64,000 nt of DNA from positions 1 through 64,000 of IMG/VR virus record IMGVR_UViG_3300013233_000235, one strand, 5' to 3'. A model generated the notes under the pieces. It searched no databases. It was given only the letters and a program-made list of their open reading frames with translations, and was not told the DNA's origin. Of the stretch, positions 1-64,000 are shown piece after piece (position 1 is the stretch's first letter; every line of letters begins with the position of its first letter). Position numbers and translations under genes: made by a program.

Positions 1-738
1 AGCACGGCTGTTTGCCACTTACCAGATGATTCCCCACACACGATATGTCGGGAGTTCCTACCTGACGGTACCCCCGTGGATGCCCATAACACCATGCTGG
101 ATTTTGACGGTAAGTACACCAGTAATCGTGTGGATGATTATGCCTGCCCAGCCTGTGGCGGTAAAGTTGAAAGCACTGAAGAGGATGATGTGTACTACTG
201 TATAAACGCTATGCGGGGCGTTGCTGGGGGTTGCCCCGGCCCTATGATCGCACTGCTTACAGCCCACCGACCCATGGCGGCTATATGCGGGTGGGCCCCC
301 GGTAACCGTGTGGGGGCCACCATTGGGGACATGGTGGTCAACAGGGATATACCACTACCGGTGGTGGCCGAGCTGGTCCATAAACTATGCGCGCAGCACC
401 ACGGTGTAGAAATACTAGGTATGCAGTCACTGCTGACGTACCGAACCTATGCGGATCTCATGGGGCACGTACGTGGTAAGGTGTTTGCCAAGGTGTTCGA
501 CTCATACCTAGGTGTTGTTAATATCCCAGATGTTGATCCCAGACATGTGGTCAGGCTGGCACCACCTAGAATGCTCCCCGGCTGGGTAGGTGTGGTTAAC
601 AATGCCGCAGCGCAGCGGCTTGGTAAATATGGCACCATTGCTCATAACGACCCCGGTGTAGCCGGTCTGGATGTGACTAACAGGGAGGATAGTGTGGCCA
701 TCCTAAGGTTGTTAGATGAAATAGGGCCCGTCCTATAG
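1..738 (+). CDS. 5'-truncated protein with C4 zinc finger, possibly the degenerate C-terminal part of an NAD-dependent DNA ligase
   Basis: Frame +1 is open from base 1 with no stop before 76. CPACGG...YYCIN...GCP resembles the LigA Zn finger; the adenylation domain is not visible in the window. Confidence 0.4.
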   Translation, partial: STAVCHLPDDSPHTICREFLPDGTPVDAHNTMLDFDGKYTSNRVDDYACPACGGKVESTEEDDVYYCINAMRGVAGGCPGPMIALLTAHRPMAAICGWAPGNRVGATIGDMVVNRDIPLPVVAELVHKLCAQHHGVEILGMQSLLTYRTYADLMGHVRGKVFAKVFDSYLGVVNIPDVDPRHVVRLAPPRMLPGWVGVVNNAAAQRLGKYGTIAHNDPGVAGLDVTNREDSVAILRLLDEIGPVL

Positions 739-799
739 TACGGGTTGGACAAGGTGGCCGGCATCACGCCCGGCTGAACATTCACAAATTGGAGCTAGT

Positions 800-1348
800 A
801 TGATAGGCAGCTTTATAACCAGAACCAGGGATGCGGTGGTGCAGCGACTCTGGGCGCACAAGCTTGAGTATCTACGCCACACGGTCGCAACCCACACAAC
901 CGATGCTGTGGGTAAGCAGTCTAGAGAACTCTTACGTGCCGAGTGTGCGCTATGGCGACATTTATCTACAGCGGTGTTCGATTGCCGTGACCTGCGGGAT
1001 AAACAGTTGGGTACTCGGACGGAGTCCATATCTGCGCACGAGCGTGTACTAACCACTATCTTGGAGGGGGTGCAATGCCGTAAGGTTTTCGAGATCCCCA
1101 CTGACATGCTGTACCCAACAGAGACTATGGTTGAGTATAGCGCATGGTACTGGTATAACAACACCACCACCACTAGATCCCCCCACGAGATGGTGCTATC
1201 CATTGCGGACCTATATGAGTCTATAACGGACGCTGTATATGGCGGTGGAAATCGCAAACTTATACTGGATTACGAGCGGAGGTTCCCAGTAGTAACTCGC
1301 ATAAATAAGCCTCTAACAGAGATGTTGGAGATCATAAATGACCTTTAA
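800..1348 (+). CDS. hypothetical protein
   Basis: 182-aa ORF, GGAG RBS upstream, operon-like spacing. Confidence 0.7.
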   Translation: MIGSFITRTRDAVVQRLWAHKLEYLRHTVATHTTDAVGKQSRELLRAECALWRHLSTAVFDCRDLRDKQLGTRTESISAHERVLTTILEGVQCRKVFEIPTDMLYPTETMVEYSAWYWYNNTTTTRSPHEMVLSIADLYESITDAVYGGGNRKLILDYERRFPVVTRINKPLTEMLEIINDL

Positions 1349-1359
1349 AGGAGCTTGTA

Positions 1360-1980
1360 ATGAGCGGCAAAGGTACAAACAAACCCGGCGGCAGTCGGGA
1401 GAACTCAGGGGATACCACACTAGCCAGGCTATGGCAGGAGTATTTAACACGCTGTAAAATGACGGATGCTTATTGGGATAAACTTATTTCCCAGTGGCGT
1501 GAAGATATGGCGAAAGTCATCGGGCAAGCTAGGGCGTCAAGTATCCGCACCAATACCGGTGAACGGCTATCTAAAGATAAGATAAGCTGGACCATGCTTT
1601 ATCGAGCGTTGCAGATAGTTAACTCGCTTGGTAAGTATCGTCGGATCACGGTGACCTTATCTTTCGAGGAGCCGGACGGCACAGTGCTGGCTATAGAAAC
1701 CGATGTCATAAACCGTGAAAACGGTGATGGGGAACCCTCTGGAAACGACCCCTACACCCCATCGGGTAGGGCCGTATTGCGACCCGGTGACACGGCGGTG
1801 CCAGCCATGGCCTACTATGTAAGCGGCTTTGGTAAAAGTCCTATCAACGGGGTGGTGCTGACGTTCAATGGTGTAGAGCCGCTGTGCATCACCGATGGCG
1901 CATTTGATGGGCATGTGGCTATCGGCAACCATGTTCTTAACTCGGACGGATTACCGTCCATCTACTGGAGCATCGAATGA
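1360..1980 (+). CDS. hypothetical protein, resembling a conserved phiKZ-like family
   Basis: AAGGAG RBS; TLARLW...ISWTMLYRALQ pattern recalled from phiKZ-like phages (not verified). Confidence 0.65.
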   Translation: MSGKGTNKPGGSRENSGDTTLARLWQEYLTRCKMTDAYWDKLISQWREDMAKVIGQARASSIRTNTGERLSKDKISWTMLYRALQIVNSLGKYRRITVTLSFEEPDGTVLAIETDVINRENGDGEPSGNDPYTPSGRAVLRPGDTAVPAMAYYVSGFGKSPINGVVLTFNGVEPLCITDGAFDGHVAIGNHVLNSDGLPSIYWSIE

Positions 1981-2453
1981 TGCGTAAGATCGCTGGAGAT
2001 ATCGTGAGATATTGTAAGAAAGATTCTAACGGTGTGGATGTCTTGATCCACGCTTGTGCGGCCGACAACAGCGTGGGTGTTGGTCTTAATGCGGCTATCT
2101 ATCGCGGCTTCCCGTGTACCATGGTTGCGGCAATATCGGGGCCGGATAAATGGCCCATGGCCTCGGTGGTTAGATCCGTTGACACAGATTGTGGCTTGGT
2201 TATATACAACCTCATCACCCACCCACGCACGGGGAGGGCTAGAGACAACCTATTCAACTACACCGCCTTGTCATTGGCATTGGATACAGTCGCTGGTATA
2301 GAGCCCCCGGGGAGGGTTATCGCCTTTCCCAGTATTGGTACAGGGGCCGTTGGGGGGAGATGGCGAGCTGTAAAGAAACTCATCCGGGCTTCTTTGGCTA
2401 CACACGATCTTCGCCATATCGTACCTAGCCTATCCATTAAGGATAGCAAGTAG
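1977..2453 (+). CDS. macrodomain (ADP-ribose binding/hydrolase, TARG1/DarG-like) protein
   Basis: GDI...VLIHAC..DNSVGVGLNAAI...IYNLIT...IAFPSIGTGAVGGRW macrodomain motifs. Confidence 0.8.
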   Translation: MMRKIAGDIVRYCKKDSNGVDVLIHACAADNSVGVGLNAAIYRGFPCTMVAAISGPDKWPMASVVRSVDTDCGLVIYNLITHPRTGRARDNLFNYTALSLALDTVAGIEPPGRVIAFPSIGTGAVGGRWRAVKKLIRASLATHDLRHIVPSLSIKDSK

Positions 2454-2536
2454 TACCATCCTATGTGTAGTTGTGTATGGTCGGTACTTATCACACCACC
2501 GCAGCGTTAGCTTATGCATAATGGCACCAGCCAATT

Positions 2537-2565
2537 CCCGCACAGCTTAGGCTGGCGGGCTTTTT
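2537..2565 (+). terminator. probable intrinsic terminator
   Basis: CCCGC(A)CAGC-TTAG-GCTGGCGGG hairpin followed by CTTTTT. Confidence 0.6.
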
Positions 2566-2629
2566 ATGCTGTTTCGGCATAAGGTCGACCAACCGGCCGA
2601 CAATATTTTTTTATTTAGGAGTGACCAAT

Positions 2630-3685
2630 ATGGCCGCTAAAATCGCACCAAGTCTATTCGCCACAGGTCCAGATAACAGTTTAGTAGCAGCCGATGTGTA
2701 CTCCCCATCAGACATCATGGATCTCAGTGGGTTGTCTGACCTACTGTCTAAGTTGGGTGCAGTCGGTAACGGGCTGGATCTATCCACACTCACTGGTGGG
2801 GACATAAACAATGTGGATGTTGGCACGCTACTAGCAGCCAACGTGCCCAACCCCGTGCTACGAAAATTGATAGCTAAGGGTCTTCCAAACACATTCTCTA
2901 TACGGCAGCTACTAAGTCGGATAGTTGGGTACCGATTGGAATCGGTAAATCAGGCCATATACGGGCTGAACAACTTTGGCCTTACCTTCCCGCAGTACGG
3001 GATGACTTTAGATCAGTACCACATTTATCTATCCGCAGCCATGGACATGATACAGTGGCAGGGTTTATCCACCCCCAACGGTCCTTACGTAGAGTGGGGT
3101 ATTAATCAGGCCGCAGTTATATACGGTGCGTATTTATCGGGTGTGCTGACCTCACCCTCCGCCGCTGTTGACTATGTGAATTCCTACCTGGCTACAGGTG
3201 CTGTACCCATCGTGGCTACTGGGGCCAGCACGGCATCGGCTGTGGCCAGACCTAATATCACACCAAGTGCGGCTGACCTGCTCATACAGGCCATCCAACA
3301 ATTGGCGGCGGATGCGGGTTACCCAGAGACTGCGGCGGCATTGGGCGTGCTGCTAACAAACCCCCCAACGCCGGCAGCCGTGTATCTAACTATAAAGAAG
3401 ATGTTGCAAGGGTACCGCTACCCCGCAGATGGCACCTCTGAAGAAAATGCCACCACATTTCTAGATTCATTACTTGCCGTCGACCCAAACTGGAATCGAT
3501 GGGTTCGCAACGGCGAGTGGGTATCCGATTTAACCATGTACCAGTATGCCAACGGTGACTCCAAGTACGCATTATCCCACGAGCCACGAACCAGGGCTGA
3601 GGCAATGGTCGTGTATTACGACTCGGTTAGCCCAAAGGACCCCGGGGCACTGGCATCAAAGATATACCCAGGGCTGCGTATCTAG
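2630..3685 (+). CDS. putative virion structural protein
   Basis: AGGAG RBS then ATG at 2630; lies beside the gp181/gp182-like tail module as in phiKZ-like phages. Confidence 0.55.
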   Translation: MAAKIAPSLFATGPDNSLVAADVYSPSDIMDLSGLSDLLSKLGAVGNGLDLSTLTGGDINNVDVGTLLAANVPNPVLRKLIAKGLPNTFSIRQLLSRIVGYRLESVNQAIYGLNNFGLTFPQYGMTLDQYHIYLSAAMDMIQWQGLSTPNGPYVEWGINQAAVIYGAYLSGVLTSPSAAVDYVNSYLATGAVPIVATGASTASAVARPNITPSAADLLIQAIQQLAADAGYPETAAALGVLLTNPPTPAAVYLTIKKMLQGYRYPADGTSEENATTFLDSLLAVDPNWNRWVRNGEWVSDLTMYQYANGDSKYALSHEPRTRAEAMVVYYDSVSPKDPGALASKIYPGLRI

Positions 3686-5724
3686 TTAGGCCTGAGTCCG
3701 CCCGCGAACACAAAGCTTAGTTTCTTACCGAATTCCGTGCCAGCAAACCAGTTAGCACGCCTTGCTGGCGATGTCCACGTCTCGAACGCGGCCATGGTTT
3801 CCCGCCATGCCAGTCTTAGGCGTGGGGCAAGGTAGTACTGATCGTACAGGGATTGGCCTGATAAGATACTCATGTAATCTGTTAACGCGCTATCTTCGTC
3901 GAAGGATGATAGGCTGAAAGCATTGGTCGGCCCACTATTGGCGCTGATCGGCATATGCATGACCTTGTCCAGATTCTTAAACTTCAAACTGACCTTAACC
4001 TCCAACGCTAGATCGTCCTCGCTCCACCCCACATTACCAGTACCCCTCTCGAACGACATACTCTCCAGAATAGCCAGCTTAGCATTAGCATGGGACTTAT
4101 GATGCACCCTACAGTAAAGTGGGGATGTATAGGACTGCGGACCAGTCGACAATGGCAGACCCATTGGTAGTATAAGTGACATCGGTAATGCGACATCTAT
4201 TAGATTAGACAGCTTATTACCATACGGTCCGCCGAGCGTCATCGTGTAATTCATCTCCGGTAGTGTGGCCGAGCACGAGTCCCAGAAATCATTGATGTCC
4301 GCATGGGATTTACCACCCAACCCAGCCAAGCCGCCAACCCCGAAAGATGTGAGGGTGCCAGTCACGAAATCTTTTGCTGCGCCCACCACACTCTCCATCA
4401 GGTTTACCACCGCCCCGTCCCCAAGATTACCATTGGCAAAATCGAATGACTTGGACCGTACACTGGCCGCATTTGAGTTCATCTTATTTTCTAGATCGGA
4501 CGTCTTGGTCGAATTGGACATACTCTCACTGGTGCTACCTGTGTAGTCTACGTAAAATCCCACCCAGGCTGCGCCATCCTCAAGCTCACTCTTAAGGTAC
4601 TTAGGGTCATTATCCCACTTCTGCACAGGGTTCACCGGGGTGCTACGCAAGTAATCTTGGGATGCCATGTTATCATTCACAGCCACTTTACCATCGGACA
4701 CACCAATACCTGAACCAACCCCGCCCTTCTTGTAGAAGTTATTCATGTATCTGATTAAGACTGGGTCGGTCATGTTGCCGGTTGTTAGGTACTTAGACAG
4801 CGGTGGTGGGTCCAGCTTTCTATCCAAATACTCCAATACCAAGTCGTTAAACGATTTGCCTCCGGGCTTGGTGGCCGCCTCAGCCAACTGCGAAAGAATC
4901 TCTCTTTGCCGCATGCCTAGCCTTTGAGCCCTGGTGGCGATGGCAAAAATATCCAACCCCCCGTTTGCCCGCATGACGCTTGGTAGCAATGTATGTAAGA
5001 TGCCGGCTTCTTCTGTGGATAACCCGTTTCCGTAGCTGATACCTCTTTCTTTTTTATTCTCTTTGGCCAGTTCTTTGGCATCGGTGTTGTCGACATTCTC
5101 GGTAGACACCCCCTCTGTAATACCGGTCCTCACGGATATCATGTTCAGTATATTAGATGCAGCCGACCAATACATCGGCTGAGTTGGTTTTAAGTAACTG
5201 AACTTGGACCTTGGGGTATTGGTGATGAAAGATATGAATTTGGACACCAGTTGGGCAGCGCCAAATAACACTTGCAGGGGCAGTGTTAAAATAAACCCTG
5301 CGGCCTTGCCCGCCGAGAAGAAGAACCCCGATGCATCCCCGGTGTTGGCCAGCTTGGCTTCGGTGGGATCGTAGTATCGGCTAACAAAACCTGTTAGGGA
5401 GTTGTGCTCCAGAGTACCGAATTGGAAGTATACCAACTCAGCGCTCTGGTCGATAGCTTCATGGTAGTACCCACCTTTCCCACCGGTCGCACCCTCTGGT
5501 GCAAATCCCGGCAAGGGTGGGTCACAGTACTCGGTGAACTGGTATTTAGGATTGATGCCGAAGCTCCCACCAGGCGTTGTATCCGTAAATGCTAGCTCCG
5601 CCGGTGAAAATGTTCTGGCCCTGATCTCGTGCTCGAACTGTACCCTGCCGGGCACCATGAACACCTGGCGTTGCCACGCTGCGTCGTTGCGAATCGTACC
5701 ACTTAAATAATCTGCTGCTGACAT
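3682..5724 (-). CDS. virion tail-associated structural protein (phiKZ gp182-like)
   Basis: ~680 aa, directly downstream of the gp181-like gene; start set at MSAADYL after a GGAG RBS. Confidence 0.65.
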   Translation of the reverse strand: MSAADYLSGTIRNDAAWQRQVFMVPGRVQFEHEIRARTFSPAELAFTDTTPGGSFGINPKYQFTEYCDPPLPGFAPEGATGGKGGYYHEAIDQSAELVYFQFGTLEHNSLTGFVSRYYDPTEAKLANTGDASGFFFSAGKAAGFILTLPLQVLFGAAQLVSKFISFITNTPRSKFSYLKPTQPMYWSAASNILNMISVRTGITEGVSTENVDNTDAKELAKENKKERGISYGNGLSTEEAGILHTLLPSVMRANGGLDIFAIATRAQRLGMRQREILSQLAEAATKPGGKSFNDLVLEYLDRKLDPPPLSKYLTTGNMTDPVLIRYMNNFYKKGGVGSGIGVSDGKVAVNDNMASQDYLRSTPVNPVQKWDNDPKYLKSELEDGAAWVGFYVDYTGSTSESMSNSTKTSDLENKMNSNAASVRSKSFDFANGNLGDGAVVNLMESVVGAAKDFVTGTLTSFGVGGLAGLGGKSHADINDFWDSCSATLPEMNYTMTLGGPYGNKLSNLIDVALPMSLILPMGLPLSTGPQSYTSPLYCRVHHKSHANAKLAILESMSFERGTGNVGWSEDDLALEVKVSLKFKNLDKVMHMPISANSGPTNAFSLSSFDEDSALTDYMSILSGQSLYDQYYLAPRLRLAWRETMAAFETWTSPARRANWFAGTEFGKKLSFVFAGGLRPN

Positions 5725-5737
5725 GTTGACTCCATAT

Positions 5738-5765
5738 AGCCACCCCCCAGGCATGGGGGGTGGCT
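5738..5765. other. perfect 12-bp intergenic hairpin
   Basis: AGCCACCCCCCA-GGCA-TGGGGGGTGGCT between two co-oriented tail genes. Confidence 0.7.
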
Positions 5766-5771
5766 GGTTGG

Positions 5772-8700
5772 TTATGATTTATATTTAACCACGGGGTTAA
5801 ATTCTCTCTCCGTACCGCCCGTGGACCCCATTACATTATTAACAGTTGTTTTATTAACCGTAGTAGTGGGTTCGACTTTGGGTGGTTTGGGTGCCTCAGA
5901 AGCTCGTTTATCCAATCTCGCTAAGATACCATCTAACTTGGATGCAATCAGAGTTTGACTGGATATCAATTTCTCTCTCTGGTTATGCGCCTTGTTACCC
6001 AGCTCCAATTGGGCATTCATGACAGCGGTGTAGTTACCCACATTGGGTAAAGGCGGGGTTGGGGCGTGTGAAAACCCGGAGGACATATCTAGCTGGATGG
6101 CTGTATTGACATCCTGGGTTGCAGCGCCGGCCGGTTTATTGGCCGGTGTGGTCGCCACCTGGGTGGTGGGTGACCCACTATACACCTTAGGGCTATATGT
6201 GTCGGTCCAGGCACTTTTACCAACATCCCCTTTATACACGTACGCCTGTTCGTCGGATAGCGTGGCATATACGGCCATGCTTATATCCTTAAGCCCACTA
6301 ACCGCGCGTTTGGCATTGATCTGTAGAAGATCACCGTCGGTTTTATGTGCCACTGCCTCGGCGGGTGTTACCTGTTTTACAGGCTCCTCGTGTGCGATAG
6401 CTTCGCCAGTACCAAGTGTTGCCACCTGTTTAGCAGGCATACTTGGTAACCCACTGGCCTCACGATAGTGGTTAACGGCCGCAGACCTTGATGCACCATC
6501 TATCTCGTGCAATCTGGTCATAGCGGCCACCTCATCGCTGGTAGCGAACAACGCGTCCGATGGGGTTATGGACTCATACTCCCCCATTGTGATCCCACCA
6601 TATCCGCGATTATGCCGGCTGGCATTAACCTTGGCTAGTTTTTCATCCTGTTCTGTAACAGGGGTGATAGGACTCACCACAGGTGGTACCTTAACCGGTA
6701 ATGGGGTTTCACTAGATATAACCGATCTGGCTACTTCCGCATTGGTAGCGAATAGGGCATTCGATGGGGACATGCTGCTAAACTCGACCTCGGTGATGGC
6801 AGGTTGCCCGCGCTTAACCCGGTTGGCATTAACGGTGTCTAGCTTAATAGGTTGCTCTGTGCCATTAGCACCCTTGTCAGCTAACACCGCGTCGACACCC
6901 TCAGCGGTCTTAGCTAAAAGCTCCTCTAAACTTAGCGACAGCCGGTCTTCTGGGGACACCTTACTATATAGCTCGGCGGTTATGTCCTTGAGCCCGTTAA
7001 CTGCACGCTGGGCATTGGCGCGCAATACATCGGTTTTAGTGGGACTGTGTGGGACGGCAGCCGGTGTCACCGCCGGTGTTGGGGCGACGCCCGTGCTGGA
7101 TATAACCCCCCCCTCTTGGTGCGATTTGGCCTTAACACGGTTGACACTACTGGCATTGGCTACACCGGATACTGTTTCGGTGAATAGCGCGGCCATCTTG
7201 ACTGGGGTGAGTGCGACATCGGTTGGTAAGGATTCCTCTATGTCCTCCCTAACGGCCGGTGGCATGTCCGATTCGGGTGGTATTGCAGGTGCGCCCGCTA
7301 GAGTGCCGTAGCCTTCTAGATCGTTCACATCCGCACCTTCCTTATCATTTTTAGCCAGAGGTTTGCTATCTCGGCGCACCTGCTTCACAGCTTCCTTCCG
7401 CACGGTTGGTGTCAAAGCGAGCATTGGATCTATAGCGGTAGCCTCTTGCGCGGCATCTTTACGATGCTCGAAGTGCAAGTGGCTACCAGTCCCAATACCC
7501 GTGTTGCCAACATATCCGATTACGGCGCCCTGCTTAACCCTATCACCCTTACCATACTCGTCAGCGAACCTGAGCATGTGTGCGTATCGAGTGGCAGTGC
7601 CATCGCCGTGTTTGATATATATCGCGTTACCATAACCGCGATGACTCACATACCTCCGATAGATAACCCCATCCGCAACGGCCATCACTGGGGTACCACT
7701 GGGTGCCGCTATATCGATGCCCTTGTGCATCTTTCTGACCTTGTACTTGGGGTGGATTCTGAAACCGAAAGGCGAGCTGATACGGCCATTAGCTGGCATG
7801 ATGAAATCACTTTTTGGTATCCCCCTAACACTCATCGGATCATACCGGTTGTATTCGACAGCGGTACCACCACCCAATGTCAGGCCGGCAGCCAGTGTGG
7901 CTGCTTTAACCGCTTTATTTTTAGATGCCGCTATGGTATCGTCCGTAAAGTAGTTCCTGGGGTTAGCCATCGCCCGCTCTGCTTCTAAGTTGGCCTTAAT
8001 CCGGACCTCGTTATCAACAGGCCCTTTTGGGATGGCCGGCAGATCTGGGTCGAACTCGCCACCATCCTCATCCCCATTACCAGCTATGATGTCATCGTAG
8101 TGGTTTATCAGGGTGTTACTGTACTCCCCGATGGCCGCAGCGTTGCCATGCACAGGATGGTTGCGCATAGGGCTTGCCAACACGTTGTATGGCATTAGAC
8201 CCGCAGCGGCCTCTTCTGGCCCAAACTGGACACGTCTAACAAATGTGGAACGATCTTCGGGTTCAATCTCATCATCGATGTCATCTAAGTTGACGCCATC
8301 GTCTAGTGAGTGTATAACCGTCAAATGTTTAAGTAGCACCACCATGAAGCGTTGCGTGAACCATAGGTTCCACTCCTCCCAATCGGCCTTGCTATCAATG
8401 ATCCTCATGAAGTCTTCGCAATGTTCCTTGTAGAACACATCTGACTTGACTTTAAGCATCGGGTATGCCCCGCGCCACGTTATCTCCGATATCACCGCAC
8501 TCTCTAACCTACGGATGGATGATACAAATCGGGCGTCGGTTGGGTTAGCCCCGTACTGTAAGAAGCGCAACCCTTCCATTGGATCAACATCTGCGTTATC
8601 CACTATGTGGTTGTACAGTAGGTATGTACCATATGCCAAACCGGCTACAACCGCCACACCACCCACCACCAGTGCGGCCCCAGCCAGTGTGACCCCTGAT

Positions 8701-11700
8701 GCCAGAGTGGCTATACCTGTACCCATGGTTGTCGCAGCTGATGCGATAGTCGACCCAAAGGATAGCGCTGTGGTCGCCACGGTGCGTATGTTTTTCATCA
8801 TGTCGAATACCCCTGTGACATTGTCTTTGACCCCTTTGGCCTTTTCTAGCCAGGTTTTTTTCTTTCCAGGTCCGTCGGGCGTAGCGGGTTCATCAGCTCC
8901 GTCGGGCGTCCCCTCCACGGCCGATGCCGCAGTGTCGGGGTCGCCACCACGGGATTGCCAGCTACCATCCCGTTTACCATCGCTATCCCCATCGCCGGCA
9001 ACATCGTCTGGGTCAACCGCCTTCCCTATCTTGCGTAACTGTTTAAGCATGGCTGAAAAATAGCCACGCTCATTCACGTCGGAGGTTGTATCGTCGGAGA
9101 CATCGATGTCTTCGGCAGCCACATCATCGGGCAGCTCCCCAGCAGGTTGCTCCGTTGGGGATCCTCCGTCAGTTGGCACTTCGGCACTGGGTACGATCTC
9201 TGATGGCCCGCCCCTTACGCCATCTCGCACCCCACTTGCCACACTTGCGGCGGTGGTGGCCGCCAAACCGGCTGTAGCAGATATCAGCCTACCCTGCATA
9301 CCCCATAGTCGGAATAACCCCTTGAAGACAGCACCTGTTCTAAATGTGCGCTCCTTTAGTACGACACCTGCTTCCAAGATCTCTTTGGACGATGGGTCGC
9401 CCGATGCCTCTAATGCCTCGGCCCCTTCTAACAGTACCTCCCCAATTTGTTCTTCCGTTGCCCCCGCATCAGCAGCACGCACGGCCTGCTTCACAACTTC
9501 TTTCGCGGGGGTGGATAATGGCACAGTCTCACCCACATCCGTGGGACGCGTCGCGTCATCGGGCTGTGTGAGTCCTGCTGACCGGGGGGTTGGCTCTGAC
9601 GACTGTGTATCAAGATCAGCGCCGGGTGGCACGGGTGCCGCCGGTGTTGCCATACCATCTTGGGCGGGCATTTCACCCACAACATCGGAAGCCGCAGTTG
9701 CGGCAGTGGTGGGGGTTTCCACCTCAACCGCTGCATCGGGGTCAGGCTGACCCGGCGGTGCGGATGCCCCACCCGGCATTGGCCCATCCTCAGCAGCCAC
9801 GGGTTGGGCATTGGCTGCCTCTGCTGCGGTTGTGGCAGCAGGTGTTTGGGTTTCTGGTACCTCTGCGGTTGTGGCAGCAGGTGTTTGGGTTTCTGGTACC
9901 TCTGCGGTTGTGTCAGCTGGTGGTTCCACCCCCAGTGGGTCGGGGGACGTCGGTGAAGCATTGGCTGCCTCTGCTGCGGTTGTGGCAGCAGGTGTTTGGG
10001 TTTCTGGTACCTCTGCGGTTGTGGCAGCAGGTGCCGCCGGTGTCGCCATATCAGCTTGGGCAGGCATTTCACCCACAACATCGGAAGCCGCAGTTGCGGC
10101 AGTGGTGGGGGTTTCGGGGTCGGCCTCAGCAGCCACGGGTTGGGCATTGGCTGCCCCTGCTGCGGTTGTGGCAGCGGGTGGTAAGATTGGTACGACCTTT
10201 CCGGTAGTGGGATCTACCCGTAACCCTCGTCTCCCCAAGCTTACAGATCGCGCCTCTTCTTCGGTGGTTTCAGATGCCCCACTCCTAACAGATTCGCTTA
10301 TTAACGCCCTAAGGCTTTTGGTACCTTCCCCCTGTTTTAGTATTTCCCATAAACTGCGATCACCAGTCTGGTTAATGACATCTAGTCGGTTACCCGTATC
10401 ATGGTCGGGGCGTATAGTCTTATACATACGCCTTACCGCCCCACCAGCATCCCGCACGGTTTTACCAACGCCATGTATTAATCGCTCAATGCGGGTCACT
10501 GGGCGCCCGTCTTTATCGACGACCCCCCCTTCTAGGTCCTCGGCCGTAAGCAGTACTACCCGGTTTTTATCCACCACCGGGCCATTTATATCCGATGGTG
10601 AGCGCAGGTTATCCCCAGTAACGGCGGAGTAGTAATCGCCCCTTCTGAAACCCATAGCGTATAGCCGTGGCTTGCGCATATCCGATTTAGCATACACGTC
10701 CGGCACAATCAGCGTGCGCTTAACAGTCCCTACTAGGTTTGCCCCCATTTTCACGGCAGCGCCCATCGCCTGGAATTGGGCTTTCCAGGCTCTACCCACC
10801 ATACGTACAGCCGCATTAAGGCCACCACGTATTGGGGTGCCATCTCTACGCTGAATACCACGGCGGTACTCTTCATCGGATAGTATTATCTCACCATCTT
10901 CATTCATCACCGCCCCCTTTATATCCGTGGGTCGGTGAATGGGTTTACCGTTTTTAACTAGGCGCAGTGTGCCTGCACGCATATCCTTAGCGAGAATAGA
11001 TGGCTCCATCTCACCTTTAACGTAAACATCGGTTATGCGCATGTACCCACCGGTTACAACTTTGCCAGCCACATCCAGACCTTTGGATACCACGGCCGCA
11101 GTCATACCGGCTAAACCACCAGCATAGGCATTTTTAAGTAGTGCCGCTGTCCCATCTCCGGATCGCAAACTTTCTAGGAAGCTATCCTTCATGCCAAGTA
11201 GCCCACCACGACCTTCCCCGGTGGCAGAAGCCACAGACTGTAGGAGTGCGTGTGAGGTCTTAGCATTACCGTCAACTGAGTCAACGATCATCCCGGCTAG
11301 CTCTCTAAGTAGTTCCTCATCCGATTCAGTCTTGGTCTCCATCGATTGCATCGCACTTATCTGCTCGGATAGATGTGTGTTTTTATCGGTTAGCGACACG
11401 GACCTTAGGTCTGTGCGATTTTCGCCAAGTGCTGTTAGTGCAAGCCCGTATGCGGGCAAATACGATTCTTCTGCCTGGGCATCTTCAGCGGTTGGGGCGG
11501 GCTGTTCCCCCGAGATTGCTGAAGATATGAAGTTGACGGCAGACTTATACGTATTGCCAGCCACCTCCGCAGCTTTATCACCGACTTTCGTGACTGCTGA
11601 CTTGTCGGTATCACCCTCCCCACCCTCTGTTGTTAGGGCTTTATCAACACTAGCTCCCAGGTTATTAAAGAAGCCAAGGTCTTCGGGGTCTTTAGGATCA

Positions 11701-14700
11701 CCTGTGAAGAAGGTTGTTACGCCATCTAAAGCCATGTCTTTGGCATTAAGGGCAACGTCCACGACGTTATCCCTAGATGTCTCCATACGGCCTTTTACAG
11801 CATCTGGTAGCGTGGGGCCGTGTAGGGTGGACATGTCCAACATCATGGGCCCGGTTATAACCGGCCCATCCCGTTGGGCGGTTAGGCTGGCCCCTAGATT
11901 TTTAGCGCTGTTCATAATGCTGGTGATGTTATTAACCTCAGTATCATCCCCACCTATGGTCATGGCGCTGACAGCCTTCTTATAGTACTCATTGCCACTG
12001 ACATTCTTAGTTACAGATGCCACTGTGGAATTTTCCATAAAGTCTTTCTTTGCGTCTGCATACACTCGCTCAGCGGTATCAGCGGCAGTGGTCAATTTGT
12101 CACCCACTTTAAGAGCATCCACCTTAGCTGCGATGGCCAGCTCCAACTCCTCCACCTTGTCGACGGCCTTCCCAAGTGTGCCGGTGGGCTTGTCGCCCCC
12201 ATCTCCGGCTTTTATCCCTAGTTTGCCAACACCTTTGGCTATAGCCGCCGTGTAACTACTATCTTTATCGATGCCTACAACGCCCCGGATACCCGATTCT
12301 TCAAAATCATTTTTGAGGCTTACGGCGGCATTCTTGGCTGATGATTCTAGACCATCTAAGAGATTGTCGGCGCGCTGTATAACACTGGTGTCGCCATACT
12401 CGTTAGAGCCGATGTCGGCCACGTACGCAGCGCCCGTGTCCAGGCTAGCTGCTATTTCAGCCTTTGCTGCCGTTATCACATCACCAGCTAAGCCGGTATC
12501 CCGCGGGGCTAGTGGGCCTGTAAAACTATCCACGGGTATCTGTGGTGCGCGCGGTCCAACGAATGCCGCGTCCCTAGCAGTGTCGGCCTTATCGCCAAAG
12601 AATCTAGAGGCGTCATCGGCGGCACGCCTAAATAGCCCCCTCTGGTCCCCGTCTGGTGTTTCCGCATACCCCTTCACCGCTGAGACGGTCTCTGACGCCC
12701 CCTTAAGGACCTTACCGGCTAACCCCAGCTCACTACTGTCAGATGCCGTGACATCCTCTAAGGTGGCCTCTAGCGTGGCCTTAGCACTATCCACGGCATC
12801 CTTAGCACTCTTCACATGTTCGTTCTCATTGAACGACGTGACAGCATCCTGGACATGTACGTTGGTACTCACTGACTCTTTAGCCGACTCGTATGTATTC
12901 TTAATGGCCTCTTTAGTGTTGGTGACAGTATCTGTTTCTGATAAGTTCACCAATGCTTCTTTGACCGTGCTCGCTGAGCTTACCGCTTCTTTGGCCTCAC
13001 TGTAAGACTTTTCGACACTGTCCTTAGTCTCAGCATACACTTTTTCCGCACTATCTTTGGTGTCTGTGTAATACTTCTCTACAGAGTCGGTGTTGATACT
13101 AGAGATTGTATCGCTTAAGGTGCCGCCATGGTCAGCCACCCAGGTCTTAGCATCGACATACGTGCTATTGGTGCTCAGCCTGTCGTCCAATGCGGCAACC
13201 TTTTCCTCGGCAGACTTATACACGGATGACCCTTTGACATCAGCAACCTTACCATTTATGAACCCCAGCATTCCCCCAACTGGCGGTGTGTCCTGGATAG
13301 GTGCGGGTAACATGCCTGCATACCCCACCATGCCTATGGATCCGATGATGCCGCCGGGCGGGCCTTTATACACACCTTCGTGGTCAAACCCACTCATGGT
13401 GATGTCACCGTCGTACGTGTCTGACAGTGCATGGGGGTCGGCATCCGGGGTATAGGCGGGTTCTTGCGGAGGTGGCTGGTGGCCCTTTACCCAATTATCC
13501 TCGCCGCCGTTGTAAGGGGTGGTAACAAAGTCGTGCGCCCCTCTGATGGCCGCCCAGTCACTATCCCCACCAAACGTGTCTGACAGTGCATGGGGGTCGG
13601 CATCCGGGTTATACGAAGGTTCTTGTGGTGTTAGTTGGTGGCCCTTTACCAAATCATCAGCACTACCGTTGTAAGGCGGGTTAACAAACTCATACGCCCT
13701 CCGGATGGTCGCCCAGTCGTTCTCTCCGCCATATGTGTCTGACAGTGCATGGGGGTCGGTATCGGCGGATGGTACCCAGGCACCCCCACGGCTGTCGCCC
13801 CACGCTATGGGTTGGGGCGGGGCGACAGCTTCGCGCACCTTTACCCACTCATTACCGCCACCAGACCCGCTGGGTGGTGTGCCGCCACCACCTGGCCCAT
13901 TGTCGCCACCTGCTGACAAAATAGCAATTACATCTGCGAAGCCTGTTGCCACCACATCGTGCATCCGCGTGGACTGCTTATCCACCGTGGCCGTTATACC
14001 AGCAACTGCCTGTAAAACGCTGATATTGATATCTGACAGGGTGGTGAGGTCATCTGTAGATGCTGTGTCCACGCTATCATGGGGTTGGACCACATCATTA
14101 CTCGGGACACCCCCTGCTAATACTGTCGGATCGTTTATGATAACAACGGTCTCGGGCGCTATCTGTTGTTCAGCATCATCTCCACTAGCGTATAGAGGTT
14201 CTATTGGACTTATGGGAAGTTCATCCGGGGCGGGTGGTACGATTGGGGGGAGCTGGTCCACAACCGCGTCCGCTTGGTCAGATGCTGTTTCGCCACTCAT
14301 CTCGCTGATCACCTGGGACGGGGTATCCATAATGCCACGGGTAGGTGGCATTGCATCAACCACGGGGGGTTGGTCAAGTGGGTCGTTACCCTCATTCGCC
14401 GATGCGGGTGCCTCGGCATCACTAACCGGGGGCTTCTCTGGGTCATCGCCCACGGGCGGTGGTAGCTGGGTGCCAGGATCAGTGTCACTAACCGCCGGTG
14501 GTGCATCCACTTCTTGTTCGGACTCGGTAACATCTGGAGGCGGGGTGGGGCTACCAGCGGCCGTGTCCGCTGCCAGCCGTCTTGCCCTAATAAGCTCACC
14601 CATATCCGGGGCATCGCCGTAGGTGCCGTCCTCATTTTTATCAGCCAGGTGGTCCCCTAAGCGATAACTCGTGATGGTCTCGTTATCGCTAACCAGCTTA

Positions 14701-16988
14701 CCATTGGCATCTTCCTTCAAAATACCTAACCGCTTCATGGACTCACGGTTACCAGTGTAGTGTAACATAGCTGCCGTATTTTTCAGCTTGTTATCGGATG
14801 GTCGCATCTGTCTGAAGCGCTGTGTGACAGCTAGTCTGCGCTCAGGGTCTAGCTCGGTCACCATGGTGTTTAGCGCGGTCTTCACCTCCGTGGCAATGCT
14901 CTGTGTGCTGTACATGCCATCGGATGTATAGTTGTCTGATACGAAGGCCGCCTTAGTGTCCCTAGATGCGGATATGGCTCTGGACAATTCATTGACGGCA
15001 TCTTCGGACAATTCACCATTAGAGATCGTTTTAGCTATCTCTAATGATTTCTCATTTTTGGTACGGATTTCCTGCTCGCCAAAAACATGATTCTTTACAA
15101 CCTCGTCCTGTTCGGATACTGTTATAAAGTCCTCTTTCTCAACCGAGTACACCTCCCGCTCAGCGGTTGGGTCACCAGTATTGAGGATCTTAAACTCACC
15201 AAGGATTCGAGATAGATATCCGGGGATGATGACGTTTACCGATCTGTGCGTGATGGTATCGAACTTGGCTGCCTCGGAAACATTGTCCATCAAGCTGCCG
15301 CCCATATCCAACGACTCATTGAATCGGGGTATGACAGATTTGGCAAACCCGGCCAGTACATCCAAGCCGGCGGCCGTTACCCCATTCTGCTCAATGGAAT
15401 CCACGGCACCCCGCATGGGATTCCACTCATCCTCAGCGAACTCTTTATCGGTCATCCCACCTTGGGCCATTGATCTTAGGGCACCGGCTAACCCCTTCCT
15501 TTCGACTGCTTGTTCAACACCGTTACTATCTAGCGTTACCTCACGCCCCTCGTTGTTATATAGAGCCCCTGGCTCATTAGCCCGCGCATCCTCGTCTGGC
15601 GCCGCAGCAGCATCCAACTGACCCATAACGGTGGCGTAATCCGTATCACGTTTTTTTCGTTCCTCCGCTATTTTGTCATCATGCGCCTTTAACCGATCTT
15701 CCGATGTTGCCGGTATAAGCTTCCTAACACTATCCTCGATCTTACGCTTGGCGGCCTCTTTCAGATCCATCTTAGATATAACGGCCCGGCGATATACTTC
15801 GGTTTCAGTAAACTTCTTGTCTGATGAAGCCCACGCCTGTAGCCCACCTGCGGCACCCTCATTGAGGTACATCAGGTCCTTAGACAACCGCATGATCTTC
15901 TCATTCTTTTCTGCTAGTTTGCGTACCTTCTCCGACACTTTCTTTGTTACGAAACCAACGCCCGCACCGACGGCGGTATCAGCCGCCATTCCGTACGCCA
16001 TATCTTCACCACCGTCTTGGGCGGCTTCCCCTAACTGGCCGGCCATGTCTATGCCACTTATGACACCCTCTTTTACAGCGGATGCCGCGCCCACCACCTT
16101 GCCTTTGATATCGCCCCACAACTCTTTCTTAAAACTGCTGGTATATTTACTAATTCCATCGCTGACGGCGCCCATCATTTTATCACGGGCGAAGTCATCC
16201 ATTCTTTCACTCATTTTATACTTAACAGTCTCTGGTAATGCGGTATTCTTTTGAATACCTTTCATTAACTCGACTGCTGTATCAAAGTAAGGTTTGGACA
16301 CCTTTAACAGATCACTGGTGGCAAAATAGATACGATGTTGCAGCTCTAGATTCTTACGCTGGTAGTTGACAAGCACGCTGTCCTGATACCCAGCTAGTTT
16401 GGATACCCCCTCCGCGACTATCTTTAAATACCCAGCATTTTCCATATGTTGGGATGCACTCATCTTATCGCGGGTGTTCTCTCTTACATCCCGGTACTCG
16501 GTATCTGCCGCCTCTGTCACAGACTGCTGTTCGAAGATTGCAGCATTAGCGGCGGCAATTGCCGCTTCCTGTGGATCGATATGTTCACGGGATCGCTCTG
16601 TACCGGCAAAGTCCAACATGGTGTCGGCGATATTTTCCGGCAACCATGCTTTAATGTTTTCCGCCTGTCCCCGGATAGCCCCTTGGAGGGCGGTCTTAGC
16701 TGGCTTAAGTTCCTTTACGCCAGCCTCGTATACATCGTCCAGGTTGGATACAACATCGCCAATCTCATCCAGGGTGGTGCTATATCCCTCGGGCAGTGCA
16801 TTGTTTTTAATGGCTGCCCCAACTGTGTAGGCAGTATCCTCTGATAGTGCTGAATCCAGCACGGCATCTGAGACCTTGGCTGCGACTGAACGCTCACCAG
16901 TCTCTTCGCCAGACTCGGGGTCGAAGTCATCGAATGAGTCTAACCCACCCATGTCATCGTCGTAATCAATTTCCCATTCTTCGGACAT
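5772..16988 (-). CDS. giant tail/tape-measure-like virion protein (phiKZ gp181-like) with M23 peptidase domain
   Basis: 3738 aa, divergent from the vRNAP beta' gene as in phiKZ. It has two DVY...P.l.A..DI.G.V repeats, and M23 motifs HKGID, YAHM and HLHFE at about 7420-7806. Confidence 0.8.
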   Translation of the reverse strand: MSEEWEIDYDDDMGGLDSFDDFDPESGEETGERSVAAKVSDAVLDSALSEDTAYTVGAAIKNNALPEGYSTTLDEIGDVVSNLDDVYEAGVKELKPAKTALQGAIRGQAENIKAWLPENIADTMLDFAGTERSREHIDPQEAAIAAANAAIFEQQSVTEAADTEYRDVRENTRDKMSASQHMENAGYLKIVAEGVSKLAGYQDSVLVNYQRKNLELQHRIYFATSDLLKVSKPYFDTAVELMKGIQKNTALPETVKYKMSERMDDFARDKMMGAVSDGISKYTSSFKKELWGDIKGKVVGAASAVKEGVISGIDMAGQLGEAAQDGGEDMAYGMAADTAVGAGVGFVTKKVSEKVRKLAEKNEKIMRLSKDLMYLNEGAAGGLQAWASSDKKFTETEVYRRAVISKMDLKEAAKRKIEDSVRKLIPATSEDRLKAHDDKIAEERKKRDTDYATVMGQLDAAAAPDEDARANEPGALYNNEGREVTLDSNGVEQAVERKGLAGALRSMAQGGMTDKEFAEDEWNPMRGAVDSIEQNGVTAAGLDVLAGFAKSVIPRFNESLDMGGSLMDNVSEAAKFDTITHRSVNVIIPGYLSRILGEFKILNTGDPTAEREVYSVEKEDFITVSEQDEVVKNHVFGEQEIRTKNEKSLEIAKTISNGELSEDAVNELSRAISASRDTKAAFVSDNYTSDGMYSTQSIATEVKTALNTMVTELDPERRLAVTQRFRQMRPSDNKLKNTAAMLHYTGNRESMKRLGILKEDANGKLVSDNETITSYRLGDHLADKNEDGTYGDAPDMGELIRARRLAADTAAGSPTPPPDVTESEQEVDAPPAVSDTDPGTQLPPPVGDDPEKPPVSDAEAPASANEGNDPLDQPPVVDAMPPTRGIMDTPSQVISEMSGETASDQADAVVDQLPPIVPPAPDELPISPIEPLYASGDDAEQQIAPETVVIINDPTVLAGGVPSNDVVQPHDSVDTASTDDLTTLSDINISVLQAVAGITATVDKQSTRMHDVVATGFADVIAILSAGGDNGPGGGGTPPSGSGGGNEWVKVREAVAPPQPIAWGDSRGGAWVPSADTDPHALSDTYGGENDWATIRRAYEFVNPPYNGSADDLVKGHQLTPQEPSYNPDADPHALSDTFGGDSDWAAIRGAHDFVTTPYNGGEDNWVKGHQPPPQEPAYTPDADPHALSDTYDGDITMSGFDHEGVYKGPPGGIIGSIGMVGYAGMLPAPIQDTPPVGGMLGFINGKVADVKGSSVYKSAEEKVAALDDRLSTNSTYVDAKTWVADHGGTLSDTISSINTDSVEKYYTDTKDSAEKVYAETKDSVEKSYSEAKEAVSSASTVKEALVNLSETDTVTNTKEAIKNTYESAKESVSTNVHVQDAVTSFNENEHVKSAKDAVDSAKATLEATLEDVTASDSSELGLAGKVLKGASETVSAVKGYAETPDGDQRGLFRRAADDASRFFGDKADTARDAAFVGPRAPQIPVDSFTGPLAPRDTGLAGDVITAAKAEIAASLDTGAAYVADIGSNEYGDTSVIQRADNLLDGLESSAKNAAVSLKNDFEESGIRGVVGIDKDSSYTAAIAKGVGKLGIKAGDGGDKPTGTLGKAVDKVEELELAIAAKVDALKVGDKLTTAADTAERVYADAKKDFMENSTVASVTKNVSGNEYYKKAVSAMTIGGDDTEVNNITSIMNSAKNLGASLTAQRDGPVITGPMMLDMSTLHGPTLPDAVKGRMETSRDNVVDVALNAKDMALDGVTTFFTGDPKDPEDLGFFNNLGASVDKALTTEGGEGDTDKSAVTKVGDKAAEVAGNTYKSAVNFISSAISGEQPAPTAEDAQAEESYLPAYGLALTALGENRTDLRSVSLTDKNTHLSEQISAMQSMETKTESDEELLRELAGMIVDSVDGNAKTSHALLQSVASATGEGRGGLLGMKDSFLESLRSGDGTAALLKNAYAGGLAGMTAAVVSKGLDVAGKVVTGGYMRITDVYVKGEMEPSILAKDMRAGTLRLVKNGKPIHRPTDIKGAVMNEDGEIILSDEEYRRGIQRRDGTPIRGGLNAAVRMVGRAWKAQFQAMGAAVKMGANLVGTVKRTLIVPDVYAKSDMRKPRLYAMGFRRGDYYSAVTGDNLRSPSDINGPVVDKNRVVLLTAEDLEGGVVDKDGRPVTRIERLIHGVGKTVRDAGGAVRRMYKTIRPDHDTGNRLDVINQTGDRSLWEILKQGEGTKSLRALISESVRSGASETTEEEARSVSLGRRGLRVDPTTGKVVPILPPAATTAAGAANAQPVAAEADPETPTTAATAASDVVGEMPAQADMATPAAPAATTAEVPETQTPAATTAAEAANASPTSPDPLGVEPPADTTAEVPETQTPAATTAEVPETQTPAATTAAEAANAQPVAAEDGPMPGGASAPPGQPDPDAAVEVETPTTAATAASDVVGEMPAQDGMATPAAPVPPGADLDTQSSEPTPRSAGLTQPDDATRPTDVGETVPLSTPAKEVVKQAVRAADAGATEEQIGEVLLEGAEALEASGDPSSKEILEAGVVLKERTFRTGAVFKGLFRLWGMQGRLISATAGLAATTAASVASGVRDGVRGGPSEIVPSAEVPTDGGSPTEQPAGELPDDVAAEDIDVSDDTTSDVNERGYFSAMLKQLRKIGKAVDPDDVAGDGDSDGKRDGSWQSRGGDPDTAASAVEGTPDGADEPATPDGPGKKKTWLEKAKGVKDNVTGVFDMMKNIRTVATTALSFGSTIASAATTMGTGIATLASGVTLAGAALVVGGVAVVAGLAYGTYLLYNHIVDNADVDPMEGLRFLQYGANPTDARFVSSIRRLESAVISEITWRGAYPMLKVKSDVFYKEHCEDFMRIIDSKADWEEWNLWFTQRFMVVLLKHLTVIHSLDDGVNLDDIDDEIEPEDRSTFVRRVQFGPEEAAAGLMPYNVLASPMRNHPVHGNAAAIGEYSNTLINHYDDIIAGNGDEDGGEFDPDLPAIPKGPVDNEVRIKANLEAERAMANPRNYFTDDTIAASKNKAVKAATLAAGLTLGGGTAVEYNRYDPMSVRGIPKSDFIMPANGRISSPFGFRIHPKYKVRKMHKGIDIAAPSGTPVMAVADGVIYRRYVSHRGYGNAIYIKHGDGTATRYAHMLRFADEYGKGDRVKQGAVIGYVGNTGIGTGSHLHFEHRKDAAQEATAIDPMLALTPTVRKEAVKQVRRDSKPLAKNDKEGADVNDLEGYGTLAGAPAIPPESDMPPAVREDIEESLPTDVALTPVKMAALFTETVSGVANASSVNRVKAKSHQEGGVISSTGVAPTPAVTPAAVPHSPTKTDVLRANAQRAVNGLKDITAELYSKVSPEDRLSLSLEELLAKTAEGVDAVLADKGANGTEQPIKLDTVNANRVKRGQPAITEVEFSSMSPSNALFATNAEVARSVISSETPLPVKVPPVVSPITPVTEQDEKLAKVNASRHNRGYGGITMGEYESITPSDALFATSDEVAAMTRLHEIDGASRSAAVNHYREASGLPSMPAKQVATLGTGEAIAHEEPVKQVTPAEAVAHKTDGDLLQINAKRAVSGLKDISMAVYATLSDEQAYVYKGDVGKSAWTDTYSPKVYSGSPTTQVATTPANKPAGAATQDVNTAIQLDMSSGFSHAPTPPLPNVGNYTAVMNAQLELGNKAHNQREKLISSQTLIASKLDGILARLDKRASEAPKPPKVEPTTTVNKTTVNNVMGSTGGTEREFNPVVKYKS
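9634..10177 (-). repeat. nested in-frame direct repeats (39-nt units within a duplication of ~396-nt period)
   Basis: Repeated CCTCTGCGGTTGTGGCAGCAGGTGTTTGGGTTTCTGGTA; encodes ATTAEVPETQTPA and ETPTTAATAASDVVGEMPAQ. Confidence 0.9.
13417..13770 (-). repeat. 159-nt (53-aa) tandem repeat, ~2.3 units
   Basis: GTGTCTGACAGTGCATGGGGGTCGG at 13417, 13576 and 13735; encodes DPHALSDT three times. Confidence 0.9.
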
Positions 16989-17047
16989 GTCACATACGCC
17001 TATGTATAAAAGGTATCACAGTATTAACCACGCAATAAGGTACCAAA

Positions 17048-18682
17048 ATGAGACTAGAAAAGATCCCCTTCAATATCAAGTACCTGTCGACGGATAGGGC
17101 ACGCATACGCGGCATACTCCCTGTAACTGTGCTGGATATGTACCAGAGTAATAGCGGTGAGTTGCACCCGCAGGGGTTATACTCCAACGAAGTATTCGGT
17201 AGGGTGGGCACGCCCGAGCGCAATACCCGCCATGGCCTGCTTAATACCCGGGCTACATTCTTACACCCAAAAACCTTTGAGGAGCTGAAACGCTTAAAAG
17301 GTTTGTATGCCGACGTGATGGCCGGTAGGGTGTTCGCTAAGTGGGATAATAAGGTTAAGGATTTTACCAAGAGTGATGTCCTTGATGGCGAGACCGGGTA
17401 CTCTTTCTTTATGTCCCATTACGGGGATCTTAAGCTTCGTAGAAACGCATCGGCTAAAAGGGACCTCCGGATTGATGTGGTTAATAAGTACCGTAATGGT
17501 TCCGACATATACGACTACTTACCGATATGGCCAGCGGGCCTCAGGGACGTTAAACCCGATGCGGATGGCCGACCCATTGAGGAAGACATCAATAAGATTT
17601 ACAGACGTATCTTGATGCTCTCTAACAGTGTGTCATCAACTCTGATCGGTACCGAAGACCCAGCGCTAGATAGAACACGCTGGAGCTTACAGGCGGCTAT
17701 TCAAGATTTGTGGGATTACTTTATCGCGTTTAACGGCGGGAAGAACGGATTCTTTCAAGCCAAGTGGGGTAGCCGCAAGGTCGTATACGGCACCACCAAT
17801 GTAATCACATCCATGGATACCGCCACCGATGATCTAGATGGCTCCAGGTCCATTGACCTGACGACCACCATGGTTGGGTTACACCAGTACATGAAATTCA
17901 CCGAACCAATGTTCGTTGACTGGGCCATCCCCTCCGGTATAATGAGAGATGTGATTGAGACTATCTCCAATAGCCCTAGACTCATTAACACTAAAACGCT
18001 AAAACTAGAGCCCGTCGATCTGGGTGAGTATGAGCGAGTGGCATGGGGAACTGCCAAGGGGCGGTCAGGATTGATCGATCATTATAAGGATCTGGGTGTC
18101 CGCCATAAGCCCATGATGATAGGTAAGCATTACGCGGCTCTAATTTACAGAACTCGTAAGAATCTTAAAGTGTTTAGGGATATCGATTCCATACCAGATC
18201 ACATCGATAAGAGTATGGTCAGGCCTATCACTTGGGCTGAGTATATGTACTACGAGGCGTTCCAGTATAACGGGAGGATAAACGCTTTCGTTAACCGGTA
18301 CCCCATCACCGGTGATGGGTCGGTGTACATCGCCAGCGTGTACTTAAAAACAACTGTTAAAGGGGAGAGACTAAGAGTTCTAGATGACCAATGGCGTCCC
18401 AACCTAACTGAGTTGGAATACCCTGAGTTCCCGGATACGGCTAATGAGGCCGCATTCATGGATACCTCCAGCCCCCACTTAAGTCAGCTGCTACCACTGA
18501 ATGCCGATTTCGATGGCGACCGCAGCAGTACAACCGCTGTTATGTCCGAAGAAGCTGTCGCCGAGGCAAGAGAGCGATTAGATTCTATCGAGACATATCT
18601 AACGCCAAGTGGTACATTGCGACAACTGAGTAGCAATGACCTATCCAACTGGGTATTCCGTAACTTCACTGGTTTTAGATAA
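17048..18682 (+). CDS. virion RNA polymerase beta'-like subunit (phiKZ gp180-like)
   Basis: LHPQGLYSNEVFG N-terminus, NRYP motif and catalytic NADFDGD. Confidence 0.92.
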   Translation: MRLEKIPFNIKYLSTDRARIRGILPVTVLDMYQSNSGELHPQGLYSNEVFGRVGTPERNTRHGLLNTRATFLHPKTFEELKRLKGLYADVMAGRVFAKWDNKVKDFTKSDVLDGETGYSFFMSHYGDLKLRRNASAKRDLRIDVVNKYRNGSDIYDYLPIWPAGLRDVKPDADGRPIEEDINKIYRRILMLSNSVSSTLIGTEDPALDRTRWSLQAAIQDLWDYFIAFNGGKNGFFQAKWGSRKVVYGTTNVITSMDTATDDLDGSRSIDLTTTMVGLHQYMKFTEPMFVDWAIPSGIMRDVIETISNSPRLINTKTLKLEPVDLGEYERVAWGTAKGRSGLIDHYKDLGVRHKPMMIGKHYAALIYRTRKNLKVFRDIDSIPDHIDKSMVRPITWAEYMYYEAFQYNGRINAFVNRYPITGDGSVYIASVYLKTTVKGERLRVLDDQWRPNLTELEYPEFPDTANEAAFMDTSSPHLSQLLPLNADFDGDRSSTTAVMSEEAVAEARERLDSIETYLTPSGTLRQLSSNDLSNWVFRNFTGFR

Positions 18683-18693
18683 GGACCAATTAG

Positions 18694-21600
18694 ATGTTAA
18701 AGTTCGATGCTTTTAAAAAGAAGTGGATGGCCCGCACTGTGGCCCAAATTAAGACTCGGCCACTAGCCAAGCTGGGGGAAATCACCGCCCCCCAATATAC
18801 ACACCTACACTACTTTACGGATTCACAGACCGACTATGGTATCCGGTCATCAAACCCATTCTTAATAGGTTTTGATAAGTCTATCCGCATCCAACACACC
18901 ACCGAGTTAGTGCAGACCTTGGGTAAGCCCACCCAGGTTCGGACAAGTGTGCCAAGCATGGTCAAGGCCTTTTTAAAGTCCCGTCCTAAAAACTTCCGTA
19001 AGGTGACAGATCTTGAGAAGAACCTTAAGGATAAATCGTCAATAACGGTCACGGATTACAGCCTGATCAGCCACCTCTACAAGTATCCAGTCAACCGTCT
19101 CAGTGGTTACTACAAACACGCCAACCTCTTTGCCACGGTGTCTGAGAATATAAACCAGGTTGGTAGTCGTCGGAATCAGTTCCTTAATACACCGGTGCCC
19201 ACCAAGTTACCTGACTTTAAGCGGATGATTATCTTAGAGGAAAGTAAACCCGGCACCTACGTTAAAGAGATGTCTGATCCAGACCTCCTCAATATACTGG
19301 AGTTGTTTAAAATCATCTCGGCTGCCGCCGAGGGGATGGCTAGTGAGATAAATGTCAAAGGTTTGGAGCATCTAACCTGGGTGTTCAATGCGAACGGTGC
19401 ATGCATGCTTTTACATATGTCGGATGTGATGTTGTGGGCTATGGATAACCCCACCCTTCTGAAGCGTAACATCCACGAGCGCTTAGAGATCATGTCCTCG
19501 GATATGCGCCACAATGAGACTGACAATGATGACGAGGTTACCGATGTTGGCGACCCTTCTCTAGATACGGTCGACGATATTGCCGAGAACTCTATTGGGG
19601 CTATTGGCGTTAAGTCTAAAGCCGACGCGCTCCTGGCCAGTGGTAGATTGACAATTGCCCAGCGTGACCGACTGGTAGCAAAGGCCGATAGTTATAAAAA
19701 GATACCCGACCCACACGGTGGCACGGGCACGCTTGTGGACACTATGCATATTGAGGCTACCACCCTGGCCGTCACACCAGATGGTGGTAAAATGCCCGAT
19801 AAGCTATTTGTCGTCGATAAGTCTATGTTGTCTAGTAGTATCGATTACATGAGTAAGAACTACGTGCGTAATTTAATGAAGGCTGACATAGCCCGAGGCA
19901 TCCTACATGTACAGAAGGGCGGTGTAATCGTGAGTGACGTTAGGATCGAGCGTAAGCGCGATGCACTTAACGTCATCGACACATACGTCGTTAAGCTGGA
20001 ACCGGTGGATGGGGTGGTGAGCACCGTGCGGCTACCCATCCCCGTGGTAACCGAAAATGGGACTTTCCGTGTTAGCGGGGTTGAATACCGTATGGATCCA
20101 CAGCGTGTGGATTTACCCATCCGTAAAACTGGCCCGGAATCCGTGGCCCTGACCAGCTACATATCCAAAGTGTTCCTGCGCCGTACCCCGAGGGCTTCGG
20201 CCAACTACCGGCTATGGTTGACTAAACTGGTTATTGTAACCAGTATGGATAGAGAAGATAAACGGTTAACATCGTTAACGCCTGCCGATACAATCCTGCC
20301 TAAAGTCAAGTTACCACGCTCATACGCAGCACTGTGTCCAACCATACTCCGGTTCAAAGCCTCTGGCCGTAGTTACTTCTTTAATTACGATGCCCGTAAT
20401 GAGGAATTTGGTGCGGCACAGGTGTCGGCTGCTGAGAAAGGTGGTTACGTAGCATGTGGCACACACGGTAAAGGTCTTGTGGTCATGGATATGGATGATA
20501 ATCTTTACGATTACTCCGGTGGCAAACACGTGTTAGTGGGCCCATTCTCCCCGAACATGATGAAAGACATGCCCACCCCGCCCGTGGAATACGTCGAAGT
20601 CGGCATATTTGGAAAACACATCCCCCTTGGTCCGGCTATGGCATCTATCATCGGGTTGGAGAAGTTGCTTAAGGTTAAGAAAATCCAGCATCGGTGGTCA
20701 GATGCTGGTAAGCGCGTAGACATGACACCCAGCGAGTTCAGGATTCGTTTCCAGGACGAGTCGTTGATCGTAGATTCCCACGACTATAACGCGCGGTTAC
20801 TCATCGGGGGCTTTCTGGCTATAAAGAAGACCACTGTACTGTACCCCGCTGGTGAGTTTAACAAGAGTCCGATCTATTCATTGGCTTTCGAGAACATCAA
20901 CGTGGGCCGATACATAGGCCGTGAGTTTGAGAGTATGTATAGCTCCTGGGTGGACCACCTTACCGAGGAGACTCTCATCGAGATGGGTGAGCCAACCACG
21001 TTTGAAGGTCTTCTATACAGATCTGTGGACCTTATGTCTGATGACCAGTGGTCTGACGAGATGGATCCTACCTTTATGCGCACCAGGGGTTATGAACGCA
21101 TCGCTGGTTTTGTTATTAACCAGTTTAGTAAAGCCATGCGCGAGCAGGCTAGCAACCCTATGCGTTCGAAGGTGCCGGTATCTTTCCCACCTCGCCAGCT
21201 GTTAACCGACATTGTTGCCGATCAGTCGGTAGTGCTGGTGGAGGAGTCTAACCCAGTACATGCCCTCAAGGAAGCTGAGGCTGTAACCTTTACCGGCCAG
21301 GGTGGTCGCAGCCCCCAGACCATGGTCAAGTCTAGCCGCGTGTTTCATGACAACGATGTGGGTGTCATATCCGAGTCAACCCCTGATAGCAGTAAAGTTG
21401 GTATTCGGTCTTACCGGTCACCAAACGCCCTATATACGGGTATGCGTGGCACGACCCGTAGATTTAAACCCGAGACGGACGGTTGGGCGTCGCTGCTGTC
21501 GTCGGCCGCGTTATGTAGCCCGGGGTCTACCCACAACGATCCCAAACGTATTAACCTCTCAGATGTCCAATGGTCGGCGATGGTGTCAGCGGCCGGTGGG

Positions 21601-23025
21601 GCGCTCATGCCTGTGCGCACCGGTGGTGACATGGTTGTGGCAAATAGGGGTGGGGATGAGTTCGCTTATCCAGCCAGGGCTGATGGGGTGGTTGTCAAGG
21701 TTGTTGATGATGCTATCACTATCCTGTACGACGTCACAGTCAGATACCAGTCTGGTTATCGGGTGTTATCGGGTGATGTTATCTACGATGGTAACGCGTT
21801 GTGGAGATCTGTACACACAGCAACACCGGGTCAGGCACTTGTGTCGGAGCTATCCAAGTTACCGACACTGAAGTCTAATGAGAAAGTTACCGGTGAGGGT
21901 GTGATTATCATCGGACCTGTAAATGGCGTCAGCACATTACTGGCTGGATCGGGTGTGTTGGCTATGATGGCTAAATCTGGTGCCGAGTCATTACCGGCAT
22001 ATGCGGTGACCCCCACACAGGTTGAAGAAGCCATCGTTAAGTCCACCAGTAAACTTGCATCTAAGGGTGCCCTTTATAGTAAAGCCGATACATCCGGTCT
22101 ATCAAGATCTGTTGAGCTTGGCACTCACCACGGTAAGGCCGGTGGATCGGTTATACCCCAGACCATGATCACTGATCATAAGAAGGGGGATCGATTTAAA
22201 CTCGGCGACATACTGGTGTGGAATGTTAACTACTTCTCACGTGACTACCTCAACCCCGGCGGTGTTAGCCTCAGAATGGGGGTCCCCGCCAGAGTGGTGT
22301 TCATAGAGTTAACAGATACCTTTGAGGATAGCTCATCCATATCCCCCGGGTTGTCTAAGGATTTGAGCACACCTGTTAGTAAAGAACGCACTATCCTTTT
22401 GCGGTTTGATCAGGTTATTGATAACTTGGTTGCGATTGGGGATGAGGTCACCAGCTCCAGTATTTTATGCACCATTGAGGATGCCGTCACAGGTGACGTG
22501 GCTGGTGATACCCACCGGCTGACCGATCTAACCAAGCTGGCTGCTAGCATACCTAAAGCCAAGGCTGGGGGGACTGTTAGTGCGATGAGTGTGGTTTATA
22601 TGGGTGATACCAAGGATATGCACCCGTCTTTACAAAGACTGGTTAGAGCCGATAATAAAACACGTAAACGCAAGAAGGAAATACGTGGTGACGCGGACTA
22701 CCCTACAAGCGGCGAGATAAAAGAGTATAGCTTCGTCGGCGGCCAAAAGGTGACATCTGACACGTTGGCACTGACCATGTATATCGACACAGTTCTCCCA
22801 TCAGGTGTGGGGGATAAAAACTCTTTCGATACGGCTCTAAAATCCATCCCTGCCAGCGTTATGGCTGGGATACACAAAACCGAGGAGGATGGTATCCCAA
22901 TCGATGCTTACTTCAGCTATCGGTCGGCTAGTGCGCGGATTGTGTGTTCACCTGAGATAGATGGCTCCACCAATACAACGCTGATCCAACTGGGTCAGGT
23001 TCTACCAGATATGTACTTCAAATAG
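18694..23025 (+). CDS. virion RNA polymerase beta-like subunit (phiKZ gp178-like)
   Basis: 1443 aa with G.F.vsGVEY, SESTPDSSKVGI, HNDPKR, FEDS and GDK beta motifs; synteny. Confidence 0.9.
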   Translation: MLKFDAFKKKWMARTVAQIKTRPLAKLGEITAPQYTHLHYFTDSQTDYGIRSSNPFLIGFDKSIRIQHTTELVQTLGKPTQVRTSVPSMVKAFLKSRPKNFRKVTDLEKNLKDKSSITVTDYSLISHLYKYPVNRLSGYYKHANLFATVSENINQVGSRRNQFLNTPVPTKLPDFKRMIILEESKPGTYVKEMSDPDLLNILELFKIISAAAEGMASEINVKGLEHLTWVFNANGACMLLHMSDVMLWAMDNPTLLKRNIHERLEIMSSDMRHNETDNDDEVTDVGDPSLDTVDDIAENSIGAIGVKSKADALLASGRLTIAQRDRLVAKADSYKKIPDPHGGTGTLVDTMHIEATTLAVTPDGGKMPDKLFVVDKSMLSSSIDYMSKNYVRNLMKADIARGILHVQKGGVIVSDVRIERKRDALNVIDTYVVKLEPVDGVVSTVRLPIPVVTENGTFRVSGVEYRMDPQRVDLPIRKTGPESVALTSYISKVFLRRTPRASANYRLWLTKLVIVTSMDREDKRLTSLTPADTILPKVKLPRSYAALCPTILRFKASGRSYFFNYDARNEEFGAAQVSAAEKGGYVACGTHGKGLVVMDMDDNLYDYSGGKHVLVGPFSPNMMKDMPTPPVEYVEVGIFGKHIPLGPAMASIIGLEKLLKVKKIQHRWSDAGKRVDMTPSEFRIRFQDESLIVDSHDYNARLLIGGFLAIKKTTVLYPAGEFNKSPIYSLAFENINVGRYIGREFESMYSSWVDHLTEETLIEMGEPTTFEGLLYRSVDLMSDDQWSDEMDPTFMRTRGYERIAGFVINQFSKAMREQASNPMRSKVPVSFPPRQLLTDIVADQSVVLVEESNPVHALKEAEAVTFTGQGGRSPQTMVKSSRVFHDNDVGVISESTPDSSKVGIRSYRSPNALYTGMRGTTRRFKPETDGWASLLSSAALCSPGSTHNDPKRINLSDVQWSAMVSAAGGALMPVRTGGDMVVANRGGDEFAYPARADGVVVKVVDDAITILYDVTVRYQSGYRVLSGDVIYDGNALWRSVHTATPGQALVSELSKLPTLKSNEKVTGEGVIIIGPVNGVSTLLAGSGVLAMMAKSGAESLPAYAVTPTQVEEAIVKSTSKLASKGALYSKADTSGLSRSVELGTHHGKAGGSVIPQTMITDHKKGDRFKLGDILVWNVNYFSRDYLNPGGVSLRMGVPARVVFIELTDTFEDSSSISPGLSKDLSTPVSKERTILLRFDQVIDNLVAIGDEVTSSSILCTIEDAVTGDVAGDTHRLTDLTKLAASIPKAKAGGTVSAMSVVYMGDTKDMHPSLQRLVRADNKTRKRKKEIRGDADYPTSGEIKEYSFVGGQKVTSDTLALTMYIDTVLPSGVGDKNSFDTALKSIPASVMAGIHKTEEDGIPIDAYFSYRSASARIVCSPEIDGSTNTTLIQLGQVLPDMYFK

Positions 23026-23034
23026 GGCGGTTAT

Positions 23035-23223
23035 ATGAAAACACTGATTAATAATATCGCAGTGATGGCTAATGTTGTCGCCATCACGTCGGGGGTTATG
23101 CGCAGATTGTCTAACGGTGACACCGAGGTGGCGGATGACGTTATCGAGGAATTGGCGGCTATTGAGATCGATAACGCGCTACGTGCTAAAAGCACAGTGG
23201 CTATAAAAAGGGGCTGGTCATGA
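23035..23223 (+). CDS. small hypothetical protein
   Basis: 62 aa, tightly coupled within the vRNAP operon. Confidence 0.6.
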   Translation: MKTLINNIAVMANVVAITSGVMRRLSNGDTEVADDVIEELAAIEIDNALRAKSTVAIKRGWS

Positions 23224-24647
23224 TTAGCAAATCTGAAGCACAGCGGGGATACCACATCGTTGGATCGGCCGATATGCAATATGGGGGTGGGGTTGTGGCC
23301 GCCGCAGATGGTACCATGCTATCGGCTGTTGTTAACTCTCACCAAGTGTTGGCCTCCGCTGAGGACGATGTTACTGAAACCACCGAGGATTACGATAGCA
23401 CCGTCGCTGCTGTACGCAACCGCTATAACAGAAACTCGCCAAAGACGCCCTTCCACCACACAAAGGAAAAGGAAGCTCTTGAGAAATTCATAGCTGACCG
23501 CATTGGTGCATCAACATCGTTCGCCAAAAACGTAGTGATGCCCATCGTGAATGAAATCTTGGAGGACGCCCAAGAAGAATTTACCAAGGATCCCATCACA
23601 CGCATCGTCAGCACAGATGGCCCTGATATCATCAACGATTCCGATCTTGATGAGTTCTTGGCATCGCTATCAAGCGGTGAACCTAAATCTGACACAGCCC
23701 TGAGTAAGACGTCACCAATGGTGCTATCAAAGCTGCCGGCTTCCGTTGACGATATTACCGACTTTGGTATCCCGTGTCTGAATAATCTCGCCAAGGTTGT
23801 TAAGGATACCTCTGTACTCATGTGGTCTGATATGTCCACTTACCGGGCTATGGTGGCGCTGGCTAGTGATTTGCTTCTTACCCATGCCGTCCGCGAGAAT
23901 CTCATCCCCGAGTTCGATCTCGGTTCTGAGAGCCCGCTGGTTGTCACGGCTATTATTGAGCATCGTGCCGATTTGGCCGCTAGCCTAATCGTATCTCTGG
24001 ATAAATTGCGTAAGTTGTTCTCAGACACCAACCTGGTTGTTACATCCACTTATGGGTCGGCTGGACGGCTAATCATCGTTGTCGGTCGCAGCTATCGCAA
24101 GTTCCTACGGAATGGTGGCACCCCTGAGGCAATTCTTGAATGTAACATGACGCTGGATAATGCGGGCCAAAATAACCCGGATAATCTGCGGGCCAACTGT
24201 AACCGGATGTATCAAGGCAATGTTGATCCAGCACATACCAAGCTTGCAACCGAACGGTATAACTCATACCTGCGCTTAAAGGCTGGGGCTGCCAGAGTAA
24301 ACACCTCTCGTGACATCGCCACTTATACTCTACTCGTGCTTGGCGCATATGTGCGTGAAACATACCCAGCGGACTCCGATGATCGCGCGCGTTTATTTAA
24401 TCGCATGAACGACTACAGCGATGCAAACCCAATGGTGCCCGGTTCACCAGCAGACCTATATGTGACAAGATTCGTCTGTCACGTATTAACGGATGGGGTC
24501 AACAACTCTCTGGATATCATTCTTGGTATGCGTAAACTCATGGCGGACGATGGTGAGCTCAAGCCCGCTGAGGCCGCCATGATTATCTCTGCCCGCCTAT
24601 GTGTTGACTGGCTACTTAGCCAGGTGGTCGTCGGCAAGGTGTCCTGA
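23220..24647 (+). CDS. putative head/ejection protein (phiKZ gp177-like)
   Basis: 475 aa; position between vRNAP beta and the beta' C-terminal piece. Confidence 0.55.
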   Translation: MISKSEAQRGYHIVGSADMQYGGGVVAAADGTMLSAVVNSHQVLASAEDDVTETTEDYDSTVAAVRNRYNRNSPKTPFHHTKEKEALEKFIADRIGASTSFAKNVVMPIVNEILEDAQEEFTKDPITRIVSTDGPDIINDSDLDEFLASLSSGEPKSDTALSKTSPMVLSKLPASVDDITDFGIPCLNNLAKVVKDTSVLMWSDMSTYRAMVALASDLLLTHAVRENLIPEFDLGSESPLVVTAIIEHRADLAASLIVSLDKLRKLFSDTNLVVTSTYGSAGRLIIVVGRSYRKFLRNGGTPEAILECNMTLDNAGQNNPDNLRANCNRMYQGNVDPAHTKLATERYNSYLRLKAGAARVNTSRDIATYTLLVLGAYVRETYPADSDDRARLFNRMNDYSDANPMVPGSPADLYVTRFVCHVLTDGVNNSLDIILGMRKLMADDGELKPAEAAMIISARLCVDWLLSQVVVGKVS

Positions 24648-25363
24648 TGGAGGTCTCAAGTCTTAAGAGGGATTCTAAAGCGGTGCTAGGTGCCATGAGC
24701 AAGGTTGGTAATAACCTGGTGGCTAACAAAGATCTACTGGTGCACATACCTAAGGGTTGGGCTGGCACATCTCTGGCCAGCGTTGAGACATTGGTAAAGA
24801 CTGTCGCGGTCTATGGTATAATCGTCGGTGATAAATACGCCACATCTGTGGCTTGTTGCCACGTCATGATGGCACCCAGCTCTATCACAACTGTTACTGT
24901 CAATGACACACCCTATCTGGAGATGATGTTCAGTAAAGGGGACACTGTTGTACTAGGTCTGGATGTGCTTGTATCCCCATCGGTTATTTTCCCTATCACC
25001 AACGAGATTGTCGATAAGGGTAAGACCCCATGGTTCTTCAGTAAAGAAGATCAGTGCAGGCTTTTGGATACGACTGACTACCATGCGGATAGCTCTTTTC
25101 CAGACAGGGCTGTTATTGAGATGATGGCCGCTTCAAGGTTACGTCTGAAAAAGAATCGGGCTTCTTACTTTAAGGAGCACTTTAAGTCCCAGGCTGAGTT
25201 CGATGCTGCTACCCCCGATGTGATCGCTGGTAACTCGATTGCATATGGTGCCACCAATACGACGGCTAAGCTGCTAGGGTCGCACATGCCCGAAGGCATG
25301 AGTTCTGCGCTAGTGAATCCCTCTGAGAGATTAGAGGCTGTCGAGGAACTTTTACTCAATTAA
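24647..25363 (+). CDS. virion RNA polymerase beta' C-terminal subunit (gp176 / SPN3US gp244-like)
   Basis: C-terminal GATNTTAKLLGS...SALVNPSERLEAVEELL resembles the beta' C-terminus; sits just before the protease. Confidence 0.65.
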   Translation: MEVSSLKRDSKAVLGAMSKVGNNLVANKDLLVHIPKGWAGTSLASVETLVKTVAVYGIIVGDKYATSVACCHVMMAPSSITTVTVNDTPYLEMMFSKGDTVVLGLDVLVSPSVIFPITNEIVDKGKTPWFFSKEDQCRLLDTTDYHADSSFPDRAVIEMMAASRLRLKKNRASYFKEHFKSQAEFDAATPDVIAGNSIAYGATNTTAKLLGSHMPEGMSSALVNPSERLEAVEELLLN

Positions 25364-25376
25364 GGAGAGAACGGAA

Positions 25377-26183
25377 GTGGCTGAAGAGATCGTTGTATAC
25401 TCGTGCGACATGTACATGGACCCGGCGTCTAAGGCTGCATTTAAGCCTGATTCAGATGGGTATTACAAGATGTGTGTAGGTGGGTTTGACGTACCCTGCT
25501 ATAGTGGGTCGGTGTATTTATACGACAATGCTGTAAAGGGTTTCTTTGATTCCAGCAGCTCATTCCAAAGGCGCATCAAGTCTGGCAAATTGCGTGGTGA
25601 GCTTAATCATCCCACTATTACACCAGGGATGAGTGATGCACAATGGTTGCAAAGAGTTGCCACAGTGGAGCCGAGTCGTTACGCCACCAGGTTCTCTAAG
25701 ATGTGGCTTGAGCACAGCAAAGATGACAAGGGTGACGATCTGGTACTGGCTTGGGCGCGCCTTAAACCTTTCGGTACGTATGGTGACACTGTTAAAGAAT
25801 CATTGCATGACCCCGAAGATAACACCGGCTATAGTGTTAGAAGCATTACCAGTATCCCGGTGCTGATTGGTGGTAGACCCACTCGTAAGGTTAGATCTAT
25901 GGTGACGTACGACTATGTGGACGAGCAAGATGTCTACATGGCCGATAAGTTCTCTAGTGCGGGTGGTGGTAAGGATGAGCCCGGCATGCAGAGCGCTGAT
26001 GCCACATTGTCACCGATGATGACTGAGCAAGTCATTCACCGTGGTGCTTTAACCGACATGTCGGCTAATAACGCGGTAGGCTTAATGAGTAGCGATGCTG
26101 CGGTATCGCGGGTCTTAACTGATCTTGGTTGGCAGACGATTGTGCGACGGGAGGCAAACGAGTTACGCCACCTTAAGTGGTAA
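25377..26183 (+). CDS. prohead (head maturation) serine protease (phiKZ gp175-like)
   Basis: LRGELNHP (His), YSVRS (Ser) and TYDYV motifs; size and synteny. Confidence 0.85.
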   Translation: MAEEIVVYSCDMYMDPASKAAFKPDSDGYYKMCVGGFDVPCYSGSVYLYDNAVKGFFDSSSSFQRRIKSGKLRGELNHPTITPGMSDAQWLQRVATVEPSRYATRFSKMWLEHSKDDKGDDLVLAWARLKPFGTYGDTVKESLHDPEDNTGYSVRSITSIPVLIGGRPTRKVRSMVTYDYVDEQDVYMADKFSSAGGGKDEPGMQSADATLSPMMTEQVIHRGALTDMSANNAVGLMSSDAAVSRVLTDLGWQTIVRREANELRHLKW

Positions 26184-26190
26184 ATACCGG

Positions 26191-26215
26191 CAGACCCTGC
26201 GGGGTCTGTTTTTTT
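26191..26215 (+). terminator. intrinsic terminator
   Basis: CAGACCC-TGCG-GGGTCTG followed by T7. Confidence 0.8.
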
Positions 26216-26260
26216 AACGTAATCCGCATTCTGTAGGCAACCCAATGGAATAGCACACAC

Positions 26261-28765
26261 ATGTTCTTAAAGAAATTAGAGCTTCACAACAATACCCAAT
26301 TTGCATTAAACGATGTGGTGACACTAAAGTGGTCACTAATGGAGCCATTGCAGATCATCGTTGGTAAAAACGGAGCTGGTAAAAGCACACTCCTGTCTGA
26401 GTCTAACACCTTACCAGCAAATCCCAGTCGGTATGGGCCCGGTGGTTATAAAAAGGTGTGGTTTGTATACGGCGGCAAAGACTATTACGCTAGCTCCGTT
26501 AAGGGTGAGGGTAGCGGTATGAAACACAGCCTCGTGGAAGTTGACCCAGATGGTGGTTTCGATGACACCTGTGGGCTAGAATTAAACGAGGGTGGGACCA
26601 GCACTGTTCAGAAAGATCTTATCATGGATATGTTCGGGTACTCTGATAAACTCCACAAAATTATGACGGGTGGGGTCTCATTTGTATCGGCTGGGCGGGG
26701 GGTTCGTAAGGATATGTTGATGGCGGCTAGTACCATGGATATGAGCTATGCCAACGAGGTGCATGTTAATTTGAAGACATCTTTACGTAACACGGTGGGG
26801 GCTATAGACCACATCGAAAAGAAACTTGCGGATGAGCTTGGTAACCTCGCACTCATAGGTGACATAACTGAGCACCTTAAAGACGCCGATGCGATAGAGG
26901 TGCAGCTGTCAGAATTGCGACCATTCACCATCAACAAGGATGCGGAGTTGGTATCCAAGGAACTGGATTATGAAAGGTCACTAGCAGAGGTGTCTAGTAC
27001 AATCCTGCGGTTAAAGCGGGTAAAGTTAGAATACAAATCTTGCGGCATGGATAGTCTTGAACAGGCTGTTGCCGCCAGAGATGCCGAGAAGGCTAAATCG
27101 TTGTATCTTAAGGAAAGCATAACAGGGTTACTCGACCGTGCATCAAAGCTGGCTGACTCTGATAATGCCGCCGCCTCTAGTAACGTCACGGATACAGAGC
27201 TGGAGGATAACTGTGTCAGCACACGCATAGAGCTTGATAGGTTACACCCACCATCCGCAAACATGGTGGATTATACGGACCCACTACCCACCGCCCATAA
27301 TGCCATTGAGCGGGCCCTAGCTGATTTCAAGCTGATTGAGATCGAGCACCCTATGACCGACCTTGAGATATGTACGCCAGCCGAACGCACTGATCAGGTT
27401 GATTTATTAGAGTCCAGTCGTGCGAATCTGGCCAAGGTGGATAACCTGATATTTAGGGTGGAGCGTGAGCTGGATAGAATCGAATCCCTTAGGAAGGGGG
27501 CCCCCACGTGTGACAACTGTGGCACTCTGGTGGTGGGCGATGTAACGGCCACCGAGGGTCGGATAACCAAGGGGGAGAGTAAGCGTAAGGGGTTATACCT
27601 AGATAAAGATGCCCTGGTTGCCAAGATTGATAAGGCTGTTGAACGGCTAGCCTATATGGACGTCTTCGTTAAGAAGTATCGGGAGTGCGTAAAGGCTATA
27701 AAGGCGTGCCCTTCATTGACACCATTATGGTCGACGTTGGATGAGGACCTACCTAGGTGGGCTGCTATATCCACATCAGGCATGGTGTCGCGGTTAATAG
27801 CCGAGTATGATGACGTGGGTAGGGCGATGGCTATTAAGGCTGCCACAGACAGCCATGATGCCGCCAGAGAGGCATTGGCCATACGTAAACAGTCTTTAGA
27901 TGAGATCTATGCTAGAGACAAGCTTGCCGTGTCTGAGGAGCTGGCTAGTAAGTATGCTGATCTGGACTTAACAACCCTGCGTATAAAGGACCTTAGTTCT
28001 GCAATATCTTCATACAAGACTCTGGTCAAGATGCGAGCAGCCTTAGATGAATGTAAGGAAGATTCTGTTAACAAGCGTGATATCGTAACAGAAGCATTGG
28101 TGCAGCAGACCGCTAAGGAGGAGGTTAATAGATTGCAACTGGTATTGGGTAAGATAACCCACACATTCGATAGACGGCGGATTGTGTTAACCGCTGTGGA
28201 TGATTTGAAGGCTGACTTAGCTAAACTTATCCGTAAAAAAGAGCAACTATCCAACCTCTGTGATTCCCTACTGGGTGTTATAAACACGCAGATGAATACC
28301 TTCATCGAGGCCTTTCTTGAAACTGTAAATGGCATCATAGCCAGTGTATGGGAGTACGACATGGTCGTCATGCCTAGTAGCGCAGACGATGACGGATTGG
28401 ATTATCGCTTCCCCGTGATGGTCAAGTCCACGCTGGTGCCTGAAATCTCTAAAGCCTCTGCTGGTCAGAAAGTGATGATTGACTTCGCTATCAATCTCAC
28501 CCTGATTAAATACCTCGGCCTTGAGTCCTATCCTATATATTTAGACGAGCCTGGTAAGGGGTTTGATGAAATCCATACACCCAGGTTTCTGGGATACCTA
28601 CGTAGTCTCATAGAAGCGAAGGAGTGTGAGCAGATGCTCATGGTTAGCCACTTCAGTGCTGACTATAGCGGTATGCCGCACTCAGAGGTTGTCTCACTTA
28701 GTCCAGAGATACAGGTACCCGGTAATAAGTATAACGACCACATGTCCATAACAAAAAGGTTTTAG
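26261..28765 (+). CDS. sbcC: SbcC/Rad50-like ABC ATPase
   Basis: Walker A GKNGAGKST, coiled coils, Zn hook CDNC, signature ASAGQK, Walker B YLDEPG, H-loop VSH. Confidence 0.9.
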   Translation: MFLKKLELHNNTQFALNDVVTLKWSLMEPLQIIVGKNGAGKSTLLSESNTLPANPSRYGPGGYKKVWFVYGGKDYYASSVKGEGSGMKHSLVEVDPDGGFDDTCGLELNEGGTSTVQKDLIMDMFGYSDKLHKIMTGGVSFVSAGRGVRKDMLMAASTMDMSYANEVHVNLKTSLRNTVGAIDHIEKKLADELGNLALIGDITEHLKDADAIEVQLSELRPFTINKDAELVSKELDYERSLAEVSSTILRLKRVKLEYKSCGMDSLEQAVAARDAEKAKSLYLKESITGLLDRASKLADSDNAAASSNVTDTELEDNCVSTRIELDRLHPPSANMVDYTDPLPTAHNAIERALADFKLIEIEHPMTDLEICTPAERTDQVDLLESSRANLAKVDNLIFRVERELDRIESLRKGAPTCDNCGTLVVGDVTATEGRITKGESKRKGLYLDKDALVAKIDKAVERLAYMDVFVKKYRECVKAIKACPSLTPLWSTLDEDLPRWAAISTSGMVSRLIAEYDDVGRAMAIKAATDSHDAAREALAIRKQSLDEIYARDKLAVSEELASKYADLDLTTLRIKDLSSAISSYKTLVKMRAALDECKEDSVNKRDIVTEALVQQTAKEEVNRLQLVLGKITHTFDRRRIVLTAVDDLKADLAKLIRKKEQLSNLCDSLLGVINTQMNTFIEAFLETVNGIIASVWEYDMVVMPSSADDDGLDYRFPVMVKSTLVPEISKASAGQKVMIDFAINLTLIKYLGLESYPIYLDEPGKGFDEIHTPRFLGYLRSLIEAKECEQMLMVSHFSADYSGMPHSEVVSLSPEIQVPGNKYNDHMSITKRF

Positions 28766-28767
28766 TA

Positions 28768-29208
28768 ATGATTCCCGATATTTACATATTGGCGCTTTGC
28801 CAGATATCAGCTATGGCCGGCTGGGTGCGTGCCAGACTAGCCACATCCGAGAAGATCCAGATCGTTAGATATAAGGCGGCCATACTGGCGGTTGGGTACA
28901 CCACGGTGGTTAGCGCTATCGTGGGATACCTGCCTGGTTTCAACCACCCCATCATAGTGTTAACGTTAATGCACCATCTATACGTATCCCCCAGATGGCT
29001 GGCTGTACGTGAGGATTCAGTGAAGAGCGTGATGGTTAGCAATGCTAGCACTATATTCCTAATACTGTTAACGCTGGTGTTTAGCGACTTATCATTCAAC
29101 GAGGCCCTGCCGGGGCTGGGCTTCTGTCTAGCGCTACTGTGGGGCGTAAGCTCATTTGGCGGTGTGATGGGTGGGCTAGAGTGGTGTAAGGGGTTTATAT
29201 CACGGTGA
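28768..29208 (+). CDS. multi-pass membrane protein
   Basis: 146 aa with 4-5 hydrophobic segments. Confidence 0.6.
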   Translation: MIPDIYILALCQISAMAGWVRARLATSEKIQIVRYKAAILAVGYTTVVSAIVGYLPGFNHPIIVLTLMHHLYVSPRWLAVREDSVKSVMVSNASTIFLILLTLVFSDLSFNEALPGLGFCLALLWGVSSFGGVMGGLEWCKGFISR

Positions 29209-29217
29209 ACCCCTCCC

Positions 29218-29333
29218 ATAAAGTCAGCCCCTTCGGGGGCTTTCTTTTTTTATTTGTTTCACTCATATGTCAGAACTATATAACTTGTATGAAGAGGCAC
29301 ATTGATCTCTTATGTTGAAAGGATTTAGTTATG
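29218..29333 (+). repeat. terminator-promoter-hairpin-RBS cassette, full copy 1
   Basis: AGCCCCTTCGGGGGCTTTCTTTTTTTATTTGTTTC...AGAACTATATAACTTGTATGAAGAGGCACATTGATCTCTT...TTTAGTTATG. Confidence 0.85.
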
Positions 29334-30467
29334 AACGAAGAAAATATAGATACTATCGTGCTGGTAGATATCTGTGTAGGTGGGCTGGACACAGTGGATA
29401 CGGAACTACTGGCCCGTTGTTATACGGAGGGGTGTGTTGATCGGTTGGTATTAAAAGGTTACGACTTCGACGACATGGCTCGTAATAAGGGGCGGGTAAT
29501 GCTGGAGTTGTACGTGGCTGATGTGGCCGGTATCGTCGTTGCAACGCCCAGATCTGCAATGTTGGCGTCATGGGCTGGTGTTGACGCACTGGTGTTCGTG
29601 GATAATGGTACCGATAAGATGCTTGACCAGTATACGGATAAGGGGATCGTCGTCACGCATGTGGCTGGTGAGGGCGGCTGCTACATGACACTATCCCCAT
29701 CGGCAGCGGAGGCCCTAAGCGCTAATGCTCCGAGTGACGTGGCAATACCCAAATACGTTGGCCTACCGGCCACCACGGCTATATGTGAGTTAACAAACCA
29801 CATAAAACTACGACCCGGGGAATCCATGGCTAACCACACATACACCCGTTTGGCCCAGGGATGGTTGGCTCACACCACGGTTGGTGATATGATCTATCTA
29901 CGCCGTGGTGGGGTGGATGCTCGGTTCTCGTTTGGCAGTCCGGTGAGCATGGTAACAGTGGAGAAGCCCGATGCTTTGGCCCCACTGCTGTTAACAACCG
30001 ACCTTGGGACATACGTTGTGACCATGGGCGATGGTGGATTTGTTCAAGGTATGACACCAGAGAAGTACCAGGTGCCCGATCCAGTCGCACCTTCAGCCAA
30101 CTTCCTACAGGTGTACTACGATGGGCACATCGTGGTAAAACTACCCGATGGTACAACAATGTTTGTGTCACGCGGGTGCGGGGGCGTGGCGATGAACAGG
30201 TTATCCACCACGTATGTTTTCACCGACGCAGCTGGCCCGTTCGACCTGCTAACCCACTGCGGCCACCTGTGTATACTCGTCGGTGACGTGGTGCGCATAT
30301 ATGCGCCCGATGCACACCACACAGTTACAACACATCCCGCCGATGGCGCTGAGATGTTGGTTGCTAAACTATCCACGGGTATCGCTGTGGGTGATGGTGT
30401 AACCACCCAGTGGCCTGATGCCGCCCCATTGTGTAAAGAGTTTGCCGTAGCCCACCTATTAAATTAG
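29331..30467 (+). CDS. hypothetical protein (first gene after the cassette)
   Basis: 378-aa ORF with a beta-rich C-terminal half. Confidence 0.7.
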   Translation: MNEENIDTIVLVDICVGGLDTVDTELLARCYTEGCVDRLVLKGYDFDDMARNKGRVMLELYVADVAGIVVATPRSAMLASWAGVDALVFVDNGTDKMLDQYTDKGIVVTHVAGEGGCYMTLSPSAAEALSANAPSDVAIPKYVGLPATTAICELTNHIKLRPGESMANHTYTRLAQGWLAHTTVGDMIYLRRGGVDARFSFGSPVSMVTVEKPDALAPLLLTTDLGTYVVTMGDGGFVQGMTPEKYQVPDPVAPSANFLQVYYDGHIVVKLPDGTTMFVSRGCGGVAMNRLSTTYVFTDAAGPFDLLTHCGHLCILVGDVVRIYAPDAHHTVTTHPADGAEMLVAKLSTGIAVGDGVTTQWPDAAPLCKEFAVAHLLN

Positions 30468-30557
30468 GTGGGTCGCTATACTGTGAACCAGTACACGGTT
30501 CACATACGGCACCACCCGGTGCCACCTGGGAATGATCCCACTAAAAGGAAGATACAA

Positions 30558-30941
30558 ATGTCTAAAACCACATTAACCGATAAACTGATTGCCGCCGCCA
30601 ACACAGCCGGTGTGAAAGATAACCACGTGGTTATCGATTCAGCCACTTTCTTCGACAACGCCCCCAAGGGTGTTACAGAAAAGAGCTGGGCCAAGCATGA
30701 AGATTACCGCGATAAGTACGCGGTGGCCACAATGGGTGCCACCGCTAAGGTGTTCGAGGACCATTCTGAAGGGGAGGTCTCTGCCGAGTTCGGTATGGGT
30801 GATAACACCACCGCCCGTCCGGCAATTGTGTTCAACGAAGGTGGTGACACCACCGCCGTCTTACGCGTAGAGTGCACGCTGTCCACAGAAAACAGAGATG
30901 CCTTTAACGAAATTGATGATTGGGTAAAGGCCAACATGTGA
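30558..30941 (+). CDS. hypothetical protein
   Basis: AGGA RBS, start MSKTTL, followed by its own terminator. Confidence 0.7.
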   Translation: MSKTTLTDKLIAAANTAGVKDNHVVIDSATFFDNAPKGVTEKSWAKHEDYRDKYAVATMGATAKVFEDHSEGEVSAEFGMGDNTTARPAIVFNEGGDTTAVLRVECTLSTENRDAFNEIDDWVKANM

Positions 30942-31025
30942 TACAGCCTTACGAGCCGGATGATGGGCCTGAGGACCTCGAAGAAGATACCGAGGAGGTA
31001 GACTTCTACGGGGATAGTTAGTACT

Positions 31026-31053
31026 AGAGGGGTCTTTTGACCCCTCTTTTTTT
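31026..31053 (+). terminator. intrinsic terminator
   Basis: AGAGGGGTC-TTTT-GACCCCTCT plus T-tract. Confidence 0.8.
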
Positions 31054-31073
31054 GTTCATTTGGGAGGTTATAT

Positions 31074-31568
31074 ATGTTACCGCATAGTAAAGAGGAGTTC
31101 GGCGATTTTGTCCAGATGTGTTCAACCATTCCGGACATGCAAGAGGCTATCATAGCTCGCCTAAGTACGCTTGGGAGCGGTGGGTACATGGATGCGGAAT
31201 TAGCTGGTGTGTGTTGCGGGGTGTATCCACTGGCTATAGGTGTGCTTGCAGACTACGTGGATAACGATGTTAAGCAGTTATGCTACGATGAGATATTTAA
31301 TGAACATGGTGATCTAAGTATGGTGGTTGCGGAGTGTAGAACGCACGCTATGGCTATGGCGACCATATCCACACGCCCTTATTACACCTCTATTATCCCA
31401 ATGCGTCTATGGGATTATGAACTGGCTAATGAGCTGTGTAATGAAAATGCGATTTTAAAGATGTATCTGCGTGTACCATGGTTACTAGATATGCTGGAGT
31501 ATATAGCAGCCTTAGGGCCTGATGAAGAGCATCATGCCTTAAATACGTACATGTTGACTGATACCTAA
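31074..31568 (+). CDS. hypothetical protein
   Basis: GGAGG RBS, 164 aa. Confidence 0.7.
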   Translation: MLPHSKEEFGDFVQMCSTIPDMQEAIIARLSTLGSGGYMDAELAGVCCGVYPLAIGVLADYVDNDVKQLCYDEIFNEHGDLSMVVAECRTHAMAMATISTRPYYTSIIPMRLWDYELANELCNENAILKMYLRVPWLLDMLEYIAALGPDEEHHALNTYMLTDT

Positions 31569-31575
31569 AACACAT

Positions 31576-31611
31576 ATAAAGACACCGCAGCTTTCGCTGC
31601 GGTGTCTTTAT
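31576..31611. terminator. bidirectional terminator between convergent genes
   Basis: 16-bp inverted repeat ATAAAGACACCGCAGC-TTTC-GCTGCGGTGTCTTTAT. Confidence 0.8.
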
Positions 31612-31640
31612 TGCATCTAAACAAACATTTAAACCGGCAA

Positions 31641-32558
31641 CTACGGCCCAGGTGTTACGATCACTGCTGCGGGGGTTTCCGCTACAGCTTGTAACTTCTT
31701 GGTGTAATCTTCGCCGTTGTTCTTGACACCAGGCTCAATCTCGATGTACGCAGCTTGCATGCTGTGTGGGCGAGCGCCTTTCTTCATCAACTCATCCAAG
31801 TGGTTCTGTGCAAGCACATCCACATGGTCACTGATGGTGGTGGTGCCAGTGAACTCGATGGTTTGCTCAACAGTTTCATTGGCTTCACCGACGATGTTTT
31901 TAGCTTCATCTTCACCACTGCTTTTAGGCATCATGTTGACTACCAAGTAAGCTTCGGTGATGCGGGCCATATCCACGGATGGTTCGTAGAACAGGCAGGT
32001 CATTGCAATCGCATCAGGCAGGAACTCGGGGTATCCCGCGCTCTGGTATGCGATCTTATTGACCAGACCAGGGTGAGTGGTCTCAGGATCGTAGATCAAT
32101 TCGATGAGCCATTGGCTCATGTAGTTGAATACGAACTTACCATGTTTCTCAGGGATGACAATCGATACAGTTGACACAGCACGGCTGACACGGGTCGGGG
32201 TGTGATGCACCTCGTTGGTATCATTGATTTTGTGTTCACTGTACTCGGCCTCCAGCTTGCGGGTCAAGCCCTGCACAGCGGTAGGCATGGTTTCCATAAT
32301 AGCCTTCAACAGGCGGATACGGTCAAGACCATCGTCCATGTACATCATGTGACCAGGTGCTTCGTAAAGCACGGTGATCATTTTCTGGCGTACGTATGTT
32401 GCTGAACTCATCCAATGTCGATGATCAGCCATCATGCTTTGTTGTCCACCGTACTTACCATCGAGCGCACGGGTGCGCCCACGGGTAATCGAATGACCAG
32501 GCTTGCTTAACGGGCCAGTGTCATACAGTCTTGGTGGAGCTTTCTTTGGTGCGGCCAT
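31641..32558 (-). CDS. tail tube protein (phiKZ gp30-like)
   Basis: 305 aa directly downstream of the sheath; PEKHGK and NMMPKSSG motifs typical of phiKZ-like tube proteins. Confidence 0.8.
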   Translation of the reverse strand: MAAPKKAPPRLYDTGPLSKPGHSITRGRTRALDGKYGGQQSMMADHRHWMSSATYVRQKMITVLYEAPGHMMYMDDGLDRIRLLKAIMETMPTAVQGLTRKLEAEYSEHKINDTNEVHHTPTRVSRAVSTVSIVIPEKHGKFVFNYMSQWLIELIYDPETTHPGLVNKIAYQSAGYPEFLPDAIAMTCLFYEPSVDMARITEAYLVVNMMPKSSGEDEAKNIVGEANETVEQTIEFTGTTTISDHVDVLAQNHLDELMKKGARPHSMQAAYIEIEPGVKNNGEDYTKKLQAVAETPAAVIVTPGP

Positions 32559-32569
32559 CTATATTCTCC

Positions 32570-34597
32570 TTACAGGTCGCTGTAACGACGAGCGATGATG
32601 TTGAAGGTACCTACAGTTCTACGACCTTTACCGTACATTACGATATCCATCGTGTAACTAAAGCCTCGGGCTTCATCACCTTTGGTGTAGTACGCATTAG
32701 GGACAATCTTACAACGCCCAGCGTAAATACCATCGGTCTTAGCAGCCATCAATGCATTACATGCCGCCAGGAATTCGCCATCTTCCATGCTACCATTGCC
32801 TTCCATCTCACGATGGACTTCCATGGATTTCTTTTCCAGATCGACACAGATCATCATAATCTTGTCATCGCCAAGGGTGCTACTATCCTTGTCGTATACG
32901 GTCTGGATAGCAGGCCAGAAGCTTTCGGTCATGTTGGCCGATTCTGGATAGCAAAGACCCAATTCCCAGTCTTTGGAACGGACTGCGCGAGGGCTCCATG
33001 GGAGTGTGAGGTCAGTCATGTTGACGATACGGTTAGCTGGGCTAACATCGTACATCATGTCTTCTTTCCAAACACCATCGCCAGCACCCATAGCCATTGC
33101 GCGTTTTTCGATCAGATCGAAAATAGCTGAAGCAGTACCTTTATAGTTACTACCTTTGACCTTACCACTACGGCCGACAATGACAGCGCGGCAGGTTGCG
33201 GTGCCATGGACAGTGCTCTCTGGGACAAGGCGTGCGGTTGCGCGCAAGCTTGTTAGCAGTGATGTTTCATCTGAGCTGCTGTTGGCTGGGGATGCCGAGT
33301 CCTGTGTGGAAACTGCCACGTGGATGTCTTTTCTTTTTCCCATCAGTAGCAGAATGCTTTTGCTGGTGGCCAAAGAGAAACCGGTACCATAGATGACACT
33401 GAAAGGGAACTTGGCCTCATTAACCAATGGGTCGTTGACGTCTTCCCAACCGGTGGTGACCTGGGTATTCACCAATGCATCGTAAGTGGCGTTGTTAAGA
33501 GTACCGTCGCTACCACCGGTCATGTAATGGGTTGTAGTCCCATTCAGCTTAACACCACCATCCATGCGCACCGTGTAATGATCATTACCATTGATATCAA
33601 GGGCGTTGAATACATTAACCAGATGTGCTTCGGTGATGTTGGCATCCGAGGTCACTTCTTTGGCATGCAGCAAGTTCAGCACCGTTTCCAGGTTATTCTG
33701 GTAATAGTACATCTCTTCAACAGGACCGTAGGTTGGTGGTGTACCATCTTTCAAGTCCACTGCGTACGCATCTGTGATGCGATCCATACCCATATCGGCA
33801 TCGGTGCGGGTGTTGATTGCACCGTCTTTCAGGCAAAAATCAACTGCTGGCTCGGCGGCGATGCTGGACAAGACACGTGGGGTTGCCACGGCGTTATCGC
33901 GGACCATCCATTGTGCGCGGTACACCTGTGCACCTTGGTCTTCCATTGGGGTGAGATCACCAGGGCTGCTTGTGGCAGGGCCGGGGTAGCTCAGGCGTAG
34001 ACCGGTATTATTACCGTTAGCACCGACCACATCGCGGATGGCGAAGATGGGGTACACCGTGGATGTCTCACCAGCGCTACCGACCATTGTGCCGGCCACG
34101 GCATTTTCACCGCGAAGATTAGCAGTGCTGCTCAGCGGTCCGACACTCCAGCGAAGTTGGTGACCGGCGACGGTGGCAACCGCGTCTAGCAATTTGACAC
34201 CATTGGCGTCTCTGGCTACACTGCCATCGGCATTACGCTGGTATGCTGGCAATGTGGTTGCTACCACTTCCAATGAAAACACCAAGGATGGGATGGTGGC
34301 GTCATCTGGCACTACCCGTTTAACGAAGCATGAGTTACCCTGGGCATTAGCGATAGTCAAACCCAAGGTGCCATGGGTGAAGAAAGGACCGCGTTCGTTG
34401 AGGGTCTCGGCACCGAAGGTCGTGATCAAAGAGTTACCACCGTGCAGCATGGTGGTTAACGGGCCTTTTTTAGCCAGGATGTAAAATAATGGACAATGCT
34501 GTGGTACGCTTTGACGTTCCACCACCTGGCGACGGGTGGTTTCATCTTTGATCCCGTTCAGCCGATGCTCCGGCATTGAGTTGGTAAAAGTAGCCAT
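32570..34597 (-). CDS. contractile tail sheath protein (phiKZ gp29-like)
   Basis: 675 aa; N-terminal GIKDET...PQHCPLFY..AKKGP, GGSDG, FWPAIQTVY; synteny. Confidence 0.88.
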   Translation of the reverse strand: MATFTNSMPEHRLNGIKDETTRRQVVERQSVPQHCPLFYILAKKGPLTTMLHGGNSLITTFGAETLNERGPFFTHGTLGLTIANAQGNSCFVKRVVPDDATIPSLVFSLEVVATTLPAYQRNADGSVARDANGVKLLDAVATVAGHQLRWSVGPLSSTANLRGENAVAGTMVGSAGETSTVYPIFAIRDVVGANGNNTGLRLSYPGPATSSPGDLTPMEDQGAQVYRAQWMVRDNAVATPRVLSSIAAEPAVDFCLKDGAINTRTDADMGMDRITDAYAVDLKDGTPPTYGPVEEMYYYQNNLETVLNLLHAKEVTSDANITEAHLVNVFNALDINGNDHYTVRMDGGVKLNGTTTHYMTGGSDGTLNNATYDALVNTQVTTGWEDVNDPLVNEAKFPFSVIYGTGFSLATSKSILLLMGKRKDIHVAVSTQDSASPANSSSDETSLLTSLRATARLVPESTVHGTATCRAVIVGRSGKVKGSNYKGTASAIFDLIEKRAMAMGAGDGVWKEDMMYDVSPANRIVNMTDLTLPWSPRAVRSKDWELGLCYPESANMTESFWPAIQTVYDKDSSTLGDDKIMMICVDLEKKSMEVHREMEGNGSMEDGEFLAACNALMAAKTDGIYAGRCKIVPNAYYTKGDEARGFSYTMDIVMYGKGRRTVGTFNIIARRYSDL

Positions 34598-34778
34598 ATG
34601 GTTTCCTTGTGTATAGGTCGGATTACCGGGGGGTTACCTATCCGACGTCCCCGGCAAAATTGGCTGTCTAGTGATCTTATGTCCCGTGATACGGAAGCAT
34701 TAGTTGCATAGTATTCTATTAATTATAATGGTTGTCTATGTACGTATCCGCCCAATATAGCCATCAGGAATCATCGAA

Positions 34779-35762
34779 ATGTTTGAATACATGAGTTATC
34801 TAAACCACAAGCAGATTAAAAGCTTATCCCACTTACACGGCTATATAGAAGAACAAGAAGCGCTCGGGCAGAGTGGTGGGTTGGTCAGCGTGGGGTCTAA
34901 CCCATATGGGGAAGTATATGGTATCGTACAAGAGAATCATAAGCTGCCCCATTTTGTCCACCCTATCACCACAAACGCGGGTAAGTGCTACGTTGATACG
35001 CGCGCATACTTGACGGGAACTGGCACCGTCCGTTATAAAATTGACCGGACATTCGCCTTACAGCGTGGTCATCTGGCTTTGGCTGCCGCACATGGTCCCG
35101 AGTTTTTCGAATCCATCATCCCACAGGTTAGTGCATTATTCGGCGCATGGGTAGCGGGCACCATGGTGTCTCGCTTTAATGCTGATATTAATGATGAGGT
35201 GCTTCTAAAGATCGCTGCCACCTCTTATTACGTTGCACTCATGCTTAAGCAGATAAGCTATGCTAAAAAGTCAGGAGATCGGTATGAACCACAAATCCAG
35301 CCCGATGAAGACCATGGGGACTACCTCGATGCTGAAGAATTATCCACCATCTGTTTACGGATAATGGGTAACCGCGGTTTAGGTATCCCCACGACGTTTG
35401 TGGAAGAAGCGCTGGAGGATGGTATTATCCACACTCTAACTAACACCCCCCAGATCAACATGGCTGTGTTACTAAAGCTAATCGACGACACCGGGGAGTT
35501 CAAGATGGGTGAGGCCGATATCGGCACACTCAGTAGGTTAATGGGTGGTGGCTCTTGGCAGGGTATGGATGCTATCAACCTCGCCATAACTGGTATGGAA
35601 AGTATGAGCGTCATGACCTCAATGGTGGCTTTCCTGGGGTACATGCCGTCATACCGCAACCGCACACGCATCGGTCAAGCGTATAACACTCTATTTAAAC
35701 GCATGGATATGATTGGGGTGCATGAGTCCGTGGTACGCCTTATGGGTGCCTATCATGGGTAA
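34779..35762 (+). CDS. virion structural protein (gp28-like)
   Basis: Divergent from the sheath gene; first of three genes before terL. Confidence 0.6.
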   Translation: MFEYMSYLNHKQIKSLSHLHGYIEEQEALGQSGGLVSVGSNPYGEVYGIVQENHKLPHFVHPITTNAGKCYVDTRAYLTGTGTVRYKIDRTFALQRGHLALAAAHGPEFFESIIPQVSALFGAWVAGTMVSRFNADINDEVLLKIAATSYYVALMLKQISYAKKSGDRYEPQIQPDEDHGDYLDAEELSTICLRIMGNRGLGIPTTFVEEALEDGIIHTLTNTPQINMAVLLKLIDDTGEFKMGEADIGTLSRLMGGGSWQGMDAINLAITGMESMSVMTSMVAFLGYMPSYRNRTRIGQAYNTLFKRMDMIGVHESVVRLMGAYHG

Positions 35763-38256
35763 GATCGATGACCGTCTACTGGAGGTCGCCAGAGATGGGA
35801 TGTGGTTTAACCCACACAACGATAACCAGGTGGTCATACAGGTCGCCAGGCTTACCGGGGTGGCCGGGGTGGTTGGTGGCGTTAATATGGCGTTTACCAC
35901 ACATCGGTTACCAGACAATGTGACCAGATGGGTTTTATACGAGCTTGGGGGGATTAATCCAGAAGAGTTGGGCTTAGCCGCGTTGACCGACCACTGGATC
36001 GGGGCTGGGGCGTTAATGGCCCGTGAGGACACTCTTATACAGTTGTTTACTGATAACCGTGCGATACCTTTGTTTACCGCGATGTTTAAGCGTAATCTAG
36101 CGGGAACTATCTTGTTGGCTATCGATGCTACCGCTGGTGGCGCACTGCTGTCTAGACATGCCCAGGTGTATGCCAGATTTTACACAAACATCTGGAGAAA
36201 TAACTCCTACGCAACATCTGTATCTGAAGTCGGGGCCCACATCACGCATTTGGATAAGCTGCTACCCATAATGGCTAAGCAGGCGGAACCACCAACCGGC
36301 AATCGGTTCTACTACATCGATGGGGTTTATCAGGACTACATTTCCACGCCAATGGTTGCCCTAGAGGGGTTGGGATGCACAGTAACGCTGCTCGAAGATG
36401 CGGATGGGGATGGGTTCGAGGATCATACCTTGGAAGACCTCCCCCACTATGTGTCTACCGGTGATGCGGAGCATAAACTGTTATTAATGCCCGATGCGGG
36501 GGGTGACCCGATGGCCCCTACGCCGTACGATGAGCTGGAGGTCTACATATGCACCAGGATGCCAACGCCCGACGGCGTTGGCACATATGTTCGCGGTGTC
36601 ATGTACCCACGGCTATCCCTACCAGATATGCGTATGATTACCCATCGTGACTTTGCCTTGCGTGCAACCAAGGTGGAGAACATCGTTATGCGTAACGATT
36701 TCCTCAGTGCTGCCGACTCCGTATTTATACGGGTGTTCCGCCGTCACCATGAAAACCCAAGGCGCACCGTGATGGATGGGGCGTATCTAATCGACTTATA
36801 CAAGCTTGCTACCGATGCTCGCAGATCCATGCTGGTGGGGGTGGGCGGTTACGCGGGTTGGCGCGCAGACAAACTGGAGGGGACTCCGTCTACCCTATGG
36901 CAAACGTTGACTGCGGGGGAAATTACAGCTGCCAATATACCTGGGGTTTTATCGGAGTACGCTATATCTGGGGCCATCGGTATTGGTGAGCTTGTGGATG
37001 GTGTGTACAAGTTGCCAGTGGCAGCCGATATAGGCGGTGTCTTATTATGCTACGGGCCAACTGGTTTGTTAACAGACTTGTTAAGTGTGGCGCCATCTTC
37101 GGGAAATAGCAGCGTCGGCACCCCAGGCGGGACAGGCGCTGTGGAATTCATACCGGGTGTATTGACCACCGATGGTTACGAGATGGATAAGCCTCTGGTG
37201 GCCGATCACATCGCTAGCATTTACAATGAGCGCTATTACCACCGCACGCCTGGAGAAACCGCTTGGTCAATATCCGAAGAGGGTGTCGATTATGAGTATG
37301 GTGAGAATGGGTTGCTCATTTGGGACCACAAGCACTATGATAGCGGGAAGGTTGTTAGAACACTTAACGACATTCTCTACTACCGGGCCAACGTCGAGGT
37401 AGATCTGCTATATAAACCGATCAATATTTTAACTGGCAGACCAACTGCGGTGGACATTGGTTTCGATCTATTTGACGTGTACATGAACGGTTATAAGCTG
37501 GTTCGGGACGTGGAGTATACTGTGGATTACCCGCACATCAGTATATCTGCAAAAACCCCCATTGGTCTTAGCGGTGACCTGTTTGTCGATGTACTCATAC
37601 TCAACCATGGTTTCGTCACAGACCCCACGATCCACGGATGGGTGGCTAACAAGCTGGCTGTCCCCAAGGCTCACGAAGATCTGTTCATAAAGGATCGTAA
37701 TAAGAGGTTGTTCATTAATGGCATGTTGAGTGACATGTCCATGATAACAGCCGTTGAGGATTCAGTAGCCGACCCGCAGCCAAAGGTGGCAGATGGCAGC
37801 ATCTGGGAGGCGGTGCCAAGAAGTAGCATGTTATCTGTCTATGGCATGGGCAAATACGGCCCTGTCCGTGGGGTTCCGGCCTACGTTAGTGCGGCGGTAT
37901 ACCAGCAGATACCTAAGTACCCAGTGTCTGGGATTATCATAGTCCCAACTAAGCGGGTTATCTTCAGCCCATTCATACGCAGTGTTATAAACATGCTGCG
38001 TAACAAGACCATACTCGCGGTCATCTATAGCGGTTCCAGCACCGCTGTCACCAAAGGGTTGATGCCATATATATCTGACCTCAAGAAGGATGTCTGTTAT
38101 AAACTGTTGGACGACTGGATGGTCGAGATACACCCTACCCCCGGCAACGATGTTATACAACTCGCCAGTTACGAGATAGCATTTTTGGAAGAGATGAACC
38201 GGGTATACTTTAACAGCAGGATTGTGCTTAATAGGTACATATCCCTGATACAATGA
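35755..38256 (+). CDS. virion structural protein (gp27-like)
   Basis: ~833 aa, MWFNPHNDNQ and MITHRDFA motifs; synteny. Confidence 0.65.
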   Translation: MGKIDDRLLEVARDGMWFNPHNDNQVVIQVARLTGVAGVVGGVNMAFTTHRLPDNVTRWVLYELGGINPEELGLAALTDHWIGAGALMAREDTLIQLFTDNRAIPLFTAMFKRNLAGTILLAIDATAGGALLSRHAQVYARFYTNIWRNNSYATSVSEVGAHITHLDKLLPIMAKQAEPPTGNRFYYIDGVYQDYISTPMVALEGLGCTVTLLEDADGDGFEDHTLEDLPHYVSTGDAEHKLLLMPDAGGDPMAPTPYDELEVYICTRMPTPDGVGTYVRGVMYPRLSLPDMRMITHRDFALRATKVENIVMRNDFLSAADSVFIRVFRRHHENPRRTVMDGAYLIDLYKLATDARRSMLVGVGGYAGWRADKLEGTPSTLWQTLTAGEITAANIPGVLSEYAISGAIGIGELVDGVYKLPVAADIGGVLLCYGPTGLLTDLLSVAPSSGNSSVGTPGGTGAVEFIPGVLTTDGYEMDKPLVADHIASIYNERYYHRTPGETAWSISEEGVDYEYGENGLLIWDHKHYDSGKVVRTLNDILYYRANVEVDLLYKPINILTGRPTAVDIGFDLFDVYMNGYKLVRDVEYTVDYPHISISAKTPIGLSGDLFVDVLILNHGFVTDPTIHGWVANKLAVPKAHEDLFIKDRNKRLFINGMLSDMSMITAVEDSVADPQPKVADGSIWEAVPRSSMLSVYGMGKYGPVRGVPAYVSAAVYQQIPKYPVSGIIIVPTKRVIFSPFIRSVINMLRNKTILAVIYSGSSTAVTKGLMPYISDLKKDVCYKLLDDWMVEIHPTPGNDVIQLASYEIAFLEEMNRVYFNSRIVLNRYISLIQ

Positions 38257-38269
38257 ATTGGATAGCATT

Positions 38270-39937
38270 ATGAGTACAATCGTAACAAGTGCCGGTTCGC
38301 GTAGTAGCCGCGTGCTACACATTGAAGAGGCATACACCGGCGTGGAGGGCCCCCAGACCAATGGGCTTGTTGCTCTAAAGAAAGGTGATGTTGTGTTCAA
38401 CAATGCGGGTAAGTCACAGCTGGTCACGTACGTGGATCCAGATACACTGATACCCGTGTTTACTAGCACTGATGATACCACCGAGTCGACCGTGGTGGAC
38501 CCAGACTCATTAGAGCTAGGGTTGGCATATAAGCCACCCCAGATCACATCGCGCATGTTTATCGACTATGCCACTGAACCTGCCACAATTGTCGTAGACG
38601 CCCACTACACCATTTTGGACAAAGCGGCAACCCAGATTAAGGTCTTCATGGGGCGCGATACATCAGATGGTGGTCAGGTCATATCACACACTGTTAATAC
38701 CAGTGGTGTCATCATGTCAGAGATGGTGGATGTGGAACCTATCGATGTTACATTGCCGGCTATCCGCAGACCTTTACGGTTTAACACCACAACCGATATT
38801 CCGGCGGGGCAGGTGTTGACTGCGGTGATCTACGCCAACACTGGGAAGATTATCGGTGAAGACATATTTGTGGCCGTCCAATCCCGGATGATATCCGGCC
38901 CGTCCGCCGCCAGTGTGTACATCGATGGTATCAGCCTTGTTAGCCCAATGTTGTCTACCACCGATGCGCTTGTTATTGAGAACCCCTTCGGTCACAGTTT
39001 TACCGGGTCATCAGCAGCCTGTCTGTTACATTACAGCAATGGTAGAAGTGTCACAATGCCCATCGATGGCAATAAGGTTATTCTACACGGGTTGGATAGT
39101 TTCGATAGTTCGCGCATGGGTAGCAACACCTCCGTGGTGTTGTCATACTACCCTGGTGAAGATGAGCCAGCTATCAATGTTAGGGGTGTTACGACACCAT
39201 CCATAGCCAAGACTTACACATTGGTTAACATACCAATATCCGGTGATTACAGGTTGCGTGCATACATCATCCCACACTGGGATGTGGCATCGGGGTGGGC
39301 CTTACGCGTACTCCTAACAGATGTGGAGTATGCTGTTTACATTGATGTGACTGAATACGCTGAGTTACGGGATGCTCTAGGTAACCCCCTGACTCTAATC
39401 GGGGACGGTACCATGTCCCGTGTCCACATGTCCATCGATTTGAGTGGTATGACCAATGATACTTACGACGGCTACGTGCACACCCAGAAACTGGATATCG
39501 CATTGCCAACCTACTCCGATATCGATGTCGAGGGCTGGCGAATAGATTACGGATGTGATGGGATGACTGTCTATGGTACCGAGCTATATGCTCGCGTCAG
39601 TCAGGCCGGATCAAGGCCATTCAAGATCGATTGCGGCCTTGCGGATGTGGATAAATGGCTTGCTACCCTATATCGCGGGTTGGACCCAAGTTACGACAAT
39701 ACCTTATATAGTGAGGCCCCAACGCCCACAAGTTTCCGTTTAGAACACGGGGGTGTCGATGGCGACATGGTTATCGGCACTTTCCCCATTGTAACATGGG
39801 ACGCTGTCCTGTACCTTGGGACTGGGCGCGAGTGGCTAAGTGGCAAACCTCTTAACATCGTCTGGTTATTGGATTCACTAGAATCTACCAAGGTGTTGGC
39901 GGTAAGCCCTCTACCCGTAAAATTCCTTTACGTTTAA
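38270..39937 (+). CDS. virion structural protein (gp26-like)
   Basis: ~555 aa, beta-rich, immediately upstream of terL. Confidence 0.65.
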   Translation: MSTIVTSAGSRSSRVLHIEEAYTGVEGPQTNGLVALKKGDVVFNNAGKSQLVTYVDPDTLIPVFTSTDDTTESTVVDPDSLELGLAYKPPQITSRMFIDYATEPATIVVDAHYTILDKAATQIKVFMGRDTSDGGQVISHTVNTSGVIMSEMVDVEPIDVTLPAIRRPLRFNTTTDIPAGQVLTAVIYANTGKIIGEDIFVAVQSRMISGPSAASVYIDGISLVSPMLSTTDALVIENPFGHSFTGSSAACLLHYSNGRSVTMPIDGNKVILHGLDSFDSSRMGSNTSVVLSYYPGEDEPAINVRGVTTPSIAKTYTLVNIPISGDYRLRAYIIPHWDVASGWALRVLLTDVEYAVYIDVTEYAELRDALGNPLTLIGDGTMSRVHMSIDLSGMTNDTYDGYVHTQKLDIALPTYSDIDVEGWRIDYGCDGMTVYGTELYARVSQAGSRPFKIDCGLADVDKWLATLYRGLDPSYDNTLYSEAPTPTSFRLEHGGVDGDMVIGTFPIVTWDAVLYLGTGREWLSGKPLNIVWLLDSLESTKVLAVSPLPVKFLYV

Positions 39938-39963
39938 ACAACAGGCGGCCTAGCGGTCGCCTT

Positions 39964-42084
39964 ATGGTGTTATCAATGATTCTGTATAAAGAGGACTGGG
40001 ATAAATACCCGGATGCCATCGCCGATGTTGAAACATCCAATGATAGTTTCATACACTTATGTGCCACCTATAAGGCTATGGGTATAGAGAACTGGGCATT
40101 CCCATTGGCGCTGCACGACCCATCATTGCAAGGGGTAGACCCATTCGATCCAGATATATCTGACGATCTTAAGCTTAAGATACGGGTGGAGTCCAAATAC
40201 AACCCGTGGTACAACTACCGGGAACTATTACGCATTAAGCAAGAGGGGTCGTCTATAGCAACCCAGTTTCTAGCCAACCGTGGTAACATAGCGATGGCGT
40301 GGGCGTACTTTAATCATTTCGATTTCTATCTCATCCAGCCACGGCAAACTGGTAAGACTGTATCGGTTGCGTGGACATGGGGCCAGATACTATACCTTTT
40401 ATATGAAGGTACTAAGATACAGCTTATTACGGAGAAGACAAAGTTGGTGAAAGATGTTATCAACGGCATCCGTAACATGCGTGACTCACTACCTAAATGG
40501 CTCAACCCAACCGATCCCAAAGTTGATGCTGATAACCTTGAAAGGATAGAATGCCGAGCACGGGATACCAGATTTAGCACAGCGGTTGGCCGTAACACCA
40601 CCGAGGGTGCCGAGTCAGTTGGCCGTGGTGCCACGTCAGGTACACTGCACGGCGACGAAGTACCATACGTGCCAAAGGGTGAGATATGTTTCCCCGTAGC
40701 GCTGGGTTCGACTCTGGGCGCCCGCAGGTTATCTGAAAAGAATGGGGGGTTGTATGGCAACGTGTTTACTACCACCGCTGGCAAGCTTAACACACCCAAT
40801 GGTGCATTCGCGTATAAAATGTTCATGGACGGGTACAAGTGGAATGAGTCGTTGTTCGATTGCGCAAATGCTGAGGTGGCCAAAGATGTTATACTGACTA
40901 ACTCTAAATCGGACATAGCGCAGATAAGTGCGGCCTTCTCATACAGGATGCTTGGGTATGATGATCAGTGGTTCAGAGAGGCTGCCGCGATAACCCGTGG
41001 TAGTCGCGATAGCATTGAACGTGACCTGTTGAATATATGGTCACACGGTAGTTCCGATGGCCCCATCCCAGTCGCGGTGTCCGAGGCAATTAACACATCC
41101 GTTAGAGAGCCCAACTGGGTACAGATTACCAAAAACAAATATAGCATCAACTGGTATAAGGATCGGGATGCCGTGATCGACAGCCTCATGAATGGTCACC
41201 ACTTGCTAACATTGGATACCGGTAATGCGGTGGGTCTCGATAGTAATGCCCTAATTATAATGGATGTGACTGATGCATCTATACTGGGTATATCCGATGT
41301 CAATGTTGGCAGTATATTTAAGTACGCTGATTGGATAGCCGAGTTACTCATACGGTTCCCTAAGACCACATTGGTTATCGAGAATAAGATGTCTGGTCAG
41401 AGTGTGATTGACATCATAGTTGTCCGGTTAATCGAGGCTAAAATTGATCCGTGTCGACGTATATTCAACCGAGTTATTGACGATGAGCATGGTAACGCTG
41501 AATTGTTTGCAGACATGAAGGCCCCATGGTCTAGGAGGAGCGGGCGGTTTTACGACAGATTCAAGAAGTTCATGGGGTTCTGTACGGGCGCGGCTAACCG
41601 CACACACCTGTACGATGCGGTCTTAACTAGGGCCACTGAGACAACGGGCCATCGTGTAACAGACCGTGGGTTGGCTGACCAACTGCTCGGCTTAGTAAAA
41701 AAGAATGATCGTGTGGATCATATAGCCGGTGGTCATGATGACCTTGTTATATCGTGGTTACTCGGGCATTGGTTTTTAAATCATGCTGTTAACCACTCTA
41801 TGTACGGCATACCTGTGGGTAAAGCATTGTCAGGTGTCAAGGAGCACGGTGCCACCTTATCAGACGCCGAGTTGGCTATACAGGATGCTCAGAGTAAGGT
41901 TCGGGCCGAACTGCTTTATATAAAGGTTCAGCTTACCCAGCGTAACACACCATTGGTGAATGTGCGCCTGCGTAAGAAGGCTCAAGCCTTAACCCGTTTA
42001 ACTGAAGAAGATGGTGGCGAGACTGTCACCATGGATTCCATAATAGGCGGCGGTAAGTCTAAACGCCGTAAGGCTAGAGTATGA
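39964..42084 (+). CDS. terL: terminase large subunit (phiKZ gp25-like)
   Basis: Walker A PRQTGKT, GRGAT, Walker B LHGDE, TTTAG, RNase H-like LTLDTG and HDDLVISWLL. Confidence 0.92.
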   Translation: MVLSMILYKEDWDKYPDAIADVETSNDSFIHLCATYKAMGIENWAFPLALHDPSLQGVDPFDPDISDDLKLKIRVESKYNPWYNYRELLRIKQEGSSIATQFLANRGNIAMAWAYFNHFDFYLIQPRQTGKTVSVAWTWGQILYLLYEGTKIQLITEKTKLVKDVINGIRNMRDSLPKWLNPTDPKVDADNLERIECRARDTRFSTAVGRNTTEGAESVGRGATSGTLHGDEVPYVPKGEICFPVALGSTLGARRLSEKNGGLYGNVFTTTAGKLNTPNGAFAYKMFMDGYKWNESLFDCANAEVAKDVILTNSKSDIAQISAAFSYRMLGYDDQWFREAAAITRGSRDSIERDLLNIWSHGSSDGPIPVAVSEAINTSVREPNWVQITKNKYSINWYKDRDAVIDSLMNGHHLLTLDTGNAVGLDSNALIIMDVTDASILGISDVNVGSIFKYADWIAELLIRFPKTTLVIENKMSGQSVIDIIVVRLIEAKIDPCRRIFNRVIDDEHGNAELFADMKAPWSRRSGRFYDRFKKFMGFCTGAANRTHLYDAVLTRATETTGHRVTDRGLADQLLGLVKKNDRVDHIAGGHDDLVISWLLGHWFLNHAVNHSMYGIPVGKALSGVKEHGATLSDAELAIQDAQSKVRAELLYIKVQLTQRNTPLVNVRLRKKAQALTRLTEEDGGETVTMDSIIGGGKSKRRKARV

Positions 42085-42197
42085 AGATGTTTAAGCAGTT
42101 TATGCGTGGGGCCCTATACATCCCATCGGTGTGCGTGTTCGCTATGATGCTCGGCATCATATGGCTCGAGGATTTGTTTGAGGATTATGATGAGTGA
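42081..42197 (+). CDS. 38-aa single-pass membrane peptide
   Basis: ATGA overlap with the terL stop; MKMFKQFMRGALYIPSVCVFAMMLGIIWLEDLFEDYDE (translated by hand). Confidence 0.5.
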   Translation: MKMFKQFMRGALYIPSVCVFAMMLGIIWLEDLFEDYDE

Positions 42198-42251
42198 GTT
42201 GTATCCGGTTTTGTGCGCGATATTGCGCTGTATTTAAAAAGGATCTTAGTT

Positions 42252-42452
42252 ATGTATGAATCGGCAGTTTTGTCATTGATTTTGAATGGGTTGGCGGTGG
42301 CGGTTGTCATCACATTGGTTGTCGGATTACTGGTGTATGTGCTTGGGTCGCCAAATGATCACCCCCTGACACCCCCGCGTAAACGTGGGTCTCGCGGTGA
42401 CTCGCCATCATGTGACCACGGTGACTCCGGTTCCTCTGGGGGTTGTGAATAG
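42252..42452 (+). CDS. small membrane protein with G/S/D/C-rich tail
   Basis: TM helix followed by DSPSCDHGDSGSSGGCE. Confidence 0.65.
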   Translation: MYESAVLSLILNGLAVAVVITLVVGLLVYVLGSPNDHPLTPPRKRGSRGDSPSCDHGDSGSSGGCE

Positions 42453-42644
42453 TGTTGCACATTTACATACTGGGCATAGCTCCCCTGATTATGGCCACAC
42501 TTGTGGCCGTTGGCGTAGCATTCTGTGCATGTCGCATAACTGCGTACAGAAGTTGTTAAACATTATTATATAAACGCCCACATAGGTGTTTATAGGAAAC
42601 GGATAGGGAATGGGACTACAAACGCTGGCCAGGAGAACGGCACT

Positions 42645-42776
42645 ATGTTTGATCCATACCTAAGTCTGGTGGTTATAAATAGTCTCACCATATCTGGGGG
42701 GTTATGGGCACTAGCCCTTATCTCTTTAGATGAGCACAAACGTTGTGCCCGATTGGACCATAATGACCTACCTTGA
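42645..42776 (+). CDS. 43-aa single-pass membrane peptide
   Basis: AGGAG RBS; MFDPYLSLVVINSLTISGGLWALALISLDE... (translated by hand). Confidence 0.5.
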   Translation: MFDPYLSLVVINSLTISGGLWALALISLDEHKRCARLDHNDLP

Positions 42777-42894
42777 AAGGTTGATCATACTAGGTTTAAT
42801 AGGGTGGTGCCTATACGCATGGGTGCCGAACATGACTGAGTGTACCACTGTTGAGAAGGCCACTTGGACAATCCAGAGATGGGACGGGGAATAG
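42763..42894 (+). CDS. 43-aa single-pass membrane peptide
   Basis: Overlaps the previous ORF; MTYLERLIILGLIGWCLYAWVP... Confidence 0.45.
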   Translation: MTYLERLIILGLIGWCLYAWVPNMTECTTVEKATWTIQRWDGE

Positions 42895-42961
42895 CTTATA
42901 TAACACATGTTGTATAGGCGCGTTGGCGGACATTCATCCATTATTAAATGGAGTGTCAATT

Positions 42962-43291
42962 ATGAGTGATACCTTAAAAATCGCAGTTGTCATTTTTGCG
43001 TTAGACTTTATGATCATTGGCTTTCTGTGGCTTGCTGCTAAACGGCATCATGATCGCATTACTGCCCGCAGAAACCGTGGTCGTTTAGATGAGATCCTCA
43101 CGGCCTGTGATACTATCACATGCCATCCTGTAAACCTCCAACACATGTCTGCTCACGTAGGCGTCGCCCATTTGGAACCTAGCATCCTGGTTCGCGAAGT
43201 TTCCGCAATGGGTGAAAGCGACTTGGCGCTGTTTCACAAGGAAGTTATGAAGGCGGCCGATGCTATCGCCGCAAGTAAGGAGCCAAGTTAA
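42962..43291 (+). CDS. membrane-anchored hypothetical protein
   Basis: GGAG RBS; N-terminal TM segment IAVVIFALDFMIIGFLWLAA. Confidence 0.65.
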   Translation: MSDTLKIAVVIFALDFMIIGFLWLAAKRHHDRITARRNRGRLDEILTACDTITCHPVNLQHMSAHVGVAHLEPSILVREVSAMGESDLALFHKEVMKAADAIAASKEPS

Positions 43292-43345
43292 AGTGCGGCC
43301 GGCCAGTATTGGCCGGTCGTTTTATACGTACCTTAAGGATTGTGC

Positions 43346-43648
43346 ATGAATACTTACAAATTATCGTTAGCGCTGGGCCTAGATAGTAGGGGCTTCGGTA
43401 AGTTTATAGAGGTCCGTGGGGGTCGATATAGTGGCTTCTCAGTCTGGGCATTGGCGGGGCTTGCCAGGACATACATTGGTAAGTCCACAGGGTCCGCTGA
43501 CACCGTGTTGCGCAACCACTGTGGTGACCTCCTTATAGCCGGGCGTCTAAAAAATGGACAACGTTGCAAATGGTATATCCGGTCTACCGAGGTCGGTTAT
43601 AAACTAGGGTGCCCCACCTCAAACGAGGGTGCTAATGGAGTTAGATGA
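43346..43648 (+). CDS. hypothetical basic protein, weakly BRO-N-like
   Basis: AAGGA RBS; LARTYIGKS...DTVLRNHC pattern. Confidence 0.5.
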   Translation: MNTYKLSLALGLDSRGFGKFIEVRGGRYSGFSVWALAGLARTYIGKSTGSADTVLRNHCGDLLIAGRLKNGQRCKWYIRSTEVGYKLGCPTSNEGANGVR

Positions 43649-43994
43649 CATGGTCGCTGATTACGCGATGTTTTACCCAGCCTTCCTGATAGTTGCTGGC
43701 GTTAGTATTTTATTCGGGCTAGGCGTTGCCCTGTATGTCTGTAGGAATGTTATACCCTGTGGCGATTTTAGGGCCATGCGTAGGGCTGGGATGATCCCTA
43801 TCGATATGGACCCGGTATCTAACCGGATCATCGAGATTCGGATAGCGCTTGCTCTAAACCAGATGTCCGCAAATTCCATTGAAGAAAATGGCCACATTGT
43901 CATCAAATCCGTGGCTGTACACTGGGCCGCTAAAATCGTAAGGCTGCCCCCATCCGCCAGAGCTGAGATGCTAGCACGGCTGGAAATGATATAA
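43635..43994 (+). CDS. membrane-anchored hypothetical protein
   Basis: N-terminal TM segment FLIVAGVSILFGLGVALYV. Confidence 0.6.
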   Translation: MELDDMVADYAMFYPAFLIVAGVSILFGLGVALYVCRNVIPCGDFRAMRRAGMIPIDMDPVSNRIIEIRIALALNQMSANSIEENGHIVIKSVAVHWAAKIVRLPPSARAEMLARLEMI

Positions 43995-43995
43995 T

Positions 43996-44062
43996 GGAAT
44001 CAGTTATATTTCAATGACATATAACTAAAATGAATACTCATGTATAATTCTGTACATGGGTC
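43996..44062 (+). promoter_or_regulatory. early-type promoter variant with leader hairpin
   Basis: TTTCAATGACATATAACTAAAATG shared with 47665-47725, then hairpin CTCATGTATA-ATTC-TGTACATGGG. Confidence 0.6.
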
Positions 44063-44103
44063 ACCTGATACCACTTATATAGGTGGTGCAGTTTGGAGTA
44101 GCT

Positions 44104-44277
44104 ATGTTAGCTTTGGATACTGACAAGGTTATGGCAATTGATTGCCGCCTTGTGTACATGGAGACCCTGCCAGAATGGCAGGGTTGTAGAAAGGTCTGCA
44201 CCATATGTGGTGCAGACACCTGCACCCTAAAGGGTGCAGACGTAATGGACCTGCGAAAGCAGGTCCATGGTGAATAG
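44104..44277 (+). CDS. small Cys-rich protein
   Basis: GGAG RBS; CRKVCTICGADTC. Confidence 0.55.
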   Translation: MLALDTDKVMAIDCRLVYMETLPEWQGCRKVCTICGADTCTLKGADVMDLRKQVHGE

Positions 44278-44300
44278 CCCTTCGGGGCTTTCTTTTTTTA
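44276..44300 (+). terminator. UUCG terminator of the cassette family
   Basis: AGCCC-TTCG-GGGCT-TTCTTTTTTT. Confidence 0.8.
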
Positions 44301-44780
44301 TTGGAGAATACCATCCTTAAAATACTGATATGTCTGATGTTGTTACCCATCCCCTGCCGTAGTGAGATACCCAGTATGGCCACCACAGCTAACTACAACG
44401 GGTCTGCACTATTGGATGCCATGGCCCCCAGGGTTGAGTACCGCGCGTTCCAGGATGGGCGGCTACCTAACATAACCTGTTGGGTCGGTTTCCCTGTACG
44501 TGGGCGCAGACGTTTAGGTGCCGGTGACAAATATGAGGTGATTGGCTTGCCCAGCATGGATTGTGCCAGGTTATCCACAAAACCTGTTGTTAATATGCCG
44601 GCAGTACCCACCCGGTGGAATATCCTGTTATCTAAACGGGATGCGGCGTGGTTAACCCCATACAAGTTAGGTGCGGTTTACGACACCATCAACCGCACAC
44701 TTGTATACACCCTACACAGGGGTCCTTACACGCGCGGTGATACGGGTAGGATCATTATATCCGTGGTGCCAATGCTGTGA
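44301..44780 (+). CDS. hypothetical protein (start uncertain)
   Basis: 159-aa ORF filling the gap between regulatory elements. Confidence 0.5.
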   Translation: MENTILKILICLMLLPIPCRSEIPSMATTANYNGSALLDAMAPRVEYRAFQDGRLPNITCWVGFPVRGRRRLGAGDKYEVIGLPSMDCARLSTKPVVNMPAVPTRWNILLSKRDAAWLTPYKLGAVYDTINRTLVYTLHRGPYTRGDTGRIIISVVPML

Positions 44781-44791
44781 TCAATAATTTT

Positions 44792-44852
44792 TCAGAACTA
44801 TATAACTTGTATGAAGAGACATCTTGATCTCTTGTATAGGAGTTTAGTTATG
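44792..44852 (+). promoter_or_regulatory. promoter-hairpin-RBS half cassette
   Basis: CAGAACTATATAACTTGTATGAAGAGACATCTTGATCTCTTGTATAGGAGTTTAGTTATG. Confidence 0.8.
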
Positions 44853-44954
44853 AGTGACTTATTTTCTGCTGTCCGTGCCGTTGTAGTACTATCCACCATC
44901 ATCGTAGGTGGCTGGTGGGTTGCCAACAATGGTGCGATTTTCTACATCCACTAA
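44850..44954 (+). CDS. 34-aa single-pass membrane peptide
   Basis: Uses the cassette RBS; MSDLFSAVRAVVVLSTIIVGGWWVANNGAIFYIH. Confidence 0.6.
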   Translation: MSDLFSAVRAVVVLSTIIVGGWWVANNGAIFYIH

Positions 44955-44967
44955 TGAGGAATACCCC

Positions 44968-45078
44968 ATGTTTAAATGTTTTAAGACCCTGGCGGTGCTG
45001 GCATTTGCTGCTATCACCATCATCATGTCACTGCGATACGGGTGCGCTCGCACCATCCCTAAGGGGTGCTCTGACTAA
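44968..45078 (+). CDS. 36-aa single-pass membrane peptide
   Basis: GAGGA RBS; MFKCFKTLAVLAFAAITIIMSLRYGCARTIPKGCSD. Confidence 0.55.
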   Translation: MFKCFKTLAVLAFAAITIIMSLRYGCARTIPKGCSD

Positions 45079-45114
45079 CTAACCAAAACCCCCCTGCATT
45101 CGTGCAGGGGGGTT

Positions 45115-45417
45115 ATGAGGGCTATGATGATTACATCAGCAAGTGGCGTGTTTGTAGCTAGATCGGCCGATGGCACGTGGGGTGTCACTGACCCCGATGG
45201 TCGGTACGAAGGGTTGGCCTGCGATACCCTATGGTTGTTTGGTAATGCCATGTTACTAACAACCACTTTCTTCATAGTGGCTGGTGGGCCGATGGTTTGG
45301 GCACCAGTGGGTGTAACGTTTGACTCTGTGGAAATAACCTGCTGTGGGGAAAGCTTCTCTGTAACAGGGTACTACGGGGTGAATACCGTCCGCTGGGTTT
45401 GTGAGGTACGCATGTGA
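45115..45417 (+). CDS. hypothetical protein
   Basis: 100-aa ORF coupled to the next gene. Confidence 0.55.
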   Translation: MRAMMITSASGVFVARSADGTWGVTDPDGRYEGLACDTLWLFGNAMLLTTTFFIVAGGPMVWAPVGVTFDSVEITCCGESFSVTGYYGVNTVRWVCEVRM

Positions 45418-45827
45418 GTAACTTCATTTTCTGTGACATCGATGGGGTGCTTAGGAAATACCCACACGACCACCCGCATATGGCTGTGGATGATCACACC
45501 CCGGGGAGATTGGAAACGATGCTTAGGGTACTCGATGCTAAGCTTGTTATAACGAGCAGTTGGAACTTTGGGAAAACCCCCCAGAGCATGCGCAGTGCCC
45601 TTTGGAAATTGGGTATGCAATCTAAGGTAGATTTCCTGACGAAGGATAGCGGGAATGGTAGGGCGGCTGATATAAGTGCATTTCTGGATACCCATCCAGA
45701 GGTGTCCCAGTATGCCGTATTGGATGATGATAGGGATGTGTTAAATATCCCCAATAGCTTTTTAATAGATGGCAATGTTGGGCTGTCTGATAACGATGTG
45801 GAACGGGTAGTTAAATCCTTCCGCTAA
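45414..45827 (+). CDS. HAD-family phosphatase (Swiss-army-knife RNA-repair HAD type)
   Basis: FCDIDGVL, LVITSSW and YAVLDDD motifs. Confidence 0.85.
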   Translation: MSNFIFCDIDGVLRKYPHDHPHMAVDDHTPGRLETMLRVLDAKLVITSSWNFGKTPQSMRSALWKLGMQSKVDFLTKDSGNGRAADISAFLDTHPEVSQYAVLDDDRDVLNIPNSFLIDGNVGLSDNDVERVVKSFR

Positions 45828-45838
45828 GGAGTTTAGTT

Positions 45839-46015
45839 ATGAGTAGATTTATCCGCAGTGTTACATGCATAGTACCTAGATCCAACGGGGGTGGTTACAA
45901 ACGCGGGGTGATGGTCACGTACGCTGCCGATGGTACATCGAGCAATCGTGGCCCCATACCAGTGGTTGTGCCGAAACCGGAGCGGCTGGCCCTTCGCGGG
46001 CTTGCCCCTAAGTAA
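45839..46015 (+). CDS. 58-aa hypothetical protein
   Basis: Preceded by the cassette RBS GGAGTTTAGTTATGAGTAGA. Confidence 0.55.
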   Translation: MSRFIRSVTCIVPRSNGGGYKRGVMVTYAADGTSSNRGPIPVVVPKPERLALRGLAPK

Positions 46016-46125
46016 TAAGTCAGCCCCTTCGGGGGCTTTCTTTTTTATTTGTTTCCATACATTCTTAGAACTATATAACTAATATGAAGAGACACTTTGA
46101 TCTCTTGTATAGGAGTTTAGTTATG
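46016..46125 (+). repeat. terminator-promoter-hairpin-RBS cassette, full copy 2
   Basis: Near-identical to the copies at 60970, 29218 and 46816. Confidence 0.9.
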
Positions 46126-46818
46126 AGTAGAGTACTGGGTGTATTAAATAGTTACCGGCACCGGGTGTTGCAAATGCGTGGGATCAGTACGTATGAGTTT
46201 ATCAAAGCGGTTGGCACAGACTGGGTGAGTACCTCTATCAGCAAGCGGGTAGGTAAGCACCCGCCCGTGTTGATACATTCAGAGGATGGCGAGGTGGAGA
46301 TCCACATAGCCTACATCCGCCCGGTGTACCCGGATACGCAGGGTGTGATCTTACACATCCGTGTTAAGGACAAGCCCGCGCAATTCCGATTTATGAAGAA
46401 CGCCACATTTTTCCACACGCCGGGGCATAGTGGGTTTATAATCGGTGACAATCTGGTGGATGTGCGTGACACCACCGCCTACATCAGCCGCATATACAAC
46501 CAAGAGCCGTACGCGGTGACTGTGACGAACCTGTTGGTGGGTTCTCTATCTGTTGAATTACTAGATACCAAAGAAGTGACCTACCCGCTACCAACCGATG
46601 TAGATCTGGGGACGGTATGCGCCAAGCAGTGGCTCATAGGCGACAAGGTCGTGATGCACACTTATACCGCAGATGGTTCTACCCTTCTTGCCGCAGAACA
46701 CCATGGTCGGTGGAAGGTGCTGGGGTGGGAGTATGGTGATGCCACGGTACGCGAGGCCGTCGCATTCGGCAACATGTGCATGCCTAAGTTAAATTCTAAA
46801 CTGGACAATCCGACATAA
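46123..46818 (+). CDS. hypothetical protein
   Basis: Start re-set to the ATG after the GGAG RBS. Confidence 0.7.
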   Translation: MSRVLGVLNSYRHRVLQMRGISTYEFIKAVGTDWVSTSISKRVGKHPPVLIHSEDGEVEIHIAYIRPVYPDTQGVILHIRVKDKPAQFRFMKNATFFHTPGHSGFIIGDNLVDVRDTTAYISRIYNQEPYAVTVTNLLVGSLSVELLDTKEVTYPLPTDVDLGTVCAKQWLIGDKVVMHTYTADGSTLLAAEHHGRWKVLGWEYGDATVREAVAFGNMCMPKLNSKLDNPT

Positions 46819-46928
46819 GGACAGCCCCTTCGGGGGCTTTCTTTTTTATTTGTTTCACCCATGTGTAAGAACTATATAACTTGTATGAAGAGACACTTTG
46901 ATCTCTTATTGTGAAGGATGTTGATATG
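46816..46928 (+). repeat. terminator-promoter-hairpin-RBS cassette, full copy 3
   Basis: AGCCCCTTCGGGGGCT...AGAACTATATAACTTGTATGAAGAGACACTTTGATCTCTT. Confidence 0.9.
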
Positions 46929-47126
46929 AATGCGTTACTAGCGGTGTTTGTCTGCGTGCTGACAGATGGGCTGTTGTGGGTATCCCTGACACCATATGTG
47001 GTATCTCCCGCGGATGTGTTTATCCGGATTGTGTTACCTGGCGCCACCATTGTGGGGCTGTACACTAGCCGTGCAATATTGCACACCCAATCCCAACTTG
47101 GAGGTAAAAAGAAATGTTATACTTAG
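46926..47126 (+). CDS. small two-TM membrane protein
   Basis: Two hydrophobic segments and a basic C-terminus. Confidence 0.6.
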   Translation: MNALLAVFVCVLTDGLLWVSLTPYVVSPADVFIRIVLPGATIVGLYTSRAILHTQSQLGGKKKCYT

Positions 47127-47626
47127 TGCTGCATAGTCTAATAACCGCTGGGGTGTTGTACATCACCCACCTCGTTATATCCGACTACCTTGAGAGGCTG
47201 TCAGCCACAGCCGGTGAGGATGTATTCACACTGCTATCTGATTGGCATACCGGGGTATCCCGCCATCAGATTATGCCACTACCATGTGTGTACCCATATG
47301 GTGGCCGGTGGTTTAGCCCTGCCGTGCCACCGGCGGCCATTTCAGAAGCTGTACGCGCATATCTAATGGCGGATAAGTCGGGGTTCTATCGGCGGTATAA
47401 GTTACTACGGGCGGCCATGAAAGATGCTAGGGCCACGGTAATTCTTATAGGGGAACTTACAGAAAAGGCTTACAGCATAGCTGAGATCTGGGATGAGGGC
47501 ACGTTCCGGATGTATCCTGGATTAAAGCGTACGCCCATTTCAGGTGACTGCTACGTTGGTAACTGGGGTGGTAAACTGTGTTACGACCGGCCCATGGTCC
47601 GGATGTGCTTGGAAACCATCTCATAA
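47114..47626 (+). CDS. membrane-anchored hypothetical protein
   Basis: GGAGG RBS; hydrophobic N-terminus. Confidence 0.65.
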   Translation: MLYLVLHSLITAGVLYITHLVISDYLERLSATAGEDVFTLLSDWHTGVSRHQIMPLPCVYPYGGRWFSPAVPPAAISEAVRAYLMADKSGFYRRYKLLRAAMKDARATVILIGELTEKAYSIAEIWDEGTFRMYPGLKRTPISGDCYVGNWGGKLCYDRPMVRMCLETIS

Positions 47627-47630
47627 AGAC

Positions 47631-47725
47631 AGCCCCTTCGGGGCTTTCTTTTTTATGTAAATCTGGAATCAACGTATTTTCAATGACATATAACTAAAAT
47701 GGATATAGGCGTTTTGACTTATATC
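47631..47725 (+). promoter_or_regulatory. cassette terminator, variant promoter and leader hairpin with a different stem but the same apex
   Basis: AGCCCCTTCGGGGCTTTC; CATATAAC-TAAA-ATG; GATATAGG-CGTTTTGA-CTTATATC. Confidence 0.75.
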
Positions 47726-47754
47726 ACTATGGCTTAACAGCCAGGAGATTTACC

Positions 47755-48291
47755 ATGAGTGATTTCACAGTAACAGATTTCGGCTTCGTTTCTATGTCTT
47801 CAAAAGAGTTGGATGTCGCCGGAACTACCGGTGCTACACTCGGCTCCGTGGCATACGGCTACAGCCTACCCACCAAGGCGGTCATGGTTCGCCACGGGTG
47901 GAGACTCACCGTCGTGGCCACCGGTGGAATGGGTAACTGCGGAGTGGGTATCCTGACCCCCGCCTCCGCGCGAACGCGGGCCATTCACTTGGCGGCATAC
48001 ACCGATCGTTGGTCAGATCAGTTGGGCTGCGCACCATCGGAGCTGTATAATTTCTACGACGTAGTAAAAAGCACCAGATTTGGTTGGGAGGTGCTTGGAT
48101 GGGTAATCGCCAATCCCTCCACCGATGTGTGGGTGAGTTACCCCGGCCAGGGTCGCGGGGTAAACAACTGGCGTGAGGCATCCGCCTCACGCAAGGATCT
48201 GTTGGATGGATTCAGTGTACCAAGACTCGATGCTATGCACACGCTGGTGCAATCGTTAGAGAGCTGCCTGGTTGAAAAATACCTAGCCTAA
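47755..48291 (+). CDS. hypothetical protein
   Basis: AGGAG RBS; bounded by a promoter and a cassette terminator (monocistronic module). Confidence 0.75.
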   Translation: MSDFTVTDFGFVSMSSKELDVAGTTGATLGSVAYGYSLPTKAVMVRHGWRLTVVATGGMGNCGVGILTPASARTRAIHLAAYTDRWSDQLGCAPSELYNFYDVVKSTRFGWEVLGWVIANPSTDVWVSYPGQGRGVNNWREASASRKDLLDGFSVPRLDAMHTLVQSLESCLVEKYLA

Positions 48292-48295
48292 AGAC

Positions 48296-48330
48296 AGCCC
48301 CTTCGGGGGCTTTCTTTTTTATTTGTTTCC
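48296..48330 (+). terminator. UUCG terminator of the cassette family
   Basis: AGCCCC-TTCG-GGGGCT-TTCTTTTTTATTTGTTTCC. Confidence 0.85.
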
Positions 48331-48350
48331 ATCAATTATCGTAAGGGGTT

Positions 48351-49046
48351 ATGTTTTATGTACACTTACCATATCAACCACCGGAGTCAATCGTGAGCAA
48401 GTTATTAATAATCTACATCCGCGCAGCTGTAATCGCGGTATTACTTACGCCGTTCGTGCTACCAATCTTAAGTTATATTCCCACCCACCTACTCGTCCCC
48501 GGGGTTGCGCTACAAGTGGGGTTGGGTTTAATCCTAGCCCTACTACTCAACCGCCCTGACGCCGCCATCGATTCAAATACCCCCGATCGGCTGAAAGAGT
48601 TATTCCTGGATGGTGGGTATGGTTTGAACACACCACTGGTGTTAATCATCGGCAGTCGACGCATAACCATCTCCAGCCCATACGCCGTTGCGGATACATT
48701 GACTGCGGAGATGTGTCGCCGTACCATCTTAGGCAACCGGGTCATTAGTAAGCGTGTGTCAGCCCAGGTGGTAGACGGGATAAAGAGTATTGCACAGTTG
48801 ATCCGGTATAAGCGGCGTTTTGAATCTCACGCGGCCGAGTTGAAGAAACGCACTCCCAACATCCGTAGAAAACTTATTAAACGTCGCGGTGCCCTATCCA
48901 GATGGCCCAGCATGGGTTATCTGGGTGAGGTAATTGATTTTTATAAAGGGCCTGCCAATCTGGTATCACCAGAAGTCGAGTTGGAAGATATCGAGGGTAT
49001 GATGAGTACACTAACACATATTAGCGAATTAGGATTATCTAAATGA
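48351..49046 (+). CDS. two-TM membrane protein, paralog A
   Basis: TM hairpin; DTLTAEMCRRTILGNR. Confidence 0.7.
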   Translation: MFYVHLPYQPPESIVSKLLIIYIRAAVIAVLLTPFVLPILSYIPTHLLVPGVALQVGLGLILALLLNRPDAAIDSNTPDRLKELFLDGGYGLNTPLVLIIGSRRITISSPYAVADTLTAEMCRRTILGNRVISKRVSAQVVDGIKSIAQLIRYKRRFESHAAELKKRTPNIRRKLIKRRGALSRWPSMGYLGEVIDFYKGPANLVSPEVELEDIEGMMSTLTHISELGLSK

Positions 49047-49089
49047 GTAGCGCTATTACGATCCTGCTGCCACTGGTGGGGTACGATCT

Positions 49090-49689
49090 ATGAACTGTTA
49101 CCGCGATGTGTTAGTTTGGCTCATACGTGTGTGTGTCTTTCTAGGCCTGTATGTGGTGTTTTTCGGCGACCCTAGATTCCTGCCGCCATTAGACCAAGTG
49201 AGTGCTCTGGCATATGCCATGTTCTTAAGTCTGCTTATGCAGAGGTCTACAGTGGTAGTACCTATGCATTTAGTGGTTGACGTTAGTCAGTTATTTAATG
49301 CCACGTGTAGCAGTTCCACTGAACCGTTAGTGGTACGCCACCGGCGTGGGCTTAGCGTCATATACACAGTTGCCGGCATACAAGACACGCTTAATAGGGA
49401 CTTGTGCAGGACCACCATTCTGGGCAACAGGCAGCTTGACGGGCCGTTGGTGGACGAGTTCATCATAGGTCTGTCCCACTTGCGTAGCCGGGCTTATAAT
49501 GTTAATGAGTTGCTGGGTATGGTGGACGATGCCTATAAATCCGGAGCGCCATTGCCGAAACTAGGTGACCCCGTCCTACACAGGCTGATGCACAGCCTTA
49601 TCCGCGCCGACCCAGTTGATCGGAGGCTGATTGTGGCCGGCATCAGTGATGGCGACGTTGGATTATTATCGGAGGTCTTATGTCCGTAA
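49090..49689 (+). CDS. two-TM membrane protein, paralog B
   Basis: TM hairpin; DTLNRDLCRTTILGNR. Confidence 0.7.
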   Translation: MNCYRDVLVWLIRVCVFLGLYVVFFGDPRFLPPLDQVSALAYAMFLSLLMQRSTVVVPMHLVVDVSQLFNATCSSSTEPLVVRHRRGLSVIYTVAGIQDTLNRDLCRTTILGNRQLDGPLVDEFIIGLSHLRSRAYNVNELLGMVDDAYKSGAPLPKLGDPVLHRLMHSLIRADPVDRRLIVAGISDGDVGLLSEVLCP

Positions 49690-49734
49690 ACTACATCCGG
49701 TTGGGTACACCTAACCACACATTGGAGAGTCGTG

Positions 49735-49833
49735 ATGGTGCGTGACGCTGCGGTATGGGTATTTATCATGAGTGGGTTCGTCTCGATGATCTCTGTGATA
49801 GTGCTGCTATACAAGGGACGTAAAAATAAGTAG
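49735..49833 (+). CDS. 32-aa single-pass membrane peptide
   Basis: GGAG RBS; MVRDAAVWVFIMSGFVSMISVIVLLYKGRKNK. Confidence 0.5.
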   Translation: MVRDAAVWVFIMSGFVSMISVIVLLYKGRKNK

Positions 49834-49835
49834 CT

Positions 49836-49872
49836 ATATAAGACGACGGGCGTTTTGCCCGTCGTCTTATAT
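49836..49872. terminator. bidirectional terminator
   Basis: 16-bp inverted repeat ATATAAGACGACGGGC-GTTTT-GCCCGTCGTCTTATAT between convergent genes. Confidence 0.8.
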
Positions 49873-49880
49873 GTGCTTTG

Positions 49881-50960
49881 TTACTCGTCCCAGTTTAATG
49901 CTGAACCAGTTTGGTATTCCGTGACCTTCGTTTCAAAGAAGTTTTTTTCTTTTCGGATGTTAGCCTGCTCATCCAGCCATGGTAGTGCCGATTCTGCCCC
50001 TGGGAATGGCTCTTTGATCTCAAGCGCTCTCGCCCTACGGTTGGCTATATATCTGAACTGGGCTATGTGGCTATCCGAATCATACCCAAGTATCCCTGTT
50101 GGCAAGATGTATTTAGCATAATCGTGTTCCACACGTTCGGACTCCGACCACATCTCATCTAGCTCGGATTGGATAAGTACCACGTTTTCTTCCAAGATGA
50201 TCTGCTTAATGACTCGGATGCCAAATGTGGCATGCATTGTTTCGTCTCGCATGATGTATTGTAGCTGCTCGGCTGTACCGCGCATGAGGCCTTTGCGCTG
50301 TAGTGCGAATATGGGGCTAAACCCATTATAGAACCAGCTACCTTCGAACACGCATGCAAAGAAGATATAACCCATGACGAACTTACGAAGCTGCTCAGGG
50401 TCTTCTAAGTCCATATCACTGCGCATGATACCGTTGAGTCGATCTGCGCTCATCTGTATCTTAGCGTTGATCTCAGGCACCACCCGGTACCTATTGTACA
50501 CCTCAGCCTGATCCAGTCCGAGGGTTTCAATGCAATGCTGGTATGTCCAACAATGCATCGCTTCTTCGTACACCTGTCTAGCCTGGTAGACCTGTAACTC
50601 GGGGGCGGACATCTTCTCCATGACTGCCAAACCTATGTTACGCATAGCCATTATATCAGACGTGGTTAAATAGGCCAGCACATTGACATAGAGGTGTCTC
50701 TCGGCCTCTGTAAGCTTGTGTTTGTAATCACTGATGTCATTAGTCATATTGATGTCTAACGGCGTCCAGTGGTTCTTATTAGCGTTTAAGAAGTATGTCC
50801 ACGCCCACGGGTATTTGAAAGGAGCTAACTGGTTGATATCCCCTTTACCATTGACTACCCGTTTATCATTGGCGGCTGTTGCAGATGTGCTACTTACAAC
50901 CTCTTTGGCGGGGGAGGTGGGTTTCTTATTCAACTTACCGAAATTTGTATCCCAATCCAT
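49881..50960 (-). CDS. nrdB: class I ribonucleotide reductase small (beta/R2) subunit
   Basis: NQLAPFKYPWAW, EEAMH..TY (radical Tyr), FEGSWFYNGF, RDETMH, EKNFFE. Confidence 0.95.
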   Translation of the reverse strand: MDWDTNFGKLNKKPTSPAKEVVSSTSATAANDKRVVNGKGDINQLAPFKYPWAWTYFLNANKNHWTPLDINMTNDISDYKHKLTEAERHLYVNVLAYLTTSDIMAMRNIGLAVMEKMSAPELQVYQARQVYEEAMHCWTYQHCIETLGLDQAEVYNRYRVVPEINAKIQMSADRLNGIMRSDMDLEDPEQLRKFVMGYIFFACVFEGSWFYNGFSPIFALQRKGLMRGTAEQLQYIMRDETMHATFGIRVIKQIILEENVVLIQSELDEMWSESERVEHDYAKYILPTGILGYDSDSHIAQFRYIANRRARALEIKEPFPGAESALPWLDEQANIRKEKNFFETKVTEYQTGSALNWDE

Positions 50961-50974
50961 CGATCTTTCCTTTG

Positions 50975-52348
50975 TTATTTATATCGGCTATACGTTAACA
51001 CACGTATAGCTAAGTATGTAAGTGTGGCCACCTTGGCAGGTGCTGTAATAGACTTGCTCTTAAGGCCAATCGGGCTGGCGTCACATATGCGATCCATCTC
51101 TTCCCTAACCTTGATGATATCGGGTTGTGCCAACTGGCTCGTCCTAAACAGGTTTATGAGATTACCGGCTAGTCTCACTAGGGTGTCCCCGTCTTGCCCG
51201 TTCTCCCTGTAGTAGTCACTGATGTAAATAATAAGCTTTTCTACCATGCCGTCAACGTTAAACCGTTTCTCCTCATTGGCATTATCCACTATGAAGTTTA
51301 GCAGAATCATAACGTGCTTTGGTTGTGCTGAGCCAACCGACTTATACACCTGCTCCAGCAACTCTTCTTTAATGAAGTCCACCGGGTTGCGAACAACTTG
51401 GTGCATCCCCACAGTCATGCTGTGAACATCATTAATAGTATCCTTCAGCTTAGCCTCACCATCCATGGTTATGAACGCACCCTCAGATAAGACGCGTGTA
51501 TCGCTTTCTAGCATCGCATGGTACTGCTGGTTGAGTTTAACGATGAGTTTACGTATACGGGTCTGGGTATCAGCCACAGTGTACAGCACCAATGAATCTG
51601 GGGCAAATGCTTTGATGGCTTCGTGATGCACACAGTGTTTGGCGGCTAGAGTCTCCGCCCGGTGGGTTACAAGCCCGTACCAGGTGTGATAGCGCTTAAG
51701 TAGGGACTTATTACTAAGTGACTCGTAAAGTGCCATGGCGACACTCTCCTGGGCCGCATACTTGTAACTACGCTGTAGCAGCGAGGTTATGAACTTGTAA
51801 TGCATCATCCGCCATACCGCGACCGCCCCACCTTCGATCTCCCGCTTAGACAGGGTTGTGGAGAACATGATGCGATGGGCTAGGTATACGTAAAGGCTAT
51901 TGATGGGATTGCTTGTTACCTCCCAATCAGGGTTAACATAGCGCTGGTCCTTAAAATCCTCTGTTAGGGTATCCCAGTCATCAAAGCCTATTACCTCTTC
52001 GATGAAGTCACGCTCATCTTCTTTAGTGTACCTGAACTTGTACACTCCGATCAGGTTACCACCTAAGAACTTGATGTGTTCCTCTGTAGCAGTCTCGAAC
52101 CCATGTACGTACTTCATGATACCAACTACAAAGGCTTTGTTTACTGTGATCTTATTCTCTTTGAAGTAGAAGTCAAATACATCCTTAATAGACTTGAATC
52201 TACCTACTGGGTCTGTCATCCATGACTGTTGCTTAGCTAAGTATAGCTTCTTGAACTCTGATAGTAGCAGTGCTGGTTTATCTATAGCTTGTAGTCCATC
52301 AGTGTCCATTAGATATCTCTCTTTAGTTACGTTATTAATAAGGGGCAT
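50975..52348 (-). CDS. hypothetical protein, probably a conserved phiKZ-like core gene
   Basis: 457-aa helical ORF; family assignment from recall only. Confidence 0.65.
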   Translation of the reverse strand: MPLINNVTKERYLMDTDGLQAIDKPALLLSEFKKLYLAKQQSWMTDPVGRFKSIKDVFDFYFKENKITVNKAFVVGIMKYVHGFETATEEHIKFLGGNLIGVYKFRYTKEDERDFIEEVIGFDDWDTLTEDFKDQRYVNPDWEVTSNPINSLYVYLAHRIMFSTTLSKREIEGGAVAVWRMMHYKFITSLLQRSYKYAAQESVAMALYESLSNKSLLKRYHTWYGLVTHRAETLAAKHCVHHEAIKAFAPDSLVLYTVADTQTRIRKLIVKLNQQYHAMLESDTRVLSEGAFITMDGEAKLKDTINDVHSMTVGMHQVVRNPVDFIKEELLEQVYKSVGSAQPKHVMILLNFIVDNANEEKRFNVDGMVEKLIIYISDYYRENGQDGDTLVRLAGNLINLFRTSQLAQPDIIKVREEMDRICDASPIGLKSKSITAPAKVATLTYLAIRVLTYSRYK

Positions 52349-52682
52349 ATGTATTACATGGGTACTAATTAGTATCCATTATTACCTCTCTTCAGTAATG
52401 GAGGGGGGTTGGGGGGAGGTATAGGAAGATAGCGGGAAGGAACGGAAGAGATAAAAGAAAAGCATGTAATCCAACTAACTACTTACTTAAACAACACTAC
52501 TAGCTAGCTCATAGCTTGTCTTATCACTACTGTAATTAACAACACGATAGAGACTTGCTAGTAGACTAACAACTTGGTGATATTAATCTAATAACTAATA
52601 TCATCAATAGTAAACAGATAGAAGGCTTTTAGCGCTGAAATAGTAAGATGGCATCAATAGTGTACTACAGGAGAATATAAAC

Positions 52683-52907
52683 ATGATAGGTGATGGTGAG
52701 ATGTTCAGTAACAGTTGGCTTAGTTATGATACAGGCTATAAGCTAGTGAGGTGGTTGGATACTCCTCCTACTGGCTATAGGGGTTGTAGTGCTGCTGTTA
52801 GGGCTTTGTTTGGGTTGAGAAACTATATGTACTGGGATGCTGATGTTCGTAATGGTGTTGGGGTTGAGATGGATAAGAATGGTAATTATAGGTGGGTTGG
52901 TAAATGA
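52683..52907 (+). CDS. hypothetical protein
   Basis: AGGAG RBS; coupled to the next gene. Confidence 0.55.
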   Translation: MIGDGEMFSNSWLSYDTGYKLVRWLDTPPTGYRGCSAAVRALFGLRNYMYWDADVRNGVGVEMDKNGNYRWVGK

Positions 52908-54052
52908 GTAAAGATGATGATGGGAAGGTAGTTCCACCGAAGAAGGAGAGGGGTAAGTATGCATGGGGGTTTGTGGTGGAGTCCGATCCACGTGTACCTG
53001 TGGATGGTAAGGTTGACTCTGATAATACGGTGGTACCATTTAAGAGAGACACACCTAAGTTAGGTGCACCTGTAGAGAAGGGTGTGTACGTATGGGGGAG
53101 TTGGGAGGAGTCTAATAGGCACACACCTATGGACACACATATAAAAGATCTGGATAGGGCGGTATTGGGTAAGATCGCGGATATATTGATGCCTAAGGTG
53201 GGTCCACCGGGTGGGTTGGTATTTAATGCCAAGGCTATGGGTAAGTGGTTAAGGTCGGCTACTTATACCCGCCACACACATGCGGACAAAGAATCCGATA
53301 AGGTCGTACCTATTAGGCCTGGTGTATCTAAGGGGCCGGTGCCTATGGCCAACGATGGTGTGAATGCCCATACCGGTCGGGGTAATGGGGGTAGCGATAA
53401 TGTTTTACCATTTAGGGCAGAGGGTCCACCACCCGAACTAGACGCAATTATAGAAAAGGCAGTCGAGGACCTGGGGTGGGTATCTGGCACTAGCCCTTAC
53501 GACGGCGATACCTTAAAGGCAGCCATGGATGCGTGGTTGGCTAATAAGGCTGAGCGTTTAAATAGGACCATGTCTAATGGTAAAACACCTGATGGCGATA
53601 TGCCAAGCACACCCGATCAACTGGTAGAGGTCATGGATAAGACCATTGCTGAGTTGGAAGATGAGCTGGAGGAAGATATGGGTAAGGCCATTGCTGAGCA
53701 GCTGGCCGAAATAGGTGGGTTGGAAGATACATTTGAAAACCGTGTTAAGCTCAAACATGCCGCACAGGCCACTGTGCGACGGTTGCGTGAGGATGGTGTC
53801 GATAACATGTGCCCACCAAGCCCTGTGGCCGGTACGTTGGGTATTGACCCCGAGTACAAATCCCCGCCTATGACGATCTTATCGATCTATCGTGATGGTG
53901 AGATTAGATATACCACCAAACGTGGGGATGACATACGCGAAGAGAGTTTAACTGAATCACAGCGGGTCGCCTTAGATAATTTTGCCAAGGCGTTCAGCAC
54001 AGATCTGGACACCACTGTGACATCTATTTCGATAACCACTAGAGGCGTATAG
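52904..54052 (+). CDS. hypothetical protein with repeated D-x-V-V-P-F/I-K/R motifs
   Basis: 382 aa with four short motif copies. Confidence 0.7.
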   Translation: MSKDDDGKVVPPKKERGKYAWGFVVESDPRVPVDGKVDSDNTVVPFKRDTPKLGAPVEKGVYVWGSWEESNRHTPMDTHIKDLDRAVLGKIADILMPKVGPPGGLVFNAKAMGKWLRSATYTRHTHADKESDKVVPIRPGVSKGPVPMANDGVNAHTGRGNGGSDNVLPFRAEGPPPELDAIIEKAVEDLGWVSGTSPYDGDTLKAAMDAWLANKAERLNRTMSNGKTPDGDMPSTPDQLVEVMDKTIAELEDELEEDMGKAIAEQLAEIGGLEDTFENRVKLKHAAQATVRRLREDGVDNMCPPSPVAGTLGIDPEYKSPPMTILSIYRDGEIRYTTKRGDDIREESLTESQRVALDNFAKAFSTDLDTTVTSISITTRGV

Positions 54053-54120
54053 CCTAGGTAGTAACAGGGGCTATGGTGGTTATGACCATAGCCCCTCACC
54101 ATACAAAGGGGTTGTACACG

Positions 54121-54732
54121 ATGAGTAATACAGATAAACACAAAGATAAAGTGCGCACAGCCGCACGCCGAAGCCGGGATATTGTGAAGAAGTGGGTCGA
54201 TGATAACGAGCCGCGTTTCCTAATCAACGGTGAATGCCTATACAAGGACGGGGTACCGCCCACGTGGGATGAGTCATTTGAGGAACACCTGGAAGAATTG
54301 ACCGGGGATGCCCTAGAACAGGCACTTGATATATTTAGATGGGACACGGATGGCAGTAGTTACTTCGACACCTGTGAAAGTGACCACCTGGGTATTAGGT
54401 TGTTGGGACTGTTAGCCCAAATAGGTAGCGACCGCTATACGCCGCTGTTAGCGAAGTTATGCCCACCATTGGATCACATTAATGACGGACATAGCCCAGC
54501 CCCTGGGGTGTATGTATACGAGAATGAATGGGCCCTAAGGTTGCACCATATCAACCATGGGCTGGATTGTAAATACGTGACAGTGGATGTGTATGAACTT
54601 ATAGGAATACGTGGCATGAACGGTAGGCGAAGCATTAAACACAAATTGATAATGGAGGGGGATAATAACATCTCGGTAGAGGTTGGTACACACAAGCGGT
54701 TACAGGTCATCGTTAAGGACATAATGAAATGA
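54121..54732 (+). CDS. hypothetical protein
   Basis: ORF coupled to the next gene by an ATGA overlap. Confidence 0.65.
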   Translation: MSNTDKHKDKVRTAARRSRDIVKKWVDDNEPRFLINGECLYKDGVPPTWDESFEEHLEELTGDALEQALDIFRWDTDGSSYFDTCESDHLGIRLLGLLAQIGSDRYTPLLAKLCPPLDHINDGHSPAPGVYVYENEWALRLHHINHGLDCKYVTVDVYELIGIRGMNGRRSIKHKLIMEGDNNISVEVGTHKRLQVIVKDIMK

Positions 54733-56534
54733 GCACATATAAACGATTTAAAGATAGCCTGGTAAAAGTGTTTAGGGGTGGCCCGCAGGTCAACCCTAGT
54801 GAGATCTTCGCGGAAGTGAGCAAAATGTTGCGTAAGTGCGACCCTAATGAGATAGATGATGACCAGGCCATGAGGATGGCAGAGGCCGTATTTAAGGAAC
54901 GGGGGTTAGATATAACAGTGTACAGGGGGGGTAGTGTGGAAATGTGGATATCCTCAATTATGGCCACACAAAGGTGTCTGATAACTACGCGCCAAATTAT
55001 AGAGGTCATCGCCACGGATGGCCGTACCCTGGTACCGGTAGTGGACCCGATGCCCATAAATCGGAGTATGCGGACTCTACAGGAGATTGCAGACGATATA
55101 GGGCTGACTATGGGGGATCTGACGGAACCCCAACCCCCCGTACCGGATGGGGTGTACATAGGCTTTGTGTGTTGCCGTAACGGTTACAACAGGTGCATGC
55201 GGTATGCCGGGGATGGTTTGTGGGAAGCCGTTACAACCCACACATGTGCTGATAACCCACCCTTGGTAAAATCTCCCGACCAAGTTTGGGAAGAGACCGC
55301 CGGTATAATTAAAGATTGGTTAACAGATGCCCGGCATACCGCATTGGCAGTGCGCATGGCCACAGCGTTATCGTGCGGCGGCGAGCCTGTGATAAACAGG
55401 CTGATAAAGGGTACGGTCAAGTTATGCGAATTACAATCCGATGATGTGCTTAGCATATACATGGCGTTTACTGAAATACGCGATGGTAAGGAAGATCCTG
55501 CAAAGAAACAGACACCACACGATGTTGGGGCACTTGTGGGTAAACTCGCTAATACGGATGTGGCGATGTGGGCGATGTATTTTAACGGCGATGCCATTGT
55601 CTGGATCATTGGGTATAGTGACCACAGGGGCGCATATGCCCAGCCGCGATGGTCTTTTGTGTATGAGCTGATAGAGGTGGTGAATTACCTGAAAGGGCAC
55701 AGCGTTAATATACCACCAGTGTACGACGTGGACTATAAAACTATACCACATATGCGTCAACTGTTATCTGACCGTATCACGCTGAACCGTGGTAGATACA
55801 AGAACCGCCATCCGATCGCTGGTGAGGTAATCACCAGCGATTTCGGTGTAACAATGTATGATGGGCACGTCTGGGCCGGGCTATACGACGCCCATGTGGA
55901 TATCGACAACCTATGTGTTGACGGCCCATACGTGGGTTTTATATGCTTTAACGATGATCGTAAAAGCATGATGTATATTGGCGATGGGCTATGGACGAAC
56001 ACGCAGCCGGGTGTGGTACACCCCAAACCCCAAAACAGTGGGGTCATCATAAAGTACACCGAGCAGTGGCCAAATACACTGAGCACATGGCGGGCCACAA
56101 CACGTATCATGGCTGGTTGGATGACAGACTGGCACAAAGATGGTAAGGGTGAAAACATCGCGGCCGCCTTATCTGTAATGACCCAGCCTCTAATAGCCCC
56201 CATCCTGTCTGGTGAGAAATTATTGCCACACGCATTAACTAATGGCGAGAGACTAGCTGTATACAAAGCCTTTACAAACATATGCGACACAACGGAACGC
56301 AGTAGGGGCCCACACACTTTAAATAGCGCCGATGTACTGGATAGCGCTACCACCATTGTAGGCCACAGAGACTGGAAATGGGGTAAGTACCTTTCTCCCG
56401 AGGGGGTCGAGTGGTTATCCCTCTTACCAATACACCATGGGTCGCACCCATACCCTAGACCAACCTTCCCATACGAGTTACGCTGGTTGGCACGACACTT
56501 AACTAAGGAACGTGATGAAACAACAATTTGTTAG
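54729..56534 (+). CDS. hypothetical protein with an internal domain duplication
   Basis: Two ~200-aa homologous units (DG.Y.GF.C...Y.GDGLW). Confidence 0.75.
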   Translation: MSTYKRFKDSLVKVFRGGPQVNPSEIFAEVSKMLRKCDPNEIDDDQAMRMAEAVFKERGLDITVYRGGSVEMWISSIMATQRCLITTRQIIEVIATDGRTLVPVVDPMPINRSMRTLQEIADDIGLTMGDLTEPQPPVPDGVYIGFVCCRNGYNRCMRYAGDGLWEAVTTHTCADNPPLVKSPDQVWEETAGIIKDWLTDARHTALAVRMATALSCGGEPVINRLIKGTVKLCELQSDDVLSIYMAFTEIRDGKEDPAKKQTPHDVGALVGKLANTDVAMWAMYFNGDAIVWIIGYSDHRGAYAQPRWSFVYELIEVVNYLKGHSVNIPPVYDVDYKTIPHMRQLLSDRITLNRGRYKNRHPIAGEVITSDFGVTMYDGHVWAGLYDAHVDIDNLCVDGPYVGFICFNDDRKSMMYIGDGLWTNTQPGVVHPKPQNSGVIIKYTEQWPNTLSTWRATTRIMAGWMTDWHKDGKGENIAAALSVMTQPLIAPILSGEKLLPHALTNGERLAVYKAFTNICDTTERSRGPHTLNSADVLDSATTIVGHRDWKWGKYLSPEGVEWLSLLPIHHGSHPYPRPTFPYELRWLARHLTKERDETTIC

Positions 56535-57123
56535 AGGATTTATCGAGGGACTCCGGATGGGGTTCAGTTCAGCTTTACGGAGATTTCGTAAAGGGGTCGG
56601 TCAGCACGTGGGGGTCGAGCCCCCGCTTATCGAAGATGTGGTGCACCCGTGTGACTACGAAGATATGGCGGATAGCGCGTACAAAAAGCGTATAGCCGCC
56701 CTAGCGGGGGCCACATACCCCAGCCCCGACGATGGGGTACCAACAGCATTCAGAGAGGACCCTGCATTGATACACATCATCGCCGCCGGTGCGGCAGCTG
56801 GTGCCCTGGATGCCGCCGGGGCTAAAGCCATTACCGATGTGATGGTGTATGGCCAACACAGCCTGTATGACCCGCTGCTGGAGGACATTGAACATATCAG
56901 ATCCCACAGGTGGTATGACACATTACTAGATGGTAATAACGTCAGCCCGCTATGCCGCGCTATTCTTTCTACAGCACCGCACGATGGGGATAGTTTAATG
57001 AAGCTACTAATTGCCAAAAATAAGACATTCAGCTTAGCAGTGAATGCATTAACGATGGCCAAAAAAGGATTACCCACACCTGTGCAATCCACCCACACAC
57101 ATGGAGTAACACATGAAGCCTAA
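56512..57123 (+). CDS. hypothetical protein
   Basis: AAGGA RBS, operon-coupled. Confidence 0.65.
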   Translation: MMKQQFVRGFIEGLRMGFSSALRRFRKGVGQHVGVEPPLIEDVVHPCDYEDMADSAYKKRIAALAGATYPSPDDGVPTAFREDPALIHIIAAGAAAGALDAAGAKAITDVMVYGQHSLYDPLLEDIEHIRSHRWYDTLLDGNNVSPLCRAILSTAPHDGDSLMKLLIAKNKTFSLAVNALTMAKKGLPTPVQSTHTHGVTHEA

Positions 57124-57583
57124 GCAACCATCGGGCCCCCTATCGATACACTATATGCAGTACGGGTATGCCTTTGTATTCCCGATGCGTATCGGGGTAG
57201 TGGGGGTTAATAACAGCACCATGAGTGTACACGAATACACCAATGAAAGTGGTATAAACACAGTTACAATAAATGGCGACACCCAGTGCATCCAAGCCAG
57301 GTATAACGACGGCGGTACAGATGAGTGGCACATAGACACACCACCACCGGCAAAATTGTCACCTATACGCGGGGTGGTCAGCATCATACCTGCGGAGCAT
57401 GAGAACACATTGGCGGAAATGCATATGCACCACATGGGTGTGATCATGTACAAATCCTGCGGGCAGTGGTACGCTATACGTACCGACACAAAAGAACCCC
57501 TAGATATGAGCAAATACATGGGTGACAAACCCAATATTTTTACGGCCACGTATGGCCAGACACCTAATATGCAAGCGGGGTAG
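57113..57583 (+). CDS. hypothetical protein
   Basis: GGAG RBS, operon-coupled. Confidence 0.65.
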   Translation: MKPKQPSGPLSIHYMQYGYAFVFPMRIGVVGVNNSTMSVHEYTNESGINTVTINGDTQCIQARYNDGGTDEWHIDTPPPAKLSPIRGVVSIIPAEHENTLAEMHMHHMGVIMYKSCGQWYAIRTDTKEPLDMSKYMGDKPNIFTATYGQTPNMQAG

Positions 57584-57588
57584 ATATA

Positions 57589-59055
57589 ATGGAACTATCG
57601 GATGATGATAACGTCTTAATGTTTGTTAAGGATGGTGCCGACGACCTAGTAACGGAGATGGATAGAATGTTTGGACCCGATGCCGCCAAGCGGGAATCCG
57701 ATTTGGCTACAGCTTTAGAAACCGAACTGGAGAAGGAGGGTATCTCCGGTGAAGCAATCATACCAGCCTACCTGTTGCAAGCCCTAGAGTCACGGTGGAG
57801 CTTAGGCGATGTTGGTGAGGAAATCGATAAGATGCTCGGCCTAGTGGCCAAATTAAAGTACCCATCTGGTGACAACCTCCGTATAGGGACACTGGGTGTC
57901 CGACCACGCAGGTACATCCTTGGGCGACCATACCGTGTATACGACTTGAATGAGTGGTGGCCATCCGATGACACACTGGTTTCGGAAACTAGCCATGGGG
58001 ATTTGCAGGTAGCTATTACGGACTCGGGCATATACGCACTACTCAGCACCACCGGTTGGGTGGATCGCGTTAGCCAGGGGCTCTTTTGTGTCGGTGATGT
58101 TATCATAAGTGTAACCGGCTCGGGGAAGGTGACAGCACACAAATTGGGTGAAGTTGAGTATGAACCCTATGACCCATACCTGAAGTTATACCAGCAGCCA
58201 TTCTCGTGCGAAGAGTACGGTGCGTTGGACTATGATCGGGATTTCCCAGAGGATGTCTCGGAGGCCATTGTTGCAGATGGTGTAGATTTCGGCGATAAGT
58301 TCCAGACGGCCAATGGGGATATCTACACCATTAGACCCCTGGCGATCTACGCCCACGATACACATGTGACAGAGATGCTTCTAGAACTCACCTGCAATAA
58401 ACCGTGGCCCAACGGTATGCGTAAGGCGTTATACACCAAGACGTATAGCGGCGATAGCAAACACATCGACCAGCTAACACCGTCCGACCTTGTTGCAGGT
58501 ACATACGCCCCATGCTTAGGCGAACATGCGCCCACAAATAATGGTAGATACACCATTAGAACACACGGCCCCATATACCCCACCTTGATCACCTCTGACC
58601 ATGCGGGTAAACATCAGGTGATCGATCACACTTTACTGGCCGACCCTAAGCAAAGGTACCCAACGGTGGTGGTTGGTAAATCGGGTATGGACATATATGG
58701 GGATGTTAAAATACGTCAAGGGGCTTACGTCGAGTTCCCCGGATATATCACGATATGGGGGGATGTCACCATAGACGGCGGTGGGGCCATCTTCGGCGAT
58801 AAGGTGGTTGTAAATGGTTCTCTCACCTTAACCGGGCTGCATCGCCATCACCCGTTACCAAAAGATATGGTTGTATCGGATACCCTACGGTTAGTTCGGG
58901 CCGGTATTAAATGGGATTGCAGGTGCAAGCATCTAATCAGTGATAGCCCGGTGATTCTGTCACATCCACACATCAGCGTAAAGGCCCCAGATGTGCATTT
59001 ACGCAATGGTGCGTACGTGGCTGGTAAAGTTAACCAAAGAGTGCCAAAGGTATAA
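57589..59055 (+). CDS. hypothetical protein with a beta-solenoid-like C-terminus
   Basis: IYGDVKI / IWGDVTI / VNGSLTL / VSDTLRL repeats. Confidence 0.65.
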   Translation: MELSDDDNVLMFVKDGADDLVTEMDRMFGPDAAKRESDLATALETELEKEGISGEAIIPAYLLQALESRWSLGDVGEEIDKMLGLVAKLKYPSGDNLRIGTLGVRPRRYILGRPYRVYDLNEWWPSDDTLVSETSHGDLQVAITDSGIYALLSTTGWVDRVSQGLFCVGDVIISVTGSGKVTAHKLGEVEYEPYDPYLKLYQQPFSCEEYGALDYDRDFPEDVSEAIVADGVDFGDKFQTANGDIYTIRPLAIYAHDTHVTEMLLELTCNKPWPNGMRKALYTKTYSGDSKHIDQLTPSDLVAGTYAPCLGEHAPTNNGRYTIRTHGPIYPTLITSDHAGKHQVIDHTLLADPKQRYPTVVVGKSGMDIYGDVKIRQGAYVEFPGYITIWGDVTIDGGGAIFGDKVVVNGSLTLTGLHRHHPLPKDMVVSDTLRLVRAGIKWDCRCKHLISDSPVILSHPHISVKAPDVHLRNGAYVAGKVNQRVPKV

Positions 59056-59087
59056 ATAAACACCCTGCTTAATCGCAGGGTGTTTAT
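59056..59087 (+). terminator. terminator-like inverted repeat
   Basis: ATAAACACCCTGC-TTAATC-GCAGGGTGTTTAT. Confidence 0.7.
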
Positions 59088-59149
59088 AACGTAATCATTT
59101 TTTATTGTACTGCCGGGTAATGTATACATAACTAGGTGGAGAGCCACGC

Positions 59150-59779
59150 GTGATAAAAATACCGAGACTTATTAGTGGGTGCAATTTGGACAACATTAAA
59201 GCCCTATGTAACCCACTTGTACCAACCGGCAGTCTGATGGTGCCACTATCAACGGTTTGTGCAGTTAGCGGATTGAGCCCTGATATGCTAGCGGCATGCC
59301 TTGCCAGAGCATCCGGCGAGTTTGTAACAGTGGGTGGGGTGCCGAATATACGCGTATCCGACCTCACCACTTTCGTAGGTAGAGCATGCCTACACGTGTC
59401 GCCCAACCGTGCATTCACAGCACTGTCGTATGAACGGAACGATGAGACACACCTACAGCTCACACACATCGGATCAGATATGCCGGTGTACTATGTATTT
59501 GAAGGGGCACAACCCCTACGAGCCATGGTTATGTCAGACACACACATCCTTAGTATACACATGGATGGGGTATTTGCCGCCGAGTTAACAACGGATATTG
59601 CGGGACAACCTGAATTACAGGGATTCACGAAAGTGGGTTTCGAAGTCCTACCGGAAGACACTATTGCCATTATCGATAAAGCTGTATCTAATGGCAAGCT
59701 TACATTTAATGTATTAACAGCATCCGGCATTTACACATGCTGGGTGCCACTTGGGGTATGTATTAATGCGGGAATTTAA
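59150..59779 (+). CDS. hypothetical protein with a weak excisionase-type HTH at the N-terminus
   Basis: VPLSTVCAVSGLSPDML...VTVGGVPNIRVSDLTTFV. Confidence 0.5.
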   Translation: MIKIPRLISGCNLDNIKALCNPLVPTGSLMVPLSTVCAVSGLSPDMLAACLARASGEFVTVGGVPNIRVSDLTTFVGRACLHVSPNRAFTALSYERNDETHLQLTHIGSDMPVYYVFEGAQPLRAMVMSDTHILSIHMDGVFAAELTTDIAGQPELQGFTKVGFEVLPEDTIAIIDKAVSNGKLTFNVLTASGIYTCWVPLGVCINAGI

Positions 59780-60332
59780 AAGATTTATTTTCATCGATGG
59801 TGTTGGGTATATCCATTACAGCGACGGGTTCTGCGAAGAGTACGGGTCGTGTGGGGCCGGACCCAAACCCATTTACGCACAAGGTCGCACAGTACTATTT
59901 GGTAGTGCGGATACGAATGTGGTGTGGGAGTTTACGGCCCCCGATGGTTGGCAACCTGGCGACCAAGAGACCCTGATAGAACACTTGGCTGCGGACTATG
60001 CGTCGGCGGCCATGTATGGGAATGGGCCAACCGTGATTACACAGGATGCTGCGTTCTATGGGGATGGCGTGCACCAACTGGCTGACGTATTGACGAGGCT
60101 GTTGGGTGGGTATACTATCTCGGCCATCGTGGGACTCAAATCAGGCGGGGTGATGTTAGAGATCCGGGGTAGGTATCTGCATAAACTGGTGTCGGCTAAC
60201 TACGATGATACCCCCGTGGTGTATGACACGTTACCAGCGGTGTTTGATCTCTGCGCAGCCACGATTGACCCCCCAGTGGTGCACTTCGAAGACTGGCGAA
60301 TAGAGCCTGATGGCTTATACTACGAAAAATAG
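59766..60332 (+). CDS. hypothetical protein
   Basis: ORF within the operon. Confidence 0.6.
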   Translation: MREFKRFIFIDGVGYIHYSDGFCEEYGSCGAGPKPIYAQGRTVLFGSADTNVVWEFTAPDGWQPGDQETLIEHLAADYASAAMYGNGPTVITQDAAFYGDGVHQLADVLTRLLGGYTISAIVGLKSGGVMLEIRGRYLHKLVSANYDDTPVVYDTLPAVFDLCAATIDPPVVHFEDWRIEPDGLYYEK

Positions 60333-60342
60333 GAATAGTTAA

Positions 60343-60972
60343 ATGTACACGTATAGAGATGTTACAAATGTTAGCGCCCGTATCGAGAAGATCGAGGGGT
60401 ACTCACTGATCTATGATGGGAATGAGTTCCCAAAATCCACGACCTACGATGAGAGACTAGCGATTTTAGATATACCATATAACCAGGGTCGGATATCCCT
60501 AGATACCGATGACCTCGTGGAGTTCTACAACGGGGATGGGCTGGGCTACGTCGTGGGCACGGATCTGGATGGGGTGTGTTACGCAGTGGCCATGGTGGCA
60601 ATCAGATTAGGCAAACGGATTGGCGTGAAGAATGGGATGCTGATGTTTAACGAGGCCTTTATGGCTGGCGGCGAACTTATTATGAATCATGGTAGCACCA
60701 TGACGTATCTGGAAAATGGGCGGGTATTAGAAACCGCCGGGGTGAGCGATAAACATCCTAAGCTGGCCTACGGTGAGATTGATGTCATCGGGGGGATGTA
60801 CATACACAGTGTGTCACCGGGTGGGGTACTGCATAGCACCCCCATCCCTAGCGAGTGCACATTGGTGTCACATGCTGACTACGTACAGGTTGCGGCCAGA
60901 GGTGGCCAGGTCAAGTATCGAATTCTAAACAACGGTATTACAACCCCAGTGTCAACAAAACCCCCAGAATAA
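60343..60972 (+). CDS. hypothetical protein
   Basis: AGGA RBS; ends at the cassette. Confidence 0.65.
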   Translation: MYTYRDVTNVSARIEKIEGYSLIYDGNEFPKSTTYDERLAILDIPYNQGRISLDTDDLVEFYNGDGLGYVVGTDLDGVCYAVAMVAIRLGKRIGVKNGMLMFNEAFMAGGELIMNHGSTMTYLENGRVLETAGVSDKHPKLAYGEIDVIGGMYIHSVSPGGVLHSTPIPSECTLVSHADYVQVAARGGQVKYRILNNGITTPVSTKPPE

Positions 60973-61080
60973 AGTTAGCCCCTTCGGGGGCTTTCTTTTT
61001 TATTTGTTTCCATACATTCTCAAGACTATATAACTACTATGAAGAGACGCTTTGATCTCTTATCTTGGAGTTTAGTTATG
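60970..61080 (+). repeat. terminator-promoter-hairpin-RBS cassette, full copy 4
   Basis: Nearly identical to 46016-46125, including TTGTTTCCATACATTCT and GGAGTTTAGTTATG. Confidence 0.9.
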
Positions 61081-61659
61081 AACGAAGATACACATAAAGC
61101 TGAGTTTAGAACCATCGATGATAAAGTGTACCTGGTATTGGGTGGTGGGTTAGTACACTACCCCCTGGTGAATCTTTTCTTAGAACTGGTCACCGTGAAC
61201 AGGACGCACGCTGTTTACAAGGATGCCGGGAGGGCGTTCATATGTAACGCCTACGAATGTTACATCGATGATAACATTGCCATCCCCACCAGATTGGTGG
61301 ATGAGTTGCTATCAGTCCGCAATAATTGTTGCCAGCTGGCAACGCGCCGAAACATCGTTATAGATGGAGTGGTACGGGATATGCCATTATCCCTATCGGG
61401 CAGCCTTAAGCTGTTCGAGGTAATGGCCGTAAACGGCGATTGGCCAAACACTGTCATAACAACGTGGTGTGACGGCAAAGGCGTGCACAGGACAAACCTG
61501 GCCACCGGGCGACAATTCCCCCAAGTGGGACACCTACCCACCACAGTGGGTGTTAGCGAGGATGGTAGTGTGGTACATCTAGACAGTGGGTGGTCACTGA
61601 CGATGGATGGCATGGTGCTTACAGACCAACTAGAATCTTCTAAGGAGGATGCCACATGA
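61078..61659 (+). CDS. hypothetical protein
   Basis: Start re-set to the ATG after the cassette RBS. Confidence 0.65.
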   Translation: MNEDTHKAEFRTIDDKVYLVLGGGLVHYPLVNLFLELVTVNRTHAVYKDAGRAFICNAYECYIDDNIAIPTRLVDELLSVRNNCCQLATRRNIVIDGVVRDMPLSLSGSLKLFEVMAVNGDWPNTVITTWCDGKGVHRTNLATGRQFPQVGHLPTTVGVSEDGSVVHLDSGWSLTMDGMVLTDQLESSKEDAT

Positions 61660-61946
61660 CGGACGCAGTCATGGGGACCGTATTGCACACCCCGACCTCG
61701 GCGTACCGAATCGGCGCCACATGTGACTTCCAAGAGATGGGGGATGATTACGAAGTGGTCCATACTTCACAGGGCTACACCGTGGCAACACCATCTGGGG
61801 ACGTACTACTACCCCACGATGCACCTCTAAGATTTATCACCAGTGTCACCGGGGTTACCCGCACGGGTGTGATGGCACTAAACAAGGGTAAGATTGTGCT
61901 ATTCCACCGTGACGAAGCTGGCACGATGGGGGTAGATAAGCTGTAA
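61656..61946 (+). CDS. hypothetical protein
   Basis: AGGAGG RBS, ATGA coupling. Confidence 0.6.
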   Translation: MTDAVMGTVLHTPTSAYRIGATCDFQEMGDDYEVVHTSQGYTVATPSGDVLLPHDAPLRFITSVTGVTRTGVMALNKGKIVLFHRDEAGTMGVDKL

Positions 61947-61974
61947 AAAAAGGGCGGTTATCCGCCCTTTTTTT
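61945..61974. terminator. bidirectional terminator
   Basis: A7-GGGCGG-TTAT-CCGCCC-T7 between convergent genes. Confidence 0.85.
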
Positions 61975-62701
61975 ATTTGCTTATAAAGATCCCACTATAT
62001 CTGTGGTATTGTCTCTTATCACCCATGATTGAAAGCTTACGCCATTTCGGTAGATGTTCCTCATTATAAATCTCATAGGCATCCGAATATGAATCCAACA
62101 CCTCCCTAAAGGCACCACCCGTGGACCCACCGGTGTTGACGGCCAGGGATGCATTGATTACTAATGTGTTATACACAAACCCTTTTTCAGCCGATACACA
62201 CATGTTACCAAAATGCCTCTTAGATGTGTTAGGCATGTTTTCCAATCCCGAGGCATGTTCTAGCATCACTCGCACGGTTATACGCTGGCGGCGCCAAAAC
62301 CCCTTAATACCAATGGTGTTGGGGCCAATAAGGTAGACCTCCGATGTACCCTCGTGTGTGGGGTCACCTAAGGTGGAGGGCTCCAGGGTGTTATACCCGT
62401 ATGAGGCGGACATAGCACTGGTTATATCACGGCCTTCCCTTAAGGATTTGGGGACTGTTATAGAGATGCCATGTTCGATATCCCTGGTGGGTAGCCCGAA
62501 TAGATCGATGTCTTTGACAGTACCACTGACAACATTAATATCGGTCATGACAACCCCCCGAATCACATCTTCAACAACGCGGGACTCTACAGACGCCGCA
62601 CCGTTATACATGGCCCCACCACTCAGATGGGCAGCGTGGATGAGGTCATTGGGGATTTCTCGGTATATTTTTTTTAATCCGTAACTAATGTGTGATTCCA
62701 T
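61973..62701 (-). CDS. hypothetical protein divergent from phuZ, probably a conserved phiKZ-like gene
   Basis: 242 aa; EIP..L N-terminus and YSDA.E.Y.E...KW C-terminus recalled from phiKZ-like phages. Confidence 0.65.
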   Translation of the reverse strand: MESHISYGLKKIYREIPNDLIHAAHLSGGAMYNGAASVESRVVEDVIRGVVMTDINVVSGTVKDIDLFGLPTRDIEHGISITVPKSLREGRDITSAMSASYGYNTLEPSTLGDPTHEGTSEVYLIGPNTIGIKGFWRRQRITVRVMLEHASGLENMPNTSKRHFGNMCVSAEKGFVYNTLVINASLAVNTGGSTGGAFREVLDSYSDAYEIYNEEHLPKWRKLSIMGDKRQYHRYSGIFISK

Positions 62702-62738
62702 GGTGGCACCCTTTACTGTGTTCGGTGAATTGATAGGC

Positions 62739-62774
62739 CTATATAACTACCATGATGGGTAACAACCCTTCATG
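62739..62774 (+). promoter_or_regulatory. early-type promoter with leader hairpin upstream of phuZ
   Basis: CTATATAAC-TACC-ATG; CATGATGGGT-AACA-ACCCTTCATG. Confidence 0.6.
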
Positions 62775-62846
62775 CAGGCATACCATTTAAACATATGCCA
62801 ATCTACATATTGTGCTTTTAGGCACACTACTTAATAGGAAAGTAAC

Positions 62847-63902
62847 ATGAACAAACATACATTGAGAATTTACGGCGGCGGCGGTGTTGGTGCAAACGCA
62901 TTAATCCATGGGATCAACATCCCAGAGGAATTACAAAACGCTGGTGTGTTCCCACGAACACAGGCCGTGATCCTGGACACATCGGATGCCAACATCCGCG
63001 GCATGGAAGAACAGATGCTCGATCTGGGCATCACTGCGTTCCTTGTACCCGATGCACGCGGATTTGGTAAGGACCGCACAAAGGCGTACAAGGCTATTTC
63101 ACCCCACATTGCAACCATCCTGCAAGAGAATCCTGCTGGGGATTACAACATCGTGATCGGGGGAACCTCCGGTGCCAGCGGTAGCATCTTTGCCCACTTG
63201 CTGACAATGGAGCTGCTTAAACGGGGCGAGAACGTAGTGGTTATTCTTGTCGGCTCTATCGCATCAGCCATCGAGGCCGATAGCGCCAAGAAGGTGATTG
63301 AAGGTCTTCAGGGTGCCTGCGAGTCCAGCAAACGATCTTTGCCCTTCGTGTACTTAGAGAATGCCTCGTCACCTAATGAGGATATGCCATGGCAAATGCC
63401 CCAAGGCGATGCTGATAAAGAGATTGACCGCGTGGTTGGTTATCTGGCAATGATGACCTCTGGGAACCTGACGCGTTTGGATCATCGCGATGTGAGCAAC
63501 TTCTTACACCCTGACAAGGTTGTGAAGTCCGTGCCACCCCAGCTGACCCAACTTGTCGTTGGTAAAACCAACGACGACCATTGGTCGGAATACGTTGGTA
63601 AAACCATCACCACGATGTCCGCGCGACAATCGTCCGACACTGGGATACCGGCGTTGGAGAGCTTGTATGACACCGAGGGGTTTTATAAGCCAGAGATTCA
63701 CACTGGTAACAAGCTCAGTGACGCCCTCCCATCCACGGGGTTGGAAGATCTACTACTAGCCACCACAACTAAGGATGTGGCTGCGATCTACGAACACCTA
63801 ACCGAAGTGTGTGATACATATGAATCACACGCATCCAACCTTAGCAAAGCCAGTGCCATCTCATCATCATCCGATATGGGTGGGGATTGCATGGTCCTTT
63901 AA
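62847..63902 (+). CDS. phuZ: phage tubulin PhuZ (TubZ/FtsZ family)
   Basis: YGGGGVGAN, DTSDAN, GFGKDR, GGTSGASGS (T4 loop), LDHRDV.NF (T7 loop), C-terminal GDCMVL tail. Confidence 0.9.
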   Translation: MNKHTLRIYGGGGVGANALIHGINIPEELQNAGVFPRTQAVILDTSDANIRGMEEQMLDLGITAFLVPDARGFGKDRTKAYKAISPHIATILQENPAGDYNIVIGGTSGASGSIFAHLLTMELLKRGENVVVILVGSIASAIEADSAKKVIEGLQGACESSKRSLPFVYLENASSPNEDMPWQMPQGDADKEIDRVVGYLAMMTSGNLTRLDHRDVSNFLHPDKVVKSVPPQLTQLVVGKTNDDHWSEYVGKTITTMSARQSSDTGIPALESLYDTEGFYKPEIHTGNKLSDALPSTGLEDLLLATTTKDVAAIYEHLTEVCDTYESHASNLSKASAISSSSDMGGDCMVL

Positions 63903-63908
63903 TAAATC

Positions 63909-63936
63909 GTACGGCGGGCGCTGATGCCCGCCGTAC
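63909..63936 (+). terminator. hairpin after phuZ (no T-tract)
   Basis: GTACGGCGGGC-GCTGAT-GCCCGCCGTAC. Confidence 0.55.
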
Positions 63937-63951
63937 AACATCGGAGGTAGC

Positions 63952-64000
63952 ATGACCACAAGTTTCATAATACCTATTAGTGGGAGGGATCTGCGAATAG
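63952..64000 (+). CDS. 3'-truncated ORF
   Basis: GGAGG RBS then ATG, open to the window end. Confidence 0.5.
   Translation, partial: MTTSFIIPISGRDLRI

What the first reader, a model, noticed from the sequence alone, without database searches (positions are those of the whole stretch)
29218..61080. Dispersed ~110-bp terminator-promoter-RBS cassette that partitions accessory genes into modules
Seen: full copies at 29218, 46016, 46816 and 60970. Terminator-only or variant copies occur at 44276, 47631 and 48296, a promoter half at 44792, and RBS only at 45828. Even spacer bases with no obvious role (TTTATTTGTTTC, CATACATTCT) are shared between copies 15 kb apart, and the upstream gene's stop codon usually sits at the left edge. 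Established: T4-superfamily PeSL elements are repeated early-promoter stem-loops proposed to shuffle gene modules by recombination. Inference: these cassettes may act as homology blocks for excising, duplicating or acquiring single-gene modules (for example 46123-46818), like an integron without an integrase.
Basis: partly seen in the sequence, partly recalled or inferred. Interest (0 to 1): 0.7.

Follow-up and report, generated by a model that had tools for sequence, protein, structure and literature searches.

The report
Repeated early-promoter cassette of a jumbo phage
An uncultured phiKZ-like giant phage reuses one ~115-125-bp intergenic block (terminator, phage-polymerase early promoter, 5' RNA hairpin, ribosome site) in front of about 20 mostly orphan early genes, and the copies look mixed by recombination, but no evidence yet shows they move genes.

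Summary
All nine reported sites exist. Genome-wide (204-kb virus record, window = bases 1-64000) there are 19 full copies and about 10 partial ones, all on the + strand.

The phage is not T4-like. It is a phiKZ-like jumbo phage with two sets of multisubunit RNA polymerase genes. The promoter is not sigma-70-like. Its core (AGAAC TATATAAC, 6 nt, then G) fits the published early virion-polymerase promoter consensus of phiKZ-type phages. The same core recurs in the nearest relative (terminase 44% identical).

Each cassette reads: stop codon, intrinsic terminator, T-rich tract, early promoter, predicted 5'-terminal hairpin, Shine-Dalgarno, ATG.

In phiKZ, and mostly in the relative, identity is confined to about 30 nt. 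Here it spans about 115-125 nt, including dispensable positions:
- multi-base spacer, terminator and RBS haplotypes that reassort;
- a vestigial gene 3' end carried along with some copies;
- truncated copies that break inside the cassette.

So the copies have been copied or recombined, not merely kept similar by selection. Cargo genes are mostly orphans in variable islands between conserved core blocks.

The PeSL-like shuffling idea remains plausible but untested. No close relative is held, and only low-depth contigs of one run were available.

The parts
29206..29342 (+). Full cassette. True stop of the upstream gene at 29206-29208. Non-coding vestigial stretch ACCCCTCCCATAA. Terminator hairpin 29226-29241 plus T-tract. 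Promoter core 29272-29285. Predicted +1 G at 29291. Hairpin 29292-29311. SD. ATG at 29331 (378-aa orphan).
44276..44300 (+). Terminator-only copy (4-bp-shorter stem variant plus T-tract).
44781..44852 (+). Promoter core (44794-44807), hairpin and RBS, without terminator or T-tract. It heads a 4-gene unit (44850-46015) that includes a HAD_SAK_2 protein.
45828..45841 (+). Orphan RBS module GGAGTTTAGTTATG. It is the only 1 of 15 genome copies that lies outside a cassette.
46014..46125 (+). Full cassette. Stop at 46013-46015, terminator 46022-46037, core 46067-46080, predicted +1 at 46086, hairpin 46087-46106, ATG 46123.
46123..46818 (+). Single-gene module (231 aa) bounded by two full cassettes. 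It has no homolog among 5.8 billion proteins and no Pfam or PHROG family.
46815..46928 (+). Full cassette with spacer haplotype CACCCATGTGTA and RBS haplotype AAGGATGTTGAT. ATG at 46926.
47623..47757 (+). Diverged copy. Terminator 47631-47645. Core CATATAAC-(6N)-G with predicted +1 at 47701. Hairpin at +2..+25 with a different stem (GAUAUAGG/CUUAUAUC) but the same 8-nt loop type (CGUUUUGA). ATG at 47755.
48288..48337 (+). Truncated copy. Stop, terminator, T-tract and 9 nt of spacer (same haplotype as the copy at genome 153885), then unrelated sequence. No promoter.
60969..61080 (+). Full cassette. Here the left extension AACCCCCAGAATAA is the coding 3' end of gene 60343-60972. ATG at 61078 (193-aa orphan).
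62735..62754 (+). Promoter-core-only site (AGGCCTATATAACT, 6 nt, G) ahead of 62847-63902, followed by its own small hairpin.
42213..49689 (+). Variable island of small + strand genes between the conserved terminase and the conserved - strand block. It holds seven of the cassette copies. It is closed by an 18-bp-stem terminator at 49835-49873.
17048..23025 (+). Context: two multisubunit RNA polymerase genes (544 aa and 1443 aa) next to virion genes. This is the candidate virion RNAP set that would read the cassette promoters.

Best explanation
The element is the standard early intergenic region of an uncultured phiKZ-like (chimallivirus-type) jumbo phage, present as a homogenised family of about 115-125 bp.

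Reading left to right, each copy does the following:
1. It ends the upstream gene (stop codon).
2. It stops upstream transcription with a GC-rich hairpin plus U-tract.
3. It restarts transcription at a phage-specific early promoter, AGAAC-TATATAAC-(6 nt)-G+1, most likely read by the injected virion RNA polymerase.
4. It gives the mRNA a 37-40-nt leader that begins with a small hairpin (6-bp stem, 8-nt loop CRYNUUGA). I infer this to be a 5' stabiliser or a regulator-binding site.
5. It supplies a Shine-Dalgarno sequence and the ATG.

The cassettes therefore cut early, mostly orphan genes into insulated 1-4-gene expression units.

The similarity extends far beyond what function requires. I infer that the copies descend from one another and keep exchanging segments by homologous recombination or gene conversion. 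That makes them natural crossover points for deleting, duplicating or swapping the units between them, analogous to PeSLs.

Shown: the anatomy, the copy number, the strand bias, the match to the promoter class, conservation of the core in a relative, and the mosaicism.
Inferred: the polymerase assignment, the transcription start, the hairpin's role, and any part in gene shuffling.
For: Phage type:
- split RNAP genes, phiKZ-type sheath and terminase;
- best cultured terminase hits are jumbo Vibrio and Pseudomonas phages at about 40%;
- a syntenic relative carries the phiKZ_gp29PR and PhiKZ_VTX families;
- a second RNAP gene set lies at 73.9 kb and 83.2-85.3 kb.

Promoter:
- the core is invariant in 20+ copies, and AAC-(6N)-G is kept at all 26 sites;
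- it fits the published 201phi2-1 consensus ...WTTTRARR_BTATATTACDWHDGTG and phiKZ TATATTAC (PMC7058600 Table 2);
- it fits the consensus-(6N)-G+1 rule for AR9 and the start site 6 nt downstream of the consensus reported for phiKZ and phiR1-37 (PMC5312081);
- the relative has 6 copies of AAAACTATATCACTATTATG in 40.8 kb, all on the + strand;
- a core-only copy sits directly ahead of an RNAP beta-like gene, as expected for non-virion RNAP genes;
- the sigma-70 scan does not call the cassette promoter.

Terminator: -15.2 kcal/mol, z = -4.3. It is called by the terminator scan. Five different stem sequences sit at the same place.

Hairpin:
- the same geometry occurs with different stems at 47702-47725, genome 83190 and window 62754, and in two types in the relative;
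- 6 of 9 distinct leaders start with a hairpin at +1..+4, against a 17-19% background, p about 0.001-0.003, with the criterion chosen post hoc.

Copying and recombination:
- identity is above 0.85 from -35 to +40 but random outside -55 and ATG+12;
- discrete multi-base haplotypes of terminator, spacer, loop and RBS reassort: 10 of 15 segment pairs exceed the tree-compatible maximum;
- 73 of 171 informative site pairs are incompatible, PHI permutation p = 0.025;
- a 15-20-nt stretch left of the terminator is coding in one copy and non-coding in three or four others;
- truncated copies break inside the cassette;
- in phiKZ the identity covers only about -20..+15.

Cargo:
- 18 of the 20 proteins scanned against Pfam and PHROGs have no informative family match; the other two are an NAD-dependent DNA ligase and an HslV-like peptidase match;
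- few are paralogs, at only 28-41% identity;
- the islands differ between this phage and both relatives, while the flanking core genes are syntenic.
Against: - No transcript data exist. The start site, early timing and polymerase are assigned by analogy only.
- The cassette hairpin is weak (-5.2 kcal/mol) and no better than shuffles (z = +0.4).
- vRNAP promoters are known to tolerate little change (PMC5312081), so part of the uniformity could be selection.
- The T-tract block may be a functional upstream element, since phiKZ has a T-rich motif upstream of -19 (PMC8244752).
- No two full copies are more than 90.5% identical. Similarity does not fall with genomic distance (Mantel r = -0.09). So there is no sign of very recent or local copying.
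- The PHI p-value is modest.
- At 44% terminase identity, non-homologous cargo in the relative may partly reflect divergence beyond detection.
- A RecA-family search and a phiKZ nuclear-shell search found nothing. These are inconclusive negatives.
Confidence: 0.72

Rival explanations
1. PeSL-like mobile regulatory cassettes in the strong sense. Recombination between cassettes is a major, evolutionarily used route by which this phage excises (as circles), duplicates and acquires single-gene modules. This would be an integron-like gene-capture system run by general recombination.
For: - Same composite layout as PeSLs: stop codon, stem-loop, early promoter, SD, ATG, next to ORFans in variable regions (PMC2839356).
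- Direct repeats share 35-nt and 24-nt perfect blocks around single genes, for example 46016/46816.
- Identical 73-nt blocks lie 78 kb apart.
- Haplotype blocks are mosaic.
- Copies are truncated inside the cassette, and there is an orphan RBS module.
- A vestigial gene end is carried with some copies.
- A promoter sits in the same syntenic slot in the relative but with unrelated cargo.
- There is no site-specific recombinase.
Against: - No indel, duplication or circle junction has been observed.
- No close relative is held.
- The one run that holds the phage gave no joints.
- Cargo GC differs from the rest of the genome by only 2 points.
- The few paralogous cargo genes are old, at 28-41% identity.
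- A 14-kb phiKZ versus relatives comparison showed no promoter-bounded indel.
Confidence: 0.33
2. Pure functional constraint. The copies are alike only because every part (terminator, upstream element, promoter, leader, RBS) is under strong selection for one optimal sequence. Copying and recombination between copies play no part.
For: - Jumbo-phage early promoters are long and nearly invariant: a 34-nt consensus at 31 sites in N1M2 (PMC7058600).
- One change can inactivate an AR9 early promoter (PMC5312081).
- Similarity shows no relation to genomic distance.
Against: - Alternative terminator stems, spacers, loops and RBS versions coexist, so the exact sequence is not required. Yet they occur as discrete multi-base haplotypes shared by copies tens of kb apart, in reassorted combinations.
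- The non-coding remnant of a gene's 3' end is shared.
- Functional-looking promoter sites lack the T-tract, the terminator or the hairpin.
- In phiKZ the identity stops about 30 nt around the core, and the relative shares at most promoter-plus-hairpin in pairs.
Confidence: 0.15
3. Host sigma-70 early promoter cassette, as in T4-type PeSLs. TTGTTT, 17 nt and TATATA would be read by host RNA polymerase.
For: A TTGTTT-17-TATATA arrangement with an upstream T/A-rich tract can be read in full copies.
Against: - The first hexamer matches TTGACA at only 3 of 6 positions, and the scan does not list the site.
- Copies at 44794, genome 94987, 83171, 132843 and window 62735 keep the core but lack the TTGTTT block.
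- Conservation is centred on ACTATATAACT plus a fixed G 7 nt later, as in vRNAP promoters (PMC5312081).
- The relative keeps the core but not the -35-like block.
- phiKZ-type phages do not depend on host RNAP for transcription (PMC7598289).
Confidence: 0.06
4. A miniature transposable element or homing-type selfish repeat that inserts into intergenic DNA.
For: Many dispersed copies with sharp boundaries.
Against: - There are no terminal inverted repeats or target duplications.
- All copies have one orientation.
- Each copy fits exactly between a stop codon and the next ATG, with fixed spacing to the ATG.
- No transposase or recombinase was found.
Confidence: 0.03

Closest known systems
Early (virion-RNAP) promoters of phiKZ-related jumbo phages (phiKZ TATATTAC; 201phi2-1, OBP, N1M2, AR9 consensus motifs)
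   Same: - An AT-rich, nearly invariant motif centred near -10. TATATAAC differs from TATATTAC by one base, and the flanks fit 201phi2-1's RARR_B...DWHD.
- A conserved G 6 nt downstream of the consensus, where the start site is reported for phiKZ, phiR1-37 and AR9.
- Dozens of copies ahead of early operons, on the leading strand.
- A predicted leader of 37-40 nt, like phiKZ's 31-40 nt.
- An upstream terminator is also common in phiKZ.
(PMC7058600, PMC5312081, PMC8244752.)
   Different: Published motifs and phiKZ itself conserve about 10-35 nt. Here about 115-125 nt are shared, including the terminator stem, the spacer haplotypes, a leader hairpin, the RBS and the first codons. The sequence of the motif itself is new.
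PeSLs (promoter-early stem-loops) of T4-type phages (Arbiol et al. 2010, PMC2839356; Comeau et al. 2014, PMC4122927)
   Same: A composite intergenic cassette running from the upstream stop codon to the downstream ATG. It holds an early promoter plus a terminator stem-loop rich in G/C runs. It sits next to ORFans in variable regions between core blocks. It insulates the units transcriptionally. No dedicated recombinase is present.
   Different: - A different phage lineage (phiKZ-like, own RNA polymerases).
- The promoter is not sigma-70-type.
- The stem-loop position is fixed (upstream), not variable.
- The copies are longer and far more uniform.
- There is an extra leader hairpin.
- The defining evidence for PeSL function (cassette-bounded indels between near-identical phages, mini-circles) is not available here.
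Morons of lambdoid phages / integron gene cassettes
   Same: Single genes carried with their own promoter and terminator, added between core genes. The array looks like an integron.
   Different: Morons have no conserved flanking sequence. Integrons need attC sites and an IntI integrase, and no tyrosine or serine recombinase is found here.

Membership tests
phiKZ-type jumbo-phage early (vRNAP) promoter | Phage encodes two sets of multisubunit RNAP beta/beta' homologs | tested here: met
   Set 1 lies at 17048-18682 and 18694-23025. Set 2 lies at genome 73.9 kb (Rpb1_2) and 83224-85342 (Rpb2_6).
phiKZ-type jumbo-phage early (vRNAP) promoter | Highly conserved AT-rich motif of about 10 nt or more, over-represented upstream of operons and resembling TATATTAC-type consensus | tested here: met
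   ACTATATAACT (at most 1 mismatch) occurs 29 times on the + strand and once on the - strand. It fits the 201phi2-1 and phiKZ consensus in PMC7058600 Table 2.
phiKZ-type jumbo-phage early (vRNAP) promoter | Conserved start nucleotide (G) 6 nt downstream of the consensus | tested here: inconclusive
   AAC-(6N)-G is kept at all 26 sites and in the relative's 6 sites. No 5'-end data exist, so the start itself is unverified.
phiKZ-type jumbo-phage early (vRNAP) promoter | Motif conserved in related phages at equivalent places | tested here: met
   The relative contig Ga0172420_10000004 has 6 copies of AAAACTATATCACTATTATG. One lies in the same slot as the 29218 cassette.
phiKZ-type jumbo-phage early (vRNAP) promoter | Early, translation-independent, rifampicin-resistant transcription by virion RNAP | not testable with these tools
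   Uncultured phage. No RNA run holds it.
PeSL (T4-type promoter-early stem-loop) | Composite intergenic element: upstream stop, stem-loop terminator, early promoter, SD, start codon | tested here: met
PeSL (T4-type promoter-early stem-loop) | Sigma-70-like -35/-10 promoter used by host RNAP in a T4-like phage | tested here: not met
   The sigma-70 scan does not call it. Copies without the -35-like block keep the core. The phage is phiKZ-like.
PeSL (T4-type promoter-early stem-loop) | Preferential association with ORFans in hyperplastic regions between core modules | tested here: met
   18 of the 20 proteins scanned have no informative family match. p46123 has no homolog at all. The islands differ from both relatives while the core genes are syntenic.
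PeSL (T4-type promoter-early stem-loop) | Indels or replacements between close relatives with breakpoints in the elements; mini-circles | not testable with these tools
   No relative is closer than 44% terminase identity. There are only 3-5x contigs of one run, with no joints.
Intrinsic (rho-independent) terminator | GC-rich hairpin directly followed by a U-tract, placed after a stop codon | tested here: met
   -15.2 kcal/mol, z = -4.3. Called by the scan at 44276, 46022, 46823, 47631 and 48296. Stem variants keep their pairing.
Integron | IntI tyrosine recombinase with attI/attC sites | tested here: not met
   PF00589 and PF00239 give no match in the 204-kb record, and the controls ring.
MITE / transposable repeat | Terminal inverted repeats, target-site duplication, both orientations | tested here: not met
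   One orientation only. The boundaries coincide with the stop and start codons.

The most novel reading that the evidence does not exclude
In nucleus-forming-type jumbo phages, the virion-polymerase early promoter has been built into a homogenised ~120-bp 'expression socket' (terminator, promoter, leader hairpin, RBS). This socket doubles as the homology substrate for capturing, swapping and discarding orphan early genes. It would be a PeSL-like, integrase-free gene-cassette system that arose independently of the T4 one. A conserved leader-loop motif (CRYNUUGA) would give the whole early regulon one common post-transcriptional handle.
Probability: 0.3. Interest if true: 0.6.

Novelty: new variant of a known kind. 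Interest (0 to 1): 0.42.

Why it matters
It gives a sequence-level map of the early regulon of an uncultured phiKZ-like phage: 26 predicted early promoters and their units. That is directly usable for annotation and for choosing counter-defence or host-takeover candidates among the orphan genes.

If the cassettes are shown to be crossover points, the PeSL mechanism would extend from T4-type phages to a lineage with its own polymerases. That would help explain how jumbo phages turn over early accessory genes.

The leader hairpin, kept with changed stems and a kept loop, suggests a shared control point for early mRNAs. It could be tested in cultured relatives.

Tried and rejected
- Close relatives. 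Megablast of 44-49 kb against 50,697 phage records found nothing. The exact cassette pattern in viral contigs found nothing. A terminase-based locus search in viral contigs found nothing. The pattern in metagenome contigs gave 4 hits that share only the pattern and no other homology, so they are chance. The terminase search of 5.8 billion proteins gave a best hit of 44%.
- Reads. One microbial-mat run holds the same phage, but only as 3-5x Logan contigs. One contig is identical over 44377-44846. There are no joints. This is uninformative for rare rearrangements.
- The whole record of the relative is not held for genome search. I walked it with three look-ups instead.
- Rfam: no family matches in the window.
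- Local duplication or gene conversion gradient: rejected (Mantel r = -0.09, p = 0.83).
- Cargo as recent foreign DNA: only a 2-point GC difference. Weak.
- Cargo paralogy as the source of cassette similarity: rejected. Only 3 weak paralog links exist, at 28-41% amino-acid identity.
- Proof of principle in phiKZ versus phage 124.01 and PA_ZH1 over 14 kb. The regions are collinear. The one extra ORF is a paralog of PHIKZ020, not a promoter-bounded module. Uninformative.
- The phiKZ nuclear-shell protein and the RecA family were not detected. No conclusion is drawn.
- Thermodynamic significance of the cassette hairpin alone: not significant. Support comes only from its recurrence with different stems.

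Full report
**1. What the window is**

The window is bases 1-64000 of a 204,041-bp IMG/VR virus record. The record has a 239-bp terminal repeat and 50% G+C.

The large genes identify a phiKZ-like jumbo phage:
- two multisubunit RNA polymerase genes at 17048-18682 and 18694-23025;
- a phiKZ-type tail sheath at 32570-34597 (- strand);
- a large terminase at 39964-42084;
- a 3738-aa virion-type giant protein.

A second RNAP gene set lies outside the window, at 73.9 kb and at 83224-85342.

The nearest cultured phages are jumbo Vibrio and Pseudomonas phages at about 40% terminase identity. The nearest sequence anywhere in the held collections is a 222.9-kb metagenome contig at 44%. So the phage is not of the T4 superfamily, and it has no close relative in the collections.

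**2. The observation**

A profile built from the four full copies finds 19 full copies in the genome. It also finds:
- two copies without a terminator (window 44781; genome 94967);
- one without the hairpin (genome 164806);
- one truncated after the T-tract (window 48288);
- one diverged copy (window 47623);
- one terminator-only copy (window 44276);
- three promoter-core-only sites (window 62735; genome 83171 and 132843).

All are on the + strand.

Column-wise pairwise identity is at chance (0.25) outside the element. It rises about 55 nt upstream of the promoter core. It exceeds 0.85 from -35 to +40, apart from a 13-nt spacer (0.59). It is 0.64 in the RBS stretch and returns to chance 12 nt after the ATG. 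The element therefore measures about 115-125 bp and spans the whole intergenic region, from stop to start.

**3. Anatomy**

(a) Stop codon. It lies within 5 nt of the hairpin in 13 of 22 copies.

(b) Terminator. A GC-rich hairpin followed by CTTTCTTTTTT: -15.2 kcal/mol, z = -4.3, and called by the terminator scan. Five different stem-loop sequences occupy this position, all able to pair. What matters is therefore the structure.

(c) T-rich block ATTTGTTTC, followed by a 13-nt spacer.

(d) Promoter core AGAAC TATATAAC T, then NN TAT G.

(e) Hairpin. Directly after that G comes AAGAGA, then an 8-nt loop, then TCTCTT.

(f) SD (GGAG or AAGGA) and the ATG, 37-40 nt after the G. The first codons are often MSK or MNEE.

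**4. Which promoter**

The sigma-70 reading fails for three reasons:
- The scan does not list the site.
- Five sites keep the core but lack the TTGTTT block.
- The relative keeps the core but not that block.

The core instead fits the published early-promoter consensus of phiKZ-related phages. phiKZ has TATATTAC and 201phi2-1 has ...WTTTRARR_BTATATTACDWHDGTG (PMC7058600, Table 2). It also fits the rule that the start lies 6 nt downstream of the consensus: G+1 in AR9, and the same spacing reported for phiKZ and phiR1-37 (PMC5312081). All 26 sites here keep AAC-(6N)-G.

Reviews state that each RNAP-encoding jumbo phage has such a motif ahead of early operons, and that it is read by the virion RNAP (PMC7598289).

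Three further points agree:
- The predicted leader (37-40 nt) matches phiKZ's usual 31-40 nt (PMC8244752).
- The relative carries six copies of AAAACTATATCACTATTATG in 40.8 kb, all on one strand.
- A core-only copy stands directly ahead of the RNAP beta-like gene at 83224, as expected if non-virion RNAP genes are early genes.

The assignment to the virion RNAP and the start site are inferences by analogy. No transcript data exist.

**5. The leader hairpin**

On its own the cassette hairpin is weak: -5.2 kcal/mol, no better than shuffles. But a hairpin recurs at the same place with different stems:
- The diverged copy at 47623 has GAUAUAGG/CUUAUAUC around an 8-nt loop CGUUUUGA, at +2..+25.
- The site at genome 83190 has GGUAG/CUACC around CACAUUGU.
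- Window 62754 has another.
- The relative has two types, GAUAAC/GUUAUC and GACAAC/GUUGUC.

Six of nine distinct leaders begin with a hairpin at +1..+4, against 17-19% of controls (p about 0.001-0.003). I chose the criterion after seeing the data.

I read this as a real feature of early mRNAs in this clade. It is most simply a 5'-terminal stabiliser. The kept loop (CRYNUUGA within this genome) hints at a binding site. The role is inferred.

**6. Selection or copying**

Comparators. In the first 50 kb of phiKZ, seven TATATTAC promoters share only about -20..+15. Terminators are often present upstream but differ. Three of those copies share 64-76 nt. In the relative the common block is 29 nt, with two pairs also sharing their hairpin type.

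Here about 115-125 nt are shared by 19 copies, and the shared positions include ones that are demonstrably free to vary:
- Terminator stem, spacer, loop and RBS each exist in several versions.
- These versions are discrete multi-base haplotypes, shared between copies tens of kb apart.
- They are combined in different ways: 10 of 15 segment pairs exceed the tree-compatible number of combinations.
- 73 of 171 informative site pairs are incompatible, with PHI permutation p = 0.025.

A stretch of 15-20 nt left of the terminator adds to the case. It reads AACCCCCAGAATAA or ACCCCTCCCATAA. In the 60969 copy it is the coding end of a gene. In the 29218, 95436 and 159750 copies, and apparently in the 203110 copy, it lies after the true stop. 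I read it as a gene end carried along when a cassette was copied.

Other copies break off inside the cassette:
- 48288 stops in the spacer, with the haplotype of the copy at genome 153885.
- 164806 stops after TATGA.
- 94967 starts within the T-block.
- 45828 holds the RBS module alone, although the other 14 of its 15 genome copies lie in cassettes.

Together these show descent by copying and exchange between copies, not only convergent constraint.

Limits to this conclusion:
- No pair exceeds 90.5% identity over the whole element.
- Similarity does not depend on genomic distance.
- The cargo genes are not recent duplicates.

**7. Cargo and islands**

Of the 20 proteins scanned against Pfam and PHROGs (cassette-led genes and their unit neighbours), 18 have no informative family match. 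Two of those 18 score only against families with no assigned function: the 45414-45827 protein matches the HAD_SAK_2 domain and an unknown-function PHROG, and the 30468-30941 protein has one marginal unknown-function PHROG hit. The two informative matches are an NAD-dependent DNA ligase and an HslV-like peptidase hit. The single gene between the 46016 and 46816 cassettes has no homolog among 5.8 billion proteins.

Core blocks are syntenic with the relative. They run from RNAP to the SbcC-like gene, from tail tube to terminase, and include the 457-aa gene and the RNR small subunit. The + strand small-gene islands between these blocks differ in size and content:
- After the terminase there are 7.5 kb here, 3.3 kb in one relative and none in another. 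Only one gene is shared.
- Thirteen small genes at 43.7-51 kb of the relative have no counterpart here.
- The relative's promoter at 19638 sits in the same slot as the 29218 cassette but leads unrelated genes.

This is the pattern described for hyperplastic regions with PeSLs (PMC2839356, PMC4122927). At this evolutionary distance, however, it cannot show where the breakpoints were.

**8. Verdict on the shuffling hypothesis**

Direct repeats with 24-35-nt perfect blocks flank single genes. Identical 73-nt blocks lie far apart. These are plausible substrates for homologous recombination, and the mosaic haplotypes show that the copies do exchange sequence. No site-specific recombinase is encoded.

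However, no deletion, duplication, circle or relative-specific indel has been seen. The tools could not provide the test. I put the strong PeSL-like reading at about one in three.

No paper in the searched library links such cassettes to jumbo phages.

**9. Classification**

The promoter is a new member of the known class of jumbo-phage early promoters. The terminator-promoter composite is also seen in phiKZ. What is unusual is the length and uniformity of the shared block, its leader hairpin, and the evidence of exchange between copies. It works like a PeSL but fails one defining PeSL feature, the sigma-70 promoter in a T4-type phage. I therefore file it as a new variant of a known kind, of moderate interest.

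Noticed in passing
window 5772-16988 (-): A 3738-aa ORF. It has a tail-fibre-like N-terminus (phrog_3201) and an M23-type metallopeptidase or endolysin-like domain at residues ~3010-3199. It is probably a giant virion or ejection protein with a cell-wall-degrading domain.
   Followed up: no
window 47702-47725; genome 83190-83207; cassette hairpins (e.g. 46087-46106): Three different stems enclose an 8-nt loop of the same type (CACUUUGA / CGCUUUGA / CGUUUUGA / CACAUUGU). In the relative's type-A leader, ACUUUG sits at the same +9..+14 position. This may be a binding or cleavage site common to early mRNAs.
   Followed up: partly
window 29209-29221, 60957-60972; genome 95427-95439, 159738-159752, 203097-203113: A C-run (ACCCCC / ACCCCTCCC) just upstream of the terminator could pair with the GGGGG arm of the terminator as an alternative structure. 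I read it as a vestigial gene end, but a translation-coupled anti-terminator is not excluded.
   Followed up: partly
window 49835-49873: A perfect 18-bp-stem hairpin (3-nt loop) lies between the convergent + strand island and the - strand RNR gene. It is likely a bidirectional terminator that closes the island.
   Followed up: no
window 45414-45827: A HAD_SAK_2 domain protein (the HAD domain of 'Swiss army knife' RNA-repair proteins, phrog_1818) lies inside a cassette-led four-gene unit.
   Followed up: no
window 1-738 with genome 203218-204041: The record's ends cut a gene. The cassette-led ORF starting at 203218 runs through the 239-bp terminal repeat and ends at window 738 (about 440 aa). 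It is a 41%-identical paralog of the cassette-led gene at 200876 (438 aa). A third distant paralog lies at 198758. Each has its own cassette.
   Followed up: partly
window 49881-50960 (-) vs L013:19479-21377: The RNR small subunit is 359 aa here but 632 aa in the relative, with 68% identity over 222 aa. The relative probably carries an insertion such as an intein or an extra domain, and it also has an RNR large subunit that is absent at this place here. Relative L014 has an HNH_3 gene between the sheath and VTX genes.
   Followed up: no
genome 83171-85342 (outside the window): A promoter-core-only copy lies directly ahead of a 706-aa RNAP beta-like gene (Rpb2_6). This is the expected early-transcribed non-virion RNAP subunit.
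   Followed up: partly
cassette ATG +3..+11, all copies: The first three or four codons are non-randomly alike (ATGAGTAAAG... or ATGAACGAAGAA..., with A invariant at +4), even though the proteins are unrelated. The cause is either selection on translation initiation or homology that reaches into the coding sequence.
   Followed up: partly
L017 (phiKZ) 2638-2712, 4139-4213, 4496-4559: phiKZ itself has three copies of a 64-76-nt promoter-plus-leader block at 82-95% identity within 2 kb. Extended early-promoter cassettes therefore exist on a small scale in the type phage too.
   Followed up: partly
run X1 (microbial mat metagenome): The same phage is present in a public microbial-mat run at about 3-5x. 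One contig is 100% identical over 44377-44846, and another is the genome-200766 cassette.
   Followed up: yes
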